NCBI GenBank assembly: GCA_965203905.1
Contig: CBDBDQ010000005.1
Span: 1,280,001-1,344,000, forward strand
Direction of reading: 5' to 3'
Length of the DNA: 64,000 bases
DNA from: Spirochaetia bacterium
GTDB taxonomy: Bacteria; Spirochaetota; Spirochaetia; SZUA-6; Bin103
Shown: one piece after another, positions 1 through 64,000 of the stretch
How positions within the stretch are numbered: position 1 is the first letter of the stretch
How the letters are laid out: each line of letters starts with the position of its first letter
Made by a program: the position numbers and the translations under genes
The notes under the pieces: generated by a model
The model's database searches: none
Told to the model about the DNA's origin: nothing
Seen by the model: the letters and a program-made list of their open reading frames with translations, nothing else

Positions 1-206
1 GCGTCTGGCTGCAAGCGGAGACCCTGCGCTGGGAGGACGCCAGCCACCGGCTGTTCTCGGATCCCGAGGAGACGGTGGCGGTTACCCGCGACGACGGCTC
101 GCAGGTGACCGGGGTCGGTCTCCAGGTGGACGTGCGCCGCAAGACCATCCGGTTCTCGGGGCCCGTCAGCGGGACCCTGGTTGCGGAGACCGGGGCGGGG
201 GAGTAG
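1..206 (+). CDS. lptC: LptC-like LPS-export lipoprotein, 3' part (copy 1, runs off window start)
   Basis: Encodes VWLQAETLRWEDASHRLFS...IRFSGPVSGTLVAETGAGE*, near-identical to copies at 10167 and 12889. Confidence 0.75.
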   Translation, partial: VWLQAETLRWEDASHRLFSDPEETVAVTRDDGSQVTGVGLQVDVRRKTIRFSGPVSGTLVAETGAGE

Positions 207-376
207 GCGGAAGGCGCGGGGGCGGGGGGCGCGGCGAGGCGGTGTGCGGCCGCTACGGCAGTCGGTCATGCGCGCTAGGCGCCAATCGAGAACCGGGGGG
301 CGCTGGGACCGCCGGCGCAGCGCCTGCGCGGGCGTTGCGGCCCTACGGTGGAACGCACGGATGGACTGGCTCGACG

Positions 377-455
377 GCACCTGGGACCGGGCCATACGCA
401 CGCACGGCGAACCGGAGGTGTATCGGACGGGCACCGAGCGCGACGGTCACCCGCT
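377..455 (+). pseudogene. Papain-family (C1) peptidase fragment
   Basis: TWDRAIRTHGEPEVYRTGTERDGH matches the longer C1 fragment at 39820-39890. Confidence 0.55.
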
Positions 456-499
456 CTACCCGGAGGGATCTGAGTTGCTGCTGCATCATGCGTAACAGT

Positions 500-851
500 A
501 GAGGCAAAAGCCCGCGATAGGGTCGCCTCGCGGGGGATCGCGTGTATGCACTCCCTGCCGCACAGGGGGCGCAGCGCCCGGTCGTTGGCCAGCCCTCGCA
601 CAGCGCCCTGGAAGTGTCCATATGGAATTCTGCCTTGGCGATGAAGGCGTCGCCACCCGATCCAGTTGTGGGCGAGCGCGCAGCAGCCGGCTCCGGGCGA
701 TCGTCCAGTGCCACCCCGACAGCGGACTCGATGGTTACCCGCCCCGACGACCTGATTGCCACAGGCAACTCCGCCCGCAGGGTCTCGGCCAGATCGTCAT
801 CCGAAGCCACCGGTGGGGCCGGCAAGGCCGTCGCGAGGACTCCCGGCAGAC
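500..851 (-). pseudogene. Degenerate IS5/ISNCY-like (DUF772-type) transposase relic, interrupted by IS66; 5' part at ~3170-3265
   Basis: Frameshifted motifs AFIAKAEFHMDTSRAL and LANDRALRPLCGRE..IPREATLSRAFA; ALFPELTQ..RQFIR beyond the IS66. Confidence 0.5.
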
Positions 852-939
852 GTAAGCGTCCGGTAAACCCAGTCCGGTTGCGCGTCGGCACGGTCGGGGA
901 GTCCGCGACGGGGCCGGGACGGCGGATCCTGCGGAGCGT

Positions 940-2570
940 CTATGACGGAGGGGGCGCTGGCCGGGCAGTGGGCAGGAGCGAGAGGTAGTCGGCCTGGGTG
1001 CGAGCATGGGGCAGCTTCTCGAACAGCTCACGCAGATACCAGTAGGGCTCGCAGCCGTTGGCCTTGGCGGTCTCGATCAGGCTGTACAGGGTCGCGCTCG
1101 CAGCCGCGCCGCGCGGACTTCCAGAGAACAGCCAATTCTTGCGTCCCACCACGAACGGCCGGATCGCCTGCTCGCAGGCGTTGGTGTCCGGGGTGAGCTG
1201 CGCGTGTTCCAGATAGCGGATCAGCTTCGGCCACTGGCTCAAGGCGAAGGCGACCGCCTTGCCGAGCGCCGAGCCGGGCAGCACTTGACCGTGTTTCTTG
1301 TGCAGCCAGGCGTGCAGTTGCTCCAGCGGCGGCTCTACTTGGGCACGCCGCTCGGCGACAAAGCGCTCAGGATCCGCGGCACGATACTCGGATAACTCTG
1401 ACTCGGCGCGGTACAGCTTGGCGATGAAGCTCAGCGCCTGCAGTGCCGCACCAGCGCGGCTCGATACCTTGCCCAGCGCGTCGGCCGCCTCTTTGAACGG
1501 ACGCCGTACGTGCGCCCAACACCCCACGTGCCGGATCCCCGGCTGACTACACGGACGGTCGTAGGCTTCGTAGCCGTCGGTCTGCACGTAGCCCTGGTAG
1601 TCGCCGATGATCGCGGCAGCGACTTGTGCGCCGCGGCTCGGTTCATAGCGGTACACCAGCACCGGCTCTGACGGTGGGCCGCCGCGCGCCACCTATAGGT
1701 AGCTGATGGTGGTGTTGGCCCGCCCCGGTTCCTTCAGCACCTGCACCGTGGTCTCGTCAATCTGTAGTTCGGTCCGGCGCGCAGCTTGGCATGCAACGCC
1801 TCCAGCAACGGCACACAGGCGCCAGCGACCGCGATCATCCAGTCCGACATCGTGCGTCGTGACAGCTCCACCCCGAGGCGCGCGAACTGCTGCTCCTGCC
1901 GGTACAGCGGCAGCGCGTCGCAGAACTTGGCGGTGACGATGAACGCCAGCAGCCCCTCGCTGGCCAGCCCCTTCGGGATCAGCGCTGGCGGCGGCGGCGC
2001 TACCCGTACCGCAGGATGCTCCTCGTCGCCGGAGCCCTCGCAGTGATGGCAGGCGTACTTGGGCCGCACCGTGCGGATCACTTGCACCCGCGGCGGGATC
2101 ACGTCCAGCTTCTCCGAGCTCTCCTCGCCGATCCGCACCAAGCGGTGGCCACAGGCGCACTGCTGCTGTTCCTCGGGCAAGTCGATAATCCGCTCCACCC
2201 GCGGCAGCGACTGCGGCAGCGGCTTGCGCCGCGGCCGGCGGCGGGTTGCGGCCGCCGCTGGCTCCGGTGCCGGCTCATCCTCCGGCGCTTCGCGGTCGGC
2301 GCTGGCTTCAATCTCGTCGAACAGCCGCATCTGCAACCGCTCGGCGTCGCTGAGCTGTTCATTGCTGCGCCCGTACAGCTTGTTCTTGTACCAAGCCAAC
2401 TCTTCTTCGTAGAGCGCCAGCTTCTTGTTCAGTTCCTGGAGCTTGCTGTCCAGGTCACTGGTCCTGGTCTCCAGCTGACCGTTTTGCGCGGTCAACTCGT
2501 CCTTTTCCAGAATCAGTCGACGATTCTCCAAGCGCAACTGATCGCGTTCTTGGGCGACCGAAAGAGCATC
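940..2570 (-). pseudogene. tnpC: IS66 transposase TnpC, with frameshift near 1770, in-frame stop at 1693-1695 and start deleted
   Basis: LYGRSNE, RKPLP..LPR, CACGH zinc finger, KFCDALPLYRQ, QIDET, QTDGY, GCWAHVRR, DTNACEQAIR..GRKNWLF. Confidence 0.9.
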
Positions 2571-2773
2571 CACAGACAGAATTCCGTCCGATCCCAGTAC
2601 ACCGCCTTCAGCACCCGCCGCTGCCGGTTGCAGAACACGAACAGCGCCGGCTCGAACGGACTCAGCTGCATCTGCTCCTGCACCAGCAGCACCAGCCCGT
2701 TGATCTGCTTGCGCATATCGGTCGCTCCCGGCCGCACGAAGATCCGCGCCGTTCCCAGCTCCAGGTGGATCAC
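2513..2773 (-). pseudogene. tnpB: IS66 TnpB accessory protein, 3'-truncated by internal deletion
   Basis: IFVRPGATDMRKQINGL..LFVFCNRQRRVLKAVYWDRTEFCLW then runs directly into tnpC sequence. Confidence 0.85.
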
Positions 2774-3087
2774 CGATCGTCCTCCAGCGCCGCCAGCACC
2801 TCGCGTAGCTGCGCCGCTCGCACATTCGGCCACAGCTTCAGCAGGTAGCGCTTGCCCACCACCAGCTCGATCGCCGCGCCCGCCTCCGGACCACTGACCC
2901 GCTCCAGTTCCACCAGGCGCTGGGTCTCCGGCGCTGCCGGCTTTGCCGGCGCTGGCGATAGCTGAGCCGTCCAATAGCGCAGCGACCAATAGGACAGACC
3001 GTGCTCCTCGCAATATGCTTTTTTCGACTGTCCGCTGCGCCGCCACGCTGCTACCTGGCGGCTCCAATAGTCTCGCCCCTGTCTCAT
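2770..3087 (-). CDS. tnpA: IS66 TnpA HTH protein
   Basis: WSRQVAAWRRSGQSKKAYCEEHGLSYWSLRYW motif; first ORF inside the left IR. Confidence 0.9.
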   Translation of the reverse strand: MRQGRDYWSRQVAAWRRSGQSKKAYCEEHGLSYWSLRYWTAQLSPAPAKPAAPETQRLVELERVSGPEAGAAIELVVGKRYLLKLWPNVRAAQLREVLAALEDDR

Positions 3088-3295
3088 CGTTCGTCCCTCC
3101 GGGACGAAACAATGATCCGTCTATCTCAGGCTCGGTAAGGTGTGTTTTGGCGGACGCTTACCGGCAGACCGCTCAGGGCCGATGGATCATAGAGCGTAGC
3201 CTACCAATTCGGATGAACTGACGCCTGGTTCGCCGCTGCGTCAGCTCGGGGAATAGGGCGTGAATGCATGGAGGCTCCGAATCCGCAGCAGGCCC

Positions 3296-3445
3296 GATGA
3301 GCTCGGAGAGCACATACCGGAGACCGAGCTCATCGACGTTATACACACCATCGTGCGCGACGGAAGGGTGTTGGTGGAGTTCCACGCTCGATAGGTAAGG
3401 AACTTTCCCCGCTACGCCCCTACCGAGCTGGAAGCCGCGGTCTAT
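3296..3445 (+). pseudogene. Diverged lptC-like N-terminal fragment (copy 2)
   Basis: ELGEHIPETELIDVIHTIVRDGRVLVEFHAR*VRNFPRYAPTELEAAVY aligns to LLGHIPETELTEVTHTIVRNGRVAAEFRARQVRNFPR. Confidence 0.75.
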
Positions 3446-3997
3446 AGGCTTGACATATCCCGCATCGGTCCTGCAATCTTAATGTACACCTTCTTGCGAT
3501 GACGCAAGAAGGTGTGGGCGATGGCACTATTGAGTTGGGCTTGGTGGACGTGAGAGCGTCGCGTGTTTAGATCTATAAACCAGGCCGAGATTAAGCCATC
3601 TGTAAGATCGACGCGAATCGGAAGAGGTTATGTACGTAATAGTAATACGGCTGGATACTGGCGTAGCGGGTGCGCTAAGCAATCTTGTTACACACATTTC
3701 GAGCAACCTAAGGGCGAATAAGCTACCTGGATTTGGTGTTGCTACGATGGAGCCTCGAATGGCGATGTTCGCGGGTGACCGCAATTCAATTGGGTGCGGC
3801 TCTTTTAGGACGACCTCTATCTTCAGTTTGATGCGTTAATTGGGGGAGTTCTGTCGGACGCCCGGCGCTGGTTCAGCGGCATACGCTTGGGGAACGGGGC
3901 CATAGGCTGCCGTAGCCACGTATCGTGCTGACGGGCATAGCAAGGGGCTGGACAAAACCCCCACGACTCGGTACGGTGCCTCCGTTGTCAGCGGAGG

Positions 3998-4903
3998 GTG
4001 CCGATGAATGCCAACAACGAGGGCGTGCGCAGCGCCGGCAGAACGTTCAGTGAGGCTGAACTGCGGATCGTCTGCCAGATCGTTGCCGCCGGTGGCCGCC
4101 TCAGTCGTACGCAGTTGATGGTGCAGGTGTGTCGGCGGCTGCGCTGGCAGCGCCCGAACGGTGCGCTGAAGGTCCGCGAATGTCGTGATCTGTTTGCAAT
4201 GCTGCAGCGCAGCGGTCGCCTGCGCCTGCCGCCGAAGCGCAGCACCGGGCGCCCGCTGGGCTCGCACACCGAGGTGCCGTGCACGCCGGCTGGCGAGCCG
4301 GGGCGGCCAGTATGCGGCACCGTCGGGCAGTTCGGCAGCGTACACCTGGAGCCGGTCACGACTGCCGGCGAGCAGCGCTGGTGGCGGGAGCTGGTGGGCC
4401 GCTATCACTACCTGGGCTACCGGGTGCCGTTCGGTGCCCAACTGCGCTACCTGGCGTTCGTCAGCGAGCCCACCACGACGCTGGTGGCGGCGTTGCAACT
4501 GTCCTCGCCGGCGTGGCGGCTGGCGGCGCGCGAGCGCTGGATCGGCTGGGACGAACCGACTCGGACACGCAATCTGCAACGGGTGGTCAACAACAGTCGC
4601 TTCCTGGTGCTGCCGTGGGTCCGGGTGAAGAACTTGGCCAGCCGCCTGCTGGCGCTGCTGGCCGGGCGGCTGGCTGCCGATTGGCAGCAGCGGTTCGCGG
4701 TCGAGCCGCTGCTGCTGGAGACGCTGGTGGATAGCGGTCGCTTTGCCGGCACCTGCTACCGGGCTGCCAACTGGATCGAGTTGGGCGCCACGGCAGGTCG
4801 GGGACGCATGGACCGCGCCCATACCCGTCATGGGCAAGCGCCGAAGCGGGTTCTGGTGTATCCTCTGGTGGCCGACGCGCAACGCCGGCTGGCGCAGGGC
4901 TGA
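3998..4903 (+). CDS. DUF4338 (Druantia DruA-like) domain protein
   Basis: YHYLG..FGAQLRY, RERWIGW, VNNSRFLVLPWV..KNLAS, LLETLVD..RFAGTCYRAANW..LG.TAGRGR. Confidence 0.88.
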   Translation: MPMNANNEGVRSAGRTFSEAELRIVCQIVAAGGRLSRTQLMVQVCRRLRWQRPNGALKVRECRDLFAMLQRSGRLRLPPKRSTGRPLGSHTEVPCTPAGEPGRPVCGTVGQFGSVHLEPVTTAGEQRWWRELVGRYHYLGYRVPFGAQLRYLAFVSEPTTTLVAALQLSSPAWRLAARERWIGWDEPTRTRNLQRVVNNSRFLVLPWVRVKNLASRLLALLAGRLAADWQQRFAVEPLLLETLVDSGRFAGTCYRAANWIELGATAGRGRMDRAHTRHGQAPKRVLVYPLVADAQRRLAQG

Positions 4904-6517
4904 GTGATGGGCGCTCCTCAGGCGTGGGCGAGTGAGCCGGCCGCCGACCCCTTCGCTGCCACGCGGGCGCGGTTCGAGCACCTGCTGCGAATAGCCAACG
5001 ACGTAGAGACGCGACAGATGAAGCACAGTGACCTGGAGCGACTGCTGACCAGCGAAGGTCAGGAACTGTTACGGCAACTCTACCAGAACTGTCTTGACCA
5101 GCAGGCCGAGGCGCAGGTCAGCGCAGAGGTGGTGGATGCGCAAGGCCAGCCGCGCACGCGCCAGCGGACCCAGCAGCGCCAGTTGGAGACGATCTTCGGC
5201 ACCGTCCAGGTAGCGCGCACCGGCTACGGGGCGGAGGGGCAAGCGAGCCTGCATCCGCTGGATGCGCAGTTGAACCTTCCCGCCGAGCGCTACTCGCTGG
5301 AGGTGCGGCGGCGAGTAGCGCTGGAAGCATCGAAGAACTCGTTTGACGAGACGGTGGAGACGCTCAATCGCTGCACCGGTGCCAAGATCGGCAAGCGGCA
5401 GGTGGAAGAACTGGTCAGTCGGGCGGCGCAGGACTTCGACGCCTTCTACCAGCAGCGGCGCCAGCAAGCGTCTGCGGAGCAGACGGTCGCCGACCACGGA
5501 GCGGTCGCGCCGCAGGCGACTGAGGATGCCCTGCTGGTGATCACCAGCGACGCCAAGGGCGTGGTCATGCACCAGCAGGACCTGCGACCTGCCACGCGCG
5601 CGGCCAGCGAGCGCACGGCGCGTGGCAAGCTGGCCACGCGCCTGAGCAAGGGCGAGAAACGCAACCGCAAGCGCATGGCCACGGTGGCGGTCGTCTACTC
5701 GGTGGCCGCCCACGTGCGCACGCCGCAGCAGATGCTGGCGCTGCTGGCGCGCGCTGAGGACGCCGAGCAGCAACGCTCGCCGCCGCGACCGCGACCGCAG
5801 CACAAGCGCGTGTGGGCGAGTCTGAAGCAGGAACCTCGGCAGATGTTGCAGGAGGCGTTCCGAGAAGCGCGCGAGCGCGATCCGCAGCAGCAGCAGACCT
5901 GGGTCGCGGTGGTCGACGGCAACCGGACGCAGTTGGACCTCCTGGCAGAGTTGGCCGCGCACCACGGGGTGCAGGTGACCATCGTGCTGGACATCTTTCA
6001 CGTGCTCGAATACCTGTGGAAAGCCGGCCACGCCCTGGAGGCCGAAGGCAGCCAACGGTTGGAGCAGTGGGTCTTGCAGCGCCTGGGACGTATCCTGGAA
6101 GGCCGCGCCCGCTCGGTGGCTGCCGGCATGCGCCGGAGCGCCACCAGGCGCCGCCTGACGAAGCGGCAGCGGCGACCGATCGACCAGTGCGCCAACTACC
6201 TGCTGAAGTACCAGGGCTACCTGGCCTACGACCGCTACCTGGCCGCTGGGCTGCCGATTGGCTCGGGCGTCGTCGAAGGCGCCTGCCGGCACTTGGTCAA
6301 CGACCGCCTTGGCATTACCGGTGCGCGCTGGCGACTACGCTCGGCCGAAGCGGTACTGCGCCTCAGGGCGCTGCGCAGCAGCGGCGATTTCGACGCCTAC
6401 TGGACGTTCCACGAGCAGCAGGAGTGGGAGCGTACCCACCGCCAACGTTACGCTGAAGGCAACGTGCCGTCGCTGGAACACCCGAACCCCGTGCCGCACC
6501 TGAGACTCGTCCGGTAG
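4904..6517 (+). CDS. ISKra4-family DDE transposase
   Basis: LETIFG.V.V.R.GY, PLDAQLNLP..YS, SDAKGVVM, VDGN, LDIFHVLEYLWKA, GLPIGSGVVEGACRHLVNDRL..TGARW. Confidence 0.92.
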   Translation: MMGAPQAWASEPAADPFAATRARFEHLLRIANDVETRQMKHSDLERLLTSEGQELLRQLYQNCLDQQAEAQVSAEVVDAQGQPRTRQRTQQRQLETIFGTVQVARTGYGAEGQASLHPLDAQLNLPAERYSLEVRRRVALEASKNSFDETVETLNRCTGAKIGKRQVEELVSRAAQDFDAFYQQRRQQASAEQTVADHGAVAPQATEDALLVITSDAKGVVMHQQDLRPATRAASERTARGKLATRLSKGEKRNRKRMATVAVVYSVAAHVRTPQQMLALLARAEDAEQQRSPPRPRPQHKRVWASLKQEPRQMLQEAFREARERDPQQQQTWVAVVDGNRTQLDLLAELAAHHGVQVTIVLDIFHVLEYLWKAGHALEAEGSQRLEQWVLQRLGRILEGRARSVAAGMRRSATRRRLTKRQRRPIDQCANYLLKYQGYLAYDRYLAAGLPIGSGVVEGACRHLVNDRLGITGARWRLRSAEAVLRLRALRSSGDFDAYWTFHEQQEWERTHRQRYAEGNVPSLEHPNPVPHLRLVR

Positions 6518-6928
6518 CGCCCCAGCTTTCCAGCGCTCACCTGCGCCCGCCACCCGCCGCCTGCGTACCGGCTCATCTGCGTCCGTCACGCTCCTGACTT
6601 AACTTGCCGTCCGCAGCCCCCATCGCAACGCGGAATCCCCGCCGTAGCCAGGAGTAATACATGCTCTCCCCACCACGCCTATGCCCTCCCCCGCGTCGTC
6701 GCAAAAGAGCCGCACCCAATTCAATTGAGGGTATTAAAGGGCTACTCGAGGCGAATCCGGTGAGCGGCGTGGCGCAAGTCTTTGATTTCGGAAAATTGAG
6801 CCATACTTTCCGCTTTTGATATTCGAAGCCCTTGAATGAGGACGGCTGCACGGTCGAATGTTCCGCCGATGTACTTGTCGAGTCGTGGCACTCTGAGTCG
6901 AGGATGCAAGGTTGTTCGAGGAAGGACA

Positions 6929-7340
6929 TCAAGTGGCATTCACGGCGTCGGGATCTTCGTTTTCACACTGCCAGATGCGCTCGGCCAAGCGCGGCCACTC
7001 GGACTTGGGCAGCTCGAGGGTGCCGAGGCTCAAGACCAGTCGCTGGCGTGGGCCTTTATCGGTGCGTACCGACTCCAGGAGGCGGTGATAGGTGTAGGAG
7101 CGACCGTTGCGGGAGACCTTGAGCTGACCGATGAACACGCACCTGGAAGATACCAGAGGGGTGAAGATGAGTCAACGCCTTGGTCTCACCAGAATACAAA
7201 TCCATGTGAGTTATAACTACACGCGACATATCCGTCCGCTGGCACCGATCTTCTCGCCCTCAGGCGCTCCTTTCACCGGTATCTCCACCAAATCGCGCCA
7301 CCTTTCTCCAAAAAATGATCAACTTGCGCTAGTTACGGGC
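6929..7340 (-). mobile_element. IS1634-family remnant: left end plus transposase N-terminus (ORF 6929-7138)
   Basis: MFI....RNGRSYTYHRLLESVRTDKGPRQRLVLSLG is the typical IS1634 N-terminus; truncated after ~55 aa. Confidence 0.75.
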
Positions 7341-7605
7341 AGCTCGTGACCGGAGGTCATCTTACCCAGAATCTGCTGTCGCGGCTTACGATGTCCCCTA
7401 TGTGGCCATACGCGATCCAGTTCACCGGATCGCTACCTTCGCAACATGTGCATTATAATGGCCGTTCGGACAGTTTCTCTATCGTGGTCGTCGGAGTCGC
7501 GAGTCCCGGCGCACGTATCAACCTGGGAACCAGGACCGGTTTGAATGGGAGCCCGTACCGCCGACTAGTGCGCTCTTCCGACCTTCAGCGAATAGCTTCT
7601 GTGCA

Positions 7606-8754
7606 CTATCCATCGTGAAGACGGATAGTCTGTATCAACTCGTCAGCTACTCGGCTTGCCAATTGTCGGCGAACTCCATCTAACTCTTCCTTCGTTCTGG
7701 CTGTGAACTCGCATTGACTACCACCGATCTTTCTTGCCGACGACACCGTCTCCTGGTAGGACGGTGTGAGCTTCGGCGGATCCTGTCCGAACCGTCGTTC
7801 TCTCTCACTCTCGGTATTAAGTTGTGCGACGCGCCGCCGCAATTGTGCGCAATTCGAACAAGTGCGCTCATACGTAACCTCAAATACGACTCCAGCGTTA
7901 TTGTCCTCTTGATCAATCTCAGTAACCTTATGACTACCTATCCATACGACATTTCCTGTGGCTACCTCAATGAGCTTCGCGTCTAAGGAGGCTTGCGCGA
8001 AGTCGCAGTTGTAGTAGCCGAATGACTCGTTGGTGAACTTGGTTTCTACTGCCCGATATTGGTCAGCGAAATCCCTTAGACTAGCATTTGAGAGCAGGTT
8101 AACTGACTCCGATCTTCGTTCAAGCGGAGAGAACTTGCTGATCTGCAAGATGAAATCGGCACGTACTTCCGTTGCACTCGCGGCCCGTATCACTTCCGAA
8201 GTATCAATTAGATGGCCCTGTCCGGCCCTCTCAATCTGTAATTTGCTGCGAAGTTCACGTACACGATCTGCAAACTCATCTTGTGTTATTTCCTCCTTCT
8301 CTAGTTGACTCCGTAGGTCCTGGTATGCCGGTCCAAGAACCGAGTCGTCAGCAAGACCATCGTCGCGTAAATCGCGCAGAATGGCCTCGAACTTGGCTCT
8401 ATCTTTCACAACGAAGCCCCCTACAAGTAGCTGTTTTTCCATCGCTCGCTCAGCAACATTGAAGTATCCGGACGTGCTGAACTCGTCTGCGTTGGTTGCT
8501 TCAGAAGCCTCCGAAGCGACGCGAAGTCTCGGAACGTCTATAACAACGCTACTTCCGCGCAAAATCCTGGCAACGGGCGACGAGACCGAGTTCTCACTGG
8601 CGTCCGAGATCGGGCTGGTAACAAGCCGAAATTCTACTCTTTCTCGCTGGTCTGGATCGTAGCTCGGCATCTTCACGGGCGGCGCCATCGGAGTAGCGCA
8701 ACACATGATCATGATTGCCGCAGGTATCGAGAGGGCTACTTTCAGATTTGGCAT
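7606..8754 (-). CDS. Predicted lipoprotein, possibly CsgG/LpoB-like
   Basis: AAGGAG RBS, signal peptide ending IMCC, GGFVVKDRAK..ADFIL..ASLDAKLIEVATGNVVW; lower GC than flanks. Confidence 0.6.
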   Translation of the reverse strand: MPNLKVALSIPAAIMIMCCATPMAPPVKMPSYDPDQRERVEFRLVTSPISDASENSVSSPVARILRGSSVVIDVPRLRVASEASEATNADEFSTSGYFNVAERAMEKQLLVGGFVVKDRAKFEAILRDLRDDGLADDSVLGPAYQDLRSQLEKEEITQDEFADRVRELRSKLQIERAGQGHLIDTSEVIRAASATEVRADFILQISKFSPLERRSESVNLLSNASLRDFADQYRAVETKFTNESFGYYNCDFAQASLDAKLIEVATGNVVWIGSHKVTEIDQEDNNAGVVFEVTYERTCSNCAQLRRRVAQLNTESERERRFGQDPPKLTPSYQETVSSARKIGGSQCEFTARTKEELDGVRRQLASRVADELIQTIRLHDG

Positions 8755-9313
8755 TTGACTCTCCTTGCTAACGCAGTAAGTCTTGGAACTCAACTGCACG
8801 CTGAGTACTTTGTGGGACAGATGTTGCTGCCGCCAGGATCATCGCCACGACCAGCGCGGGTACGGCGGTATGGCGCCCTTGGGCATCTGGGGCGTGGGTA
8901 GGGCCTCACGACGCGACACGACGCGGGTCGGCGGTACAGGGTAGTTGGGCGGGAGAGCGGATGTCTGGGACGGTAGCGGGATAATTGGGAACAGGAGATT
9001 GACCCTGTCGCGAATTCGCACAGGGGGCGCGCGGTGACCAGCCCCGCAGCCTGCGCGGGTTCGGGTTCGCATCCTATGCCTGCTCGCCTTCCCCTCATGC
9101 ACAAGACTCCCTTCCAGCTCGACCCCACGCCCCTCCGCGCCTTGCCTCCGTGCACTCGTGCGGATCAAACGGCCCCACCCGATCAGAATATGCGATCTGG
9201 TGGCGCACTATCCAGGAGATGCAAGTGGACCCGTGTAGCGTTTGAAATTAACTCAGCTGCCCACACCCCGTACCAGCGGCGTCGACCCAACCGAATCTCC
9301 CCGTGAAACCACT

Positions 9314-9865
9314 TCAACCAGGCGGGATAACCACTACCTTTAGGCGGTACCCGGCTATTACGGCCACGCCCGCCTGAATCGCGGATGGCGTACCCGTCAT
9401 CTGGACAGCGATTACACCTTGGCTGTAAGCGTATGTCGTACTGAGAATTACGTTGTCAGAGAACTGGAACACCTCCGGTAGCGCATACCATGATCTACCG
9501 CCACCAAGATCATAGTACGCCTCGACTACTCCAGAGCTGGCCGCTTCCGCGGTTATCTCTGGCACGTTGTACAGTGCCGTGGCGACCTCGCCACTCGCGG
9601 ATATAGAGAAATCGCTGCTGGATATCAGAAACAGACGACTTGCTACGGCAATGCCGGTCTGCCCCGGTTCCCCCTGAGGACCAGAGGGTCCCTGCGGCCC
9701 ACGTGGACCGGTCTGCCCTGGTAGGCCCATCGGACCGCGTTCGCCCTGCTCGCCTTGCGGCCCGGCTGGCCCGCGAGGCCCCTCCATCGGCTCGCACGCG
9801 ACAATCAAAACGGATATGGCGATCGCCGCCAGCACGGCGACCCTTCTTTGTAGCGCAGCTGTCAT
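9314..9865 (-). CDS. Collagen-like lipoprotein
   Basis: Lipobox LIVAC followed by ~14 uninterrupted Gly-X-Y triplets ([12 protein letters not shown]...) and a globular C-terminal domain. Confidence 0.85.
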
Positions 9866-10166
9866 TCTGCCCCCTGTGTCCTGGCACGGCACAAAGGTGC
9901 CGAGCCGTCGCAGAGAAGGCCGCCACACCTGACCCACAGCATATCCTTGGTACTCGCTCCCCGGCCGGAGTAGCGACTCCCCGCCGTCTGGAGGTTGTAT
10001 TCGGCCAGTGACCGGCATGACGCGCATCACACTAGCCTCCTCTGCGCCATCAAGGGTAAATGCTTACAGCCGGCTCGTAAAGCAGCAGCCGGAGCGCTTC
10101 GCTCGGCGCAGGTGGTTCTGGTTGTTGGTGGCGATGCAACCCGTGCCCCAGGTCGCGGCAAGGTTC

Positions 10167-10778
10167 ATGTTGCCGGGCTCGCCGCTCCGGATCGGCAGGA
10201 ACGGGACGGCGGGCGGCGGCCGGAGCAGGGCGGCCGTCACCCTGTTCGCCGCCCTGCTGACCGCATGCAGCTTCGAATACTCCGATGCCGACGCAGCACC
10301 CACGCAACTGCTTGGGCACATTCCCGAGACCGAGCTCACCGAGGTAACCCACGCCATCGTCCGCAACGGCCGCGTAGCGGCCGAGTTCCGCGCCCGGCAG
10401 GTGCGCAACTTCCCCCGCGCCGGCCGTACGGAGTTGGATGACGTGCTCTACCACGAGTACGACCGCAACGGCATTCTGGTGACCGTCGGCAACGCCGAGC
10501 GCGCCGTGTACTACACCGAGCGCGAGGACGCCGAGCTGGCCGGCGCGATCCGCTTGCGCTCCCAGTCGCAGGGCGTCTGGCTGGAAGCGGAGACCCTGCG
10601 CTGGGAGGACGCCAGTCACCGGCTGTCCTCGGGCCCGGAGGAGACCGTGGCGGTTACCCGCGACGACGGCTCGCAGGTGACCGGCGTCGGTCTCCAGGTC
10701 GACGTGCGCCGCAAGACCATCCGCTTCTCGGGACCCGTCAGCGGGACCCTGGTCGCCGAGACCGGGGCGGGGGAGTAG
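10167..10778 (+). CDS. lptC: LptC-like LPS-export lipoprotein (copy 3, intact)
   Basis: Lipobox LLTAC-SFEY; beta-jellyroll-like pattern LEAETLRW..V.VTRDDGSQVTGVGLQVD..F.GPVSG typical of spirochaete LptC. Confidence 0.75.
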   Translation: MLPGSPLRIGRNGTAGGGRSRAAVTLFAALLTACSFEYSDADAAPTQLLGHIPETELTEVTHAIVRNGRVAAEFRARQVRNFPRAGRTELDDVLYHEYDRNGILVTVGNAERAVYYTEREDAELAGAIRLRSQSQGVWLEAETLRWEDASHRLSSGPEETVAVTRDDGSQVTGVGLQVDVRRKTIRFSGPVSGTLVAETGAGE

Positions 10779-10974
10779 GCGGGAGGGCGCGCGGCCGGGG
10801 GCCGTGGGGCGTGGCGAGACGGTGTGCCACCGCTTCGACCATCGGTCATGCGCGCGAGGCGCCTGCTACCGAACCGGCTGGTGCTGCGACCGCCGGCGCA
10901 GCGGCGCAGCGCCCGCACCCGGCGTTGCAGCCTGCCGTGAGACGCACGGATGAACCGGCTCGACCACGGAAGGC

Positions 10975-11250
10975 AACGGCGCTGTTCTACCCGGGCGCGG
11001 TGCTGGCGTGGCTGCGCCTGATGGGGGGAGGCGCGGGCCGGCCACTACCTGCTGCTGGTGCTGTTCGCGGCCGGCCTGCTGAGCAAGTCGGTGGCGATGA
11101 CGTTGCCGCTGCTGCTGGTGCAGTGGTGGCGACGTGGCCAGGGTGGCCGGGTGACGCCGGTGGATCTGCTGCGGGTGGCGCCGCTGGTGGTGCTCGGGGC
11201 GGTGATCACGGCGGCCGACCTGGCGTTCTACCGGGGCGGCAACCGCCGCC
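10975..11250 (+). pseudogene. TMTC/O-mannosyltransferase-like membrane protein fragment
   Basis: LFY..AVLAWLR..YLLLVLFAAGLLSKSVAMTLP; repeated at ~16050-16330. Confidence 0.55.
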
Positions 11251-11460
11251 CCGACGCCGAAGATAGGCGCAGTAAGTGCCTCGCGGTACGCGACCTGGCC
11301 GCCGCTCACGGCTTCGCCGCCGGCGCCAGGTCGCGGCTCGTGTCGTGCAGCCACCAGGGGTCCGCGACGTGGTCGTCCGGGTCCGGCTTCCAGGTCGCGC
11401 CCTCCAGCGCTACCAGGTGCCCGCCTCCGTCCGCCGCGCCCAGTACCTCCGCGCGACCGG
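11250..11460 (-). pseudogene. Copy of the 5' region of the LytTR gene (53725-53940)
   Basis: Near-identical DNA (ggcgccaggtcgcggctcgtgtcgtgcagcc...gcgccctccagcgctacc); also at ~16335-16545. Confidence 0.7.
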
Positions 11461-11718
11461 CGTAGCGCCAATGCCGTGATGACGCCGCGCCGGGTTCACG
11501 GTTGCTGTGCCCACCGCGGCGCCGTAGCAGGAGGTGCAGCCTCCACGTCATCCGGTGTGCAGGAACTTGGCTCGCCCTCGAAAGCGCCAACGAACGGTGT
11601 CCCGTTGTAACCGGTATGGCTCGCAACTTCTCCAGGCACCTGCCCGGTCGCGCCGGCCGCGGTACGATTCTCGTGGTCACCGCCGCGTGGTATGCTCACG
11701 GGGTCAGGAGGGACCGTG

Positions 11719-12576
11719 ATGGCAAGCTCGGTACTCGCTCCCGCCCAGGTTGAATACCCCTCGTCGGACGGACGACCGGTGGCGGAGAGCGATCACCAGT
11801 TCATCCCGCTGACCTATGCCGCGAACCGGCTGCGGGAACACTTTCGCGAGCGCGAGGACGTGTACGTGGCGGGGAACCTGTTGATCTACTACGAGGAAGG
11901 GACGCAGGCGCGGGTGGCGCCGGACGTGTTCGTGGTGCTGGGTGCGCCGCGGCGGAAGCGAACGAGCTACGTGCTGTGGCAGGAGCCGAAGGCGCCCGAC
12001 TTCGTGCTGGAGGTGACCTCGCGCAGCACGCACGTGGAGGACCAGGGCTCGAAGCGGAGGCTGTACCAGAGGCTCGGGGTGCGGGAGTACTGGCAGTACG
12101 ACCCGACGGGGGACTACCTGGAGCCGGCGTTGCAGGGACTGGAGTTGGTGCCGGGGGAGTACGCGAGGCTGCCGGAACGGGAGCTGGCGGACGGGACGCT
12201 GGTGCTGACGAGCGCGGTGCTGGAGTTGGAGTTGCGGCTGACCGAGCGCGGGCTGCGGTTCCACGATCCGGTGACGGCGCGCGAGCTGCCGGACCTCGGG
12301 GAGACGGACGCGGCCTGGCGGGAGGCCGAGCAGGGGTGGGAGCAGGAGCGCCAGGAACGCGAACGGGCGGAGCAGGAACGCGAACGGGCGGAGCAGAAAC
12401 GCGAGCGGGCGGAGCAGCGGTGGCGCCGGGCCGAGCAGGATCGCCGGCGGGAGCGGGACGCGCGCCATCACGCCGAGCAGGATCGCCGGCGGGAACGGGA
12501 GGCCCGGCAGGCGGCGGAGGCGCGGATCGCCGAACTCGAAGCCAGGCTGCGCGACCGTGATAACTCCGAGCCGTAA
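11719..12576 (+). CDS. Uma2-family (DUF820) endonuclease with long coiled-coil tail
   Basis: YPSSDGRPVAES, NLLIYY, APDVFVV, PDFVLEVTS.ST..ED...K..LY..LGVREYWQYDP; AGGAGG RBS. Confidence 0.92.
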   Translation: MASSVLAPAQVEYPSSDGRPVAESDHQFIPLTYAANRLREHFREREDVYVAGNLLIYYEEGTQARVAPDVFVVLGAPRRKRTSYVLWQEPKAPDFVLEVTSRSTHVEDQGSKRRLYQRLGVREYWQYDPTGDYLEPALQGLELVPGEYARLPERELADGTLVLTSAVLELELRLTERGLRFHDPVTARELPDLGETDAAWREAEQGWEQERQERERAEQERERAEQKRERAEQRWRRAEQDRRRERDARHHAEQDRRREREARQAAEARIAELEARLRDRDNSEP

Positions 12577-12694
12577 GCTGCCACCCGTCTGGTTCGAGGT
12601 CGTCATGCCTCGTTGTCGACAGATTAGACAGAGCGGCAGATGATTTGCGTGCGTGCAGCCGTCGGTGCGCTCCAGAATCATGGTCCGAAATGAA

Positions 12695-12885
12695 CTCGCC
12701 GTCCCCCGGACCGGCGTCCGGGCCAGGCTCCGGCGTCAAGGTCAGCGTGGCCGCTCCGTAGCACGCCACGCTCCACACCATCAGCCGGTCGTTCATCGCA
12801 TAGCACCCCCAGGGGTAGAGCCCGGTCAGCGTCCAGGCGACCTCCCCGTCGAGCGTGAGCATGACGCGGCCCGTCACCTTGCCCG
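12695..12885 (-). pseudogene. Autotransporter beta-barrel fragment
   Basis: GEVAWTLTGLYPWGCYAMNDRLMVWSVACYGAATLTLTPE; longer copy at 17700-18115. Confidence 0.6.
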
Positions 12886-12888
12886 GGC

Positions 12889-13497
12889 ATGTGCGCCGGG
12901 CAGTCCGGATCGGGAGGAACCGGGAGGGCGAGCGGCGGCCGGAGCAGGGCTGCCGTCGCCCTGTGCGCCGCCCTGCTGACCGCATGCAGCTTCGAATACT
13001 CCGATGCCGACGCATCACCCACGCAACTGCTTGGGCACATACCCGAAACCGAGCTCACCGAGGTAACCCACACCATCGTACGCAACGGGCGCGTGGCGGC
13101 CGAGTTCCGCGCCCGGCACGTGCGCAACTTCCCCCGCTCCGGCCGCACGGAGCTGGATGCGGTGCACTACTCCGAATACGACCGCAACGGCATCCTGGTG
13201 ACCGCCGGCAACGCCGAGCGCGCCGTGTACTTCACCGAGCGCGAGGACGCCGAGGTGGCCGGCGCGATCCGCTTGCGCTCGCAGTCGCAGGGCGTGTGGC
13301 TGGAGGCCGAGACCCTGCGCTGGGAGGACGCCAGCCACCGGCTGTTCTCGGGCCCCGAGGAGACGGTGGCGGTTACCCGCGACGACGGCTCGCAGGTGAC
13401 CGGCGTCGGTCTCCAGGTCGACGTGCGCCGCAAGACCATCCGCTTCTCGGGACCCGTCAGCGGGACCCTGGTTGCTGAAACCGGGGCGGGGGAGTAG
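12889..13497 (+). CDS. lptC: LptC-like lipoprotein (copy 4, intact)
   Basis: Intact ORF, highly similar to 10167-10778 with scattered substitutions. Confidence 0.75.
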   Translation: MCAGQSGSGGTGRASGGRSRAAVALCAALLTACSFEYSDADASPTQLLGHIPETELTEVTHTIVRNGRVAAEFRARHVRNFPRSGRTELDAVHYSEYDRNGILVTAGNAERAVYFTEREDAEVAGAIRLRSQSQGVWLEAETLRWEDASHRLFSGPEETVAVTRDDGSQVTGVGLQVDVRRKTIRFSGPVSGTLVAETGAGE

Positions 13498-13971
13498 GCG
13501 GGGGCGCGCGGCCGGGGGCCGCTGGCCGCGGGGCGCGGCGAGACGGTGTGCGACCTGTACGAGATCGGTACACGACCCCGCTCTCAGTGCTTGCCTCCCA
13601 AGACTTGGAAGTCGTCTACCTCGAGCTGCTCGGGGAAGCCGGGACCGTATGCCTGCCGTACCACGCGCCCGTGGACGATCACGCTGCGCTGCTGCAGGCC
13701 CCACAGCTCGGTGGTGCTCTCCGACGAGCTCGTAGTACTCGGTGGCAGTGGCGAGCACCAGGATCACGTGGCGATCTGAACCGGTCGTCGTCACCGGTCC
13801 GGTCACCATTATGCCGGAGTCCGAAGGGTCACGATCGACAGGCCAAAGGAGGGCATGGTGGCGGCATCGACATCATCGCGCGTCCGATGGAACAAGATCC
13901 CCAGTCCCCGTTTCCGCCAGCTTGCTTACGTATGCAAAAGCGCTGGCGCACCACTTCCCGTTGTACCGGGT

Positions 13972-15006
13972 ATGGCCGGCGAGATTACCACGCCCCACAA
14001 CAACCTGTTCCGCTCCGTGTTCGGCGACACCGCCGAGGCGTCCGCCCTGCTGCGCGCACATCTGCCCCAGGCGATCAGCCGTCAGTTGCTCTGGTCCACC
14101 CTCGCCTTGCAGCCGGTCGGCTTCATCGACAGCCGCCTGCGCGACAGCGAGTCCGACCTGCTCTACCTGATCCGGCGCAAGACCGACGCCGCGCCGGTCT
14201 GGCTCTACGTCCTGCTGGAGCACCAGTCGACCCCGGACCCCTGGTTGCGCCTGCGCCTGCTCAAGTACAGCATCCGAATCTGGGAACGCGATCGCAGGCG
14301 GCATCGGAACGACAAGCAACTGCGTCCCATCCTGCCTCTGGTGTTGTACCAGGGCAGGCGCCGCTGGCGTCACGGCCGCGAGTTCTCGGAGCTGTTTGCG
14401 CAGCAGGTCCGTCACTGGCCGTGGGTGCCGCATTACGCACACCTCTTGATCGACCAGACCAGGGCACGGCCGCACCAGGTGCGCGGCGAGTTGCGCGGTC
14501 GCATCGCGCAACTCGCGATGATGGCGACGTTCCGGAAAAGCTGGCCCCTGTTGCAGCGGTTGGTGCCGCTGCTGGCGGAGTTGGCACGGGTCGGCGCCGC
14601 CGCCGAGGACTGGGAGGAGATCATCGTGTACATTGCAGCCACGACAACGCGACAACCGCGGCGCTGGCAACGGTTCGCAGACGCGGTCCGGCGGCGCGTA
14701 CCGGGAGGTGCAGAACTGATGAACAAGACTGAACGGATGCGTCAGATCTACGGCGACGTCAGGGAGCAGGAAGGCCGTCGGGAGGGCCACCAGGAAGGCC
14801 GTCGAGAGGGCCGCAAGGAAGGCCGTCGGGAGGGCCGCAAGGAAGGTGAGTTGCGAGGCAAGGTGCTGACCATCGAGGCACTCCTCGGACGAGATGTCCC
14901 CTGGACCACCATCCAAACCGCGACCGGAATCGACCAGGCCACCTTCCACCGGCTCAAGCACCAGCTCGAGGCCGCCGCCGGCAGCAGCCGCCACCACGCC
15001 AACTGA
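13972..15006 (+). CDS. Rpn-family recombination-promoting nuclease (YhgA-like PD-(D/E)XK)
   Basis: PHNNLFRSVF, FIDSRLRDSESDLLY, YVLLEHQSTPD, LPLVLYQG, EGRREG repeats. Confidence 0.92.
   Translation: MAGEITTPHNNLFRSVFGDTAEASALLRAHLPQAISRQLLWSTLALQPVGFIDSRLRDSESDLLYLIRRKTDAAPVWLYVLLEHQSTPDPWLRLRLLKYSIRIWERDRRRHRNDKQLRPILPLVLYQGRRRWRHGREFSELFAQQVRHWPWVPHYAHLLIDQTRARPHQVRGELRGRIAQLAMMATFRKSWPLLQRLVPLLAELARVGAAAEDWEEIIVYIAATTTRQPRRWQRFADAVRRRVPGGAELMNKTERMRQIYGDVREQEGRREGHQEGRREGRKEGRREGRKEGELRGKVLTIEALLGRDVPWTTIQTATGIDQATFHRLKHQLEAAAGSSRHHAN
14719..15006 (+). CDS. Putative intragenic small Rpn protein (RpnS antitoxin-like)
   Basis: GGAGG at 14704 followed by in-frame ATG at 14719, just before the EGRxEG repeat region. 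Confidence 0.6.
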   Translation: MNKTERMRQIYGDVREQEGRREGHQEGRREGRKEGRREGRKEGELRGKVLTIEALLGRDVPWTTIQTATGIDQATFHRLKHQLEAAAGSSRHHAN

Positions 15007-15250
15007 GCCACCCCCGCCACCGGACCACCAGGGAGCCGCAACGCCCGGCACCAGCCACGAACGTGCGCCGTAGAAGTACTTCCAGTAGATCGGCCCGTTG
15101 CCGAACGCCAGCCGGTGGCCCGGTTCCACGTACACGACGATCCGCTGACACTGCGCTACGTGCGCGAGGTGCTGACGGCCGCGGGCTATGCGCCGCTGGT
15201 GACCGGCGGCGATGGCGATCGGTCCAGATCATCCGGACCGAGAAGCTGCG
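15007..15250. pseudogene. Spliced fragments: GT22 gene piece (minus, like 58885-58990) joined to response-regulator piece (plus)
   Basis: YVEPGHRLAFGNGPIYWKYFYGARSWLVPGV (minus strand) then DDPLTLRYVREVLTAAGYAPLVTG (plus strand). Confidence 0.7.
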
Positions 15251-15335
15251 TGCCGAAGCGGTACCTGATTCGGCTGCGGCCGGACAGGGCGCCCCCGGCA
15301 TTTAGCCCCGTACAACTCGGCTTGGTGAACCGTAC

Positions 15336-15853
15336 GCCTGCAGCTTCGAATACTCCGATGCCGACGCAGCACCCACGCAACTGCTTGGGCACATACCCGA
15401 AACCGAGCTCACCGAGGTAACCCACACCATATCGTCCGCAACGGGCGCCTGGCAGCCGAGTTCCGCGCCCAGCAGGTGCGCAACTTCCCCCGCGCCGGCC
15501 GCACGGAACTGGATGCGGTGCACTACTCCGAATACGACCGCAACGGCATTCTGGTGACCGCCGGCAACGCCGAGCGCGCCGTGTACTTCACCGAGCGCGA
15601 GGACGCCGAGCTGGCCGGCGCGATCCGCTTGCGCTCGCAGTCGCAGGGCGTCTGGCTGGAAGCCGAGACCCTGCGCTGGGAGGACGCCAGCCACCGGCTG
15701 TTCTCGGGCCCCGAGGAGACGGTGGCGGTTACCCGCGACGACGGCTCACAGGTGACCGGCGTCGGTCTCCAGGTCGACGTGCGCCGCAAGACCATCCGCT
15801 TCTCGGGGCCTGTCAGCGGGACCCTGGTCGCGGAGACCGGGGCGGGCGAATAG
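15336..15853 (+). pseudogene. lptC-like copy 5 (5'-truncated, frameshift near 15430)
   Basis: Starts at the ACSFEY codons; extra bases in CACCATATCGTC. Confidence 0.8.
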
Positions 15854-16802
15854 GCGGGAGGGCGCGCGGCCGGGGGCCGGGGGGCGTGGCGAGACGGTGT
15901 GCCACCGCTTCGGCAATCGGTCATGCGCGCCAGGCGCCTGCTACCGAACCGGCTGGTGCTGCGACCGCCGGCGCAGCGGCGCAGCGCCCGCACCCGGCGT
16001 TGCAGCCTGCCGTGAGACGCACGGATGAACCGGCTCGACCACGGGACGGCAACGGCGCTGTTCTACCCGGGCGCGGTGCTGGCGTGGCTGCGCCTGATGG
16101 GGGGAGGCGCGGGCCGGCCACTACCTGCTGCTGGTGCTGTTCGCGGCCGGCCTGCTGAGCAAGTCGGTGGCGATGACGTTGCCGCTGCTGCTGTTGCAGT
16201 GGTGGCGACGTGGCCGGGGTGGCCGGGTGACCGGGTGACGCCGGTGGATCTGCTGCCGGTGGCGCCGCTGGTGGTGCTCGGGGCGGTGATCACGGCCGCC
16301 GACCTGGCGTTCTACCGGGGCGGCAACCGCCGCCCCGGCGCCGAAGATAGGCGCAGTACGTGCCTCGCGGTACGCGACCTGGCCGCCGCTCACGGGTTCC
16401 CCGCCGGCGCCAGGTCGCGGCTCGTGTCGTGCAGCCACCAGGGGTCCGCGACGTGGTCGTCCGGGTCCGGCTTCCAGGTCGCGCCCTCCAGCGCTACCAG
16501 GTGCCCGCCTCCGTCCGCCGCGCCCACTACCTCCGCGCGACCGGCGTAGCGCCAATGCCGTGATGACGCCGCGCCGGGTTCACGGTTGCTGTGCCCACCG
16601 CGGCGCCGTAGCAGGAGGTGCAGCCTCCACGTCATCCGGTGTGCAGGAACTTGGCTCGCCCTCGAAAGCGCCAACGAACGGTGTCCCGTTGTAACGGGTA
16701 TGGCTCGCAACTTCTCCAGGCACCTGCCCGGTCGCGCCGGCCGCGGTACGATTCTCGTGGTCACCGCCGCGTGGTATGCTCACGGGGTCAGGAGGGACCG
16801 TG

Positions 16803-17555
16803 ATGGCAAGCTCGGTACTCGCTCCCGCCCAGGTTGAATACCCCTCGTCGGACGGACGACCGGTGGCGGAGAGCGATCACCAGTTCATCCCGCTGACCTA
16901 TGCCGCGAACCGGCTGCGGGAACACTTTCGCGAGCGCGAGGACGTGTACGTGGCGGGGAACCTGTTGATCTACTACGAGGAAGGGACGCAGGAGCGGGTG
17001 GCGCCGGACGTGTTCGTGGTGCTGGGTGCGCCGCGGCGGAAGCGAACGAGCTACGTGCTGTGGCAGGAGCCGAAGGCGCCCGACTTCGTGCTGGAGGTGA
17101 CCTCGCGCAGCACGCACGTGGAGGACCAGGGCTCGAAGCGGAGGCTGTACCAGAGGCTCGGGGTGCGGGAGTACTGGCAGTACGACCCGACGGGGGACTA
17201 CCTGGAGCCGGCGTTGCAGGGACTGGAGTTGGTGGCGGGGGAGTACGCGAGGCTGCCGGAACGGGAGCTGGCGGACGGGACGCCGGTGCTGACGAGCGCG
17301 GTGCTGGAGTTGGAGTTGCGGCTGACCGAGCGCGGGCTGCGGTTCCACGATCCGGTGACGGCGCGCGAGCTGCCGGACCTCGGGGAGACGGACGCGGCCT
17401 GGCGGCGGGAGCGGCAGGCACGCGAACGGGCCGAGCAGCGGTGGCGCCGGGCCGAGCAGGATCGCCGGCAGGAACGGGAGGCCCGGCAGGCGGCGGAGGC
17501 GCGGATCGCCGAACTCGAAGCCAGGCTGCGCGACCGTGATAACTCCGAGCCGTAA
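16803..17555 (+). CDS. Uma2-family endonuclease (second copy, shorter coiled-coil tail)
   Basis: Near-identical to 11719-12576 with fewer ERERAEQ-type repeats. Confidence 0.92.
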   Translation: MASSVLAPAQVEYPSSDGRPVAESDHQFIPLTYAANRLREHFREREDVYVAGNLLIYYEEGTQERVAPDVFVVLGAPRRKRTSYVLWQEPKAPDFVLEVTSRSTHVEDQGSKRRLYQRLGVREYWQYDPTGDYLEPALQGLELVAGEYARLPERELADGTPVLTSAVLELELRLTERGLRFHDPVTARELPDLGETDAAWRRERQARERAEQRWRRAEQDRRQEREARQAAEARIAELEARLRDRDNSEP

Positions 17556-17699
17556 GCTGCCACCCGTCTGGTTCGAGGTCGTCATGCCTCGTTGTCGACA
17601 GATTAGATTAGAGCAAGTTAAGGGTTCAGTAGTCGACAGAGCGGCAGATGATTGCGTGCGTGCAGCCGTCGGTGCGCTCCAGAATCATGGTCCGAAATG

Positions 17700-18115
17700 A
17701 AGCGGTCTCCGAAGACGGCGAAGCCGTAGCCGAGCTTCATCTCGAAGCGGGGGTTCGCGAGCTCCCCGCCGTCGTCGTTCGCCGCAAGCCCGTGGCGTGT
17801 GCGCCGCCCGAGCAGCGCGTCCGCACCGCCGCTCTCCGAGCGCCCCACCGTCTGCGTGAGTGAGCCGGGGCGCCAGCGTGCTCGTGCCGAGGCTGAACGC
17901 GAGAGCCATGTCGGTCGTGAGCGCCTCCCCGTCCCCCGGACCGGCGTCCGGGCCAGGCTCCGGCGTCAAGGTCAGCGTGGCCGCCCCGTAGCACGCCACG
18001 CTCCACACCGTCAGCCGGTCGTTCATCGCATAGCACCCCCAGGGGTAGAGCCCGGTCAGCGTCCAGGCGACCTCGCCGTCGAGCGTGAGCGTGACGCGGC
18101 CCGTCACCTTGCCCG
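17700..18115 (-). pseudogene. Autotransporter beta-barrel fragments
   Basis: LTGLYPW..YG.ATLTLTPE..ALTTDMALA and LLGR..GLAANDDGGEL..RFEMKLGYGFAVFGDRF. Confidence 0.65.
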
Positions 18116-18118
18116 GGC

Positions 18119-18506
18119 ATGTGGGCCGGGCAGTCCGGATCGGGAGGAACCGGGAGGGCGAGCGGCGGCCGGAGCAGGGCTGCCGTCGCCCTGTTCGCCG
18201 CCCTGCTGACCGCCTGCAGCTTCGAATACTCCGATGCCGACGCATCACCCACGCAACTGCTTGGGCACATACCCGAGACCGAGCTCACCGAGGTAACCCA
18301 CACCATCGTCCGCAACGGCCGCGTGGCGGCCGAGTTCCGCGCCCGGCAGGTGCGCAACTTCCCCCGCGCCGGCTGCACGGAACTGGATGCGGTGCACTAC
18401 TCCGAATACGACCGCAACGGCATCCTGATGACCGCCGGCAACGCCGACCGCGCCGTGTACTACACCGAGCGCGAGGACGCCGAGCTGGCCGGCGCGATCC
18501 GCCTGC
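18119..18506 (+). pseudogene. lptC-like copy 6 (3'-truncated after AGAIRLR)
   Basis: Homology stops abruptly at ~18506. Confidence 0.8.
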
Positions 18507-18788
18507 GAACTTCGAGGAGCTGTGCCGGGAGATCGACAGTCGCCAGGAAGGGCACCTGCAGGGTCTGTGCGAGGCAGTGGCCGCACGCTTCCGCCCATGG
18601 TCCGGAGCTGCCGAAGCCAGCCGCGGCACTGGCAGCCAACCGACGCCCGGCTGACCCTCCGATTCCAACAGCGTTGACCATCCCATCCCGGTGACCCACG
18701 AGCATGGCGCTACGGGCGACGGCGACTACTCCCGGGGTCCCACGGAGCGTCCACTTCGCTCCGACCGCGACGGCGTTGCACCATTCTC

Positions 18789-20615
18789 CTACGGTCGGGC
18801 GGTGAAACGGATCGCGGCGTTCGCCGGCGGGGCGGGGAAGTCGGCGTCGATCTGCTGCATGGTCGACCACACGAGGTCGAAGACGATGACCGGTTTGTGT
18901 TCCCGCCACTGCCGTACCGGCGGCTCGGCGGCATCCCGGCGCAGGATGCGGACGTTGCCGAACTCCCGCTCCAGCGAGTAGCCGGGAACAACCAGGCCCG
19001 GGACTGCTGCCACCACGTGGCTCACGGTGGCGGTCAGCGTCGCCAGGTCCTGGCCCACCCCGCGTCCGACGTACGCGTCGTACAGGGGTATCGCGCGGTG
19101 CAGGTAGTAGTAGCCCGGCGTGGAGGAGTAACCGCGGTCGACCTGCCACACCGCGTCGACTCCCGGCGCACGCGCCAGGTAGCGGTACGCGGCGTAGAGC
19201 GGGTCCTGGTTGCGCACGAACCCAAACAGCGTGGCCTCGTCCGACAAGTCCCGATACGCCAGCACCTGCGCCGGCAGCGCCTTCAGCATGCCGGCGCAGG
19301 ACACCACCGCGAACAGTGCGGCGGCCGCTCCCAGGGTCGAGCGGGCGGCGGCCGGGTGCGCCGGCAGCCGCCCGCCGACCCACGCCGAAGCGCGCGCCGC
19401 GAGGTCGGACCCGATCAGCAGCCACAGCGGAATCACCGCGAATATGAAGCGGTACTCCTTGTGCGCCGACATGGAGTGGGTGACCAGCACCAGGGCGACC
19501 AGGGCCAGGAGCAGAGCGTAGCGCCGCGGCCAGCGCAACGCCCCGGCGAGGCACAGCAGGCTCAACCCGCCGCCGGCGAGCGCGAACCACCACAGCAGCG
19601 CATGCGCCGGATCCCCGCCCATGAACTCCGCCCCCGCCATCAGGTTGAAGCGCAGGTTGACCAGGTAGGAGTGGAACAGGTCGCCGCCCCACGACAGGCC
19701 GTCGAAGATGCCGACCGCGAAGAATGCCGCTGCCGCTGCCACAGCGAGCAGCAGCTTCAGCGGCGTGCGCAAGAACACGATGGCCAGCAGCACCACGGCG
19801 ACGGGGGCGTACTGCATGCGGATAGCGGCCGCCAGCACCGCGAGCCCCGCCGCCTCCCAGGCCGCGCCTGCGCGGTCGATGCGGGGCCGCATGCTCAGCG
19901 CCAACAGCCCCAGCAGCGGCGCCGTGGCCACGAACTCGGTGAGCGGCTTGTGGGCGAAGCCGGCCAGTTCGTACCAGAAGGCGCCGGCGAGCAGCGCGAT
20001 GCGCGCCGCGGTCTCGCCGAAGTGGCGGCGCGCGAAGCAGTACATCGCGGCCGGGACTGCCAGCGAGAGGGCGCAGAAGAACAGCTTGACGCCGGCCACG
20101 TACCAGAGCGGCTCGCCGAGCCCGCCGAGGTCGAACAGCTTCAATACGCCGGCCACCACGCCCGGCACCAGCCAGGAGCGGGCGCCGTAGTAGTACTCCC
20201 AGTAGATCACCCCGTTGCCGAACACCAGCCGGTGGGCCGGTTCCAGGTACTGCATCACCTCGTCCGGGTGCAGCACGAAGTCGCCGTTCAGGGCCACCGC
20301 CGCGCGTACCGCGAACGCGAGGGTCAATATCAACGGCAGGAGTTTCCAGGGCCCCTGCTCCGGCGTGATCAGGTGGAGCATTCCGTCGAACGCGGTGCGC
20401 CGCCGCGGGGCGCGCTGCGCCTGGTCCCGCCTCCCGGCGTCCGCTGCCGCTGCCTGGTGTCGGGTCCCGGTGCGAGGCTGCTCCGCCCCCGCGGGCCGGC
20501 GCCGGCTCCGCACGGCAGCGTTCCCGGGCGCGCGGGCAGTGCCACTGCCGCGCCCGCGGGCACGGCCCCTTGCTCCGGTTCCTCCCGTTCTCGTCCTGCT
20601 CCTGCGGCTCGCCAT
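18789..20615 (-). CDS. GT-C glycosyltransferase, PIG-B/Alg9-like (GT22) mannosyltransferase; start could be 20381
   Basis: HPDEVMQYLEPAH..G...WEY..GARSW, HKEYRFIF, multiple TM helices. Confidence 0.8.
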   Translation of the reverse strand: MASRRSRTRTGGTGARGRARGRGSGTARAPGNAAVRSRRRPAGAEQPRTGTRHQAAAADAGRRDQAQRAPRRRTAFDGMLHLITPEQGPWKLLPLILTLAFAVRAAVALNGDFVLHPDEVMQYLEPAHRLVFGNGVIYWEYYYGARSWLVPGVVAGVLKLFDLGGLGEPLWYVAGVKLFFCALSLAVPAAMYCFARRHFGETAARIALLAGAFWYELAGFAHKPLTEFVATAPLLGLLALSMRPRIDRAGAAWEAAGLAVLAAAIRMQYAPVAVVLLAIVFLRTPLKLLLAVAAAAAFFAVGIFDGLSWGGDLFHSYLVNLRFNLMAGAEFMGGDPAHALLWWFALAGGGLSLLCLAGALRWPRRYALLLALVALVLVTHSMSAHKEYRFIFAVIPLWLLIGSDLAARASAWVGGRLPAHPAAARSTLGAAAALFAVVSCAGMLKALPAQVLAYRDLSDEATLFGFVRNQDPLYAAYRYLARAPGVDAVWQVDRGYSSTPGYYYLHRAIPLYDAYVGRGVGQDLATLTATVSHVVAAVPGLVVPGYSLEREFGNVRILRRDAAEPPVRQWREHKPVIVFDLVWSTMQQIDADFPAPPANAAIRFTARP

Positions 20616-20689
20616 GGTCGTCGGGAGACTACCCATCCGGGGAGGGCTCGCCTTGCAGCACGCGGTCAACGGCGCTCGTCGCATCTCGA

Positions 20690-20965
20690 TCCTTCCACGA
20701 ACCGCCACTCCTACGTCGCCGGGAAACTGCGACGGGCGGGAGCCGTGTTCCGCATGGAAGACAACGCGATCCTGCGCTGCGCCGATCCCGAGGTGCTGAC
20801 CACCATCGCCGACCGCCTCGACGAGCGCGGCAGCGCGCCACCTATTGGGCCAGCCGCCTGGCGCCCTGTTTCAGTGCCCGCGACCGCGCCAGCCGTCAAC
20901 TCCACTATCAGTGGTCAGTGGCGCAGATCGAACTCGCCCGCGTCGTGATCTTTCGATCTTTCGGC
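20690..20965 (+). pseudogene. Transposase fragment (unclassified IS)
   Basis: HSYVAGKLRRAG..FRMEDNAILRCADPE.L..IADRL and YQWSVAQIELAR.VIF motifs. Confidence 0.5.
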
Positions 20966-21293
20966 GCCGGGCGCACCTGCATGACCTATTTCAGCGCGCA
21001 GTGGTCATCCGTCATCCACGTCCTCGTGTGATTCGCACCATCCTCTTGCCGTGCAGACTCGCGCCGATTTGGGGACAATGCGGAAATCCCTTTGCTCCCC
21101 TCTCAGAAATAATCTGGGAATCCACCCGCGATTCTACGTGGAATACAACACCGTGAATTCTTCCCGTTCTACCGGACTCAAATCGATAGTGTACAGCCTC
21201 AATTTCACCCTCCCAGTGTGACTGTGATGGTCTGAGCTATACATCGGTCCCAACCGCCTCATGTTGCGCGGTTGAGCCACTACTAGGCGCACG

Positions 21294-21752
21294 TCAATCA
21301 TCGGCCAGCCACCCCGCCACCTGTTCGACGAGCCACCACTGCGCGTCATTGAAGAAAGATCGATGCTCCTCGGCGTTATGCTTGATGTCCAGCGGAAGGC
21401 TGGGGGTGTTGTACGTCACCGCTGCCGCGCGCCAGTCGATCACCATCTCGATGATGTCGAGCCATCCCATGCCATGCCGCTCGTGGTGCTCGGGATGATG
21501 GCTCTCGCGGTCGCGATGGCGTCTGACGCAACCGTACTTCTCGGCTTTCTCCCGCAACTCTTTGAACTCGGGACTGTGACGAGGACACTGGCTCAATTCC
21601 GCGTACTCCGGAAATTCGTTATTCTCCAGCTTGCTGCGGTCGTGCACGCGGGCGCGCCGACGCAACTCGTCAGCGAGTTCCTCCAGCTTCTCAGCCACCG
21701 CCTCACGATGTCGCATAATCGTCAGCAGCGCCTTCATCTCTCCGTTCATCAT
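21294..21752 (-). CDS. DUF5662-like HD-type protein (phage-associated family)
   Basis: H....HDRSKL..E...Y....H...E.HHPEH....M...DIIEMVIDWRAA; GGAGGAG RBS. Confidence 0.7.
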   Translation of the reverse strand: MMNGEMKALLTIMRHREAVAEKLEELADELRRRARVHDRSKLENNEFPEYAELSQCPRHSPEFKELREKAEKYGCVRRHRDRESHHPEHHERHGMGWLDIIEMVIDWRAAAVTYNTPSLPLDIKHNAEEHRSFFNDAQWWLVEQVAGWLADD

Positions 21753-21869
21753 GTTCTCCTCCTGGTCGGACGGAAGGGACGGCACCCGTCCCCCGCGGTC
21801 ATTCGACGTGCAGCGACGGGGCGCCGTCCGATGCGGTAGGCGTAGGCGGTGCTGAAAGACGCCATCGCT

Positions 21870-21965
21870 CCCACGTAAGCGCCGTACTTTGCCGCCTGCG
21901 GCTCTGCAGCTTCCCGGCTGACGAACTCGGCGTTGACCTGCACCTCGATCGTGAGTCCGTCGCGG
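21870..21965 (-). pseudogene. Fragment of the Ig/metalloprotease lipoprotein (30185-30275)
   Basis: DGLTIEVQVNAEFVSREAAEPQAAKYGAYVG. Confidence 0.75.
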
Positions 21966-21989
21966 TGCCTACTTTCCAAGGTAGAAGCG

Positions 21990-22155
21990 TTGCGTATGCG
22001 CGTAGTCGGCGTGTACGCAGCGCTCCCTCACGTGCTTAGGTATATTGCGGTCCCGAATGCACCGCAGATCAACAGTGGAAGCAAGGTTTGTGTGGTTTCT
22101 GGTCGTACGCCTCGGTAACTACCGATTCGGCAGATGTCGACCGTCGTTGGCAATC
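21990..22155. repeat. Conserved non-coding element, copy A
   Basis: TATATTGCGGTCCCGAATGCACCGCAGATCAACAGTGGAAGCAAGG...TCGGTAACTACCGATTCGGCAGATGTCGACCGT. Confidence 0.85.
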
Positions 22156-22270
22156 ACCCAGACGGTGTACCAGGCGCCCGCGCGCGACGCGACCGTGGGG
22201 ACCGGCAGTCGAGGTGGGCAGCGACCTGCTCCCGACGTGGCGCTGGAGGCAGCGAGCTTCCGTATCTGCC

Positions 22271-22450
22271 GTGATGAAGGTCGCGGACGAGTCGGTCGCG
22301 ACCAGCGACACCGCGCCAGTACAAAATTCCGCCGCCGTTTACCTCGACCGCCTCCACCCGTCCGGCCGCGGCAGCATGCGCCGCGAACTCGACTGCGCGG
22401 TCGCAATCTTCACTGACCAGGCCGTCACAGATGCGATGGCGTTCGTCTGA
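22271..22450 (+). pseudogene. Tyrosine recombinase N-terminal fragment
   Basis: NSAAVYLDRLHPSGRGSMRRELD..VAIFT...DAMAF resembles the N-terminal domain of XerC-like integrases. Confidence 0.5.
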
Positions 22451-22461
22451 GGGGTGAGGCG

Positions 22462-24828
22462 CTACCGGTGCGTCTTGCGGATCTCCTCGAGGGCGGTGCG
22501 GGCCGTTTCCAGCGCCGGGTCCAGCGAGAGCGCATGCTCGAAGCTGCGCAGGGCTTCATCGATCCGCCCCAGGTGGTACAGGGCGACCGCCAGGTTGGCG
22601 TGGGTCTGCGCGCTCTCCGGGTCGATCTCGAGCAGCCTCCGATACAGGTCGAGGGCCGCGGCGTACCGCTGCTGCTCGAACCGCACCAGGGCAAGACGGT
22701 CGAGCGCCTCCCAGTCGTGCGGGTCCAACTGCGCTGCGCGCTCGAAGTGCTCCGCTGCCGCCTCGGACTGGCCCAGTTCGTACGCCGCGCGGCCCATGAG
22801 ACGGCGCATGGCGCCGGCACGCGACAGGTCGGGCTGCAAGGTCAACGCCCGCGCCAGCGCCGCCAGCGCCGCCTCGTAGCGCTGCAGCCGGAACAGCGCT
22901 TCACCCATGCCGGCGTGCGCCGGCGCGTAGCCGGGGTCGGTCTGCAGCGCCTCGCGATACCTCGCCAGTGCCGCCGCGTAGCGCCCCTGCATCAGGAGCG
23001 CGGCGGCCGCTTCCCGCAGCCTGTCCGCCGCCTTGCGCCGCAGGATCTGCACGCCCTGCTGCGCCGCAGGCAGCGGCGTGAACGCGTGCATGTTGATTTC
23101 CGGCCGCTGCGTCGGATAGGAGAACACCTCCGGTTGCGCAACCAGGTCGAAACTCGCCGTGACTTGGTTCCAGTACTCCTCCGGCGGCTCCCCGAACAGC
23201 ACCACCCAGTCGGGAGTGGTGCCCTTGACCAGGAGCCGCGCGGGCAGCGACTCCACCGTCGCCGGCGGCAGCGGTGTGGCTGCATCCAGCACACAGCAGA
23301 ACAGCACCTGCCGACCGCGGGTGAAGGTCAGCGCCTCGCGGTCGGCAAACCCCGGTACGTACACCAGGTCGTCCTGCGCGGCGTGCGCCAAGAGATAGTC
23401 GGAGACCACGCCAATCGAGTCGCGGTAGGGCCGGTGGATCTCCCGTATGAACTGGACCAGGTGCAGCCCCAGGGTCGGCTCGCCGGTGTGCAGGCTGCGT
23501 ATGTTGAACGGCCAGGCCCCGGCGCTGGAGAACAGCAGCACCGCGACCGCCGCCGCGCCCGCGAGCTTCGACTTGCGCCACGTCCACTCGACAAACAGCC
23601 CCTTCATGGCCAACAGCAGCGGCAGAGCCCCCATGTAATAGCGCAGATCGGCGAAGGGAACTTTAAACGCCCACACCGGCTGTACCGACAGCGCCGCCGA
23701 GAACAGCGCGAACAGCGCGCCCATCAGCACGATCCCGGCGACCGCTTTCACCGGCAGCTCGGCGCCGCGAGCTTCCCGTGGGCTGCGTTCCGCTGCAACC
23801 TCCCGGGCGCCGGCCGCGGCGCGCCTTGGCCGTTTGCTGCCAGCGCCCCGCCGCGCCTTGCGGGCCGCAGGAGTGCCGCGGCGGCTTCGCGCAAGCGGCA
23901 GCAGCAGCATCCCCGCGAACCAGAGGAATACCGGCCACGAGATCCAATCCGCGGCGAACAGGTCGCGGGTGTAGATTCCGATTCGCTGCAGCACGCCCAG
24001 AAGAAACCACGGAGCAGGCCGGCGGACTTCGGCCATCGCGGTCACGCCCGTGAACCCCTGGAACCCTCTGCGCTCGCCGCCGATCACCCCCACCCAGGCG
24101 AGATACGCGGTTCCCAGGGCCGCCACCACCATGGCGCCGGCCGCCAGGGCCAGCCACTGCCGCGGCGTGGTCGTCCGGCCGCGATGTATCAGATGCCACG
24201 CCGCGAGCGCCAGCATGGTCGCCGCGCCGCCGTTGTAGTGATTGAAGAACGCCAGCAGGGCGACCAGCGTCAGCGCACCCAGATACACCGTCTTTCCGCT
24301 TCGCCACCAGCGCTCGTAGAAGTAGAACGCGGCGATCAGCGCGCACGCCATGAACGCGTAATAACGCGACTGGCGGAAGTACAGCAGCAGTTGCGGCGAG
24401 CAGGCGGCGAACAGGAGGCAGCACAGGATCAGCCGCGGCTGTTGCGCCAGGTGCTGCCGCAGAAGCAGGTAGAGCAGCCCGAGCGACAGAATCCCGATCA
24501 ACGCCGGCATGATGCGCGCACCGGTCTCGTTGACCCCGAACACCGCCATTCCCGCCGCGTTCAGCACGTACATCAGGGGCGGCAGCACGTCGCGCAACTC
24601 GTCGTTCAGGGTGCGGCCATTGGTCCCCCCCACCAGGTTGCGCCCGTCCCACCCCGTGATGTCCCCCTGCTGCAGCAGGTTGCGGCCGATCAGCGCCGCC
24701 GGCGCCTCGTCGTGCCACAGGGCGGCGTAGTCCAGGTTCGCCAGGCACAGATAGGCGGCCGCGGCCAACACGCACAGGGTCGGCACCGCGTACGGCGCGC
24801 CGCGTATATGTCGAGCCAGGCGCCACAC
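22462..24828 (-). CDS. ArnT/PMT-like (GT39/GT83) glycosyltransferase with C-terminal TPRs; chimeric 5' end
   Basis: LWHDEA, PPL.Y.L....FGVNE..AR, RQSRYYA, TM helices, ~5 TPR units. Confidence 0.8.
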   Translation of the reverse strand: MWRLARHIRGAPYAVPTLCVLAAAAYLCLANLDYAALWHDEAPAALIGRNLLQQGDITGWDGRNLVGGTNGRTLNDELRDVLPPLMYVLNAAGMAVFGVNETGARIMPALIGILSLGLLYLLLRQHLAQQPRLILCCLLFAACSPQLLLYFRQSRYYAFMACALIAAFYFYERWWRSGKTVYLGALTLVALLAFFNHYNGGAATMLALAAWHLIHRGRTTTPRQWLALAAGAMVVAALGTAYLAWVGVIGGERRGFQGFTGVTAMAEVRRPAPWFLLGVLQRIGIYTRDLFAADWISWPVFLWFAGMLLLPLARSRRGTPAARKARRGAGSKRPRRAAAGAREVAAERSPREARGAELPVKAVAGIVLMGALFALFSAALSVQPVWAFKVPFADLRYYMGALPLLLAMKGLFVEWTWRKSKLAGAAAVAVLLFSSAGAWPFNIRSLHTGEPTLGLHLVQFIREIHRPYRDSIGVVSDYLLAHAAQDDLVYVPGFADREALTFTRGRQVLFCCVLDAATPLPPATVESLPARLLVKGTTPDWVVLFGEPPEEYWNQVTASFDLVAQPEVFSYPTQRPEINMHAFTPLPAAQQGVQILRRKAADRLREAAAALLMQGRYAAALARYREALQTDPGYAPAHAGMGEALFRLQRYEAALAALARALTLQPDLSRAGAMRRLMGRAAYELGQSEAAAEHFERAAQLDPHDWEALDRLALVRFEQQRYAAALDLYRRLLEIDPESAQTHANLAVALYHLGRIDEALRSFEHALSLDPALETARTALEEIRKTHR

Positions 24829-25110
24829 TTGCCGAGCAGTCGCGGCGTCAGCCGCGTGCCAGCCGCGCTACCGGTTCGGCAAGGACTCCGCGACCGACCT
24901 GGAGCAACTGGAGTTTGACGAAATGGAGTTGCAAACGCGGCAATAGTGGGCTATTAATTGGTCATAATCGCAATTATAGGCGCAATGATCAGCCCAATTA
25001 CTGCAATGACAGCAACGTCAATCAAGATAGTGAATCAAAGCGATTAGTCCGCCGATCATCCCCAAAAATGGCCACTGCTTTTCCCATGATCTACTCTTTG
25101 ACTATAACCA

Positions 25111-25307
25111 CGCCGGTACGGCCTTTGTTGCGTATGTTCCGTAGTCGACGTTGTACGCAGCGCTCCCTCGCTCCCTTACGTGATTACGTATATTGCGGTC
25201 CCGAATGCACCGCAGATCAACAGTGGAAGGAAGGTTTTTGTGGTAGCTGGTCGTACGCCTCGGCAACTACCGACTCGGTAGATTTCGACCGTCGTTGGCG
25301 ATCGCAC
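25111..25307. repeat. Conserved non-coding element, copy B (perfect palindrome CTACCGACTCGGTAG at 25267-25281)
   Basis: Direct repeat of copy A. Confidence 0.85.
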
Positions 25308-25585
25308 TTTGAGCTCCTGGAGGAGCGATTTCTCGGCCACGGCCAGGATACGCCCACATCACGCTGGAGCCGCTGATTGCCGCTGTCCGTAGTTGGGGCC
25401 GCGGCGAGTCGGTGGATGCCGGACGCGTCGTGGTCAGCGCCAGGGACACCTATTGACGGTTCGTACTAACAGGACAGGCCACCTGAGGTCGGCCTCCCAA
25501 ATTAGACTAGTAGGTCCTATCCCGTGACCGCGATCTTCGGTGGGCTATGGCGCGGGCCTGATCGATAGTGGAGGGGCGGGTCGCC

Positions 25586-26585
25586 TCACCGCGCGCTCGG
25601 TCTGGGCATGCGGTAGCCGACCCCGCGCTCGGTCAAGATGTAGGTGGGCTTGGCGGGGACATCGCCGAGCTTGCGGCGCAGAGTTTTCACCAGGGTGCGC
25701 ACCCGCTCCGAGCTGCCTGAGTGGGGCAGGCGCCACACTTGGCGCAGCAGCTCGTCGTAGGTCACCAGGCGCCCGGCGTTCACCGAGAGCACGCGCAGCA
25801 ATTCGTATTCGGTCGCCGTCAGCCGCACCTCGCGATTCGCCACGGTCACCCGGCGTTCCAGGTAGTCGATGGAAAGCCCCTTCAGGACGAACGGTTTCGC
25901 CCGGTTCGGGCTCGCTGCGGCGGCGCAGCGCCGCGTTGATCCGCGCCGTGAGCTCGGTCGCCGAGAACGGCTTGACGATATAGTCGGCGGCGCCGGTCTC
26001 CAGGGCCTTGGCGATGGTCTCGCCCCGTTCGTAGCCGGAGATGAAGATGACCGGCAGATCGGCCAGTTCGGGCAGCTCCTCCATCAGCTCGATCCCATCG
26101 GTCCCGGGCAGCACCAGGTCCAGCAGGATGAGCTGGGGCTTCTCGGCGCGGATGATATGGGCCAACTCCTGATGATCACCGGTGACGATCGGGTCGTAGC
26201 CGGCCGTGGCGAGTGCATCGCGCACGTAGCGCAGCATCAGCGGATCGTCGTCTACCACCAGAATGCGTGTCGGCTCGGGTCCTTCCGCCCATCCGCGAGA
26301 CCTGCTCCGGGCGACCTCGCGCACGGCGCCGGCGGCGGCCTCCACCACAGGAATCGTGAACGTGAACCGCATGCCCTGGCCCTCACCGGCACTCTCGGCC
26401 CAGATGCGGCCGCCGTGCGCTTCCACCAGCCCCTTGCAGATGGCGAGGCCCAAGCCGGAGCTCCCGAGTCCGCGCTCCGCGTCCCCGCCGCCGACGTGTT
26501 TCCGAAACAGGTGCGGAAGCCGCTCCTGCGGCATGCCCCTGCCCTGGTCGGAGACCGAGATCGCCACGTGCACCGCTTCTTGCAC
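25586..26585 (-). pseudogene. Hybrid HATPase-receiver-OmpR-type DNA-binding regulator, 5'-truncated and frameshifted near 25900
   Basis: [49 protein letters not shown] in a second frame. Confidence 0.8.
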
Positions 26586-26988
26586 CGCGGCGACCCGGAT
26601 CGAGGAGGAGGTCGGGGTTGCCGACTTGTGGTCGCCGCGTGCGGGAATGAGGGCACGGAGTCGGAGGTTCCGATGGTTGGCGGCACATCTTGTGGCTGCG
26701 TCTGACCAGCCACCGCATCTTCATCAAGTTCTCTCTGACCGGTGCGAGCCGGTTGTTCGTCAATCTGGGCTCGTTCACCTGCTGCTGCAGCTCGGCCTGC
26801 ACCGCTACCTGGCCTCGCCGCTTGCCATCGAGCACGCGGATCCGGGCGGTGAAGTTCAACGCGGTGTCCCTGTTGGCGCTGGGCGTGAGCTACGGCACGT
26901 TCCCGCTGCCGTCGCGGGCGGCGCCGGAGTGGCTGCAGGGACTGGTGATCCTGCCCGCGGCGCTGGTCACTTTCGGGAGCACCTGATT

Positions 26989-27168
26989 CTAAGGATTACT
27001 CCGGCGAATCAATACCCACGTGACACCATGATCTCCGCGCTGACATGGTGGGAACGTTTCATCTTCGGAAAGGGGAATCTCGGGGCGATGAAAACATTGA
27101 GCTCTATAGACGCCAGAGCGTTGACATGTTTGCCCCGTTCTTCCGATCACTATTGAATATCTGTTCAT
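26989..27168 (-). CDS. YjzC-like small zinc-ribbon protein
   Basis: TGQTCQRSGVYRAQC.H..EIPLS..ETFPPC......VTWVL. Confidence 0.65.
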   Translation of the reverse strand: MNRYSIVIGRTGQTCQRSGVYRAQCFHRPEIPLSEDETFPPCQRGDHGVTWVLIRRSNP

Positions 27169-27294
27169 ATCTTTCATACCACGGAACAAGGTCCTTTGCT
27201 GAATCTAAAACAAGTGACGCCTTGGTAAGCCTTGTGAGCCCGATTGGTACCGGGCTGTTTTGCAGGAGCCAAGGGTCGTAGATCGCGATGGTGG

Positions 27295-27370
27295 TGATCA
27301 ACGGTAGAAGCCGTAGTTTTTCAGTAGCCGGTCAAGCACCGTGCAACCTACCGAATCGGTGGTCAACGAC
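27295..27370. repeat. Conserved non-coding element, diverged copy C
   Basis: GATCAACGGTAGAAGC..GTTTTT..GTAGCCGGTC..CTACCGAATCGGTGG. Confidence 0.6.
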
Positions 27371-27567
27371 AGGCGTCACCAAGCTCGGCTTCGCCAGCGT
27401 ACTGGAGCTCTTCTACCACATCTCGTGGCTGCGCCTGACCAGCCATCGCACATTTATAAATGCTGGACAGTTGACAGCAATCTCAAGTGTGGTAAGCTGG
27501 CGTCTGTCGAAATCGGCGCGGCATCTCTCTACGAGCAGGTGCCCAGCGTCCAAATGGGAGAAGCACT

Positions 27568-27897
27568 ATGATCTACAAGGTCTTCAAGGTGGTAGCGATA
27601 TTGACTGCTGGTGTTCTGTTCGCGACGGGCTGTGCCGGCGTTACCCACACGGTGGAGGTGGGGTTCTTCCACCACCCGCCCGACGAATTTGAAGACAACG
27701 GAGGATCAAACCTGACATTAGGTGGGACGGCTAATCTGCAGTTTGGCGCCAAGGGCATCGAAACCGTGGAGGGCTGCGGCTCGGTCCGATACGGGTTTTG
27801 GGAAACCGACGACGATAACAGGACGGCGAGCAACACCATCCCTGCAGAGTTCTGCACGGAGTGGGATCTGCTCTACGCTGACTCCAGCGACGAGTAA
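27568..27897 (+). CDS. Small predicted lipoprotein
   Basis: GGAG RBS, signal peptide with LFATGC lipobox. Confidence 0.65.
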   Translation: MIYKVFKVVAILTAGVLFATGCAGVTHTVEVGFFHHPPDEFEDNGGSNLTLGGTANLQFGAKGIETVEGCGSVRYGFWETDDDNRTASNTIPAEFCTEWDLLYADSSDE

Positions 27898-28075
27898 CGA
27901 ATCGTAGCGATGGCGTTGAACCGGCGGGGTCTGAGTTCTTGACCGGCGGGCGTGGCGTACTTGCTATACTTGTCACGTCCGCTGAGGAGCATGATAAAAG
28001 GCTGAGTCGAATCGATCGGCTCGCGGACCGATGGCTCATGCGTCTGGTTCAGCGTTCTTCTTGCGGGCATGCAGA

Positions 28076-29085
28076 ATGAGCGGCGCTACTAGATTCCGAT
28101 TGATGGCAGCGCGCCTCGTCCTGATGAGCGCACTGGGCTTGTACCTGAGTTCCTGTGACCTGTTTCTGCCGCCCTCCGAGCCGAAGTTCGGCAGTCGCAC
28201 GATTCCGGAACCGACGCCCACTACTTCAGGGTGGAGGTGCAATCCTCCGCCCGCCTGATTGCCGCCACCGACGGCAATCACAGGTACGCGGATACGGTCG
28301 TCAGCATCGAGGGCGTGCCCGGCCACGAGCCGAACACCTCGGACTCGATGGATGCGGTGCAGGAGGTCCCAGTGGCAGTGCCGGGAGATCGCACCTCCGT
28401 TCGGCGCCTACGTCGACGATCTGCTGATCTACGTCTACCTGGAGCACCTGGATGGATTCGCGGGACGCGGCGGCCCTGTTTTCACGCTCAGCGCAAGCGG
28501 ACGGCGCACCGGGGCTGCCCGACATCGGTACCATGTGGTTCGACCCGCGGCACCTGTCCGCGGACACACTGCACTTCACGGCGCTGCACGAGGCAGGTCA
28601 CGTGCTCGGCTTCGGCACGCTGTGGGACCGCTTCGGATACCTGCAGGACCCATCCGCCGCTGCTGCCCGGCCGCCGGACACCCACTTCAGCGGCGAGGTG
28701 GCCATCGCCGCCTTCAATCGCGCCGGCGGCGCAAGCTATCCCGGCGCCAAGGTCCCGGTGGAGAACGATACCGCCCGCTACCCGGGTGCCGAAAGACAGC
28801 CACTGACGCGAATCGGTGTTCGGCGACGAACTGATGACCGGCGGCGCGCGCGGCGTCCGGGGTACGTTCGAACCGCTCAGCAGGGTGACCGTCGCCTCCC
28901 TGGCCGACCTCGGCTATGCCGTCAACTACCCCGCGGCGGACGCCTTCCGCCTGCCGCGTCCCAGCTCCGCGCTCCGCGACGCGCTGCAACGCGGTACCAT
29001 CCACGTCGCCGGGGACACCTTCCCGGAGCCACCGACGGTGGTGGATCTGCCCGAGACCGTTACCCGCGTCCTTAACCGCGACTGA
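28076..29085 (+). pseudogene. Leishmanolysin-like (M8) zinc metalloprotease lipoprotein, multiply deleted and frameshifted
   Basis: LSSC lipobox, VDDLLIY, ALHEAGHVLGFGTLW, VPVEND, H*RESVFGDELMT, PLSRVTVASLADLGYAVNY..AD. Confidence 0.8.
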
Positions 29086-29147
29086 CCGTGCCGCATCAAA
29101 AGCACGCCCTACTGATGCGACTGCGTACGGACTGCCAAGATGCACAA

Positions 29148-29717
29148 TCACTCGCCTCGTGGTGGATCACACCGACTCCTGTAGTCTCCAGTCGCAGCTG
29201 CACTGTCCGTATTCGAATAGTCAATACGCACCAATGCATCCCTTATCTCGAATACAAGAGTCGCTTCAACTTGAGACAACTCGTCAACAAAGCTCGTCAC
29301 TATGTCAACGGCATCCGTCACGGCGCCACCATTCTCAGTTATCCATGCTTCCTCATATGTGTCGCCTTTATCAAAGCGATATCGTACATCGATCGGATTG
29401 CCCCCGTCATAGTAACTTCGAGCATCGAGATTCGGTCTCATCATGATTCTATGGCGCACCTCGTCATTGCACGACAGGAACACCATATCTTCAGAGATGC
29501 GCCCCACTCTTTTTTCGAGAGACATCAGTTTCGCAGGATTAATGATATAACCTGGGACACAAATCAATCCGTGTGTCATCTCGTCAGTAAAATCATCGAT
29601 ATCCGTGAATACGTCACAAATACCGTACGACTTTACGTCCTTTACTTCAGCCCACATGGATATCGGAGAAAGAACCAACAAAACAAGCATCGATAGTCGT
29701 CGGGAAAACGTCAACAT
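29148..29717 (-). CDS. Secreted hypothetical protein (paralog of 32614-33186)
   Basis: Signal peptide, D.FTDE....L, VRYRFDK; ATG overlaps the upstream stop (TGATG). Confidence 0.7.
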   Translation of the reverse strand: MLTFSRRLSMLVLLVLSPISMWAEVKDVKSYGICDVFTDIDDFTDEMTHGLICVPGYIINPAKLMSLEKRVGRISEDMVFLSCNDEVRHRIMMRPNLDARSYYDGGNPIDVRYRFDKGDTYEEAWITENGGAVTDAVDIVTSFVDELSQVEATLVFEIRDALVRIDYSNTDSAAATGDYRSRCDPPRGE

Positions 29718-30850
29718 CACGGACAGTGGCTCGGCACCACCGGGCACCACGAGCCCGACAGCTCCGCGTCAAGGTAGGCGATCCGATTGGGGATCGTGAC
29801 GCTGATCAGGTCGACCATCGCCTCCGTTGCCCGCTCCGCTCGATACCGGACTATCAGGTACGGCACGAAACTCTCCGCGAGGTCCTCACGCATCGGACGG
29901 TCCTGAGCGTAGGTGGAGATGAACGTTGGATCTGCGGCCTGTGCCGCCAGCCAGCCGGGCGCCAGCTCGTGGATCTCGTCAAGGGACGTGTGCACCCCCT
30001 CATGGAGCAACACTTCCTCGAGATAGTTGCCGGGGCCGCTGGGCGAATAGTCTCCGTTCTCCCTGCGCTCGGCGCGATCGGTATGAATCAGGATGTTGCG
30101 GTTTCCACCCCCGAAGCTCTCGTCGCCGCGATGAATCCACAAGGTCTCGACGTTCACGCGCAGCAACCTCGGTAGCTTTCCGACGTAGGCTGCGTACTTT
30201 GCCGCCTGCGGCTCCGCAGCTTCCCGGCTGCCGAACTCGGCGTTGACCTGCACCTCGATCGTGAGTCCGTCGCCGTACGTGGCATCGAACAGGTACGCCT
30301 CGGTATCCGCGAAACTGCCGGTCCGCCTGTCGAACATCACTCGCGTGCCGATCCCGGTGTAGGTCAGGGACTCGAACATCGTCGGGTCAGCGTCGGTGAT
30401 GACGTCCGGGTTGATGAACACCGTACCGGAGTAGGGCGGCTCGGTAGGCTGCACAGTGATGCTGAAGGCAACCGTGGCGGCGTCGCTCACAGCGGTGTTG
30501 GCGTCGCCATCCTGCACTTGGTAGGTCATCTCATAGATGCCGGCGGCGGTCGGCGTACCGCTCAGCGTGCGCGACGCGGTGGCAAACGTCAGCCCCGGGA
30601 CCGCCGGTTCGAGCGAGTAGGACAGCGGGCCGTTGCCGCCGCTGGCCGCCGGCAGGGTCAGACGGGTGATGACCTCGCCCACGGCGTACGTCTGGTCGGG
30701 CACGGTGGCGGTATCAGCGAAGGCAGGGGCGGTGTCGGAGACCGCGGTGGCCCCCCTGCAGGCGGCCAACCCCAGTACCGCGCCAAGCGCCGCGGGGAGC
30801 AGCAGCAGCATCGGGCTGCTGATCTTCCGGTTCGGTTTGGACCTCGACAT
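29717..30850 (-). CDS. Lipoprotein with putative Ig (He_PIG) domain and HExxH metalloprotease-like domain
   Basis: LAAC lipobox, LPAASGGNG.LSYSL...PGLTF...SRTLSGTPT, EEVLLHEGVHTSLD; GGAGG RBS. Confidence 0.8.
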   Translation of the reverse strand: MSRSKPNRKISSPMLLLLPAALGAVLGLAACRGATAVSDTAPAFADTATVPDQTYAVGEVITRLTLPAASGGNGPLSYSLEPAVPGLTFATASRTLSGTPTAAGIYEMTYQVQDGDANTAVSDAATVAFSITVQPTEPPYSGTVFINPDVITDADPTMFESLTYTGIGTRVMFDRRTGSFADTEAYLFDATYGDGLTIEVQVNAEFGSREAAEPQAAKYAAYVGKLPRLLRVNVETLWIHRGDESFGGGNRNILIHTDRAERRENGDYSPSGPGNYLEEVLLHEGVHTSLDEIHELAPGWLAAQAADPTFISTYAQDRPMREDLAESFVPYLIVRYRAERATEAMVDLISVTIPNRIAYLDAELSGSWCPVVPSHCP

Positions 30851-30994
30851 CGTGCCCTCCCGGTGACAAATGCCCTGTGGGCGAGGCACCGCCGCGACCG
30901 CATGAGGACGGCCCACGCCCCTTCCGGGGCCGCATTGCTCCCAGGCACCGACCATTGCCCTGGCGGTTGGTCGCCACTCGGCCGGTCGAACGAA

Positions 30995-31177
30995 TGAACC
31001 GCGCCGGGTACGGCCTTTGTTGCGCAGGTTCCGTAGTCGGCGTTGTACGCAGCGCTCTCTCACGTGCTTAGGTATATTGCGGTCCCGAATGCACCGCAGG
31101 ATCAACAGTGGAAGCAAGGTTTTTGTGGTAGCTGGTCCTACGCCTCGGTAACTACCGACTCGGCAGATGTCGACCGT
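30995..31177. repeat. Conserved non-coding element, copy D
   Basis: Direct repeat; leader 30830-31010 is also shared with 33220-33405. Confidence 0.85.
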
Positions 31178-31189
31178 TCGGAGCAAACA

Positions 31190-31600
31190 CACCTACCCCA
31201 CGACCTACCGGGCGACCGACGAAAAGGACCGGTCCGCCACCCTGAAGTACACGGTCACCGTAGTCGGCGCGATCGGCGGCAGCCCCGCGACGGCCACCGT
31301 CATCCGGCCCGGCTCTCCGATCCGCGGCGAGCTCGAACCGGGGACCGATGCCACTACTTCAAGGTCGACGTGCAATCCTGCGCCAGCCTTATTGCCGCCA
31401 CGGATAGCAACCAGAGGTACCGGATACGCGACTGCACCGGCTCAAGGCTCAAGGCTCAAGGCGATCCCGGGCCGGTCGTTGCGTTCGAGTGGGTGCGGGA
31501 GATCAGCGTGCTCGGCTACGCCTTTCAGGTGTCACTGCTGCGCTGCCTGCTGCACAGCGGCGCGTGGGTGATGGAGGAACCGATCCACTTCCGCGGCCAC
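31190..31600 (+). pseudogene. Spliced fragments: Ig/PPC part of the M8 lipoprotein then a GT2 (polyprenol-phosphate mannose synthase-like) piece
   Basis: TYRATDEKD.SATL.YTVTV..HYFKVDVQS.ASLIAATD; RIRDCTG..GYAFQVSLL..EEPIHF. Confidence 0.5.
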
Positions 31601-31970
31601 GCTCGCGGCTGCCGACGGGACCGTGGCGGGTTCTGTAGGACAACAGCATGCGCGCCGGACAGCGCCGTGAAGAGCACAGCCGAGCAACGATCTCTCATCC
31701 TCGTGAGATTGGCTTGGCCTCACGCTGTACCGCGTACTTCCGATGCTCTTGCGCCAAATCGTAGATCGCCTGCATCCGCATCCAGTGTTCTGCGTCGCTC
31801 CAGCCAATCCGCTCCAGCGCCCGGGCCAGCGCCGCCGACACGCCGGCGTGCCCGTTCAGCACCCGTGACCGCGCTACCCGGCTTATGGTACCCTAATCTA
31901 CTGGGGTGGTGATTTAGAATCATGATTCTTGGATCATCCAAAGGTAAAGTTAGTGTTGGAGGCTATAGTA

Positions 31971-32201
31971 ATGAGTTTTGATACGCTTGTAGACTATTTT
32001 GAGCAAAGGCGTGATGATCTTGTTAAAGATCATCACAATGAATACGTAGTGATACACAATTGCGAGATCATTAAGTTCTTTGACGAGTACGATGAAGCAT
32101 ACCTATTTGCAGATAAGAATTTCGAACAAGAGACCTACTTAGTGGGACAGTGTATAACTAGGGAAGAAAATAGAGCTGTGTTTAGATCGCGAGTAAAATA
32201 G
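31971..32201 (+). CDS. Small low-GC DUF5678-like protein
   Basis: YFEQRRDDLVKDHHNEYVVIHNCEII..FD..DEA; GGAGG RBS. Confidence 0.55.
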   Translation: MSFDTLVDYFEQRRDDLVKDHHNEYVVIHNCEIIKFFDEYDEAYLFADKNFEQETYLVGQCITREENRAVFRSRVK

Positions 32202-32284
32202 CCAACGAATGCAAAAAATCGACGGTATAGGAGTTGAACCTTACGAGTCTGTAGTATCAGAATTAGTCACAACGATAGTTATCG

Positions 32285-32576
32285 GCCATGACAGCCACTG
32301 GCGCGAGTCGGTGTTCGGCGACGAACTGATGATCGGCGGCGCGCGAGGCGTCCGGGGTTCGAACCACTCAGCAGGGCGACCGTCGCCTCCTTGGCCGACC
32401 TCGGCTATGCAGTCAATTACGCAGCCGCGGATGCCTTCCGGCTGCCGCGTCCCAGCTCCGCGCTCCGCGACGCGCTGCAACGCGGTACCATCCACTTTGC
32501 CGGCGATACCTTCCCGGAACCGCCGACGGTGGTAGATCTGCCCGAGACCGTCGCCCGCGTCCTTAACCGCGACTGA
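32285..32576 (+). pseudogene. M8 protease C-terminal fragment (duplicate of 28795-29085)
   Basis: HDSHWRESVFGDELM...LADLGYAVNYAAAD. Confidence 0.75.
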
Positions 32577-32613
32577 CCGTGCCGCATCGAAAGCACGCCC
32601 CACTGATGTACAT

Positions 32614-33186
32614 TCACTCGCCTCGTGGTGGATCGCACCGACTCCTGTAGTCTCCAGTCGCGGATGCACTGTCCGTATTCGAATAGTCAATACGCACCAA
32701 TGCATCCCGTATCTCGAATACAAGAGTCGCTTCAATCTGAGACAACTCGGCAACAAATCTCGTCACTATGTCTACGGCATCCGTCACGGCGCCACCATTC
32801 TCAGTTATCCATGCTTCCTCATATATGCCGCCTTTATCAAAGCGATAACGTACGTCGATCGGATTGGCTCCGTCATAATAACTTCGAGCATCGAGATTCG
32901 GTCTCATCATGATGCTATGGCGCACCTCGCCATCGCACGACAGGAACACCATATCTTGAGAGATGCGCGCCACTCTTTTGTCGAGAGACATCAGTTTCGC
33001 AGGCTCGATGCTATAACCTGGGACACAAATCAATCCGTGCGTCATCTCGTCGCTAAAACCATCGATATCCGTGAACACCTCACAAATACCGTACGACTTT
33101 ACGTCCTTTACTTCAGCCCACATAGATATCGGAGAAAGAACCAACAAAACAAGCATCGATAGTCGTCTGAAAACCGTCAACATCAT
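32614..33186 (-). CDS. Secreted hypothetical protein (paralog of 29148-29717)
   Basis: High similarity to 29148-29717 over the full length. Confidence 0.7.
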   Translation of the reverse strand: MMLTVFRRLSMLVLLVLSPISMWAEVKDVKSYGICEVFTDIDGFSDEMTHGLICVPGYSIEPAKLMSLDKRVARISQDMVFLSCDGEVRHSIMMRPNLDARSYYDGANPIDVRYRFDKGGIYEEAWITENGGAVTDAVDIVTRFVAELSQIEATLVFEIRDALVRIDYSNTDSASATGDYRSRCDPPRGE

Positions 33187-33416
33187 TCAGTGCGCGAGTC
33201 TCACAGGGGCCCCGCTGCCGGTTGGGTTTGGACCTCGACATGGTGCCCTCCCGGTGACAAGTGCACTATGGGCGAGGCGCCGCCGCGCCCGCATGAGGAC
33301 GGCCCGCGCCCCGACTGGAGCCGTGTTGCTCCGAGGCACCGACCGTTGCCCTATCGGTTGGTCGCGACCCGGCCAGTCGCACGAATGAACCGCGCCGGGT
33401 ACCGCCGCTGCGTAGT

Positions 33417-33536
33417 TATATTGCGGACCGAATGCACCGCAGGATCAACAGTGGAAGCAAGGTTCTTGTGGTAGCTGGTCGTACGCCTCGCTAACTACCG
33501 ATTCGGCAGATGTCGACCGTCGTTGGCAATCGCACG
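33417..33536. repeat. Conserved non-coding element, copy E
   Basis: Direct repeat. Confidence 0.85.
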
Positions 33537-33590
33537 TCACCCTGGAGTGCACTCAACGACAGGCCGCCTGAGGTCGACCTCCCAACTAAA

Positions 33591-36419
33591 CTAGGACTCG
33601 GACCGTGACGAGCGTGCCTCCGACACGTCCTCATAGGGTGGAAGGATCCCGCGGGCGCGGGCGCGGTGCACGGCGTCGAGGCGCCCGCGCGCACCTAACT
33701 TGGCGAAGATGCTACGTACCCGGTAACGCACGCCATCGTAGGATAGCTTGAGGTCCCACGCGATCTCCTTGTCCCGATACCGTTCGAGGCGCTCCAGCAC
33801 GTCGAACTCGCGCTTGCTGAGCGGTCGGTCCGGGACGGCGTCGGCGTCCCGGTTCATGGCCGCCCGCAGCGTAGCCGCCGCTTGGACAACGGCGACATCC
33901 GCGCAGTCGCCGGCGGCGATGTCGTCGAGTAGCGCATGGGCAGATGGTGCGCGCTCGCGGGCGAGCGGCCACCCGTAGTCGGCCCCGGCGAACAGCCGCA
34001 GAAACTCCTCCAAGTGCGCGCGCGCACGGTCTTCGTCGCCGGCCTGGTGCTCCAGCACAGTCGCCAGCGCCAGCCCCCGCATTCGCGTCCGCATGAGACC
34101 GCACTCGGCCGCGATTGCGTGCAGAGCGGCGGCGAGCTCGCGGGCGGCGTCGAACTCGCCGCGGGCGATGAACAACCGTAGCCGCGCGCAAGCGAGCATC
34201 TCGGCCTCGCGCCAGGTCTGACCTTGCAGGTCCGTGCACGCGGCCGCTTGCTCAGGCAGCCGGTCGAAGCGCCAGGCGCGGCTCGCCTCCTCGACATCGC
34301 CGGCAGCCAGCAGCACGGACACGCGCAGGGCTGCCAGCCAGCGCGTCAGCCCCGGCCGCTCGGTTCGCAGCGCGTACTCGCGCGCGTCCTCGACCAGCCG
34401 GAGCGCCTCCTGCGGATTGCCGCGCACCAGTGCAAGCTCCACCTCACCACCGATGCTCGCCGCGTATATGTCGAGCCAGGCGCCACACTCGCCGAGCAGT
34501 CGTGGCGTCAGCCGCGCGCCAGCCACGCGCGGCACTCCTGCCGAGCACTCCAGCTCCAGTTCGGCCGCCAGCACCTCTCCGATCATCACCGCCCCCGCGT
34601 CGCGAAGGTGGCTCGCCCGGGCTGCCTTCAGCGCACGCTGGTAACAGTCCCGGGCCTCCTGCGGACGTCCCATCGCCATGGCGACGGAACCCGCGTGGAA
34701 ATCGACGTGGGCCTGGTACGGCGAGCCTCGTCTGAGCGCCGCCCGGGCACGCCCTGCCCACTCGATGGACTGGTCAAATGCGGTCACGTGGTGGTAGTAG
34801 ATGCACACTCCCAGGCTGAACAATCCGCGCAGCAATGGGTCGGTGCCCGGTGCGTCCGCGATCGTCTTCGCACCCGCGATCGGGAGCGTCCCGTCGCTGA
34901 ACGGCATGCACCCGCACAGGTACTGCTGGCCCACGACAAAGAAGTGGTCAATCTGCAGGGCCCGATCGTCTCCGCCCGCGCGGTCCCGCGTAAAGCCAGC
35001 GGTCGCCGCGGACGCGGCCTGGTAGGCCCGCTTCGTGGCGCCGACATCGCCGGAAGCGGTCAGCACGATGCAATGCGCGAGCGCCAGGCGCGGATAGTTC
35101 GCCAGCACCTGCTCGCTCAGCAGCCCGTCGACCGCGCGCAACGCGTCCAGGCCCTGCTCCAGCCACAGCCTGACGCCACCGGCTCCCTCCGCGATCGGAC
35201 CGAGCAGCTCGGCGTCGCTCGCCTCCAGTGCGTGGCGCAGCGCCTCGACAGCGCGGCCGCGGCGCGCGAGCGCAAGCGCAATGCCGCGGTGGATCGCTCG
35301 ATAGCGCTGCGGGTCTTCCTCGAACCGCCGTTTCTCGCAGTGGTCCTTGATGAGCGGATGCAGCCGCATCGCCGATCGGGGCCCGGCCGTGGTCGACCAC
35401 AGCCCCGCCAGGGCCCGCAGCGACGCGAGCCGCCGTGCCGCGTTGCCCGCCCCGGTCACCTCGTCGATCAGCTCCGGGGCGACTTCGTCGAACAGCGCGA
35501 CATCAAGCACGAAGTCGCGATCCTCCGCCGAAATGCCCCGCCACAGCCGCGTCTCGATCCACCCGGCCACCGTGTCGTCGCCAGCACCGGCGCTTGCCGC
35601 CCCGTGCCGCCCGGCGTTGCGGTACATGCGCAGCGCGATGGGCCAGCCCGCCGAGTCAGCTACCACCGTCGCCAACTCCCGCCGCGACAGCCGCCGCTCG
35701 AAGAACCGGGACACGTCGCGGGCCGAAAACCGCAGGTCCTCCGCCCCGACCGTGCCACCCCGCCCTTCCAGCGCGAACATGGCGATGTCCAGGCCCGGCG
35801 GACGTTCCCGGAACGCCATCCCCACGTGCAGCGTGGGCGGCGCGTGTCGCAGCAGCGCGTTGATCACCGCGACCGCCTCCGGACTGTGCAGCCGCTCCAC
35901 TTCGTCGAGCGCCAGCACACACGGCGCACCGTGCCGCTCCAGCGCCCGGAACAGCAGGTTGAGCCGATACTCGGCTTGACTGTCCGCGGCCCGGTCCGAC
36001 TCCGCCCCGCCGGATCCCGTGGGCGCAGCCCGTTGCTCGGCCGAGTCGAAGGTCGCCACTCCGGCGCGCTCGAAAGCAAGGGCAAGATAGGCCGCCACCG
36101 ACCCCCGCCCGTCCTCTTCCTCGAGTGAAAGCCAGGCCACCGCCACGCCCCGCCGCCGCAGCTCCCGGCAGCGCTCGCCCAGCAGGGCGGTTTTGCCGAA
36201 GCCACCGGGAGCGCAGAGGACCGTCAAACGGTGCTCCAGCAGCGCGCACCGTTGCTCCACCTCCGTACGCCGGATGTAGCCCTCGATGGGATCGGGCAAC
36301 TCCACCCGGTAACGCTGCAGCCAGCGCGCCTCCTGCGGCGCCGGTTCAGGAACCCGCGCCGCGGCGGGTCTCGCCACGGACTCCGGTGCGAGCTCACCGC
36401 GGTCTCCCTCGTTCTTCAT
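33591..36419 (-). CDS. MalT/LAL-type large LuxR transcriptional regulator (STAND ATPase, TPR region, HTH)
   Basis: APGGFGKTALL, LALDE, GWPIALR, RLHPLI, LSKREFDVL..DKEIA..L. Confidence 0.9.
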   Translation of the reverse strand: MKNEGDRGELAPESVARPAAARVPEPAPQEARWLQRYRVELPDPIEGYIRRTEVEQRCALLEHRLTVLCAPGGFGKTALLGERCRELRRRGVAVAWLSLEEEDGRGSVAAYLALAFERAGVATFDSAEQRAAPTGSGGAESDRAADSQAEYRLNLLFRALERHGAPCVLALDEVERLHSPEAVAVINALLRHAPPTLHVGMAFRERPPGLDIAMFALEGRGGTVGAEDLRFSARDVSRFFERRLSRRELATVVADSAGWPIALRMYRNAGRHGAASAGAGDDTVAGWIETRLWRGISAEDRDFVLDVALFDEVAPELIDEVTGAGNAARRLASLRALAGLWSTTAGPRSAMRLHPLIKDHCEKRRFEEDPQRYRAIHRGIALALARRGRAVEALRHALEASDAELLGPIAEGAGGVRLWLEQGLDALRAVDGLLSEQVLANYPRLALAHCIVLTASGDVGATKRAYQAASAATAGFTRDRAGGDDRALQIDHFFVVGQQYLCGCMPFSDGTLPIAGAKTIADAPGTDPLLRGLFSLGVCIYYHHVTAFDQSIEWAGRARAALRRGSPYQAHVDFHAGSVAMAMGRPQEARDCYQRALKAARASHLRDAGAVMIGEVLAAELELECSAGVPRVAGARLTPRLLGECGAWLDIYAASIGGEVELALVRGNPQEALRLVEDAREYALRTERPGLTRWLAALRVSVLLAAGDVEEASRAWRFDRLPEQAAACTDLQGQTWREAEMLACARLRLFIARGEFDAARELAAALHAIAAECGLMRTRMRGLALATVLEHQAGDEDRARAHLEEFLRLFAGADYGWPLARERAPSAHALLDDIAAGDCADVAVVQAAATLRAAMNRDADAVPDRPLSKREFDVLERLERYRDKEIAWDLKLSYDGVRYRVRSIFAKLGARGRLDAVHRARARGILPPYEDVSEARSSRSES

Positions 36420-36825
36420 CGAATGAGCGCCTTGTGTTGCGCAGTCCGCCGTCGCCGCGGATACGTGACGCGACTCAGGTCACCGGCCTCCTCCCACACA
36501 CCGACCCGAGCGTCCGCGCAGCGCCGGACGCCGTGGCGCTCCACCGCGGCCTCGATCCCTCCAGCGATCCTGCCACTCCTCCGGTCCTCCGATTGATCGG
36601 CAGTCTGGCTCGGTTTGGTGGTCAGTGTCCCCCTCGGAGGTGTTCCACGGCCGTGCAATCGACCGGGATCAAGCGGATCGAGCGTCTGCGAACGTGCGGA
36701 ATACCGGATTCTACCGCCCGACGGGGGCCGGAGCGCCTCTGGCCCCGACCGGTGCCGGGTACCGCCGTTTGTCGCGTAGTCAGTGCTGAAGGCGATGTCC
36801 GGAGCATAACCGCCGACTAGACGGT

Positions 36826-36905
36826 AGGATCAATAGTACAAGGGGTTTTTTATGGTAGCCGTCGCGAATCCCCGTAACTACTGACTCGGTAGATGTCGAT
36901 CACCG
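36826..36905. repeat. Conserved non-coding element, diverged copy F
   Basis: AGGATCAATAGTACAAGGGGTTTTTTATGGTAGC..GTAACTACTGACTCGGTAGATGTCGA. Confidence 0.7.
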
Positions 36906-36959
36906 TGCCAAGCCCACGCCTCAGGGGCCATTCCGGCTGCAGCTCCTCGCCGAGGCAGA

Positions 36960-37112
36960 CCGCCTTCGCAGCGAGAACCTGCGGGTGGATTACCATGAGG
37001 TCCGATCCGCGGCACCTGTCCGCGGACGCCCCTGCACTTCACGGCGCTGCACGAGATCGGTCACGTGCTTGGCTTCGGTACGCTCTGGGAACGCTTCGGC
37101 TACCTGCTTGCA
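36960..37112 (+). pseudogene. M8 protease HExxH fragment
   Basis: DPRHLSAD..LHFTALHEIGHVLGFGTLWERFGYL. Confidence 0.7.
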
Positions 37113-37278
37113 GGCCTTGGACCCGCTCGGCGAGTGAGCGCTTACGGCGACCCCGTATCTGTCCATGGGCGTGCGGCAAGCAGCAGAGACAAACCGCATT
37201 CGTTCTGCGCATCAGAATCGGCTCCATCCTGCGCCAAGTCCTGCGTTCCTTCACCTCCACGGATGGCCCGAGAACCTC

Positions 37279-39154
37279 TCAAGGACTCAGAAACACCTCC
37301 CTCATCCGGGTGATCGTCTCATCTTCCAACTCATCTATGGCATCCCCAATCGACTCACGTAACTTATCACGGCCCAACAGTTCCTCAAGTTTGCGAAGTG
37401 CGGTGTTTATAACTACCGCACCAGCGACAGCGCCTACTGCTGCGCCTACTGCTGCGCCGATCACACTACCTACAGGCCCGCCGGCGGCACCAGCAGCAAG
37501 ACCTGTCCCAGCACCCGCCGCCGCACCCGCCAAACGACCGAGAATCCGTCGCGCCACCGTGCGCGGCACGGCCTCAAGAAGGGCCGCCGACGCTCTTTTT
37601 ATCAATCCCTTCGCCGCAAGGCGAGCAACAACCCTCGAACCTATCACTCGACCGACTGCAGCGCCCAAAGCTGCGCCACCGGCGCTGCCCCAAAGCCTCG
37701 TCTCGAACGGGATACTCTCAGCAGCAAACGCACGAGCGAGCTCGGAAGCGGAGAGCTCCTTTGATGTCTCCAGCGGAATGCCATCTTCCACTTCAATTGC
37801 GCGCGCCTCGATAAGCCCATCGCGCTCTTCCCGAAAGCGTATTATCATTGTGTCTCACATGATCCAGAACGGCCAGCTCTGCTTCAACCCTCGCGAACGG
37901 ATCTCCTTCCATCACATACTCGAACATTCTCTCTCTCATCTTCTGCTCGTGACTTCCCTCGACCGCAGCGACAAACCGAAATACCTCCGCCGACATACTA
38001 TAGTACCAATCCAAGAATCGTGGGACGTTGTTCCTCATCTGATCGAAGGCCACTCCAAGTTCAGGCTCAATTAATTCTCTATAACTATCTGCACTTATTT
38101 CTCCGATATACGATGTCGTCTGTTCCTCCAGTTCGTGAATCATTGAGATGGTCCCAGGGCGAACCATCCTGTTCTCTACGAGTTCCACGTCTCGACGAAT
38201 GTCAAAGAACAGTAACGCGTATACGCAGCACAGCAATGTAATCGTGATAATTATTATAGATCTCTTCGGTAGCCCCGGTGGCTTCGGTACGTTCTTTGAG
38301 CTTGGTGCGATGGTGCGATTGATAAGCTCGCTTGGTCTAACCAAGAATGGAGACAATGCCGCCGTTATACTAACAAAGAACCCAAAAACGCTTAGAAAAT
38401 ATACAACTATATAGGCCAAGCGACCAACATCATCGTTTGTGCGCAGAACAGTCAACCCGAAGTCGCTCAAAGCGTTTATCGTTCTCATGATGTTGAACAA
38501 TTGCTCGACAGGCGCGCTAGATCCGGAATAGGTCGCCTGAGCTTCTATAGCGGAAGACAGGTCATTGTACCGCGGATGATCAGCACCCCAGTTATCAGCA
38601 ATACCAAATACGAGCGTAGCCACCAAGGCTGTGGTTACACTAGCGGGCACCGAGAACAGGGCGCCGCAGGCGAATGGTCTGACGCCGTTGGTGAGCAAAG
38701 GCTTTGACACATAATGCAGAAAGAAGTAGAGCAACGGTATCGACACGAGCACGGACGCCCATAGAGACCACTCCGAGCCTGGTGAGAAAGTGACTCGCAC
38801 AACCAGATAAATGGACGCCCAAACGGACAGGATCATGGCCAATACCATTCGCCACCAGTAGCCCGCCAGAAGGCGAACTAACCAACTGCGCTCTTTCAGT
38901 GCACCCTGCCAAAAAATAATGCGCGTCACCGCAGAACAATAGGCGGATATGGCAACAATCGGAATCGCGACAACGAGGCTCGACAGAAATGTCGAGAACG
39001 GTCCGAGTTTATTCAATGAATTGGAGACGGCGTACAGAATTGCCACGTATGAGATCGACAAAAACGAATACCGTATGGGCGACGAGAACGGTTGATCGAT
39101 GCTCCCATCGTCGCTCGTTGGCGTGGTATTGCTGTGCAGATCGTCGCTCTTCAC
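37279..39154 (-). pseudogene. Multi-pass membrane protein with glycine-zipper C-terminus, split by a frameshift near 37850
   Basis: 453-aa TM-rich ORF overlaps a 189-aa ORF with GAAAGAGTGLAAGAAGGPVG repeats; low GC. Confidence 0.6.
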
Positions 39155-39246
39155 AATGGTGTTACCCCCTCCGTCCGATAAGGCTTGCTACGGGCAGCGT
39201 TACGAGGACGCGACATCCGAAACAGTTGGGAGACGTATGGCCGGAG

Positions 39247-39362
39247 GTATATTGCGGTCCCGAGTGCACCGCAGGATCAACAGTGGAAGCAAGGTTTTTA
39301 CGGTAGCTGGTCGTACGCCTCAGTAACTACCGATTCGGCAGGTGTCGCGGGTGTCGACCGTC
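39247..39362. repeat. Conserved non-coding element, copy G
   Basis: Direct repeat. Confidence 0.85.
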
Positions 39363-39574
39363 GGAACAATCGCATGTACCCATGACCTACCTTGGAGGAA
39401 GCGGCCTTCGCGGCTCCTTTGGCTCGTAACGATCAGCCCGTCCTAGCGCCCCTACAACTGCTTCGCCAGGACGCCCTGTTTCCCCCCATGGCGATAGTCT
39501 TCCTGCCGCCGGCGACCGTCTATGCGTGGTGCTGGCGTCGGTGCAGTCAACTCGCTAAAGGCGCGAGGGGACGA

Positions 39575-39945
39575 TCGATTCCGCCGGCACCCAGACCAAG
39601 CTGGCGCTGCGCATCGCTCGCCGCTACGGCTGCGTTCTGGAGAGCACGTTGCCGATGAGCGGCAGCCTCAGCTCCCTGAGCACCGCGGCGTTCTATGCCC
39701 GAGCCGCCAAGTATCGCATCGCCAGCTACCACAACCTGCGCCGCAACCTCTCCCGGTGGTGCCGCTGGCTCTCCAACCAGGGACCGATTCTGGCACGCGT
39801 GGCGGTGGACCGTACCTGGGACCGGGCCACGCGCACCCACGGCGAGCTGGAGGTGTATCGACCGGACACCGAGCGCGGCGGGCACGCGGTGTGCCTGGTG
39901 GGATACACCGAGCACGGCTTCATCGTGCGCAACAGTCGGACCGGC
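39575..39945 (+). pseudogene. Papain-family (C1) peptidase fragment
   Basis: ARRYGCVLE..P, QGPI, GGHAVCLVGY....FIVRNS. Confidence 0.75.
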
Positions 39946-39955
39946 ATCGGACCAG

Positions 39956-40939
39956 GTGGACCCCGGCACGCCTGAGCCGGAGGTCAGCCGTCCGCACGAC
40001 AAGTACTTCCAGAGGGTGTTCTCCAATGCAGAGGACGCCGCCAGCCTGTTGCGCTCCTGCGTACCGGCGGCGCTCGCGCGGACGTTGCGGTGGTCGACGC
40101 TGACCCACCTGCCGGGTCGCTTCGTCAGCGACGACTGGCACGACAGCGAGGGCGACCTGGTGTTCTCGGTGCAGCGGAAGGGCAGCGACGAGGTGCCGGT
40201 GCTGGTGTACGTGGTGCTGGAACATCAGTCGACCCCGGACCGGTGGATGCCACTGCGGATGCTGAACTACTGCACGCAGGTATGGGTGGCGTGGCAGGAC
40301 AGCCACCAGCAGGAGGAGAGGTTGCCGCTGATCGTGCCGCTGGTATTCTATCAGGGAGGCCAGCGGTGGGAGTACGCGAGGGAGTTTGCGGAGCTGGTAG
40401 CGGATGCGGAGGAATGGCGGTGGGTACCGAGGTTCGAGCACCTGCTGATCGACCAGACGGAGCAGAGTCCGGATTCGGTGACCGGGGCGGTGGCAGCGAG
40501 GCTGCTGCAGATCTCGATGATGGCGAGGTTTCGGGAGGCGTCGGGCGAGCTATTGGAGCAGGCGACGCGATTGATACGGGAGTTGTACCGCGCCAGAGGG
40601 TTCGACGCAGTAGCCAAGCACGTGGAGTACGTGCTGGCGACGCAGCCAAAAGCAAACCGGAGGCTGTTTGCGGAGGCGTTGCGGAGGAACGTGCCGGGAC
40701 GGGGAGGAGACCTGATGAACTACGTTGAGGAGTTGATCGAGCAGGGCCGGCAGGAAGGCCGCCGCGAAGGTGAGCTGAAGGGCCGCCAGGAAGGCCGCCA
40801 GGAAGGCCGCCACGAAGGGCAGGTGCACACCATCGAGGGCTTCCTGCGACAGGATTTGCCGTGGTCCGCCATCGAGGCGGCTACCGGGATCGACGAGGCC
40901 GCGTTCCGGCGCCTCAAGCAGCAACTGGAACGCCGCTGA
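39956..40939 (+). CDS. Rpn-family nuclease (second subtype); internal RBS and ATG at 40715
   Basis: PHDKYFQRVF, SEGDLVF, YVVLEHQSTPD..MPLRML.Y, PLVFYQG, EGRQEG repeats. Confidence 0.9.
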   Translation: MDPGTPEPEVSRPHDKYFQRVFSNAEDAASLLRSCVPAALARTLRWSTLTHLPGRFVSDDWHDSEGDLVFSVQRKGSDEVPVLVYVVLEHQSTPDRWMPLRMLNYCTQVWVAWQDSHQQEERLPLIVPLVFYQGGQRWEYAREFAELVADAEEWRWVPRFEHLLIDQTEQSPDSVTGAVAARLLQISMMARFREASGELLEQATRLIRELYRARGFDAVAKHVEYVLATQPKANRRLFAEALRRNVPGRGGDLMNYVEELIEQGRQEGRREGELKGRQEGRQEGRHEGQVHTIEGFLRQDLPWSAIEAATGIDEAAFRRLKQQLERR

Positions 40940-40959
40940 CGGCGGCGCCGTCCAGTTGC

Positions 40960-41110
40960 GCTATACGCGGGGGGGAGAACCAGATGCTGCGCAGGGCGCC
41001 GGGGGAGTGGATCACCGGCTCCTCGGCGAAGATCACGTCGTCCCACACGAAGCCGCCCTGCAGAGCCGGGAAGTAGCTCACCACCGCCAGTACCGCCAGC
41101 GCCGCCGGCC
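40960..41110 (-). pseudogene. TMTC-like membrane glycosyltransferase N-terminal fragment
   Basis: LAVLAVVSYFPALQGGFVWDDVIFAEEPVIHSPGALRSIWFSP. Confidence 0.6.
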
Positions 41111-41469
41111 CGTCCTGCTCCGGTCATCTGGGGGCCGTCGTCGCGCAGGATCTCCACCGCCGCTCCGGTGCCCAGAAACGCACCTCGCTCGCCGAGCCAT
41201 CGCCTGCAAGGACCGCTCTCACGGGGCTGGTCTTCTTCTCTCTGCTGTTTGGGCTGTCAGCAGGGACCAGGATCTCGTGGGGCAGACGGCCGCCAGGCGA
41301 TCGCGGACCACAAGGGCCGCAGGGTGGACGCGGGCCACAAGGATCACCCGGATCGGGAGGAACATCAACTTCCTCGGCGGATGGAGGTACGGCTCATCAC
41401 CGTACGCAGTGCCGATTCTCGGCGTGAATAACTCTGGCACGCTTGGCCAAGCTATCTATCAGGTCCCTG

Positions 41470-42054
41470 CGGATCGGCGACAAACGGGAGCGGCGGCCGG
41501 AGCAGGGCGGCCGTCACCCTGTGCGCCGCCCTGCTGACCGCATGCAGCTTCGAATACTCCGATGCCGACGCATCACCCTCGCAACTGCTTGAGCACATAC
41601 CGAAACCGAGCTCACCGAGGTAACCCACACCATCGTCCGCAACGGGCGCGTGGCGGCCGAGTTCCGCGCCCGGCAGGTGCGCAACTTCCCCCGCGCCGGC
41701 CGCACGGAGTTGGATGACGTGCTCTACCACGAGTACGACCGCAACGGCCTTCCGGTGACCGGCGGCAACGCCGACCGCGCCGTGTACTTCACCGAGCGCG
41801 AGGACGCCGAGGTGGCCGGCGCGATCCGCTTGCGCTCCCAGTCGCAGGGCGTCTGGCTGGAAGCCGAGACCCTGCGCTGGGAGGACGCCAGCCACCGGCT
41901 GTTCTCCGGCCCCGACGAGACCGTGGCGCTCACCCGCGACGACGGCTCGCAGGTGACCGGCGTCGGTCTCCAGGTAGACGTGTGCCGCAAGACATCCGGT
42001 TCTCGGGCCCCGTCAGCGGAACCCTGGTCGGCGAAACCGGGGCGGGGGAGTAGG
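41470..42054 (+). pseudogene. lptC-like copy 7 (frameshifts near 41600 and 41993)
   Basis: Full-length DNA homology with small deletions. Confidence 0.8.
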
Positions 42055-42344
42055 CGGAAAGCGCGCGGCGGGGGCGCGGGAGGCGGTGTGCGGCCGCTAC
42101 GGCGATCGGTCATGCGCGGCAGGCGCCTGCAACCGAACCGGGCGCCCTGGGACCGCCGGCGCGGCGCCCGCGCGGGGCGTTGCAGCCACGACCTCGCCGG
42201 GCCGTCGTGCAATAGTGCGTGAAGCCCCAGGTAGTCGAGTGTTGCTGCATTGCCCACCCCGCGCTGGCCGAATGCGACGTTGATCAGGACCTTGTGACTG
42301 CCGGCATCGCCGAGCCCGCGTATACCACACGGAACGCGCGGACT

Positions 42345-42545
42345 CCGAGTCTAAGGGCTGCGGGCGGAGGCGCTGCGCTGGGAGCAACGAACGCCGACGG
42401 CTGGTCACCGGAGCCGGTGGAGCTCTACCGTGAGAACGGCTCCGAGATGCGCGGCACCGGTCTTGAGGCGGACGTGCTCAGCAGGACGATCCGGGTCTCG
42501 GGACCGGTCAGCGGAACGGTGGTCGCCGTCACCGCCGGCGAAGAG
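42345..42545 (+). pseudogene. Diverged lptC-like 3' fragment (copy 8)
   Basis: EPVELYRENGSEMRGTGLEADVLSRTIRVSGPVSGTVVAVTAGE. Confidence 0.7.
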
Positions 42546-42610
42546 TCAACGATTCATTCACACGTGTGGGGTGTGAGGTCGTGTTTGGCTTCCGGAGTAC
42601 TAAAGAAGCC

Positions 42611-43282
42611 TCAAAATGGCCTGATTTCATAGATAGTATCGTACCACACAAGTTGTCCATTGTTGTAGTAGAAAGTTGCTGCATATGGGACAATAAATGT
42701 TCCATAGTACGGATCATGAATATAGATATTTCCGCTTGAATCATATCCATATACTACGACTACGTGTCCACTAAAAGCACCACGGTAGGCCGCGATAATT
42801 GGCCTGCCTAAGTCAATTTCATTCCTTATTTCATTCAGGGAAAGGGGACCGCCCCTTAGACTTGAAGTGAGCCGGCCGAACGCAAATAACGTCTGTTGAA
42901 TAACTTGCAAACTTGGTGCGCCCTGTCGACAGTACGGATGCGGAGGACTCAAGCAACAGTTTGCAGTCAACCATGCGGAAAGGATCTCACATTGAACTGA
43001 TCCTCTTCCATAGTACCGAAACACCATTTCGGACGTAGCCGCCCAGCACCAGACTTCAGTTTGCTGTCGTACAAGTGGCAAACTCAGGAGTTGCCTGCGA
43101 TGCACGTTGTCAACAGGATTCGGAGTTGTGATTCGCGGAGGTATCGGGTCAGGATCCGGCGCCGGCGGTGGTGGCAAGAACAAATCGCACGAGACAAATG
43201 CTACACTGGCAACCGAGGTGACCAGAATGGTGCTTGACCGTGCCACTGTTGACAGCGCTCTGGTAATCATTCTATCCGACAT
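42611..43282 (-). CDS. Papain-like (C39/C70-type) cysteine peptidase lipoprotein
   Basis: FVSC lipobox, QQTEVWCWAA, GHVVVVYGYD, IYIHDP catalytic motifs; low GC. Confidence 0.8.
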   Translation of the reverse strand: MSDRMITRALSTVARSSTILVTSVASVAFVSCDLFLPPPPAPDPDPIPPRITTPNPVDNVHRRQLLSLPLVRQQTEVWCWAATSEMVFRYYGRGSVQCEILSAWLTANCCLSPPHPYCRQGAPSLQVIQQTLFAFGRLTSSLRGGPLSLNEIRNEIDLGRPIIAAYRGAFSGHVVVVYGYDSSGNIYIHDPYYGTFIVPYAATFYYNNGQLVWYDTIYEIRPF

Positions 43283-43727
43283 AGGAACAACCTCCGATTA
43301 AGTGGGATTCACGGACAAGCCCATCGATAGTCCGATAGTCGCCGTCTTAGACACGCTGCACCAGCTCCAGATAGCCGTCGATGCCGATTTGACCCGTTCG
43401 GCCAGGTAGGCCGCCGTATGGCGCCCAGGAACCCGTCAGCCAAGTCACCGCGGCAATCGCACCAACCACACTGGTCCTTGAAATGCGCATCTCTCGTCAT
43501 CCTTGTGGAGTTCCGACGGTCGATCATATTCCCGGCGTCTGCCACTCGGCAAGCTCGCGCACATGATCTCCAAGTTCATCGCCTTCCACTTCGGCGCTTC
43601 CGCGTAGTGGAGCTCGGGACTTCGGAGGCGAGCGCTCCGCGGAGTTCATCGACGACATAGCGCCTTGCGGCGTCCCTTCCGTTTTGGTGACACGCACATC
43701 GGTAGTTGAGTACGCGACGCAATTCGA

Positions 43728-44822
43728 CTATTGCCGTTGGAAGTGCATCCAATAGGCCCCGTAGTCGCTATAATAATCATCTTCCGGGTTTTCCTGCCAG
43801 AAGGACACTATCATTCCGTCCGGCCACTGATCGGTAGGAGCGAAGGCGAACCGAGACGCAATGGTTCGAGGTCTCGGTACTTCACCGGTTGGGGTACTGG
43901 TGGCGCTAGCGTCGGTCAGATTGAGATAATACTCATCCTCATGGAGCTGCCACTTCGCAGTCACCTTCGTAACTCCGTTGCGCGACGAATAGTCGAATAG
44001 CAACGTGCCATCGGCGTTTACCGTAAGCGTAAAGTCCCGATTTTCGTGCAGATCGGAATTCTGCCATACGCCCACGACCGACGACGGCGATACATTGTAC
44101 ACGCGCTCGTAGCGCCTAAACCTCGTCTCCAAGCCGCCGGCATCCCACCAGTCCGGAACGAACAATGTGTTACCTTCATCCGATAGTACATAGTCGTATT
44201 CCAAACTCGTGAGGACGTCCGGAGTCGCGCGGTCGTTGTCGTCATCGTGATACCGAGTCTTCGTCACCGTGTCGTCAGATGCTGCCCAGGTACCACTCCC
44301 CCAATGCCTACCGTCCAACGAACCGTCCTTGCTATATAATGACTCATGATGGACATACCTGCTGTTGGTAAATGTCAGAGTCTCCACGATTGTTCCCACG
44401 ATTTCTCCATCATGGTACCATCTGCGGGTGTGACGCCAAGAGCCCCACAGTGTCGGTCTTACCGTGACCGTGAAGCTCAGGGTGGCCGCGGCGCCGTCTT
44501 CATCCGTCGCCGTGTAGCGTAACGGAAAGCTTCCGGCCGTAGTCGGTGTCCCGCTCAACTGTCGGGTCTCGGGGTCGAACGCAAGGCCCGGGACCTCGGG
44601 AGTCAGGGCATAGGTGAAAGCACCTTCTCCCCCGGACGCCTCCGGCAACACGATTGCGGATATGGCCGTGTCTATCACCATTGCCGGTAGCGTCAGCGTA
44701 AGGTCGCCCGCGGCAAAACTGATCGGCATCTTGACCGCCCTTGGGCAACCTGCCAAGAGCACCACCGCTGCGGCGACGGCAGTGGCAACCGCCAGCAGTC
44801 TACTGAGTCGACGAAACTTCAC
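43728..44822 (-). CDS. Surface lipoprotein: Ig (He_PIG) domain plus variable beta-rich domains
   Basis: GAGGAG RBS with GTG start, LLAGC lipobox, LPEASGG..PGLAFD..RQLSGTPT. Confidence 0.8.
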   Translation of the reverse strand: MKFRRLSRLLAVATAVAAAVVLLAGCPRAVKMPISFAAGDLTLTLPAMVIDTAISAIVLPEASGGEGAFTYALTPEVPGLAFDPETRQLSGTPTTAGSFPLRYTATDEDGAAATLSFTVTVRPTLWGSWRHTRRWYHDGEIVGTIVETLTFTNSRYVHHESLYSKDGSLDGRHWGSGTWAASDDTVTKTRYHDDDNDRATPDVLTSLEYDYVLSDEGNTLFVPDWWDAGGLETRFRRYERVYNVSPSSVVGVWQNSDLHENRDFTLTVNADGTLLFDYSSRNGVTKVTAKWQLHEDEYYLNLTDASATSTPTGEVPRPRTIASRFAFAPTDQWPDGMIVSFWQENPEDDYYSDYGAYWMHFQRQ

Positions 44823-45472
44823 CTGATTCTCCTCATCTTGCACTTTCGAAGCCTGCGCCATAAGCGAATACCATCCCATCCACTAACCTGCGTCCCCAAC
44901 CGCCAACCGCCTTCCCAAGCACTTGCACCACGCCCTCAGAGCGGGTGGGATCGCTTGCCGAGGTTTGGGACGGCCGCGCTTGCCTTGCACGCAGGTCGGA
45001 GTCGGGTGACTGACGAGAACGATCCTCTGACACGACTGCACGAGAGTCCCTACCAGGATTGGTAGGACTGAGAACCAGCCAAGCAACAATTGGACTGCTC
45101 ACCGAGGAGGCGGGTGGCGGTTGCGGTTAGTAGCCCAACTCGGCGACCGACAGCACCAGCCGCACCAGATCCGGCTGCCGTGAGATGTGCACCATCAACA
45201 GCGGCAAGTTCATGACCGACCTATCAGATCCTTGACAGATCAGGCAGGATCGTCGTCCTGCCTGATCTCCTTGTCGATAGCCGTCTCACGGGCCCGGTGA
45301 GGCACCTTCTCCAGTCGGATGAGCCGGCATGACGCCCGCCGCTGTAGTCTCCCGCGGAGAGCATCCAGTATCAGTGGACCACGCCAACCGAGGTCACGCC
45401 GCCAGCGCCACAGCCGCAAGAAGCCTCGCAGAGGATGGCACATCGGTAGCTTGAGTACGCGTCGCAATTCGA

Positions 45473-46597
45473 CTATTGCCGTTGGAAGGTCATCCAGTAG
45501 TCTCCATACTCTCTATAACTATCACCAAAGGCCGGGTCTTCGTTCCAGAAGGGCGACACTATCATCTCGTCCGGCCACTTGTCGGTGAGAGCGAAGGCAT
45601 ACCGAGACGCACCCTCAAAATTGGAGTCCGGTTCCGGTACTCCACCGGTTGGGGTCCAGGTAACGCTAGCGTTGGTCAGATTGAGATAGTACTCATCCTC
45701 AACAAGCTGCCAGTTTGCAGTCATCTCCCAAACTCCTCCGGACTCTCGTCCAGACCACGAATTCTCATATAGCAACGTGCCATCGGCGTTTACCGTAAGC
45801 GTGTCAACGACAGACCAATCGTCTCCCATATCCGACCTCTGCCATACGCCGACTACCGACGACGGTGATACACTTTGAACGCGCTCGTAGCGATCGAAAC
45901 TCTGACTGTCGCTCCAACCGCGCCATTCGTGCAACAGTAACACATCGCGCGCCTCATCCGGCCACACATAGTCCTTGTCCAGACTCGTGAGGACTTCCGG
46001 AGTATCGCGGTCATCGTCGTCATCGACATTCCAAGTCTTCGTCACGGTGTCGTCAGATGCTGTCCAGGTACCACTCTCCAACCCTCTGCCGTCAAACGAA
46101 CCATCGGTCCGATAGTGTGCTCTGTACATGATGAACCTGCTGGTAGTGAACGTCAGAGTCTCCACGATCGTTCCCACGATTTCTCCGTCATCGTGCCATC
46201 TGCTGGTGGTACGCCAAGAGCCCCACAGCGTCGGTCTTACCGTGACCGTGAAGCTCAGGGTGGCCGCGTCGCCGTCTTCATCCGTCGCCGTGTAGCGCAA
46301 CGGATAGCTTCCGGCCGTAGTCGGTGTCCCGCTCAACTGCCGGGTCTCGGGGTCGAACGCAAGGCCCGGGACCTCGGGAGCCAGGGCATAGGTGAAAGCA
46401 CCTTCTCCCCCGGACGCCTCCGGCAACACGATTGCGGATATGGCCGTGTCTATCACCATTGCCGGTAGCGTCAGCGTAAGGTCGCCCGCGGCAAAACTGA
46501 TCGGCGTCTTTACCGCCCTTGGGCAACCTGCCAAGAGCACCACCGCGGCGACGGCAGTGGCAACCGCCAGCAGTCTACTGAGTCGACGAAACTTCAC
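45473..46597 (-). CDS. Surface lipoprotein paralog (Ig plus variable domains)
   Basis: N-terminal ~125 aa almost identical to 43728-44822. Confidence 0.8.
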   Translation of the reverse strand: MKFRRLSRLLAVATAVAAVVLLAGCPRAVKTPISFAAGDLTLTLPAMVIDTAISAIVLPEASGGEGAFTYALAPEVPGLAFDPETRQLSGTPTTAGSYPLRYTATDEDGDAATLSFTVTVRPTLWGSWRTTSRWHDDGEIVGTIVETLTFTTSRFIMYRAHYRTDGSFDGRGLESGTWTASDDTVTKTWNVDDDDDRDTPEVLTSLDKDYVWPDEARDVLLLHEWRGWSDSQSFDRYERVQSVSPSSVVGVWQRSDMGDDWSVVDTLTVNADGTLLYENSWSGRESGGVWEMTANWQLVEDEYYLNLTNASVTWTPTGGVPEPDSNFEGASRYAFALTDKWPDEMIVSPFWNEDPAFGDSYREYGDYWMTFQRQ

Positions 46598-46819
46598 TTG
46601 ATTCTCCTCATCTTGCACTTTCGAAGCCTGCGCCATAAGCGAATACCATCGTATCCACTAACCTGTGTCCCCAACCGCCTTCCCAAGCACTTGCACCCGC
46701 CCTCCGGAGCGGGTGGGATCGCTTGCCGAGGGTGGGCGCGCGGTCGCGCATGCCTTGCACGCGGGTTGGAGTCGGGTGACTGGGCGAGACCGATCCTCTG
46801 ACACGATTGCCCGAGAATC

Positions 46820-46839
46820 CCTACCAGGATTGGTAGGAC
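46820..46839. promoter_or_regulatory. Inverted repeat CCTACCA-GGAT-TGGTAGG, candidate LuxR operator (also ~45049-45067)
   Basis: Palindrome conserved upstream of both lipoprotein paralogs while neighbouring bases vary. Confidence 0.5.
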
Positions 46840-46894
46840 TAGACGCGAGCAAGCAAACCGGACTGCCCACCGAGGAGGCGGGTGCCGTTGCGGG

Positions 46895-48037
46895 TTAGTA
46901 GCGCAACTCGGTGACCGACAGCACGATGCGTACCAAGTCCGCCTGCCGGGAGATGCGCAGTTTCTGGTAGATTTGCTTCAGGTGCCAATAGATGGCGCCA
47001 CTGGTGTGGCCGGTGGCTCGGGCCATCTGGTCCACGCTTCTGCCTTCCGCCAACCAGGCAGCGACTTGACTTTCACCCGACGTCAGCCCCAGAGCCGTGG
47101 CTAGCAAGTCGGGATCGACGGGATGCGGGCGCCCCGGCTCGACAATCAGTACCAGCGCCGCGATGTACCGCGCTCGGTAGTAGTGCGGTTGGGGGACTGG
47201 CACGGGTTTGACGTGCGCCACCAACGGCCGCAGCACCGACGAGCGGCGGAGCGGCATCGACCCACTGACCGCGACGTCATCGGACGTCGGCACTGCGGCG
47301 GCCACCAGCCGCTCAAGGCGGAGCCGGTCGTCCGGCGACCGGGCACGCAGCAACCCGTCCCGGTCAGACAACGCGTCACCGCGTCGCAGGATGTCGCGCG
47401 CGCGGTCGTTGACCGCCATGATACGTCCCCGCTGATCCAGGTGTACCGCGCCTATGCGAGGGTTATCGAGCAAAGTGCCCGCGGTCATGACTTGCGCCTT
47501 GGCGCTGACCAGCGCCTGCCGGACGCGAAAAAACTGTCGGATATGGGGCACCAGCCGCGTGATCATCGCGATCTGCGACGCCCCCCAACCCTCCGAGCCG
47601 ACGGGATTACCGAGGCCCCAGGTCAAGTGGGAGCCATCCGCACCGTCCATGCGCACGTTCAGGCCATCCTGATATTTCCCCACGAGGAGTGCCTCGTTGT
47701 AGACCGGCGATGCCTTCAGCTCGTCGGCCGTATACAGGTCGGCCATGCGCACCAGTCGACTGTCGGGCAGTTGCCGAAGGCGCGGTATCCGTTCGTCGAT
47801 GGGATAGTAGACTTCGACGTACTGGCGCTCCAGGTCCGGACGCCGCTGCCCACGGTAGTAGAGGCCCACGAAGTGGGTCCGACCTTCGGTGATCGGGCCT
47901 TCCCCTACCGTTAGCGCATTGCCGCTCAGACCGCACGCTTCGTCAATCAGTGCGGAGGTAGCTGCCCAAACGGTTTCGTCGAGCATGGCATCGTACAGCG
48001 ACGCCAGGATGCGCTCGAATGCGTCTCGATCGCTCAT
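46895..48037 (-). CDS. LuxR-family HTH regulator with GAF/PAS-like sensor region
   Basis: LYDAMLD...W, PHIRQ, N.RA, LGLTSGESQVA..LAEG.S..KQIYQKL.ISRQADLV. Confidence 0.88.
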   Translation of the reverse strand: MSDRDAFERILASLYDAMLDETVWAATSALIDEACGLSGNALTVGEGPITEGRTHFVGLYYRGQRRPDLERQYVEVYYPIDERIPRLRQLPDSRLVRMADLYTADELKASPVYNEALLVGKYQDGLNVRMDGADGSHLTWGLGNPVGSEGWGASQIAMITRLVPHIRQFFRVRQALVSAKAQVMTAGTLLDNPRIGAVHLDQRGRIMAVNDRARDILRRGDALSDRDGLLRARSPDDRLRLERLVAAAVPTSDDVAVSGSMPLRRSSVLRPLVAHVKPVPVPQPHYYRARYIAALVLIVEPGRPHPVDPDLLATALGLTSGESQVAAWLAEGRSVDQMARATGHTSGAIYWHLKQIYQKLRISRQADLVRIVLSVTELRY

Positions 48038-48224
48038 GATGATTCCGCCTCCAGCAACTTCGGGATGGGCGCAATTGGGTGATCGACAACAAGCGACGGA
48101 ATCTCCTAACGTGTTACCGCGTCCCGAATCACTACCACAATTGGGAGGATTCCTACGGATTTGGGAGTTGCAGAGAGTGCTGGGCGCCCGTCCCGGACCG
48201 GCTCGGGGTGTGGCACACCATCGG

Positions 48225-48345
48225 CGGCCGCTCGTCGACGTGCGCCGCGACGGCCGCTACCGCATCGAGTTGCGGCGCTGGCCGGAGGACGCCGGCTACG
48301 CGCTGGACGCCGGCATCGACGGCGACGACGTGGAGTGCCGCCGTC
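48225..48345 (+). pseudogene. Arylsulfatase C-terminal fragment
   Basis: VDVRRDGRYRIELRRWPEDAG. Confidence 0.45.
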
Positions 48346-48659
48346 GCCGTCCAGCACCAGGCTGGCCGGCGCTTCGCGCAGCACCGTGACCCGCGGATCG
48401 GGCGCGACAACGCTACGGTCAAGCGTCATCGCTTGTAATGGCGCGATTTAGCCCGCGTGGTCCTGGTCGGTGTTGCTCGTCGACGAGAGCAAGGAGGTCG
48501 CGAAGCGTGAACGGGCGTCCGCAAGTCCAGCGGCCATCGCTAACGTGACTCAGAGCTTGGCTCGCGACAGCGTTTGGTGCGGTGCAAAATCCGGTGCAGA
48601 AGAGCCACTGATCCGATTTAGGGGAGCCAGCCGTCCAGAAATGCTGGCGGGTCTGCTGC

Positions 48660-48838
48660 CGCCCGGCGAGCGCCCCTCACCACGCTTCACCTGGATGGGC
48701 AACAAGGAGACCGACCGGCTCACCTCTTTCCCCACCACCTTCATCGAGTCCGCCGGCACCCAGACCAAGCTGGCGCTGCGCATCGCTCGCCGCTACGGCT
48801 GCGTTCTGGAGAGCACGTTGCCGATGAGCGGGCTGTAG
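48660..48838 (+). pseudogene. Papain-family (C1) peptidase fragment
   Basis: SPRFTWMGNKETD..GTQTKLALRIARRYGCVLESTLPMSG overlaps the 39575 fragment. Confidence 0.65.
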
Positions 48839-49157
48839 ACGGAGATTTCGAACTATTGCTGAATAGGAAAAAGTGGACTTCGGAGTTTGTATCCGACATG
48901 GGGGATACTTTTGCACAGCATGGAATCGAAGATGAGCCATCACCCGTTACATCATTTTTCTAATGACAGTAGTTGAATTATATGATCCAAGTAAGCGTGC
49001 CACTCCCTCGGAACACAAGGAGAGTAGGAATGCCGGTTGCGACGGGCGGAACCAGGCCAGCTATAGCTGCTAAATCACGGGTTACAGGGGCGCCAGTATG
49101 CCCCCAACCTCCTAAGGAGAGATCACTGTGAAGGCAAAGTGCGTCGCTTTCGTGCTG

Positions 49158-49417
49158 ATGCAGGACAGCCACCAGCAGGAGGAGCGGTTGCCGCTGATCG
49201 TGCCGCTGGTATTCTATCAGGGAGGCAAGCGGTGGGAGTACGCGAGGGACTTTGCGGAGCTGGGTAGCGGATGCGGAGGATTGGCGGTGGGTACCGAGGT
49301 TCGAGCACCTGCTGATCGACCAGACGGAGCAGAGCGCGGATTCGGTGACCGGGGCGGTGGCAGCGAGGCTGCTGCAGATCTCGATGATGGCGAGGTTTCG
49401 GGAAGCGTCGGGCGAGC
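49158..49417 (+). pseudogene. Internal fragment of Rpn subtype 2 (copy of ~40293-40550)
   Basis: QDSHQQEERLPLIVPLVFYQGG...ISMMARFREASGE. Confidence 0.85.
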
Positions 49418-49502
49418 GGCCCATAACGGCCCGGTACGGCCTTCTGGTTAGCGGCGGGTATGAGTTCAAAGCGCTGGCGAACCACTTCCCGTTGTACTGG
49501 GT

Positions 49503-50333
49503 ATGGCCGGCGAGATCACCACGCCCCACAACAACCTGTTCCGTTCCGTGTTCGGCGACACCGCCGAGGCGTCCGCCCTGCTGCGCGCACATCTGCCGCA
49601 GGCGATCGGCCGTCAGTTGCTCTGGTCGACCCTCGCGCTCAAGTACTGCATCCGAATCTGGGAACGCGATCGCAGGCGGCATCGGAACGAGAAGCAACTG
49701 CGCCCCATCGTGCCTCTGGTGTTGTACCAGGGCAGGCGCCGCTGGCGTCACGGCCGCGAGTTCTCGGAGCTGTTTGCGCAGCAGGTCCGTCACTGGCCGT
49801 GGGTGCCGCACTACGCACACCTCTTGATCGACCAGACCAGGGCACGGCCGGACCACGTGCGCGGCGAGTTGCGCGGGCGCATCGCGCAACTCGCGATGAT
49901 GGCGACGTTCCGGAAGAACTGGCCCCTGTTGCAGCGGTTGGTGCCGCTGCTGGCGGAGTTGGCACGGGTCGGCGCCGCCGCCGAGGACTGGGAGGAGATC
50001 GTAGTGTACATTGCAGCCACGACAACGCGAGAACCGCGGCGCTGGCAACGGTTCGCAGACGCGGTACGGCGGCGCGTACCGGGAGGTGAAGAACTGATGA
50101 ACAAGACTGAACGGATGCGTCAGATCTACGGCGACGTCAGGGAACAGGAAGGGCGTCGAGAGGGCCGCAAGGAAGGGGAGTTACGAGGCAAGGTGCTGAC
50201 CATCGAGGCACTCCTCGGACGAGATGTCCCCTGGACCACCATCCAGACCGCGACCGGAATCGACCAGGCCACTTTCCACCGGCTCAAGCACGAGCTCGAG
50301 GCCGCCGCCGGCAACCGCCCCCATCCCAACTGA
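49503..50333 (+). pseudogene. Rpn subtype 1 copy with an in-frame ~51-codon deletion of the catalytic core; internal RpnS start (50097) intact
   Basis: WSTLAL|KYCIRIW lacks the SDLLY..EHQS segment present at 14110-14260. Confidence 0.85.
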
Positions 50334-50427
50334 GTCGCTCCGCGCTCGGTCCATGGCACGGCACGGACCGCGGCCGGGACGGTTCACACTCGACTGCGAG
50401 CGCTGGACCGGGGCCAGGCCGCGGACG

Positions 50428-50668
50428 CCGTGCACTTCTCGCGCTACACGAGATCGGTCACGTGCCAGGGCGGTCTTGCCGAAGCCAGCGGGAGCGCAGA
50501 GGACCGTCCAACGGTGCTCCAGCAGCGCGCACCGTTCCTCCACCTCCGTACGCCGCATGTAGCCCTCGATGGGATCCGGCAACTCCACCCGGTAACGCTG
50601 CAGCCAGCGCGCCTCCTGCGGCGCCGGTTCGGGAACCCGCGCCGCGGCGGGTCTCGCCACCGACTCGG
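50428..50668. pseudogene. M8 HExxH piece (plus) fused to a MalT N-terminal piece (minus, copy of ~36180-36385)
   Basis: CACGAGATCGGTCACGTGC directly abuts CAGGGCGGTCTTGCCGAAGCC. Confidence 0.75.
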
Positions 50669-50824
50669 GGCCTCCTGACGACCTCAGCATAACACGCGGC
50701 TGCGGCTGCGATAGTCGTATCGGGGCGGGGGCGCTGGCGGGAGCGGTGGGGGCGTCCGGTGCCTGGAGAGGTTGCGATTCATACTCTCTACAACGGGAGC
50801 CGGCTCGCTCGCGCTTTCGGGAAC

Positions 50825-50914
50825 CGTCGCCGAGCACCTCCACACGTCGGAGGAGATGGCCGCATATCTGGAAGCGTGTCTAAAGGAGGCCGACGGCGAT
50901 GCAGCGTTCAGCTA
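50825..50914 (+). pseudogene. Addiction-module antidote (HigA-like) fragment
   Basis: AEHLHTSEEMAAYLEACLKEADGDAAF*. Confidence 0.65.
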
Positions 50915-50965
50915 GTTTGTCGCAACCGCAAGCGGATGGAGTATGCGGGGGCAGCCGAGTTCCTG

Positions 50966-51125
50966 CGATGACTGCACCGCCAGACCGGTGATCCTGCCGA
51001 TCAGCAGGCGCGCGACGCGGTCGTTCTGCATCAGGTACTTGAAGACCACGTCGTAGATCGGGTTGGCGACGTCCACGTCGGCATTGAACCTGCGCTCCGC
51101 GGCGCGGGTCAATCGCCCGCCTCGG
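50966..51125 (-). pseudogene. 5' fragment of the PD-(D/E)XK gene at 54299-55294
   Basis: VDVANPIYDVVFKYLMQNDRVARLLIGRITGLAVQS. Confidence 0.8.
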
Positions 51126-51258
51126 ATCGCGACTGGCCGCCTGCGATTTCGTACCTCAAAGGGAGCGCGGCGCGTTTACTTGGTGTCGTTCCCGTAACCT
51201 GGTTAGTAGGGAGGGTTGGGTGACAAGTAGGTAAGCCGCGCCGCGCTCCGGTTCTCTG

Positions 51259-52827
51259 TCACTGCCGGTCGTACAGCTGCCAATAGCCGCCGTACCGGTG
51301 GATCGGATGGTCGACCCAGGTGCCGTCGTCCTGCCGCTGCTGCTCTGCCCAGTAGGACGATATGAGGATCGCGTCCCGGCTTTGGCCGGGCGCGTACGCC
51401 AGCCGCAAGAGCGCTCCGGTTACGTCGTCGAATTCCGGGTTGGGGCCGGTGAACACCACCTCCGAGAGGTGCACCGTGTAGCCCTCGCCCGCCGTCCAAG
51501 TGGCGTCAAATGAGAAGATGGTCGCATCCTCCCCCTCGACGGTGTAGGTGAAGCCGCCGGCGGCCTCGAAGCTGAACGAGAGCGCCACGCCGCTGTCGAG
51601 TACGTGCGTCCAGGTGCCGAGCGGCGGCTCCGGTACCGGGTCGGCGACCCTCGTGAAGGTGACGAACTCGTCAGCCGGGTCTCCGAAGTCCCACGGGTGG
51701 ACCACGAGCTCGTCGTCGTCAGCGCCGCGCTCGAACTGCTTGTCGACGTTCCGGGGCGCCGGCGGATCCTGCTCGTAGTCGATCCAGGTGCGCGTGACGG
51801 TGTAGCCCTCGACGCTCCAGGTGCCACTCTCGGCCCACGATTCCTCAGCGGCGCCGTCGCTCCCGATCAGCGCGAAGTGGTGGATCCAGCGGCTCGCCGT
51901 GAAGGTGAGCGTCTGAAGGTAGCCGTCGGCATCGGTCATCCTCCAGGTACCGATCAGCGCGGGCGGGGGCGGAAGCACCGTCAACGTCGCGTCGTAGCGC
52001 CCGTACCGGTGGACCGGATGGTCGGTCCAGGAGCCGTCGGTCTGTAGCTGCTGCTCGTTCCAGAACGGAGACACGACGATCTGGTCGCGCCGGTTGGTGG
52101 GCGCGTACGCGAGGCGCAGCGTGGCGGCGGCAGAAATCAGCGGCGAGGACGACGTTACGTTGCTCAGGACGACCGTATGGTCGGGCCCTTGCGTCCACGA
52201 CGCCGTAATGGAGACATCGGCGTCCTCGTCACCTCCTTCAACATCGAGCGGGAGGGGGCCACGATAGGTAAAGGCGTCGGCGGCAAACTCGACCGTGGCG
52301 CCACTCCCCATTCTCCAGGTCCCGATCAGTGAATCGGGCAGGGGGGTGTCGACTCTGGAGTACGTGACCAACTCGTCGGCCGGGTCTCCGAGGTCCCAGG
52401 GGTGGATCGCGAGCTCGTTGTCGTCAGCACCGCGTGCGAACAGCTTGTCGACACTACGGACGGTCGGCGGGTCCTGCTCGTAGTCGACCCAGGTGCGCGT
52501 GACGACATCGCCCACTTCGTGCCAGGCGCCGCTCTCGGCCCAGGATTCTTCCACGGCGCCGTCGCTCCCGGTCCGCGCAAAGTGGTGGACCCAGCGGGTG
52601 TCCGTGAAGGTGAGCGTCTGCACGAGATCCTCCTCCGTGATGGTCCAGGTCCCGACCAGCGAGAACGGCGTCGGCTCCGGTGGAGCTACCGGCGCGGGCG
52701 TCACCACTCGGCGACATCCGCCGAGCAGCGTAGCGGCGGCGGCCAGCGCTACCAGTAGCGCGACCATGACGAACCTGACGAACCCATTGCGTGGCAACAT
52801 GGAAATCACCGTAGCGCCCGCCGCCAT
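51259..52827 (-). CDS. Surface lipoprotein with internal tandem duplication of a ~240-aa beta-rich module
   Basis: LLGGC lipobox; two copies of GTW..QTLTFT..RW.HHFA..EESWAESG.W..TRTW.DYEQDPP. Confidence 0.8.
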   Translation of the reverse strand: MAAGATVISMLPRNGFVRFVMVALLVALAAAATLLGGCRRVVTPAPVAPPEPTPFSLVGTWTITEEDLVQTLTFTDTRWVHHFARTGSDGAVEESWAESGAWHEVGDVVTRTWVDYEQDPPTVRSVDKLFARGADDNELAIHPWDLGDPADELVTYSRVDTPLPDSLIGTWRMGSGATVEFAADAFTYRGPLPLDVEGGDEDADVSITASWTQGPDHTVVLSNVTSSSPLISAAATLRLAYAPTNRRDQIVVSPFWNEQQLQTDGSWTDHPVHRYGRYDATLTVLPPPPALIGTWRMTDADGYLQTLTFTASRWIHHFALIGSDGAAEESWAESGTWSVEGYTVTRTWIDYEQDPPAPRNVDKQFERGADDDELVVHPWDFGDPADEFVTFTRVADPVPEPPLGTWTHVLDSGVALSFSFEAAGGFTYTVEGEDATIFSFDATWTAGEGYTVHLSEVVFTGPNPEFDDVTGALLRLAYAPGQSRDAILISSYWAEQQRQDDGTWVDHPIHRYGGYWQLYDRQ

Positions 52828-52928
52828 CGGCAGTACCGACCGGTCGAGAAATCCAGCGCGAGAGGTTGTCCTCCGTCAGGTCGTGCATCTCGGGACGGTT
52901 CGCCCGGTCAGTTCGCGGCGCACGACCT

Positions 52929-53960
52929 TCAAGGAGTCGGAGTCTGGCCGTCGTAGCGTTGTCTCGCTGCTGCACGAAATGGCCGACTAACCGGCACCAC
53001 CTCGCCGCTCGTGAGACGCAGCGCCATATGCCCGTCCGCCCGGCGCTCAACGGCCGCGACGTGGGCATGCGCGACCCAGCGGCCGCGGTGTACCTGCATC
53101 CCGCGGTCGCCAAGCTCCGCCATGGCGTCTCGGAAGCGCAGCAGGACAATCGCCGTGCCCGTCGTCGTGACCACGTTCACGTAGTGCCCGGCGGCCTTGA
53201 GGTAGACGACATCGCGCCCGACCTCTTCGGGTAGCCGCTGGTGGAACGCGTCTGGCTCAGCGGGCGGGCGCACTTCGGCGCCGTCGCCAAGGGCCGCCGG
53301 CGCCCGCGCGACGGGTTGCCGCGGCGCAGCAACCGAACCCTGGCGCAGTCGGATCACGTGGTAGAGCAGCGCTTGCGCCAAAATCAGGCTCGGCACCGTC
53401 GCGAGGTAGGCGCCACCAATAAGGGGGCGGAAGTCCCGGACCGGCTGCGAGTGCAGGTCCGCGTACAGGCTGTAGACCGCGTAGGTGATTGCCGCACAGG
53501 GCGCGGAGAAAATCACGGCCTCCAGCACGAACGCCGCCACGGTCTGCAGCTCCGTGCGGTCGCGCATCAGGTAGAGCACGGCGACGAAGCCCGCATAGGC
53601 GACCACCAGGTGCAGCCCGTGCGCCAGGGCGCAGTAGGGAAGCCGCGACAGCACCGGCAAGACGAGCGCTGTCCCGTAGGGTCCGATCAGCCCGCACATC
53701 AGCGCGAAGATGGCGGCAACCGCCGCCCCGACGCCGAAGATGGGCGCAGTAAGAGCCTCGCGGTACGCGAGTTGGCCGCCGCTCACGGGTTCGCCGCCGG
53801 CGCCGGCGCCAGGTCGCGGCTCGTGTCGTGCAGCCAATCGGGGTCCGCGACGTCCTCGTCCGGGTCCGGCTTCCAGGTCGCGCCCTCCAGCGCTACCTGG
53901 TGCCCGCCTCCGTCCGCCGCGCCCAGCACCTCCGCCGCGGTCGCGCTCCTGGTGCGGCAC
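52929..53960 (-). CDS. Membrane-anchored LytTR-family DNA-binding protein (start uncertain)
   Basis: TM helices then VYLKAAGHYVNVVT..LLRFRDA..GMQVHRGRWVA..VPVSR. Confidence 0.8.
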   Translation of the reverse strand: MPHQERDRGGGAGRGGRRRAPGSAGGRDLEAGPGRGRRGPRLAARHEPRPGAGAGGEPVSGGQLAYREALTAPIFGVGAAVAAIFALMCGLIGPYGTALVLPVLSRLPYCALAHGLHLVVAYAGFVAVLYLMRDRTELQTVAAFVLEAVIFSAPCAAITYAVYSLYADLHSQPVRDFRPLIGGAYLATVPSLILAQALLYHVIRLRQGSVAAPRQPVARAPAALGDGAEVRPPAEPDAFHQRLPEEVGRDVVYLKAAGHYVNVVTTTGTAIVLLRFRDAMAELGDRGMQVHRGRWVAHAHVAAVERRADGHMALRLTSGEVVPVSRPFRAAARQRYDGQTPTP

Positions 53961-54064
53961 ACGCCGCTCAGAAAGTGAGCCATTTGCCGCTTAGAAATTG
54001 ACCCACCCCCTGCAAGCGAACCCTCCGGGCGATAGGACGCCACCGAGCGGGTGCCTGCCCGCCT

Positions 54065-54232
54065 CAACGGCGCCTCGGGTCGCGCGCCGCCTCACGGCGG
54101 CGGCCAGGGCCGCCGGGATCGACGGCAGGATAACCGGCCACTCAGGCCGCGTCGGCCTAGCTTCCGAATTGACCGCGCGCGGCGCCAGCACCACCGAAAC
54201 CGTGCTGGCCGGTGGCTGGAAGACGGCCCCGC
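54065..54232 (+). pseudogene. Cre-like tyrosine recombinase C-terminal fragment
   Basis: RRLTAAARAAGIDGRITGHSGRVGLASELTARGASTTE.VLAGGWKT (H-x-x-R box; catalytic Tyr missing). Confidence 0.75.
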
Positions 54233-54298
54233 ATGGCCGCGCACTGCGCCGATCCACCCGATATCTGCGCCGCCCACGTCTCCGCCTGCGCAGGGCTG

Positions 54299-55294
54299 TC
54301 ACCCCGACAGCACGCGCCGCACCTCGTCCGCATCCACCGCCAGCGCCGCGGCGATCGCTTCGACATCCTGCCCCAGACCATGCAGGCTGCGGATCGCCTG
54401 CGCGAGCAGCAGGCCCCGCTCCTGCTCGGCCTGCTGCTGCGCCCGCTCCGCTCGCTGTGCCCGCTGCCGCTCCTGCTGCACCCGCTGCCGCTCCTGTGCC
54501 ACAAGGCGGTCGCGATGCTCCACCTGCCGCGCCAACAGCATCGAGTCCCGCAGCAGCAGGTCCTCCCCCTCCATGGTGCGCCGCACCTCTTCTTCCGCCA
54601 TCGCCTCCCGCAACTGCCGCAGCACGAACCCGCACTCCTCCGGATACTCCCCTTCCTCTATCGTCAGCACGTGCGCGTCACCCCGTCCGTCGCCCTTCAC
54701 CAGTCCCTGGTCGAAGATCGCCAGCAGCCGCTCCAGCTCGTCCCGCCGCCGGCTCGCCAGCCGCGGGATCTGGATGATGTGGCTGCGGTGATGGATCCCC
54801 TCCACCAGCGGATGGCTCGCCGCCAGCTCCCGCCCCGTGCGCCGCTCGGTCACCCGCGGACAGACGTCGATCACCGCCTCGTCCGACAGACCATCCAGCG
54901 CGTAGCCCAGGATGTAGATCGTCACGATCGGCACCGCCTCGGTGCGGCCCGAAGGGTGAGTGAGGATGTTATCCCCGCTGCCGATCTGTTGGCCCAGGTA
55001 GCGTCGGAAGCGCTCGATCACGGTGGGCGCGCTGGCCTTTTGAATCTCGATCAGCACCTGCCGCTCACTGCCGTCGGCGGTCTGCACCCGAGCCGCGAAG
55101 TCCATCCGCAGCAGGGTCAGCGGCAGGTCGTGCGCGGGGGCGTCCGGGGTGCGGCGGACGGCGGTCTCCTGCGGGCTGACGGTGAGCGACTGCACCGCCA
55201 GGCCGGTGATCCTGCCGATCAGCAGGCGCGCGACGCGGTCGTTCTGCATCAGGTACTTGAACACCACGTCGTAGATCGGGTTGGCGACGTCCAC
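54299..55294 (-). CDS. Rpn-related PD-(D/E)XK nuclease with coiled-coil tail
   Basis: ANPIYDVVFKYLM, RMDFAA, VLIEIQKA, RFRRYLG, PIVTIYILG, ERQRAQRAE tail. Confidence 0.82.
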   Translation of the reverse strand: MDVANPIYDVVFKYLMQNDRVARLLIGRITGLAVQSLTVSPQETAVRRTPDAPAHDLPLTLLRMDFAARVQTADGSERQVLIEIQKASAPTVIERFRRYLGQQIGSGDNILTHPSGRTEAVPIVTIYILGYALDGLSDEAVIDVCPRVTERRTGRELAASHPLVEGIHHRSHIIQIPRLASRRRDELERLLAIFDQGLVKGDGRGDAHVLTIEEGEYPEECGFVLRQLREAMAEEEVRRTMEGEDLLLRDSMLLARQVEHRDRLVAQERQRVQQERQRAQRAERAQQQAEQERGLLLAQAIRSLHGLGQDVEAIAAALAVDADEVRRVLSG

Positions 55295-55342
55295 CCAGGC
55301 ATTGAACCTGCGCTCCACGGCGCGGGTCAATCGCCCGCCTCG

Positions 55343-55655
55343 AATGGCATCCTGGTGACCGCCGGCAACGCGGAGCGTGCCGTGTACTTCACCGAGCGCG
55401 AGGACGCCGAGCTGGCCGGCGCGATCCGCTTGCACTCCCAGTCGCAGGGCGTCTGGCTGGAAGCCGAGACCCTGTGCTGGGAGGACGCCAGCCACCGGCT
55501 GTTCTCGGGACCCGAGGAGACGGTGGCGGTTACCCGCGACGACGGCTCGCAGGTGACCGGCGTCGGTCTCCAGGTCGACGTGCGCCGCAAGACAATCCGC
55601 TTCTCGGGACCCGTCAGCGGGACCCTGGTCGCCGAAAACCAGCGCGGAGGAGTAG
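55343..55655 (+). pseudogene. lptC-like copy 9 (3' half)
   Basis: NGILVTAGNAERAVYF...GPVSGTLVAE plus the conserved downstream flank to ~55805. Confidence 0.8.
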
Positions 55656-55804
55656 GCGGGAGGCGCGCGGCCGGGGGCGCGGGGAGGCGGTGTGCGACGC
55701 TACGGCAGGTCGGTCATGCGCGGCAGGCGCCTGCAGCCGAAACCGGTGCGCTGGGACCGCCCGCGCAGCGGCGTAGCGCCCGCGCGGGCGTTGCAGCCTG
55801 CGGT

Positions 55805-56415
55805 GACACGATCCGCCCGCGGCGGTCGAGATGAATCAACCCCGTACCGGCATTCTCGAGAAGCTGGCCGTGCGCCGTCGCGAGGGCCCCGGATTCGACT
55901 AGCGCCAAGCGCACCCGCACGAACTGGCGTATGTGAGGCAACAGTCTCTTGACGAAGTTGAGCTGCTCCGACGACCAGTCGCTCCCGGCGACGGGATCTG
56001 CGACCCCGAAGATGATGCGCGACTCGAACGGTGCATCCATACGCACGTTCAGCCCATTCTGGAACCCGAAGCGCGGCATCGCCTCGTTGTACATCACCGA
56101 TTTCGCGAGATCCTGGCCGCGAAACGTGTCCCGGACGTGCGCGATCTGGCCATCCGGGAGTCGGCGCAGGCCCGGGAGATGATCGTCGACCGGGTAGTAG
56201 ATCCGGAAGTACTCGCGCTCCAAGGCCGTATGGTGCTCTCCGCGGTAGCAGAACCTCACGAAGACGATGTCGATGTCCGCGTTCGACGACTGACTGCTGA
56301 ACACCAGGTGATTGCCCTTCGACCCGAGGGCTTGGTCGATCAGCGCCGAGGTCGGCAGCCAGAGGGCCTCGTTGAGCGAATCGATGACGCGCTCGAAGGC
56401 ATCCTGGCGGTTCAT
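55805..56415 (-). pseudogene. LuxR sensor paralog of 46895-48037, truncated by the lptC flank (no HTH)
   Basis: DAFERVIDSL..PTSALIDQA..PHIRQFVRVR..IHLDRRGRIV then breaks. Confidence 0.75.
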
Positions 56416-56659
56416 TGCATTCGCACTCCGTGGAACATCGGGGCAGCGTCACTGCGCCCGCCGCGCCGAGCGTCGAGTCGTTGCGCGGGCTCGTGCGTCT
56501 CCCGGAAGGATGCTACAAGAACGAGAGCCGCTTGCCGCCCTCGGAATCGAGGGGGTGCCGGTCCCGCGATGCCGCGGGCCACGCGCGAAGATGGCGAAGC
56601 GGTACAGCTCGCCCTGACGGCCACGGCGATACGGTGGACCGACCAACGGCACGAACGTG

Positions 56660-57085
56660 CTCAGCCGCAATCGACGAGACCGTCGGTCCGGGCCACCCCG
56701 GCGTTGAGTTCGTCACCGGAACCGGTGACGACGGGATCCCGTCGAAGACACAGAACCGCGCCGCCGGAGAATTGCCCGACGGTGGGAACCGTGACCTTCG
56801 ATTCGCGCTCGACACAGGCATCGCCGACCTTGAGGTGTGGTACCCATCGGCCGTCAGCTGACCGGTGAGGGTGAAGTTGGTGAGTTGTGGACCGGCAGCA
56901 GCGTGGGACCGACCGTTGACGGGCGCATCGGCGTGGACGTCTCCGGCCCGGAGACAGGATCGTCACGACATACGCCCAGGGTCGTACTGGGCTTCCTTCA
57001 GGTCCAATCTCATCGTGGATGGCGGCGGACTGTATGGAGTTGCAGGGGCCGTGAGCGCCGCGGTGCCGGTGGTGGCAGGCTTGTC
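56660..57085 (+). pseudogene. Degenerate subtilase (S8)-like fragment
   Basis: AIDETVGPG..FVTGTGDDG, GVDVSGP, YGVAGAVSAAVPVVAG. Confidence 0.4.
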
Positions 57086-57145
57086 CTCCCCCGTTCGGCG
57101 AACCGTCAGCGATCCGACCAGCGCGGCAAACGCGGACTGCGGGTG

Positions 57146-57502
57146 TCAGGCTGGCCAGGCGGGGTCGAACCGGGCGAAGAACGCGGCGGCGGTGTCGCAG
57201 CGCACCAGCCAGTCACCGACCTCGGCCAGCCGTTCCGGGTCTGAGATCGGCGCCAGCAGGTCGGCCAGGCGGGCGGCGGTGTCGGCATCGAAGCGCGCCG
57301 CCGCCTGCCGGCACAGCAGTGCCCGTTGCTGGTCAACTCCCTGGGTAAGGCCCTGTTCGCGACCTTCTGCAACGCCTTGTGCGCGGCCCTGTTCACGGCC
57401 TTCCCGGAGCCACTGCTTGGGCCATTCGGCGACCCGTTCGACCAACGATCGCGGCAGGCGCACAGCGGCGCTCGGTGACCCGACACGATCGCGCCGCATC
57501 AT
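57146..57502 (-). CDS. Orphan Rpn C-terminal (RpnS/DUF4351-like) domain
   Basis: SLVERVAEWPKQWLREGREQG..QRALLCRQAAARF..L..ISDPERLAEVGDWL. Confidence 0.6.
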   Translation of the reverse strand: MMRRDRVGSPSAAVRLPRSLVERVAEWPKQWLREGREQGRAQGVAEGREQGLTQGVDQQRALLCRQAAARFDADTAARLADLLAPISDPERLAEVGDWLVRCDTAAAFFARFDPAWPA

Positions 57503-57531
57503 TCCGGAGGTGCGGCAGACGCTGCCGACGG

Positions 57532-59268
57532 TCAACGCGCCGAAAAGCGGATTCCCGCGTTCGCCGGCGGAGTGGGGGCGTTCGCGTCCACCCGGCCCAT
57601 CACCCGGATCTCCGACTCGTGGACCGGGGTCGGGGTGTAGTCCTGCCACTGCCGGACCGGCGGCGCGCCGGCGTCTCGGCGCAGGATGCGGACGCCGCCG
57701 AACTCCCGCTCCAGGGAGTAGCCGGCAACCGCCACCGCGGGGTCGGCCGACAGCACGTGACTGACCGCGGTGGAGAGCGTCGCCAGGTCCTGGCTCACGC
57801 CGCGCCCGGTGAACGCGTCGTAGAACGGGATCCGGCGATGCAGATAGTAGTAGCCGGGTAGGCTGTGGTAGGCGCGATCCACCTGCCACACCGCATCGAC
57901 ACCCGAGGCTCGCGCCAGGTACCGGTAGGCGGCGAAGACAGGATCCTGGACACGGCGGCGAATGAAACTCACCTTGCCGGTCTCCTGCGACCAGGCGCGG
58001 TACACCTGCTCCTGGTACGGCAGCGCGTTCAGCAGCCCGGCCAGGGACACGCCCAGGCACGCGGCGCCGGCCACGCTCGCCGCCCAGCGCAGCCAGGGCG
58101 TACGCCGCACCCTTGCGGACGCCGCCGCCACGGCGCGCGTCGCCAGGTCCGCGCCGAGCAGCAGCCACAGCGGAATCACGACGAAGATGAACCGGTATTC
58201 CTTGTGCGCCTGGAGCGAATGAGCCAGCAGCGCGATGGCGATCAGCGCGAGCAGCAGCCCGTAGCGCCGCGGCGCGACCAGGGCCAGCGCGAGGCTCAGC
58301 ACGCTGAGCCCGCCGCCGCCCAGCGTGAGCCACCAGAGGTACTGATACGGCGGACTCTCGCCCACCCGCCACTCAGCGATGACCATATTGAACTGGAGGT
58401 TGGTGAGGTAGGAGTGGAACAGGCCGCGCCCCCAGGTGAGTCCGTCGAGCACGCCGATCGCAAACAGGAGCATCACCGAGGCCAGGACCAGGTGCAGCCG
58501 GTCTCGGGTACGCCACAACACGATCCCCAACAGCAGCAACGCCAGAGGGGCGTACTGCAACCTTATCGCCGCCGCCAGCACGGCCAGGCCGGCCCCCTGC
58601 CACACCACCCGGGAACCGTCCGCGTTCGGCCGCAGGCACAGCGCCAGCAGTGCCAGCAGCGGCGCGGTCGCCACGAACTCGGTCATCGGCTTGTGTGCGA
58701 ACGCGACCAGCTCGTACCAGAAGGAGCCGGCCAGCAGTGCCATCCTGGCGGCGGCTTCCCCGAAGTGGCGGCGGCCGGTCCAGTACATGGCCGCCGGAAC
58801 CGCCAGCGACAGCGCGCACAACAGCAGCTTGACGGCGCCGACGTACCACCACGGCTGCCCGAGGCCGACCAGGTCGAACAGCTTGAGCACCCCCGCCACC
58901 ACGCCCGGCACCAGCCACGAACGTGCGCCGTAGAAGTACTCCCAGTAGATCACCCCGTTGCCGAACGCCAGCCGATGGGCCGGTTCCAGGTACTGCATTA
59001 TTTCGTCCGGGTGCAGCACGAAGTCGCCGGACAGGGCCACCGCGGCGCGCGCGGCGAACGCCAGCGCCAGCACCAGCGGCAGGTACTTCCAGGGCTGTTC
59101 GTCCCCGGTCCGCCGGTGCACAGCAGCTTCGAGAAACGCCGCCGCGGACGACGCTAAAAAATGCCTCCTCCTGCGCGGCCGCCCCGGGTGCCGCACTCCC
59201 GGTGCGCAAACTGCCGCCCTGCCAGTCCCGTTCGGCATGACCCTCGCAACCGAAAGCGTACTACACAC
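57532..59268 (-). CDS. PIG-B/Alg9-like (GT22) mannosyltransferase paralog (true start probably downstream of 59268)
   Basis: HPDEIMQYLEPAH, WEYFYGARSW, HKEYRFIF. Confidence 0.8.
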   Translation of the reverse strand: MCSTLSVARVMPNGTGRAAVCAPGVRHPGRPRRRRHFLASSAAAFLEAAVHRRTGDEQPWKYLPLVLALAFAARAAVALSGDFVLHPDEIMQYLEPAHRLAFGNGVIYWEYFYGARSWLVPGVVAGVLKLFDLVGLGQPWWYVGAVKLLLCALSLAVPAAMYWTGRRHFGEAAARMALLAGSFWYELVAFAHKPMTEFVATAPLLALLALCLRPNADGSRVVWQGAGLAVLAAAIRLQYAPLALLLLGIVLWRTRDRLHLVLASVMLLFAIGVLDGLTWGRGLFHSYLTNLQFNMVIAEWRVGESPPYQYLWWLTLGGGGLSVLSLALALVAPRRYGLLLALIAIALLAHSLQAHKEYRFIFVVIPLWLLLGADLATRAVAAASARVRRTPWLRWAASVAGAACLGVSLAGLLNALPYQEQVYRAWSQETGKVSFIRRRVQDPVFAAYRYLARASGVDAVWQVDRAYHSLPGYYYLHRRIPFYDAFTGRGVSQDLATLSTAVSHVLSADPAVAVAGYSLEREFGGVRILRRDAGAPPVRQWQDYTPTPVHESEIRVMGRVDANAPTPPANAGIRFSAR

Positions 59269-59374
59269 GCCGCCGTTACGCTTCCGAGCAGCGCATCAAC
59301 CCCATGCTCCGTCGGATAGTCTGCTCGGTATTGCACGGTGCGTTCGCGGCCGGATCCAGGACCAGGGCGCGCCC

Positions 59375-59635
59375 GAAGCTCCGAAGCAAGCGGTGGGGCG
59401 AGTTGGCCAACAAGATGGGTACCGTGGTCGAGGACATCGTCGCTCCCAGTGTCCGCCGGCTCGCGCGCGAGGTGTTCGAGTGTGGCGACCTGGTCTACAT
59501 CGCAGCTATTGGGTGGCCCAGGCCCACGTAGCTGCCATCGTACAACCGGACGAACTACGGCTCACTACCGGCGACATGGTGCCCGTGAGCCGGCCGTTTC
59601 GGCGCCACCTGCGTCAACGACATCCCGTTCGTGAT
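59375..59635 (+). pseudogene. Spliced fragments: PD-(D/E)XK coiled-coil protein piece plus LytTR piece
   Basis: KRWGELANKMGTVVEDIVAPS; LHRSYWVA..LRLTTGDMVPVSRPF. Confidence 0.6.
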
Positions 59636-59797
59636 GCATGAGCCGGGGCCGCGGCGCCGCGACGCCGCTACCACTCGGCCGCTGGTGCGGCACGAGTCGG
59701 CTTTGCGAGAAAACCGCGGCGGTCCGCGTTGATTTTCCCCGGCGGTGTCGAGGGTACCGGCAACGGGGCACTACAGTCGCCCGCAGGAGGCCCTCCC

Positions 59798-60646
59798 ATG
59801 AAGTACTCGCTTCTAACCGGCGCAGCCCTGCTGGTCTGCGCCGCCATGATCGGCTGTCGCGCCGCCGTTCCGACCCCGGAGCCGGAGCCCGAGCCGGAGC
59901 CGCTGCCCACCCTGCAAGGCACATGGCAGTGGACCGACAGCTACGTCGACGACCGCGACGGCCGCACCTACCGCGAGGTGCAAGTAGTGACGTTCACGGG
60001 CGCCGGGCGCTTCATCGCCTACAACGCGGTAGACGCCGACACGGGCGCCCGTATCGACGACTGGCAGGAATCCGGTGGCTGGTCCGCGACCGACACGACG
60101 ATAACTCGGACGTGGCTTGACGACCATGACGGCGACGACGAAACCCCGGCGATCCGGCGCGAGCAAGTGAAAGCCTACTACTGGCAAGAGGAACGGCAAG
60201 CGGTGTTCCTGGCGCCGGGATGGAGCGCGGATGCGGGCGCCGCCCCGCACCGGTACACGCGGGTGGCGGACCCCCTGGCGGCGCTGATCGGTACAACCTG
60301 GAACTGGCGCCGGAATGAGGGCTCCTACTCTCTGGCCGGTACGCTCACCTTCAACGCTGACGGCACTTTCGTGGCCGAATCGGTGCGCCCTGACGACACG
60401 CACCGCGTCGAGGGCGCCTACACGTGGGACGCCGAGGCGCTGGCCCTGGTTCCGAGCGATATGACGTTGACCATTACCCCCGCGGACGGCGGCGCACCGT
60501 CGACCGAATCGTTCGCGCCGGATGGTCCGTTCCGGTGGGCCGTTGCGCCGACCGACACGCCGACCGCCATCATCGTCTCCGCGCCCCATGTCGACGTGGC
60601 GTTCGAGTTTGGCGACTACCGGGACAGGTACGACGCGGCTCCCTGA
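59798..60646 (+). CDS. Surface lipoprotein of the same beta-rich family
   Basis: AGGAGG RBS, MIGC lipobox, PEPEPE linker, LQGTW..VTFT..ESGGW..TITRTW..YTRV. Confidence 0.8.
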   Translation: MKYSLLTGAALLVCAAMIGCRAAVPTPEPEPEPEPLPTLQGTWQWTDSYVDDRDGRTYREVQVVTFTGAGRFIAYNAVDADTGARIDDWQESGGWSATDTTITRTWLDDHDGDDETPAIRREQVKAYYWQEERQAVFLAPGWSADAGAAPHRYTRVADPLAALIGTTWNWRRNEGSYSLAGTLTFNADGTFVAESVRPDDTHRVEGAYTWDAEALALVPSDMTLTITPADGGAPSTESFAPDGPFRWAVAPTDTPTAIIVSAPHVDVAFEFGDYRDRYDAAP

Positions 60647-60764
60647 GACGGCCTGAGACGGTTCCGTGGCGCCCCGGACCACCCCCGGTTCGGTCGGGGG
60701 TGGTCGTGAGGCGAGAATGACGCGACTCCGGCGCGCGCCGCGAGTGACCGGAGGCGGAGCAGCG

Positions 60765-60822
60765 ACGCGCGCCGCGAGACCATCCGCTTCTCGCGAGCCG
60801 TCAGCGGCACCGTGGTACCGGC
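60765..60822 (+). pseudogene. Short diverged lptC 3' tail (copy 10)
   Basis: GCGCCGCGAGACCATCCGCTTCTCGCGAGCCGTCAGCGGCACCGTGGT. Confidence 0.55.
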
Positions 60823-60944
60823 GGCCTCGGGCGCCCAAGTGCGTAGCGCGCCGCCGCACTTACCAGTCGCCGCCTGTTTCTTCGGACGCCGTTTGAAGCG
60901 CCACCGACGCGCGGCCGTTGTCAGGTATCGGAGGTACCTGAATC

Positions 60945-61015
60945 ATGCTTCACGACGAGAACTACCAGCGCGCCTGTTCGCCTCACCGCTCATGGTCGAG
61001 CACCTGCTGTGCGCG
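60945..61015 (+). pseudogene. Rpn N-terminal fragment (third subtype)
   Basis: GGAGG RBS, MLHDENYQR-LFASPLMVEHLL. Confidence 0.5.
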
Positions 61016-61147
61016 CCGATCGCCGCGGTGGGGCCGCGCCTGGCTCTCCATCAGGCCCCGCGCAGCGCTGGTTCGCGGTCGCCATATCCTATCGATGGTT
61101 GAACGGCGCGCTCCGCAGGCGTAGGATAGAGTTAAGAGAATCTAGCT

Positions 61148-61948
61148 GTGCCTTTTACCGTTGAGGACTTTCGAGATTTGACGCGGCTTCTGGAAGCCAA
61201 GCCGGAGTGGCGCAGTCAGATCCGCCGCCTGGTGCTCAGCGACGAATTCGCTGAACTGCCGGAGGACTTGGCCGCGCTCCGTTACGCTACCGAGCGCCGG
61301 TTCGACAAGATCAGCAAGGCGCAGCAGCAGTTCGCGGAACACACCGCCGCTCTGCGGGAGACCCAGGCTCAGTTCGCGAAAGACCTTGCCGCTCTGCGAC
61401 GGGACACCGATTCGCGGTTCCAGGAAGTTGCCGCGCAGGTCGGCGAGGTTGCCAGAGAGCTCGCAGTATTGCCCCGTACCACGTTCGGCCTCGTCGATGA
61501 CGTGGGACGGTTGAAAGGATCCGATCTTGAGCGCCGCTACCGGGAGCGGGCGTACGCCCACTTCGGCAGCTTCATCCGCCGCGCGCGGCTGCTGACCGAT
61601 GACGAGCTTGCCGATGAGCTCGAGACGGGCGCGGACGACGGCGTGATCACCGAGGCTGACGCGGACGAGGTCATGTGGGCCGACCTGGTGGTTCGTGGCC
61701 GGCGCCGCGACTCCGGGAGCGATGTGTACCTGGTCGTGGAAGTCTCATGGGGCGTCGGGCCCGGCGACGTTGAGCGCGCCCTGCGTCGCGCGCGGATTTT
61801 CGGGCGCCTGGTTTCCCCAGTGTTGCCGGTAGTGGCAGGAGAGGCCGCGACCGCCGAGGCCGATCGTCGAGCTCGCTCCGGGGGCGTGTGGCAACTGCTT
61901 CATGGAAGGGTAGTTGCGCCCGACCAGGTGGCAACCATCGACAAATGA
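61148..61948 (+). CDS. Coiled-coil plus PD-(D/E)XK-like hypothetical protein
   Basis: FTVEDF.DL.RLLE..PEWR, LKG.DLER.Y, ADLVVRG..YLVVEVS..DVERA. Confidence 0.7.
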   Translation: MPFTVEDFRDLTRLLEAKPEWRSQIRRLVLSDEFAELPEDLAALRYATERRFDKISKAQQQFAEHTAALRETQAQFAKDLAALRRDTDSRFQEVAAQVGEVARELAVLPRTTFGLVDDVGRLKGSDLERRYRERAYAHFGSFIRRARLLTDDELADELETGADDGVITEADADEVMWADLVVRGRRRDSGSDVYLVVEVSWGVGPGDVERALRRARIFGRLVSPVLPVVAGEAATAEADRRARSGGVWQLLHGRVVAPDQVATIDK

Positions 61949-62032
61949 CGTCGTGCGCGACCGGAAAGCAGCGAACCTGAACGGGCCCCTTTATACCCGG
62001 CAGCTGAGCGCGCCGCCGAGCGCCAGTATCGC

Positions 62033-62220
62033 TCACGGACAGTCGCTCGGCACCACCGGGCACCACGAGCCCGACAGCTCCGCGTCAAGGTAGGCGATCC
62101 GATTGGGGATCGTGACGCTGATCAGGTCGACCATGGCCTCCGTTGCCCGCTCCGCTCGATACCGAACTATCAGGTACGGCACGAAACTCTCCACGAGGTC
62201 CTCACGTATCGGACGTCCCC
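62033..62220 (-). pseudogene. C-terminal fragment of lipoprotein 29717-30850
   Basis: REDLVESFVPYLIVRYRAERAT...GSWCPVVPSDCP. Confidence 0.8.
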
Positions 62221-62357
62221 GTAGACTGCGGCTGCCGGACCCAAAAGACGAATCCATCTCGGTCTGGACGGGCGTACCGAGGAAATTGCGCTGTCCATAG
62301 GTGCAATGTAGGCAACGAAATAGCGAGGCAGGGACTTTCTTTACCCACAGCCTACCG

Positions 62358-62530
62358 GAGCCGCGCGCTCGGTCTGGGCATGCGGTAGCCGACCCCGCGC
62401 TCGGTCAGGATATAGGTGGGCTTGGCGGGGACATCACCGAGCTTGCGGCGCAGAGTCTTCACCAGGGTGCGCACCCGCTCCGCATGCCCTGGGCCCTACC
62501 GGCACTCTCGGCCCAGATGCGGCCGCCGTG
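62358..62530 (-). pseudogene. Spliced fragments of the regulator at 25586-26585
   Basis: Matches 25590-25712 joined directly to 26368-26417. Confidence 0.75.
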
Positions 62531-62674
62531 GGCATGCCACGTTTCGCCTCGGTGTTGCAAGCGAAATGACCGACATTACCCTTCGACCTCTCGTCCGTAC
62601 GATGCGCCATCCGCGTGCTCTACATTGCCGTGGTCTGAGGTGCCTGATTCGCCACCTCGCAACCTCCACAATTC

Positions 62675-62851
62675 TCAGTTTGGTCGTCGGTTGACGAGTT
62701 CAATGAGTTCGATAAACCAACTCTGCCACTCTGTCGAAATCTTGGAAAGCTCGACCGTTTTTGCAACTCGAAGAATCTCATCTTGCTGTCTTTGCAGGTC
62801 CCGAACTCGATCCCGGATTTCGTTGAGTATGATTCGATCACCGTTTGTCAT
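62675..62851 (-). CDS. Small hypothetical protein (58 aa)
   Basis: AAGGGG RBS, helical MTNGDRIILNEIRDRVRDLQRQQ; lower GC. Confidence 0.4.
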   Translation of the reverse strand: MTNGDRIILNEIRDRVRDLQRQQDEILRVAKTVELSKISTEWQSWFIELIELVNRRPN

Positions 62852-63159
62852 GAGAATCCCCTTCAAGTCGGCCACCGCGACCACAAACAAAGCACGCAAT
62901 CTGCGAATCCACCTCGTTCCTCCACGTTCGCCAAGGGGAAACCGGCTGGCGTACACCGCCCTCCGCCTGGACTTCCACCCCTCCACCCCTCACTGTCTCC
63001 ACCTGTTGAGAGACGGAGGGGTGGGCTATCAACCAACGGAATACTCTATAGGTGAATCGGATGTGGGCGTCTATGAACGACTGGTGGAGCTTGACGGTAG
63101 AACAGTGTCTTTGTAGTGAATTATTCCTGCCGCGGTACCCGTCATGGGTATCGCCGCCA

Positions 63160-64000
63160 CTACCGGTCGCCGGGTGCGGGCATGCGGTAGCCTACCCCGC
63201 GCTCGTTGAAGATGTAGGCGGGGCGGGCGGGGGCGTCGCCCAGCTTGCCGCGCAGCTTCTTCACGAACGTACGCACCAATTCCGAATCGCCGGTGGGGAG
63301 CCTGCCCCACACCTGCCGCAGCAGCGAATCGTAGGTCAATACCCGTCCCGCGTTGACCGAGAGCACCCGCAGCAGTTCGTATTCGGTCACCGTCAGCCGT
63401 ATCGGCCGCCCGCCCACGGTCACGCGCCGCTGCTCGTAGTCGATCGCCAGGTCGGCCAGCAGGAACGGTTCCGGCCTGGATCGCTTGCGCAGCGCCGCCC
63501 GCACTCGCGCCGTCAACTCCGTCGGTGAGAACGGCTTGACGATGTAGTCGGCGGCGCCCGCTTCCAACGCCCGGGCGATCGTCTCGTCCCGGCCGTAGGC
63601 GGAGATGAAGATGACCGGAATGTCGGACAGCTCGGGGACCGACTCCAGCAGCTCGATGCCATCGGACCCGGGCAACAGCAGGTCGAGCAGCACCAGCTGC
63701 GGCTTCCTGGTCTCGATGAGGTGCGACAACTCCCGCGGATCGCCCGTCATCGATGGGGCGTAGCCGGCCGTGGTGAGCGCGTCGCGGACGTAGTGCAGGG
63801 TCAGCGGGTCGTCATCCACCACCAGAATGCCAGCGCGCTCACTGCCGTCGCGGGGCGGGCGCGCACGGATCGGGGCGGCGACAGCCTCTTCGACCGCCGG
63901 CAGCGTAAACGTGAACCGCGTCCCCCGGCCCGGCCCCTCGCTCTCGGCCCGGATGCGCCCTCCGTGAGCCTCCACCAGCCCCTTGCAGATAGCCAGCCCC
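63160..64000 (-). CDS. Hybrid histidine kinase / OmpR-type response regulator (5' end outside window)
   Basis: [46 protein letters not shown]. Confidence 0.88.

Follow-up and report, generated by a model that had tools for sequence, protein, structure and literature searches.

A general model for genes repeated at one locus is tandem or segmental amplification through unequal recombination between direct repeats, followed by birth-and-death and gene conversion. Arrays of silent cassettes that serve antigenic variation, of the vls, pilS and msp2 type, are also known. The lptC gene is regarded as an essential, single-copy marker of LPS transport, and its product is a periplasmic bridge protein. 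Here, this normally single-copy gene is present as about a dozen mostly broken copies, all in the same direction, at its own chromosomal locus. Throughout, the window is the whole 64,000-nt stretch of contig C5 that was analysed.

Searches with a 202-aa copy (tblastn) and of the window against itself (self-blastn) gave nine clear lptC copies and one marginal copy on the plus strand (Table 1). A sequence-only reading of the window had counted about ten lptC-like copies on that strand, and all ten of its positions were recovered. The array extends leftward past the window for up to 12 kb, a region that holds a full copy, c1 (C5:1268052-1268868), and the start of c2. All PF06835 matches (7/7) and tblastn HSPs (14/14) lie on the plus strand between C5:1268217 and 1335639, within 67 kb, and tblastn found no copy outside the zone.

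Only c1, c4 and c5 are intact, the latter two being those already recognized in the window. The remaining copies are frameshifted or truncated and have ragged ends: c6 lacks codons 1-32, c7 stops at codon 131, c10 begins at codon 100, and a 1-nt deletion in c2 ends its frame 137 codons past the lipobox Cys. In gene register, the 5′ ends fall at -11949/10082, -416, about 12904, 41467, 15335 and 55343, and the 3′ ends are equally varied. A conserved 3′ flank, described earlier as about 150 bp long, extends over about 120-190 bp in c1, c2, c4, c6, c8 and c10. Pairwise, the copies differ by 3-12%. The three intact copies have three different 5′ ends, each of which keeps the putative signal peptide, and c5 and c7 take a new ATG from their own upstream segment. 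By direct reading, a lipobox-like LLTAC appears to follow a basic and hydrophobic stretch in c1, c2, c4, c5, c7 and c8.

Table 1 Copies of lptC and intervening features, numbered from the first nucleotide of the window
Feature	Position	Strand	Remarks
c2, 3′ part of frameshifted lptC with conserved 3′ flank	1..375	+	copy starts at -416
Rpn (YhgA-like) 5′ fragment directly after c2 flank	373..499	+	78% to 39808-39936 inside Rpn ORF 39695-40936
Degenerate IS66-family element, transposase split over two ORFs, TnpB-like orf2 partial	943..3112	-	
c3, old lptC remnant, codons 44-94	3293..3445	+	65% aa / 74% nt, E 1e-15, one internal stop
ISKra4-family insertion sequence (DruA-domain ORF and transposase)	3790..6719	+	four more copies on C5, 99%
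c4, intact lptC, CDS 10167-10778	10082..10964	+	~100 bp of native-type upstream sequence, and 3′ flank
Segment D: internal PMT_2/TPR glycosyltransferase fragment and Uma2 (11692-12576)	10965..12694	+	
Segment U, upstream sequence common only to c5 and c7	12695..12903	+	provides their ATG
c5, intact lptC, 202 aa, putative lipobox LLTAC	12889..13497	+	homology to other copies 12904-13545
Rpn family recombination-promoting nuclease gene	13855..15006	+	
c6, lptC from lipobox Cys codon onward	15335..16039	+	no start codon, frameshifted
Segment D′, copy of D: PMT_2/TPR fragment and Uma2 (16776-17555)	16040..17701	+	0.5-2.2% diverged from D
Segment U′, copy of U	17925..18133	+	97%
c7, first 131 lptC codons fused to unrelated tail	18119..18694	+	homology 18134-18507
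GT22 (Alg9-like, GT-C) glycosyltransferase	18792..20708	-	paralogue of 57535-59268 and of two fragments upstream of window
PMT_2 and TPR glycosyltransferase paralogue	22465..24828	-	
Rpn family gene	39695..40939	+	530 bp upstream of c8
c8, full-length frameshifted lptC without start codon	41467..42187	+	private changes mostly non-synonymous
c9, old C-terminal lptC remnant	42356..42545	+	70% nt, 58% aa, E 4e-9
Papain-like (C39_2/C70) peptidase gene	42614..43282	-	
Partial Rpn gene	49503..50333	+	90-96% to 13937-15007
c10, lptC codon 100 to stop with 3′ flank	55343..55810	+	
GT22 glycosyltransferase paralogue	57535..59268	-	
c11, marginal C-terminal lptC remnant	60763..60826	+	81% over 64 nt; tblastn E 0.92

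The amplified gene is a genuine, normally single-copy lptC. This assignment holds because c5 passes the NCBIfam equivalog model TIGR04409 (58.6 bits, cut-off 38) and because the orthologue in a related genome, G001, lies near lptA and rpoN. The LptC model PF06835 (cut-off 21), which had been proposed as a check, was passed by c5 (38.7), c4 (37.2), c6 (28.3) and c7 (23.7), with an E of 1e-9; c8, c9 and c10 scored below the cut-off, and the part of c2 had no match.

The spirochaete is uncultured, and the array occupies its native lptC locus, in a plasticity zone of about 100 kb. In G001 the order is ymdB-lptC-lptA followed, after an unscanned ~0.8-kb gap where lptB would lie, by rpoN-hpf-hprK, and in G010 and G009 it is DAO-lptC-X-Y, with lptC not beside lptA or lptB. 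In the genome studied here (G000), X, Y, a CarboxypepD_reg gene, COX1, COX4, COX2 and ADH keep the G010/G009 order on the plus strand at C5:1366998-1382560. The leftmost copy, c1, retains conserved native upstream sequence, and the ancestral downstream neighbours (X, Y and the cox operon) follow ~99 kb further on in the same orientation; every lptC copy lies between these two landmarks and points the same way. The other former partners are elsewhere: lptA-lptB is at C5:5503268-5504805, 4.2 Mb from the array, ymdB abuts rpoN, and the DAO gene is at C5:2154874. None of the 190 window ORFs with at least 110 aa matched an LptA or LptB domain, in agreement with the earlier statement that the window holds no intact lptA or lptB.

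The related genomes searched do not share this amplification. Among 40 relatives, 37 gave one match, two gave two adjacent split HSPs and one (76% complete) gave none, compared with 13 HSPs in G000. Class-wide, 171 of 201 genomes had a match: seven in G000, two in G083 (on two contigs) and, among the matches listed, one in each of the others. Across ~240 related genomes overall, nearly all had one lptC match and three had two.

The DNA between the copies is a mixture, on both strands, of independently mobile IS elements, duplicated neighbouring genes, old paralogues and fragments, and lower-GC stretches. The zone contains four GT22 and three PMT_2/TPR glycosyltransferase sequences and one GT2-GtrA fusion. 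The sequence-only reading had each copy followed by different cargo. This is true in part; the same duplicated 1.7 kb follows both c4 and c6, and two of the cargoes are IS66- and ISKra4-family insertion sequences.

That reading went on to propose an integron-like capture array, and here it parts from our results. The 190 window ORFs yielded no domain of an IntI-type or other recombinase. Nor was an attC-like fold seen: the 3′ flank is no more stably folded than shuffled sequence (z 0.05), its alignment has an unfavourable covariation term (+3.7 kcal/mol), and it has no Rfam match. Boundaries are not constant, and there are no discrete single-gene cassettes in one orientation: IS elements, fragments and multi-gene stretches occur on both strands. 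To speak of integron-like gene capture is to read too much into a locus that has the look of duplication, gene conversion and decay. Site-specific integrative elements, too, usually leave direct repeats of their target gene with variable DNA in between; here such elements would have used lptC for attachment and accreted in tandem, every one of them supplying a piece to replace part of the gene. This explanation is hardly tenable and is close to refuted: none of the genome's 28 tyrosine-recombinase (PF00589) matches falls within C5:1.245-1.42 Mb, no element-borne integrase was found in the window ORFs, the repeats have inconstant boundaries and no constant att core, and neither a tRNA gene nor a structured site was found. 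Nor is lptC the passenger of an IS or composite transposon, a possibility that the earlier reading had itself raised; flanks differ from copy to copy, the ISKra4-type element lacks lptC, and no copy lies off the zone.

A metagenome-derived assembly might have chained strain variants of a single hypervariable locus in tandem. The CheckM-type contamination estimate is 7.9%, and the small contigs C1-C4 largely repeat chromosomal sequence. We nevertheless consider such an artefact very improbable. Copies c4-c7 lie inside 8.5 kb and c8-c9 inside 1.1 kb, and the copies are different enough that they would be neither collapsed nor confused. Three copy boundaries (the left end of c4 and the right ends of c5 and c7) are crossed with 0 differences by short-read contigs of X8 at similar depths (6.6-11), and the U′ boundary at 17925 is crossed by contigs of X8, X9 and X10. 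Beyond read length, the order of the array is that of the assembly only.

Further evidence against an artefact comes from another assembly. The same 90% protein cluster contains four more LptC-like ORFs (202, 188, 171 and 90 aa). For every one of them a 16,258-nt ENA contig is given, and from this shared length they are taken to lie on a single contig; one further LptC-like ORF is on a 65,789-nt contig. Of the four, one is of the c5 type (98.2%), and none of the rest exceeds ~96% identity to any of the six G000 copies used for comparison. A second public assembly thus apparently encodes a different set of lptC-like ORFs on one 16-kb contig. As to the place of c1, an independent 1438-nt metagenome contig from a sister population, L043, is collinear with c1 and ~700 nt upstream at 86.5%. 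The dS between the lptC of L043 and the G000 copies (0.15-0.20) does not exceed that among the copies themselves, and this lptC has 20 minor alleles common to subsets of these copies against only 8 fixed differences. Such a pattern is as compatible with exchange between lineages as with an ancient array.

Within the array, self-blastn aligned 10262-12694 with 15335-17701 at 92% and 12695-13277 with 17925-18507 at 97%. The block c6 (codon 33 to end)-D-U-c7 (codons 1-131) duplicates c4-D-U-c5, a unit of ~3 kb, and such nested segmental duplications begin and stop within lptC copies. Because both ends of the 3-kb duplication lie in lptC, we conclude that lptC tracts behave as homology for duplication and exchange. 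Over the 2.4-kb part, divergence is 0.5-2.2% in the flank, pseudogene fragment, intergenic stretch and Uma2, and 6.2% in lptC; 21 of the 32 lptC differences are at third codon positions, and mismatches reach their highest density at 10322-10486. Recombination has made mosaics of the copies, with 45 informative sites falling in mutually incompatible blocks.

These observations (direct copies, one locus, nested duplication of shared flanks, mosaicism) are those that characterize segmental amplification. The explanation we favour, and judge to be probable by a modest measure, is a long-lived array of direct lptC repeats, shaped by RecA-type duplication and gene conversion in a plasticity zone, with lptC as passive homology. 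An early local duplication would have produced the direct repeats. RecA-dependent recombination between them, unequal or ectopic, may together with gap repair and illegitimate, possibly Ku-type, joins have duplicated, truncated and reshuffled lptC with the DNA lying between copies, and IS elements and lower-GC DNA would have inserted independently. On this account lptC would be a plain stretch of homology rather than a specialised site, three copies being intact and the others decaying. The genome has one RecA gene and one Ku gene and is 7.3% repeated; by local duplications, the bins at 1.2-1.4 Mb take its top two places, with several other zones comparable. No recombination intermediate was seen. 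The proposal that lptC is a homology anchor therefore survives in part: direct, clustered copies at the native locus recombine and differ in a second assembly, but the observations do not extend to a gain of foreign DNA via lptC.

The copies have diverged mostly at synonymous positions. Among c1, c2, c4, c5, c6 and c8, dN/dS is 0.13-0.32 and dS 0.12-0.27, variable sites by codon position number 16/16/52, and synonymous private changes outnumber non-synonymous ones in every copy but c8. Cassettes for antigenic variation do not match this pattern, which has no hypervariable non-synonymous blocks. Decay of redundant duplicates in situ predicts a dN/dS nearer 1. The mostly synonymous divergence means that, through the greater part of their history, most copies served as functional genes, perhaps here as paralogues or perhaps in related strains. 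The low dN/dS would mean that several copies were long kept functional or are alleles from other strains, and the duplication-array model does not say which.

If the latter, the array could have grown by homology-anchored accretion. Circles of one lptC and adjacent DNA would excise between two direct repeats, move from strain to related strain and integrate through one RecA crossover with whichever lptC is already resident, so that cargo and a further lptC are added each time. On this view the copies would be alleles with a past as functional, single-copy genes of donor strains. We regard this as unlikely. In its favour are the low dN/dS and the synonymous-rich private changes even in copies now broken, the variants shared with L043, the direct copies at the native locus, cargo GC of 58-61% against 66% for C5, the different copy set in the second assembly, and the presence of RecA. 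Against it, a clean single crossover yields full-length hybrids whereas c6, c7 and c10 have ragged ends; the sole traceable duplication (c4-D-U-c5 to c6-D-U-c7) arose within G000, at 0.5-2.2% flank divergence; much of the cargo consists of IS elements, old paralogues or fragments of neighbouring genes; and comparison of short-read contigs gave no interpretable circle or permuted junction. The broader notion of an integrase-free, RecA-based gene-accretion locus, with lptC repeats as portable anchors and circles carrying cargo within and between related strains, would account for the low dN/dS of broken copies and for the alleles common to another population, but we find it distinctly doubtful.

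Alternatively, the amplification may itself have been selected, in a lineage whose lptC is separated from lptAB and, here, also from the gene that preceded it in the operon. Extra functional lptC genes would have been favoured for dosage or as paralogues matched to the zone's numerous GT-C glycosyltransferases, and broken copies would reflect turnover of the family. The dispersal of lptA-lptB, ymdB and DAO, the three intact copies with putative signal peptides and three 5′ ends, the new ATG of c5 and c7, the low dN/dS and the wealth of glycosyltransferases in the zone are all consistent with this. However, of the 12 copies counted, with c11 marginal, no more than 3 are intact, LptC variants and particular glycosyltransferases do not pair up consistently, and none of the relatives searched was counted as having more than one copy. 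We consider selection for extra copies a possible but rather unlikely origin, and prefer the array of passive homology.

Deprived of its operon partners, lptC has seeded a repeat array of at least a dozen copies that is apparently no younger than the split from the sister population and differs between the two assemblies holding it. The array is a natural record of tolerated LptC substitutions, a worked example of how any gene can turn into a recombination scaffold in a repeat-rich genome, and a caution for measures of copy number and 'contamination' on metagenome-assembled genomes. Were the copies imported alleles, it would represent gene accretion needing only RecA and a common gene.

Silent-cassette arrays resemble the locus in having few expressible genes beside truncated copies in the same direction, with exchange by gene conversion, but lptC has no hypervariable blocks and LptC is periplasmic rather than a surface antigen. 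Integrons likewise have a repeated element parting variable genes in an ordered array; the lptC array, however, has no IntI-type integrase, attC-like site or promoterless single-gene cassettes, its cargo lies on both strands, and its repeat is a whole protein-coding gene with ragged ends. Islands at one attachment gene (tRNA, tmRNA or protein gene) share with it the native locus and direct partial target copies that mark blocks, whereas no integrase was found in the lptC zone, its boundaries vary, and several copies are full length rather than att-sized. With tandem amplification the locus shares direct copies, nested blocks, mosaic repeats, RecA, and intact genes among truncated and frameshifted ones. 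It differs in that the amplified gene is an essential, otherwise single-copy gene of envelope biogenesis, in that its copies have a long history (dS up to 0.27) of divergence under purifying selection, and in that the array has not collapsed but persists in altered form in a second assembly.

The gene repeated through the window is recognisable by profile search. The product of the fifth copy (c5; copies are numbered c1 to c11 from left to right) scored 58.6 bits against the NCBIfam LptC equivalog TIGR04409, whose cut-off is 38, and also exceeded the cut-off of Pfam PF06835. All seven PF06835 matches in the genome (7.99 Mb in five contigs) fall within the lptC zone of the main contig, C5 (66% GC), of which the window covers 1280001-1344000. 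Among 40 relatives searched, 37 had one lptC match, two had two adjacent split HSPs, and one, a genome 76% complete, had none. Across the class, 171 of 201 genomes had a match: seven in the source genome, two in G083 (on two contigs), and one in each of the others listed. The relative G001 carries ymdB-lptC-lptA, then an unscanned gap of ~0.8 kb at the expected place of lptB, then rpoN-hpf-hprK-ptsH. The profile scores, the near-universal single match in relatives and the lptA neighbourhood in G001 show that the amplified gene is a real lptC, rather than a passenger gene that merely resembles it. Six relatives of genus g2 (G013, G014, G017, G018, G020, G023) have a single in-frame TGA within their LptC match; it could stem from a pair of adjoining genes, from a lesion common to them or from recoding.

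The sequence-only reading had described about ten direct lptC-like copies, and tblastn, self-blastn and a MAFFT alignment confirmed them where they had been placed; a repeat search of the window likewise gave 5-8 direct copies per repeat family at those positions. When the 202-aa ORF at 12889-13497 was searched against the whole genome by tblastn, 14 of 14 HSPs lay on the plus strand of C5 between 1268241 and 1335639. Copy extents were taken from self-blastn and from the alignment of eight copies with their flanks. Positions and strand thus held, but the array begins 12 kb to the left of the window and its last member is doubtful; to the two intact copies recognised within the window, c4 and c5, a third, c1, is added outside it. 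A 3' flank of ~120-190 bp is common to c1, c2, c4, c6, c8 and c10, and ~130 bp of it recur in one more diverged copy elsewhere on C5. High-GC3 antisense ORFs that overlap lptC copies (for example 15523-16062, minus strand) were dismissed as a by-product of shared third positions.

Positions of the lptC copies and of other features (window coordinates, negative values upstream of the window, unless a contig is named)
Feature	Position	Strand	State or remark
c1	-11949..-11133	+	outside window; intact, ATG at -11876
c2	-416..375	+	frameshifted
c3	3293-3445	+	65% aa
c4	10082-10964	+	intact, ATG 10167
c5	12904-13545	+	intact, ATG 12889
c6	15335-16039	+	without start codon, frameshifted
c7	18134-18507	+	131 N-terminal codons joined to foreign tail
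c8	41467-42187	+	frameshifted, without start codon
c9	42356-42545	+	58% aa
c10	55343-55810	+	starts at codon 100
c11	60763-60826	+	marginal: 81% over 64 nt, tblastn E 0.92
Diverged 3' flank	C5:612678-612807		
ISKra4-family IS, 2.9 kb	3790-6719		DruA-domain ORF + transposase; four more copies on C5 at 99%
2.4-kb duplicate	10262-12694 = 15335-17701		
21-nt tandem repeat in Uma2 genes	12343-12509; 17406-17488		encodes acidic/basic ER-rich repeat
Glycan-modification genes	18792-24828; 57535-59268; upstream L015:2431-5314		
~110-nt element	21980-22200; 25127-25303; 31032-31177; 33409-33531; 39245-39347	+	
He_PIG/LuxR block	43697-48056		recurs several times, inverted, 82-91%, at C5:1393034-1406918
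X, Y, CarboxypepD_reg, COX1, COX4, COX2, ADH	C5:1366998-1382560	+	
ymdB, rpoN	C5:1886500-1893500 (L017)		directly adjoining
DAO gene	C5:2154874		
lptA-lptB	C5:5503268-5504805		on their own, with a very large Calx-beta protein on either side (region examined C5:5499000-5510000, L019)

We asked whether the copies could be an artefact of assembly. All sequencing runs compared were Logan contigs, so that depth and uncovered stretches are uninformative, and runs with small shares (X3-X7) were left out. In X8, which may be the source sample, three copy ends are bridged by contigs of similar depth and free of differences: 9800-10237 spans the left edge of c4, 13443-14043 the right edge of c5 and 18473-18926 that of c7. 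The boundary at 17925 of U', the segment upstream of c7, is bridged in X8, in X9 (from the same study) and in X10. A contig at 15051-15364 was discarded as a bridge of the left end of c6 because only 30 letters lie beyond it. These bridges, the apparently multi-copy contig of a second assembly and the 3-12% differences between copies make mis-assembly of the close clusters unlikely; long-range order rests on the assembly. In X9, contigs of the segment behind c4 (D: a PMT_2/TPR fragment and Uma2) are far deeper than the c5-Rpn stretch, depth being uninformative in such contigs, and X1 shows two joints, 10685>18675 (side 25, 36 extra letters) and, running backwards, 18214>10088. Both the contrast and the joints are below reliability limits and were given no weight, although they might stem from strains in which the locus is arranged differently.

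Two relatives, G010 and G009, show the order DAO/GCV_T, lptC, X, Y and, further on, the cox operon and ADH. The source genome keeps the genes from X to ADH in this order, on the strand of every lptC copy. An independent metagenome contig of 1438 nt, L043, matches c1 collinearly and continues so for ~700 nt upstream of it (86.5% identity overall, 87.7% upstream), and c1 therefore retains the native upstream context of lptC. From c1 to its old downstream neighbour X is now ~99 kb, with all other copies in between. No remnants of the DAO gene, or of its 3' end, were found above chance upstream of c1, c2, c4, c5 or c8. In this genome the classical lptCAB-rpoN cluster is broken up into three separate parts.

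The DNA between the copies is mixed. It includes the ISKra4-family element and a degenerate IS66, three Rpn genes, whole or partial, and, directly behind c2, a further piece from the 5' end of such a gene, two Uma2 genes, two intact GT22 glycosyltransferases, one PMT_2/TPR enzyme and several PMT_2/TPR fragments, histidine kinase/response regulator, LuxR/MalT and LytTR genes, He_PIG proteins and a papain-like peptidase; some stretches have a GC content of 58-61%. A profile search gave 16 Rpn matches in the genome, three of them in the window. Different cargo had been proposed after each copy, yet one and the same duplicated segment follows both c4 and c6. Divergence within paralogue pairs varies widely, with dS of 0.01 for Uma2, 0.26 for He_PIG, 0.66 for GT22, 0.99 for the kinase-regulator pair and 1.1 for Rpn. 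The Uma2 copies also differ by gaps of 63 and 42 nt at their 21-nt tandem repeat.

Since the He_PIG/LuxR block recurs 50-60 kb beyond the window, the plasticity zone reaches at least to C5:1.41 Mb. Many genes of the zone are of the glycan-modification type, among them four GT22 genes or fragments and a GT2-GtrA fusion beside a PMT_2/TPR enzyme, a gtr-like arrangement. A conserved element of ~110 nt occurs five times in the window and nowhere else in the genome (5/5 blastn matches); it has several hairpin-capable stretches, with no covariation and no Rfam match. The small contigs consist largely of sequence repeated from the chromosome (C2 90%, C1 61%, C3 41%, C4 16%). Two segments of C3 match the lptC zone, one with Rpn (87%) and one with kinase/regulator genes (91%), and C3 also carries several tyrosine recombinases.

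The lptC copies are 88-97% identical to one another. Among c1, c2, c4, c5, c6 and c8, dN/dS is 0.13-0.32 and dS 0.12-0.27. Variable sites are distributed 16/16/52 over the codon positions, and synonymous changes prevail among those private to a copy, with c8 as the one exception (9 non-synonymous versus 4 synonymous). Most copies, broken ones included, therefore diverged under purifying selection. Their 45 informative sites fall into incompatible blocks, so the copies are recombinant mosaics. In the 2.4-kb duplicate, divergence is 0.5-2.2% for the flank, a pseudogene fragment, intergenic DNA and Uma2 but 6.2% for the lptC part, with mismatches densest at 10322-10486; sequence from other copies has therefore replaced that part. 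The block running from codon 33 of c6 through D and U (the segment upstream of c5 and c7) to codon 131 of c7 copies c4-D-U-c5, and both its ends lie inside lptC. As a simple account, a break in an old lptC remnant (codons 33-131) would have been repaired after its two ends paired with c4 and c5, the intervening DNA being copied in; an end-joined 3-kb fragment would look alike. Repeats make up 7.3% of the genome, and the lptC zone ranks first for local duplications but is not alone.

How old is the array? No relatives of the c5 locus were found among genome contigs, and L043 was the single match among metagenome contigs. Its dS to the source copies, 0.15-0.20, is in the range seen among the copies themselves; it is set apart from all six copies compared at only 8 sites and has 20 minor alleles in common with subsets of them. 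The ~100 bp of native-type DNA upstream of c4 match c1 at 91/103 positions and L043 at 94/103, and are thus as far from the one as from the other. By exact-sequence look-up, c4 and c5 belong to one 90% protein cluster of nine members. One, P0004, is a longer gene call of c1, whose submitted shorter sequence had no exact match. For four others (202, 188, 171 and 90 aa) the entry gives an ENA contig of 16,258 nt, apparently one and the same given the identical length, and one further member comes from a 65,789-nt contig. Of these, one belongs to the c5 type and has even the N-terminus peculiar to c5 (98.2%); the others are at most ~96% identical to the six copies compared. The array thus dates back at least to the split from a sister population, and its make-up is not the same in the two assemblies holding it. 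No lptC array was described in the titles and abstract openings listed for literature on lptC paralogues or duplication, or on Spirochaetia symbionts, sponges and pseudogenes. A preprint on Caulobacter (10.64898/2026.04.12.717747) concerns Lpt paralogues that serve sphingolipid transport.

Dedicated machinery was sought as well. None of the genome's 28 tyrosine recombinase matches lies within C5:1.245-1.42 Mb, a tRNA scan gave no tRNA genes and an Rfam scan no families. The fold of the 3' flank is no better than those of shuffled sequences (z 0.05), and its alignment holds no supporting covariation, which rules it out as a structured element. The genome has one RecA and one Ku gene.

On balance we lean towards an array driven by recombination where lptC natively lies as the best account. 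Unequal or ectopic recombination, as well as gene conversion, would use the direct lptC repeats as homology; the ragged copy ends would come from illegitimate joins, and IS elements and other DNA would have inserted independently. Purifying selection implies either that several lptC genes were long functional here, which may reflect dosage or diversification after lptC left its operon, or that recombination at lptC brought in alleles from related strains, with neither alternative favoured over the other. The proposed role of lptC as a homology anchor survives in part, in that a duplication ends inside lptC and the repeats serve as recombination homology; the capture of cargo, and with it the integron-like interpretation, is not supported, as no gain through lptC was demonstrated. 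In contrast to integrons, the lptC array shows no cassettes, no recombination site and no recombinase in the zone.
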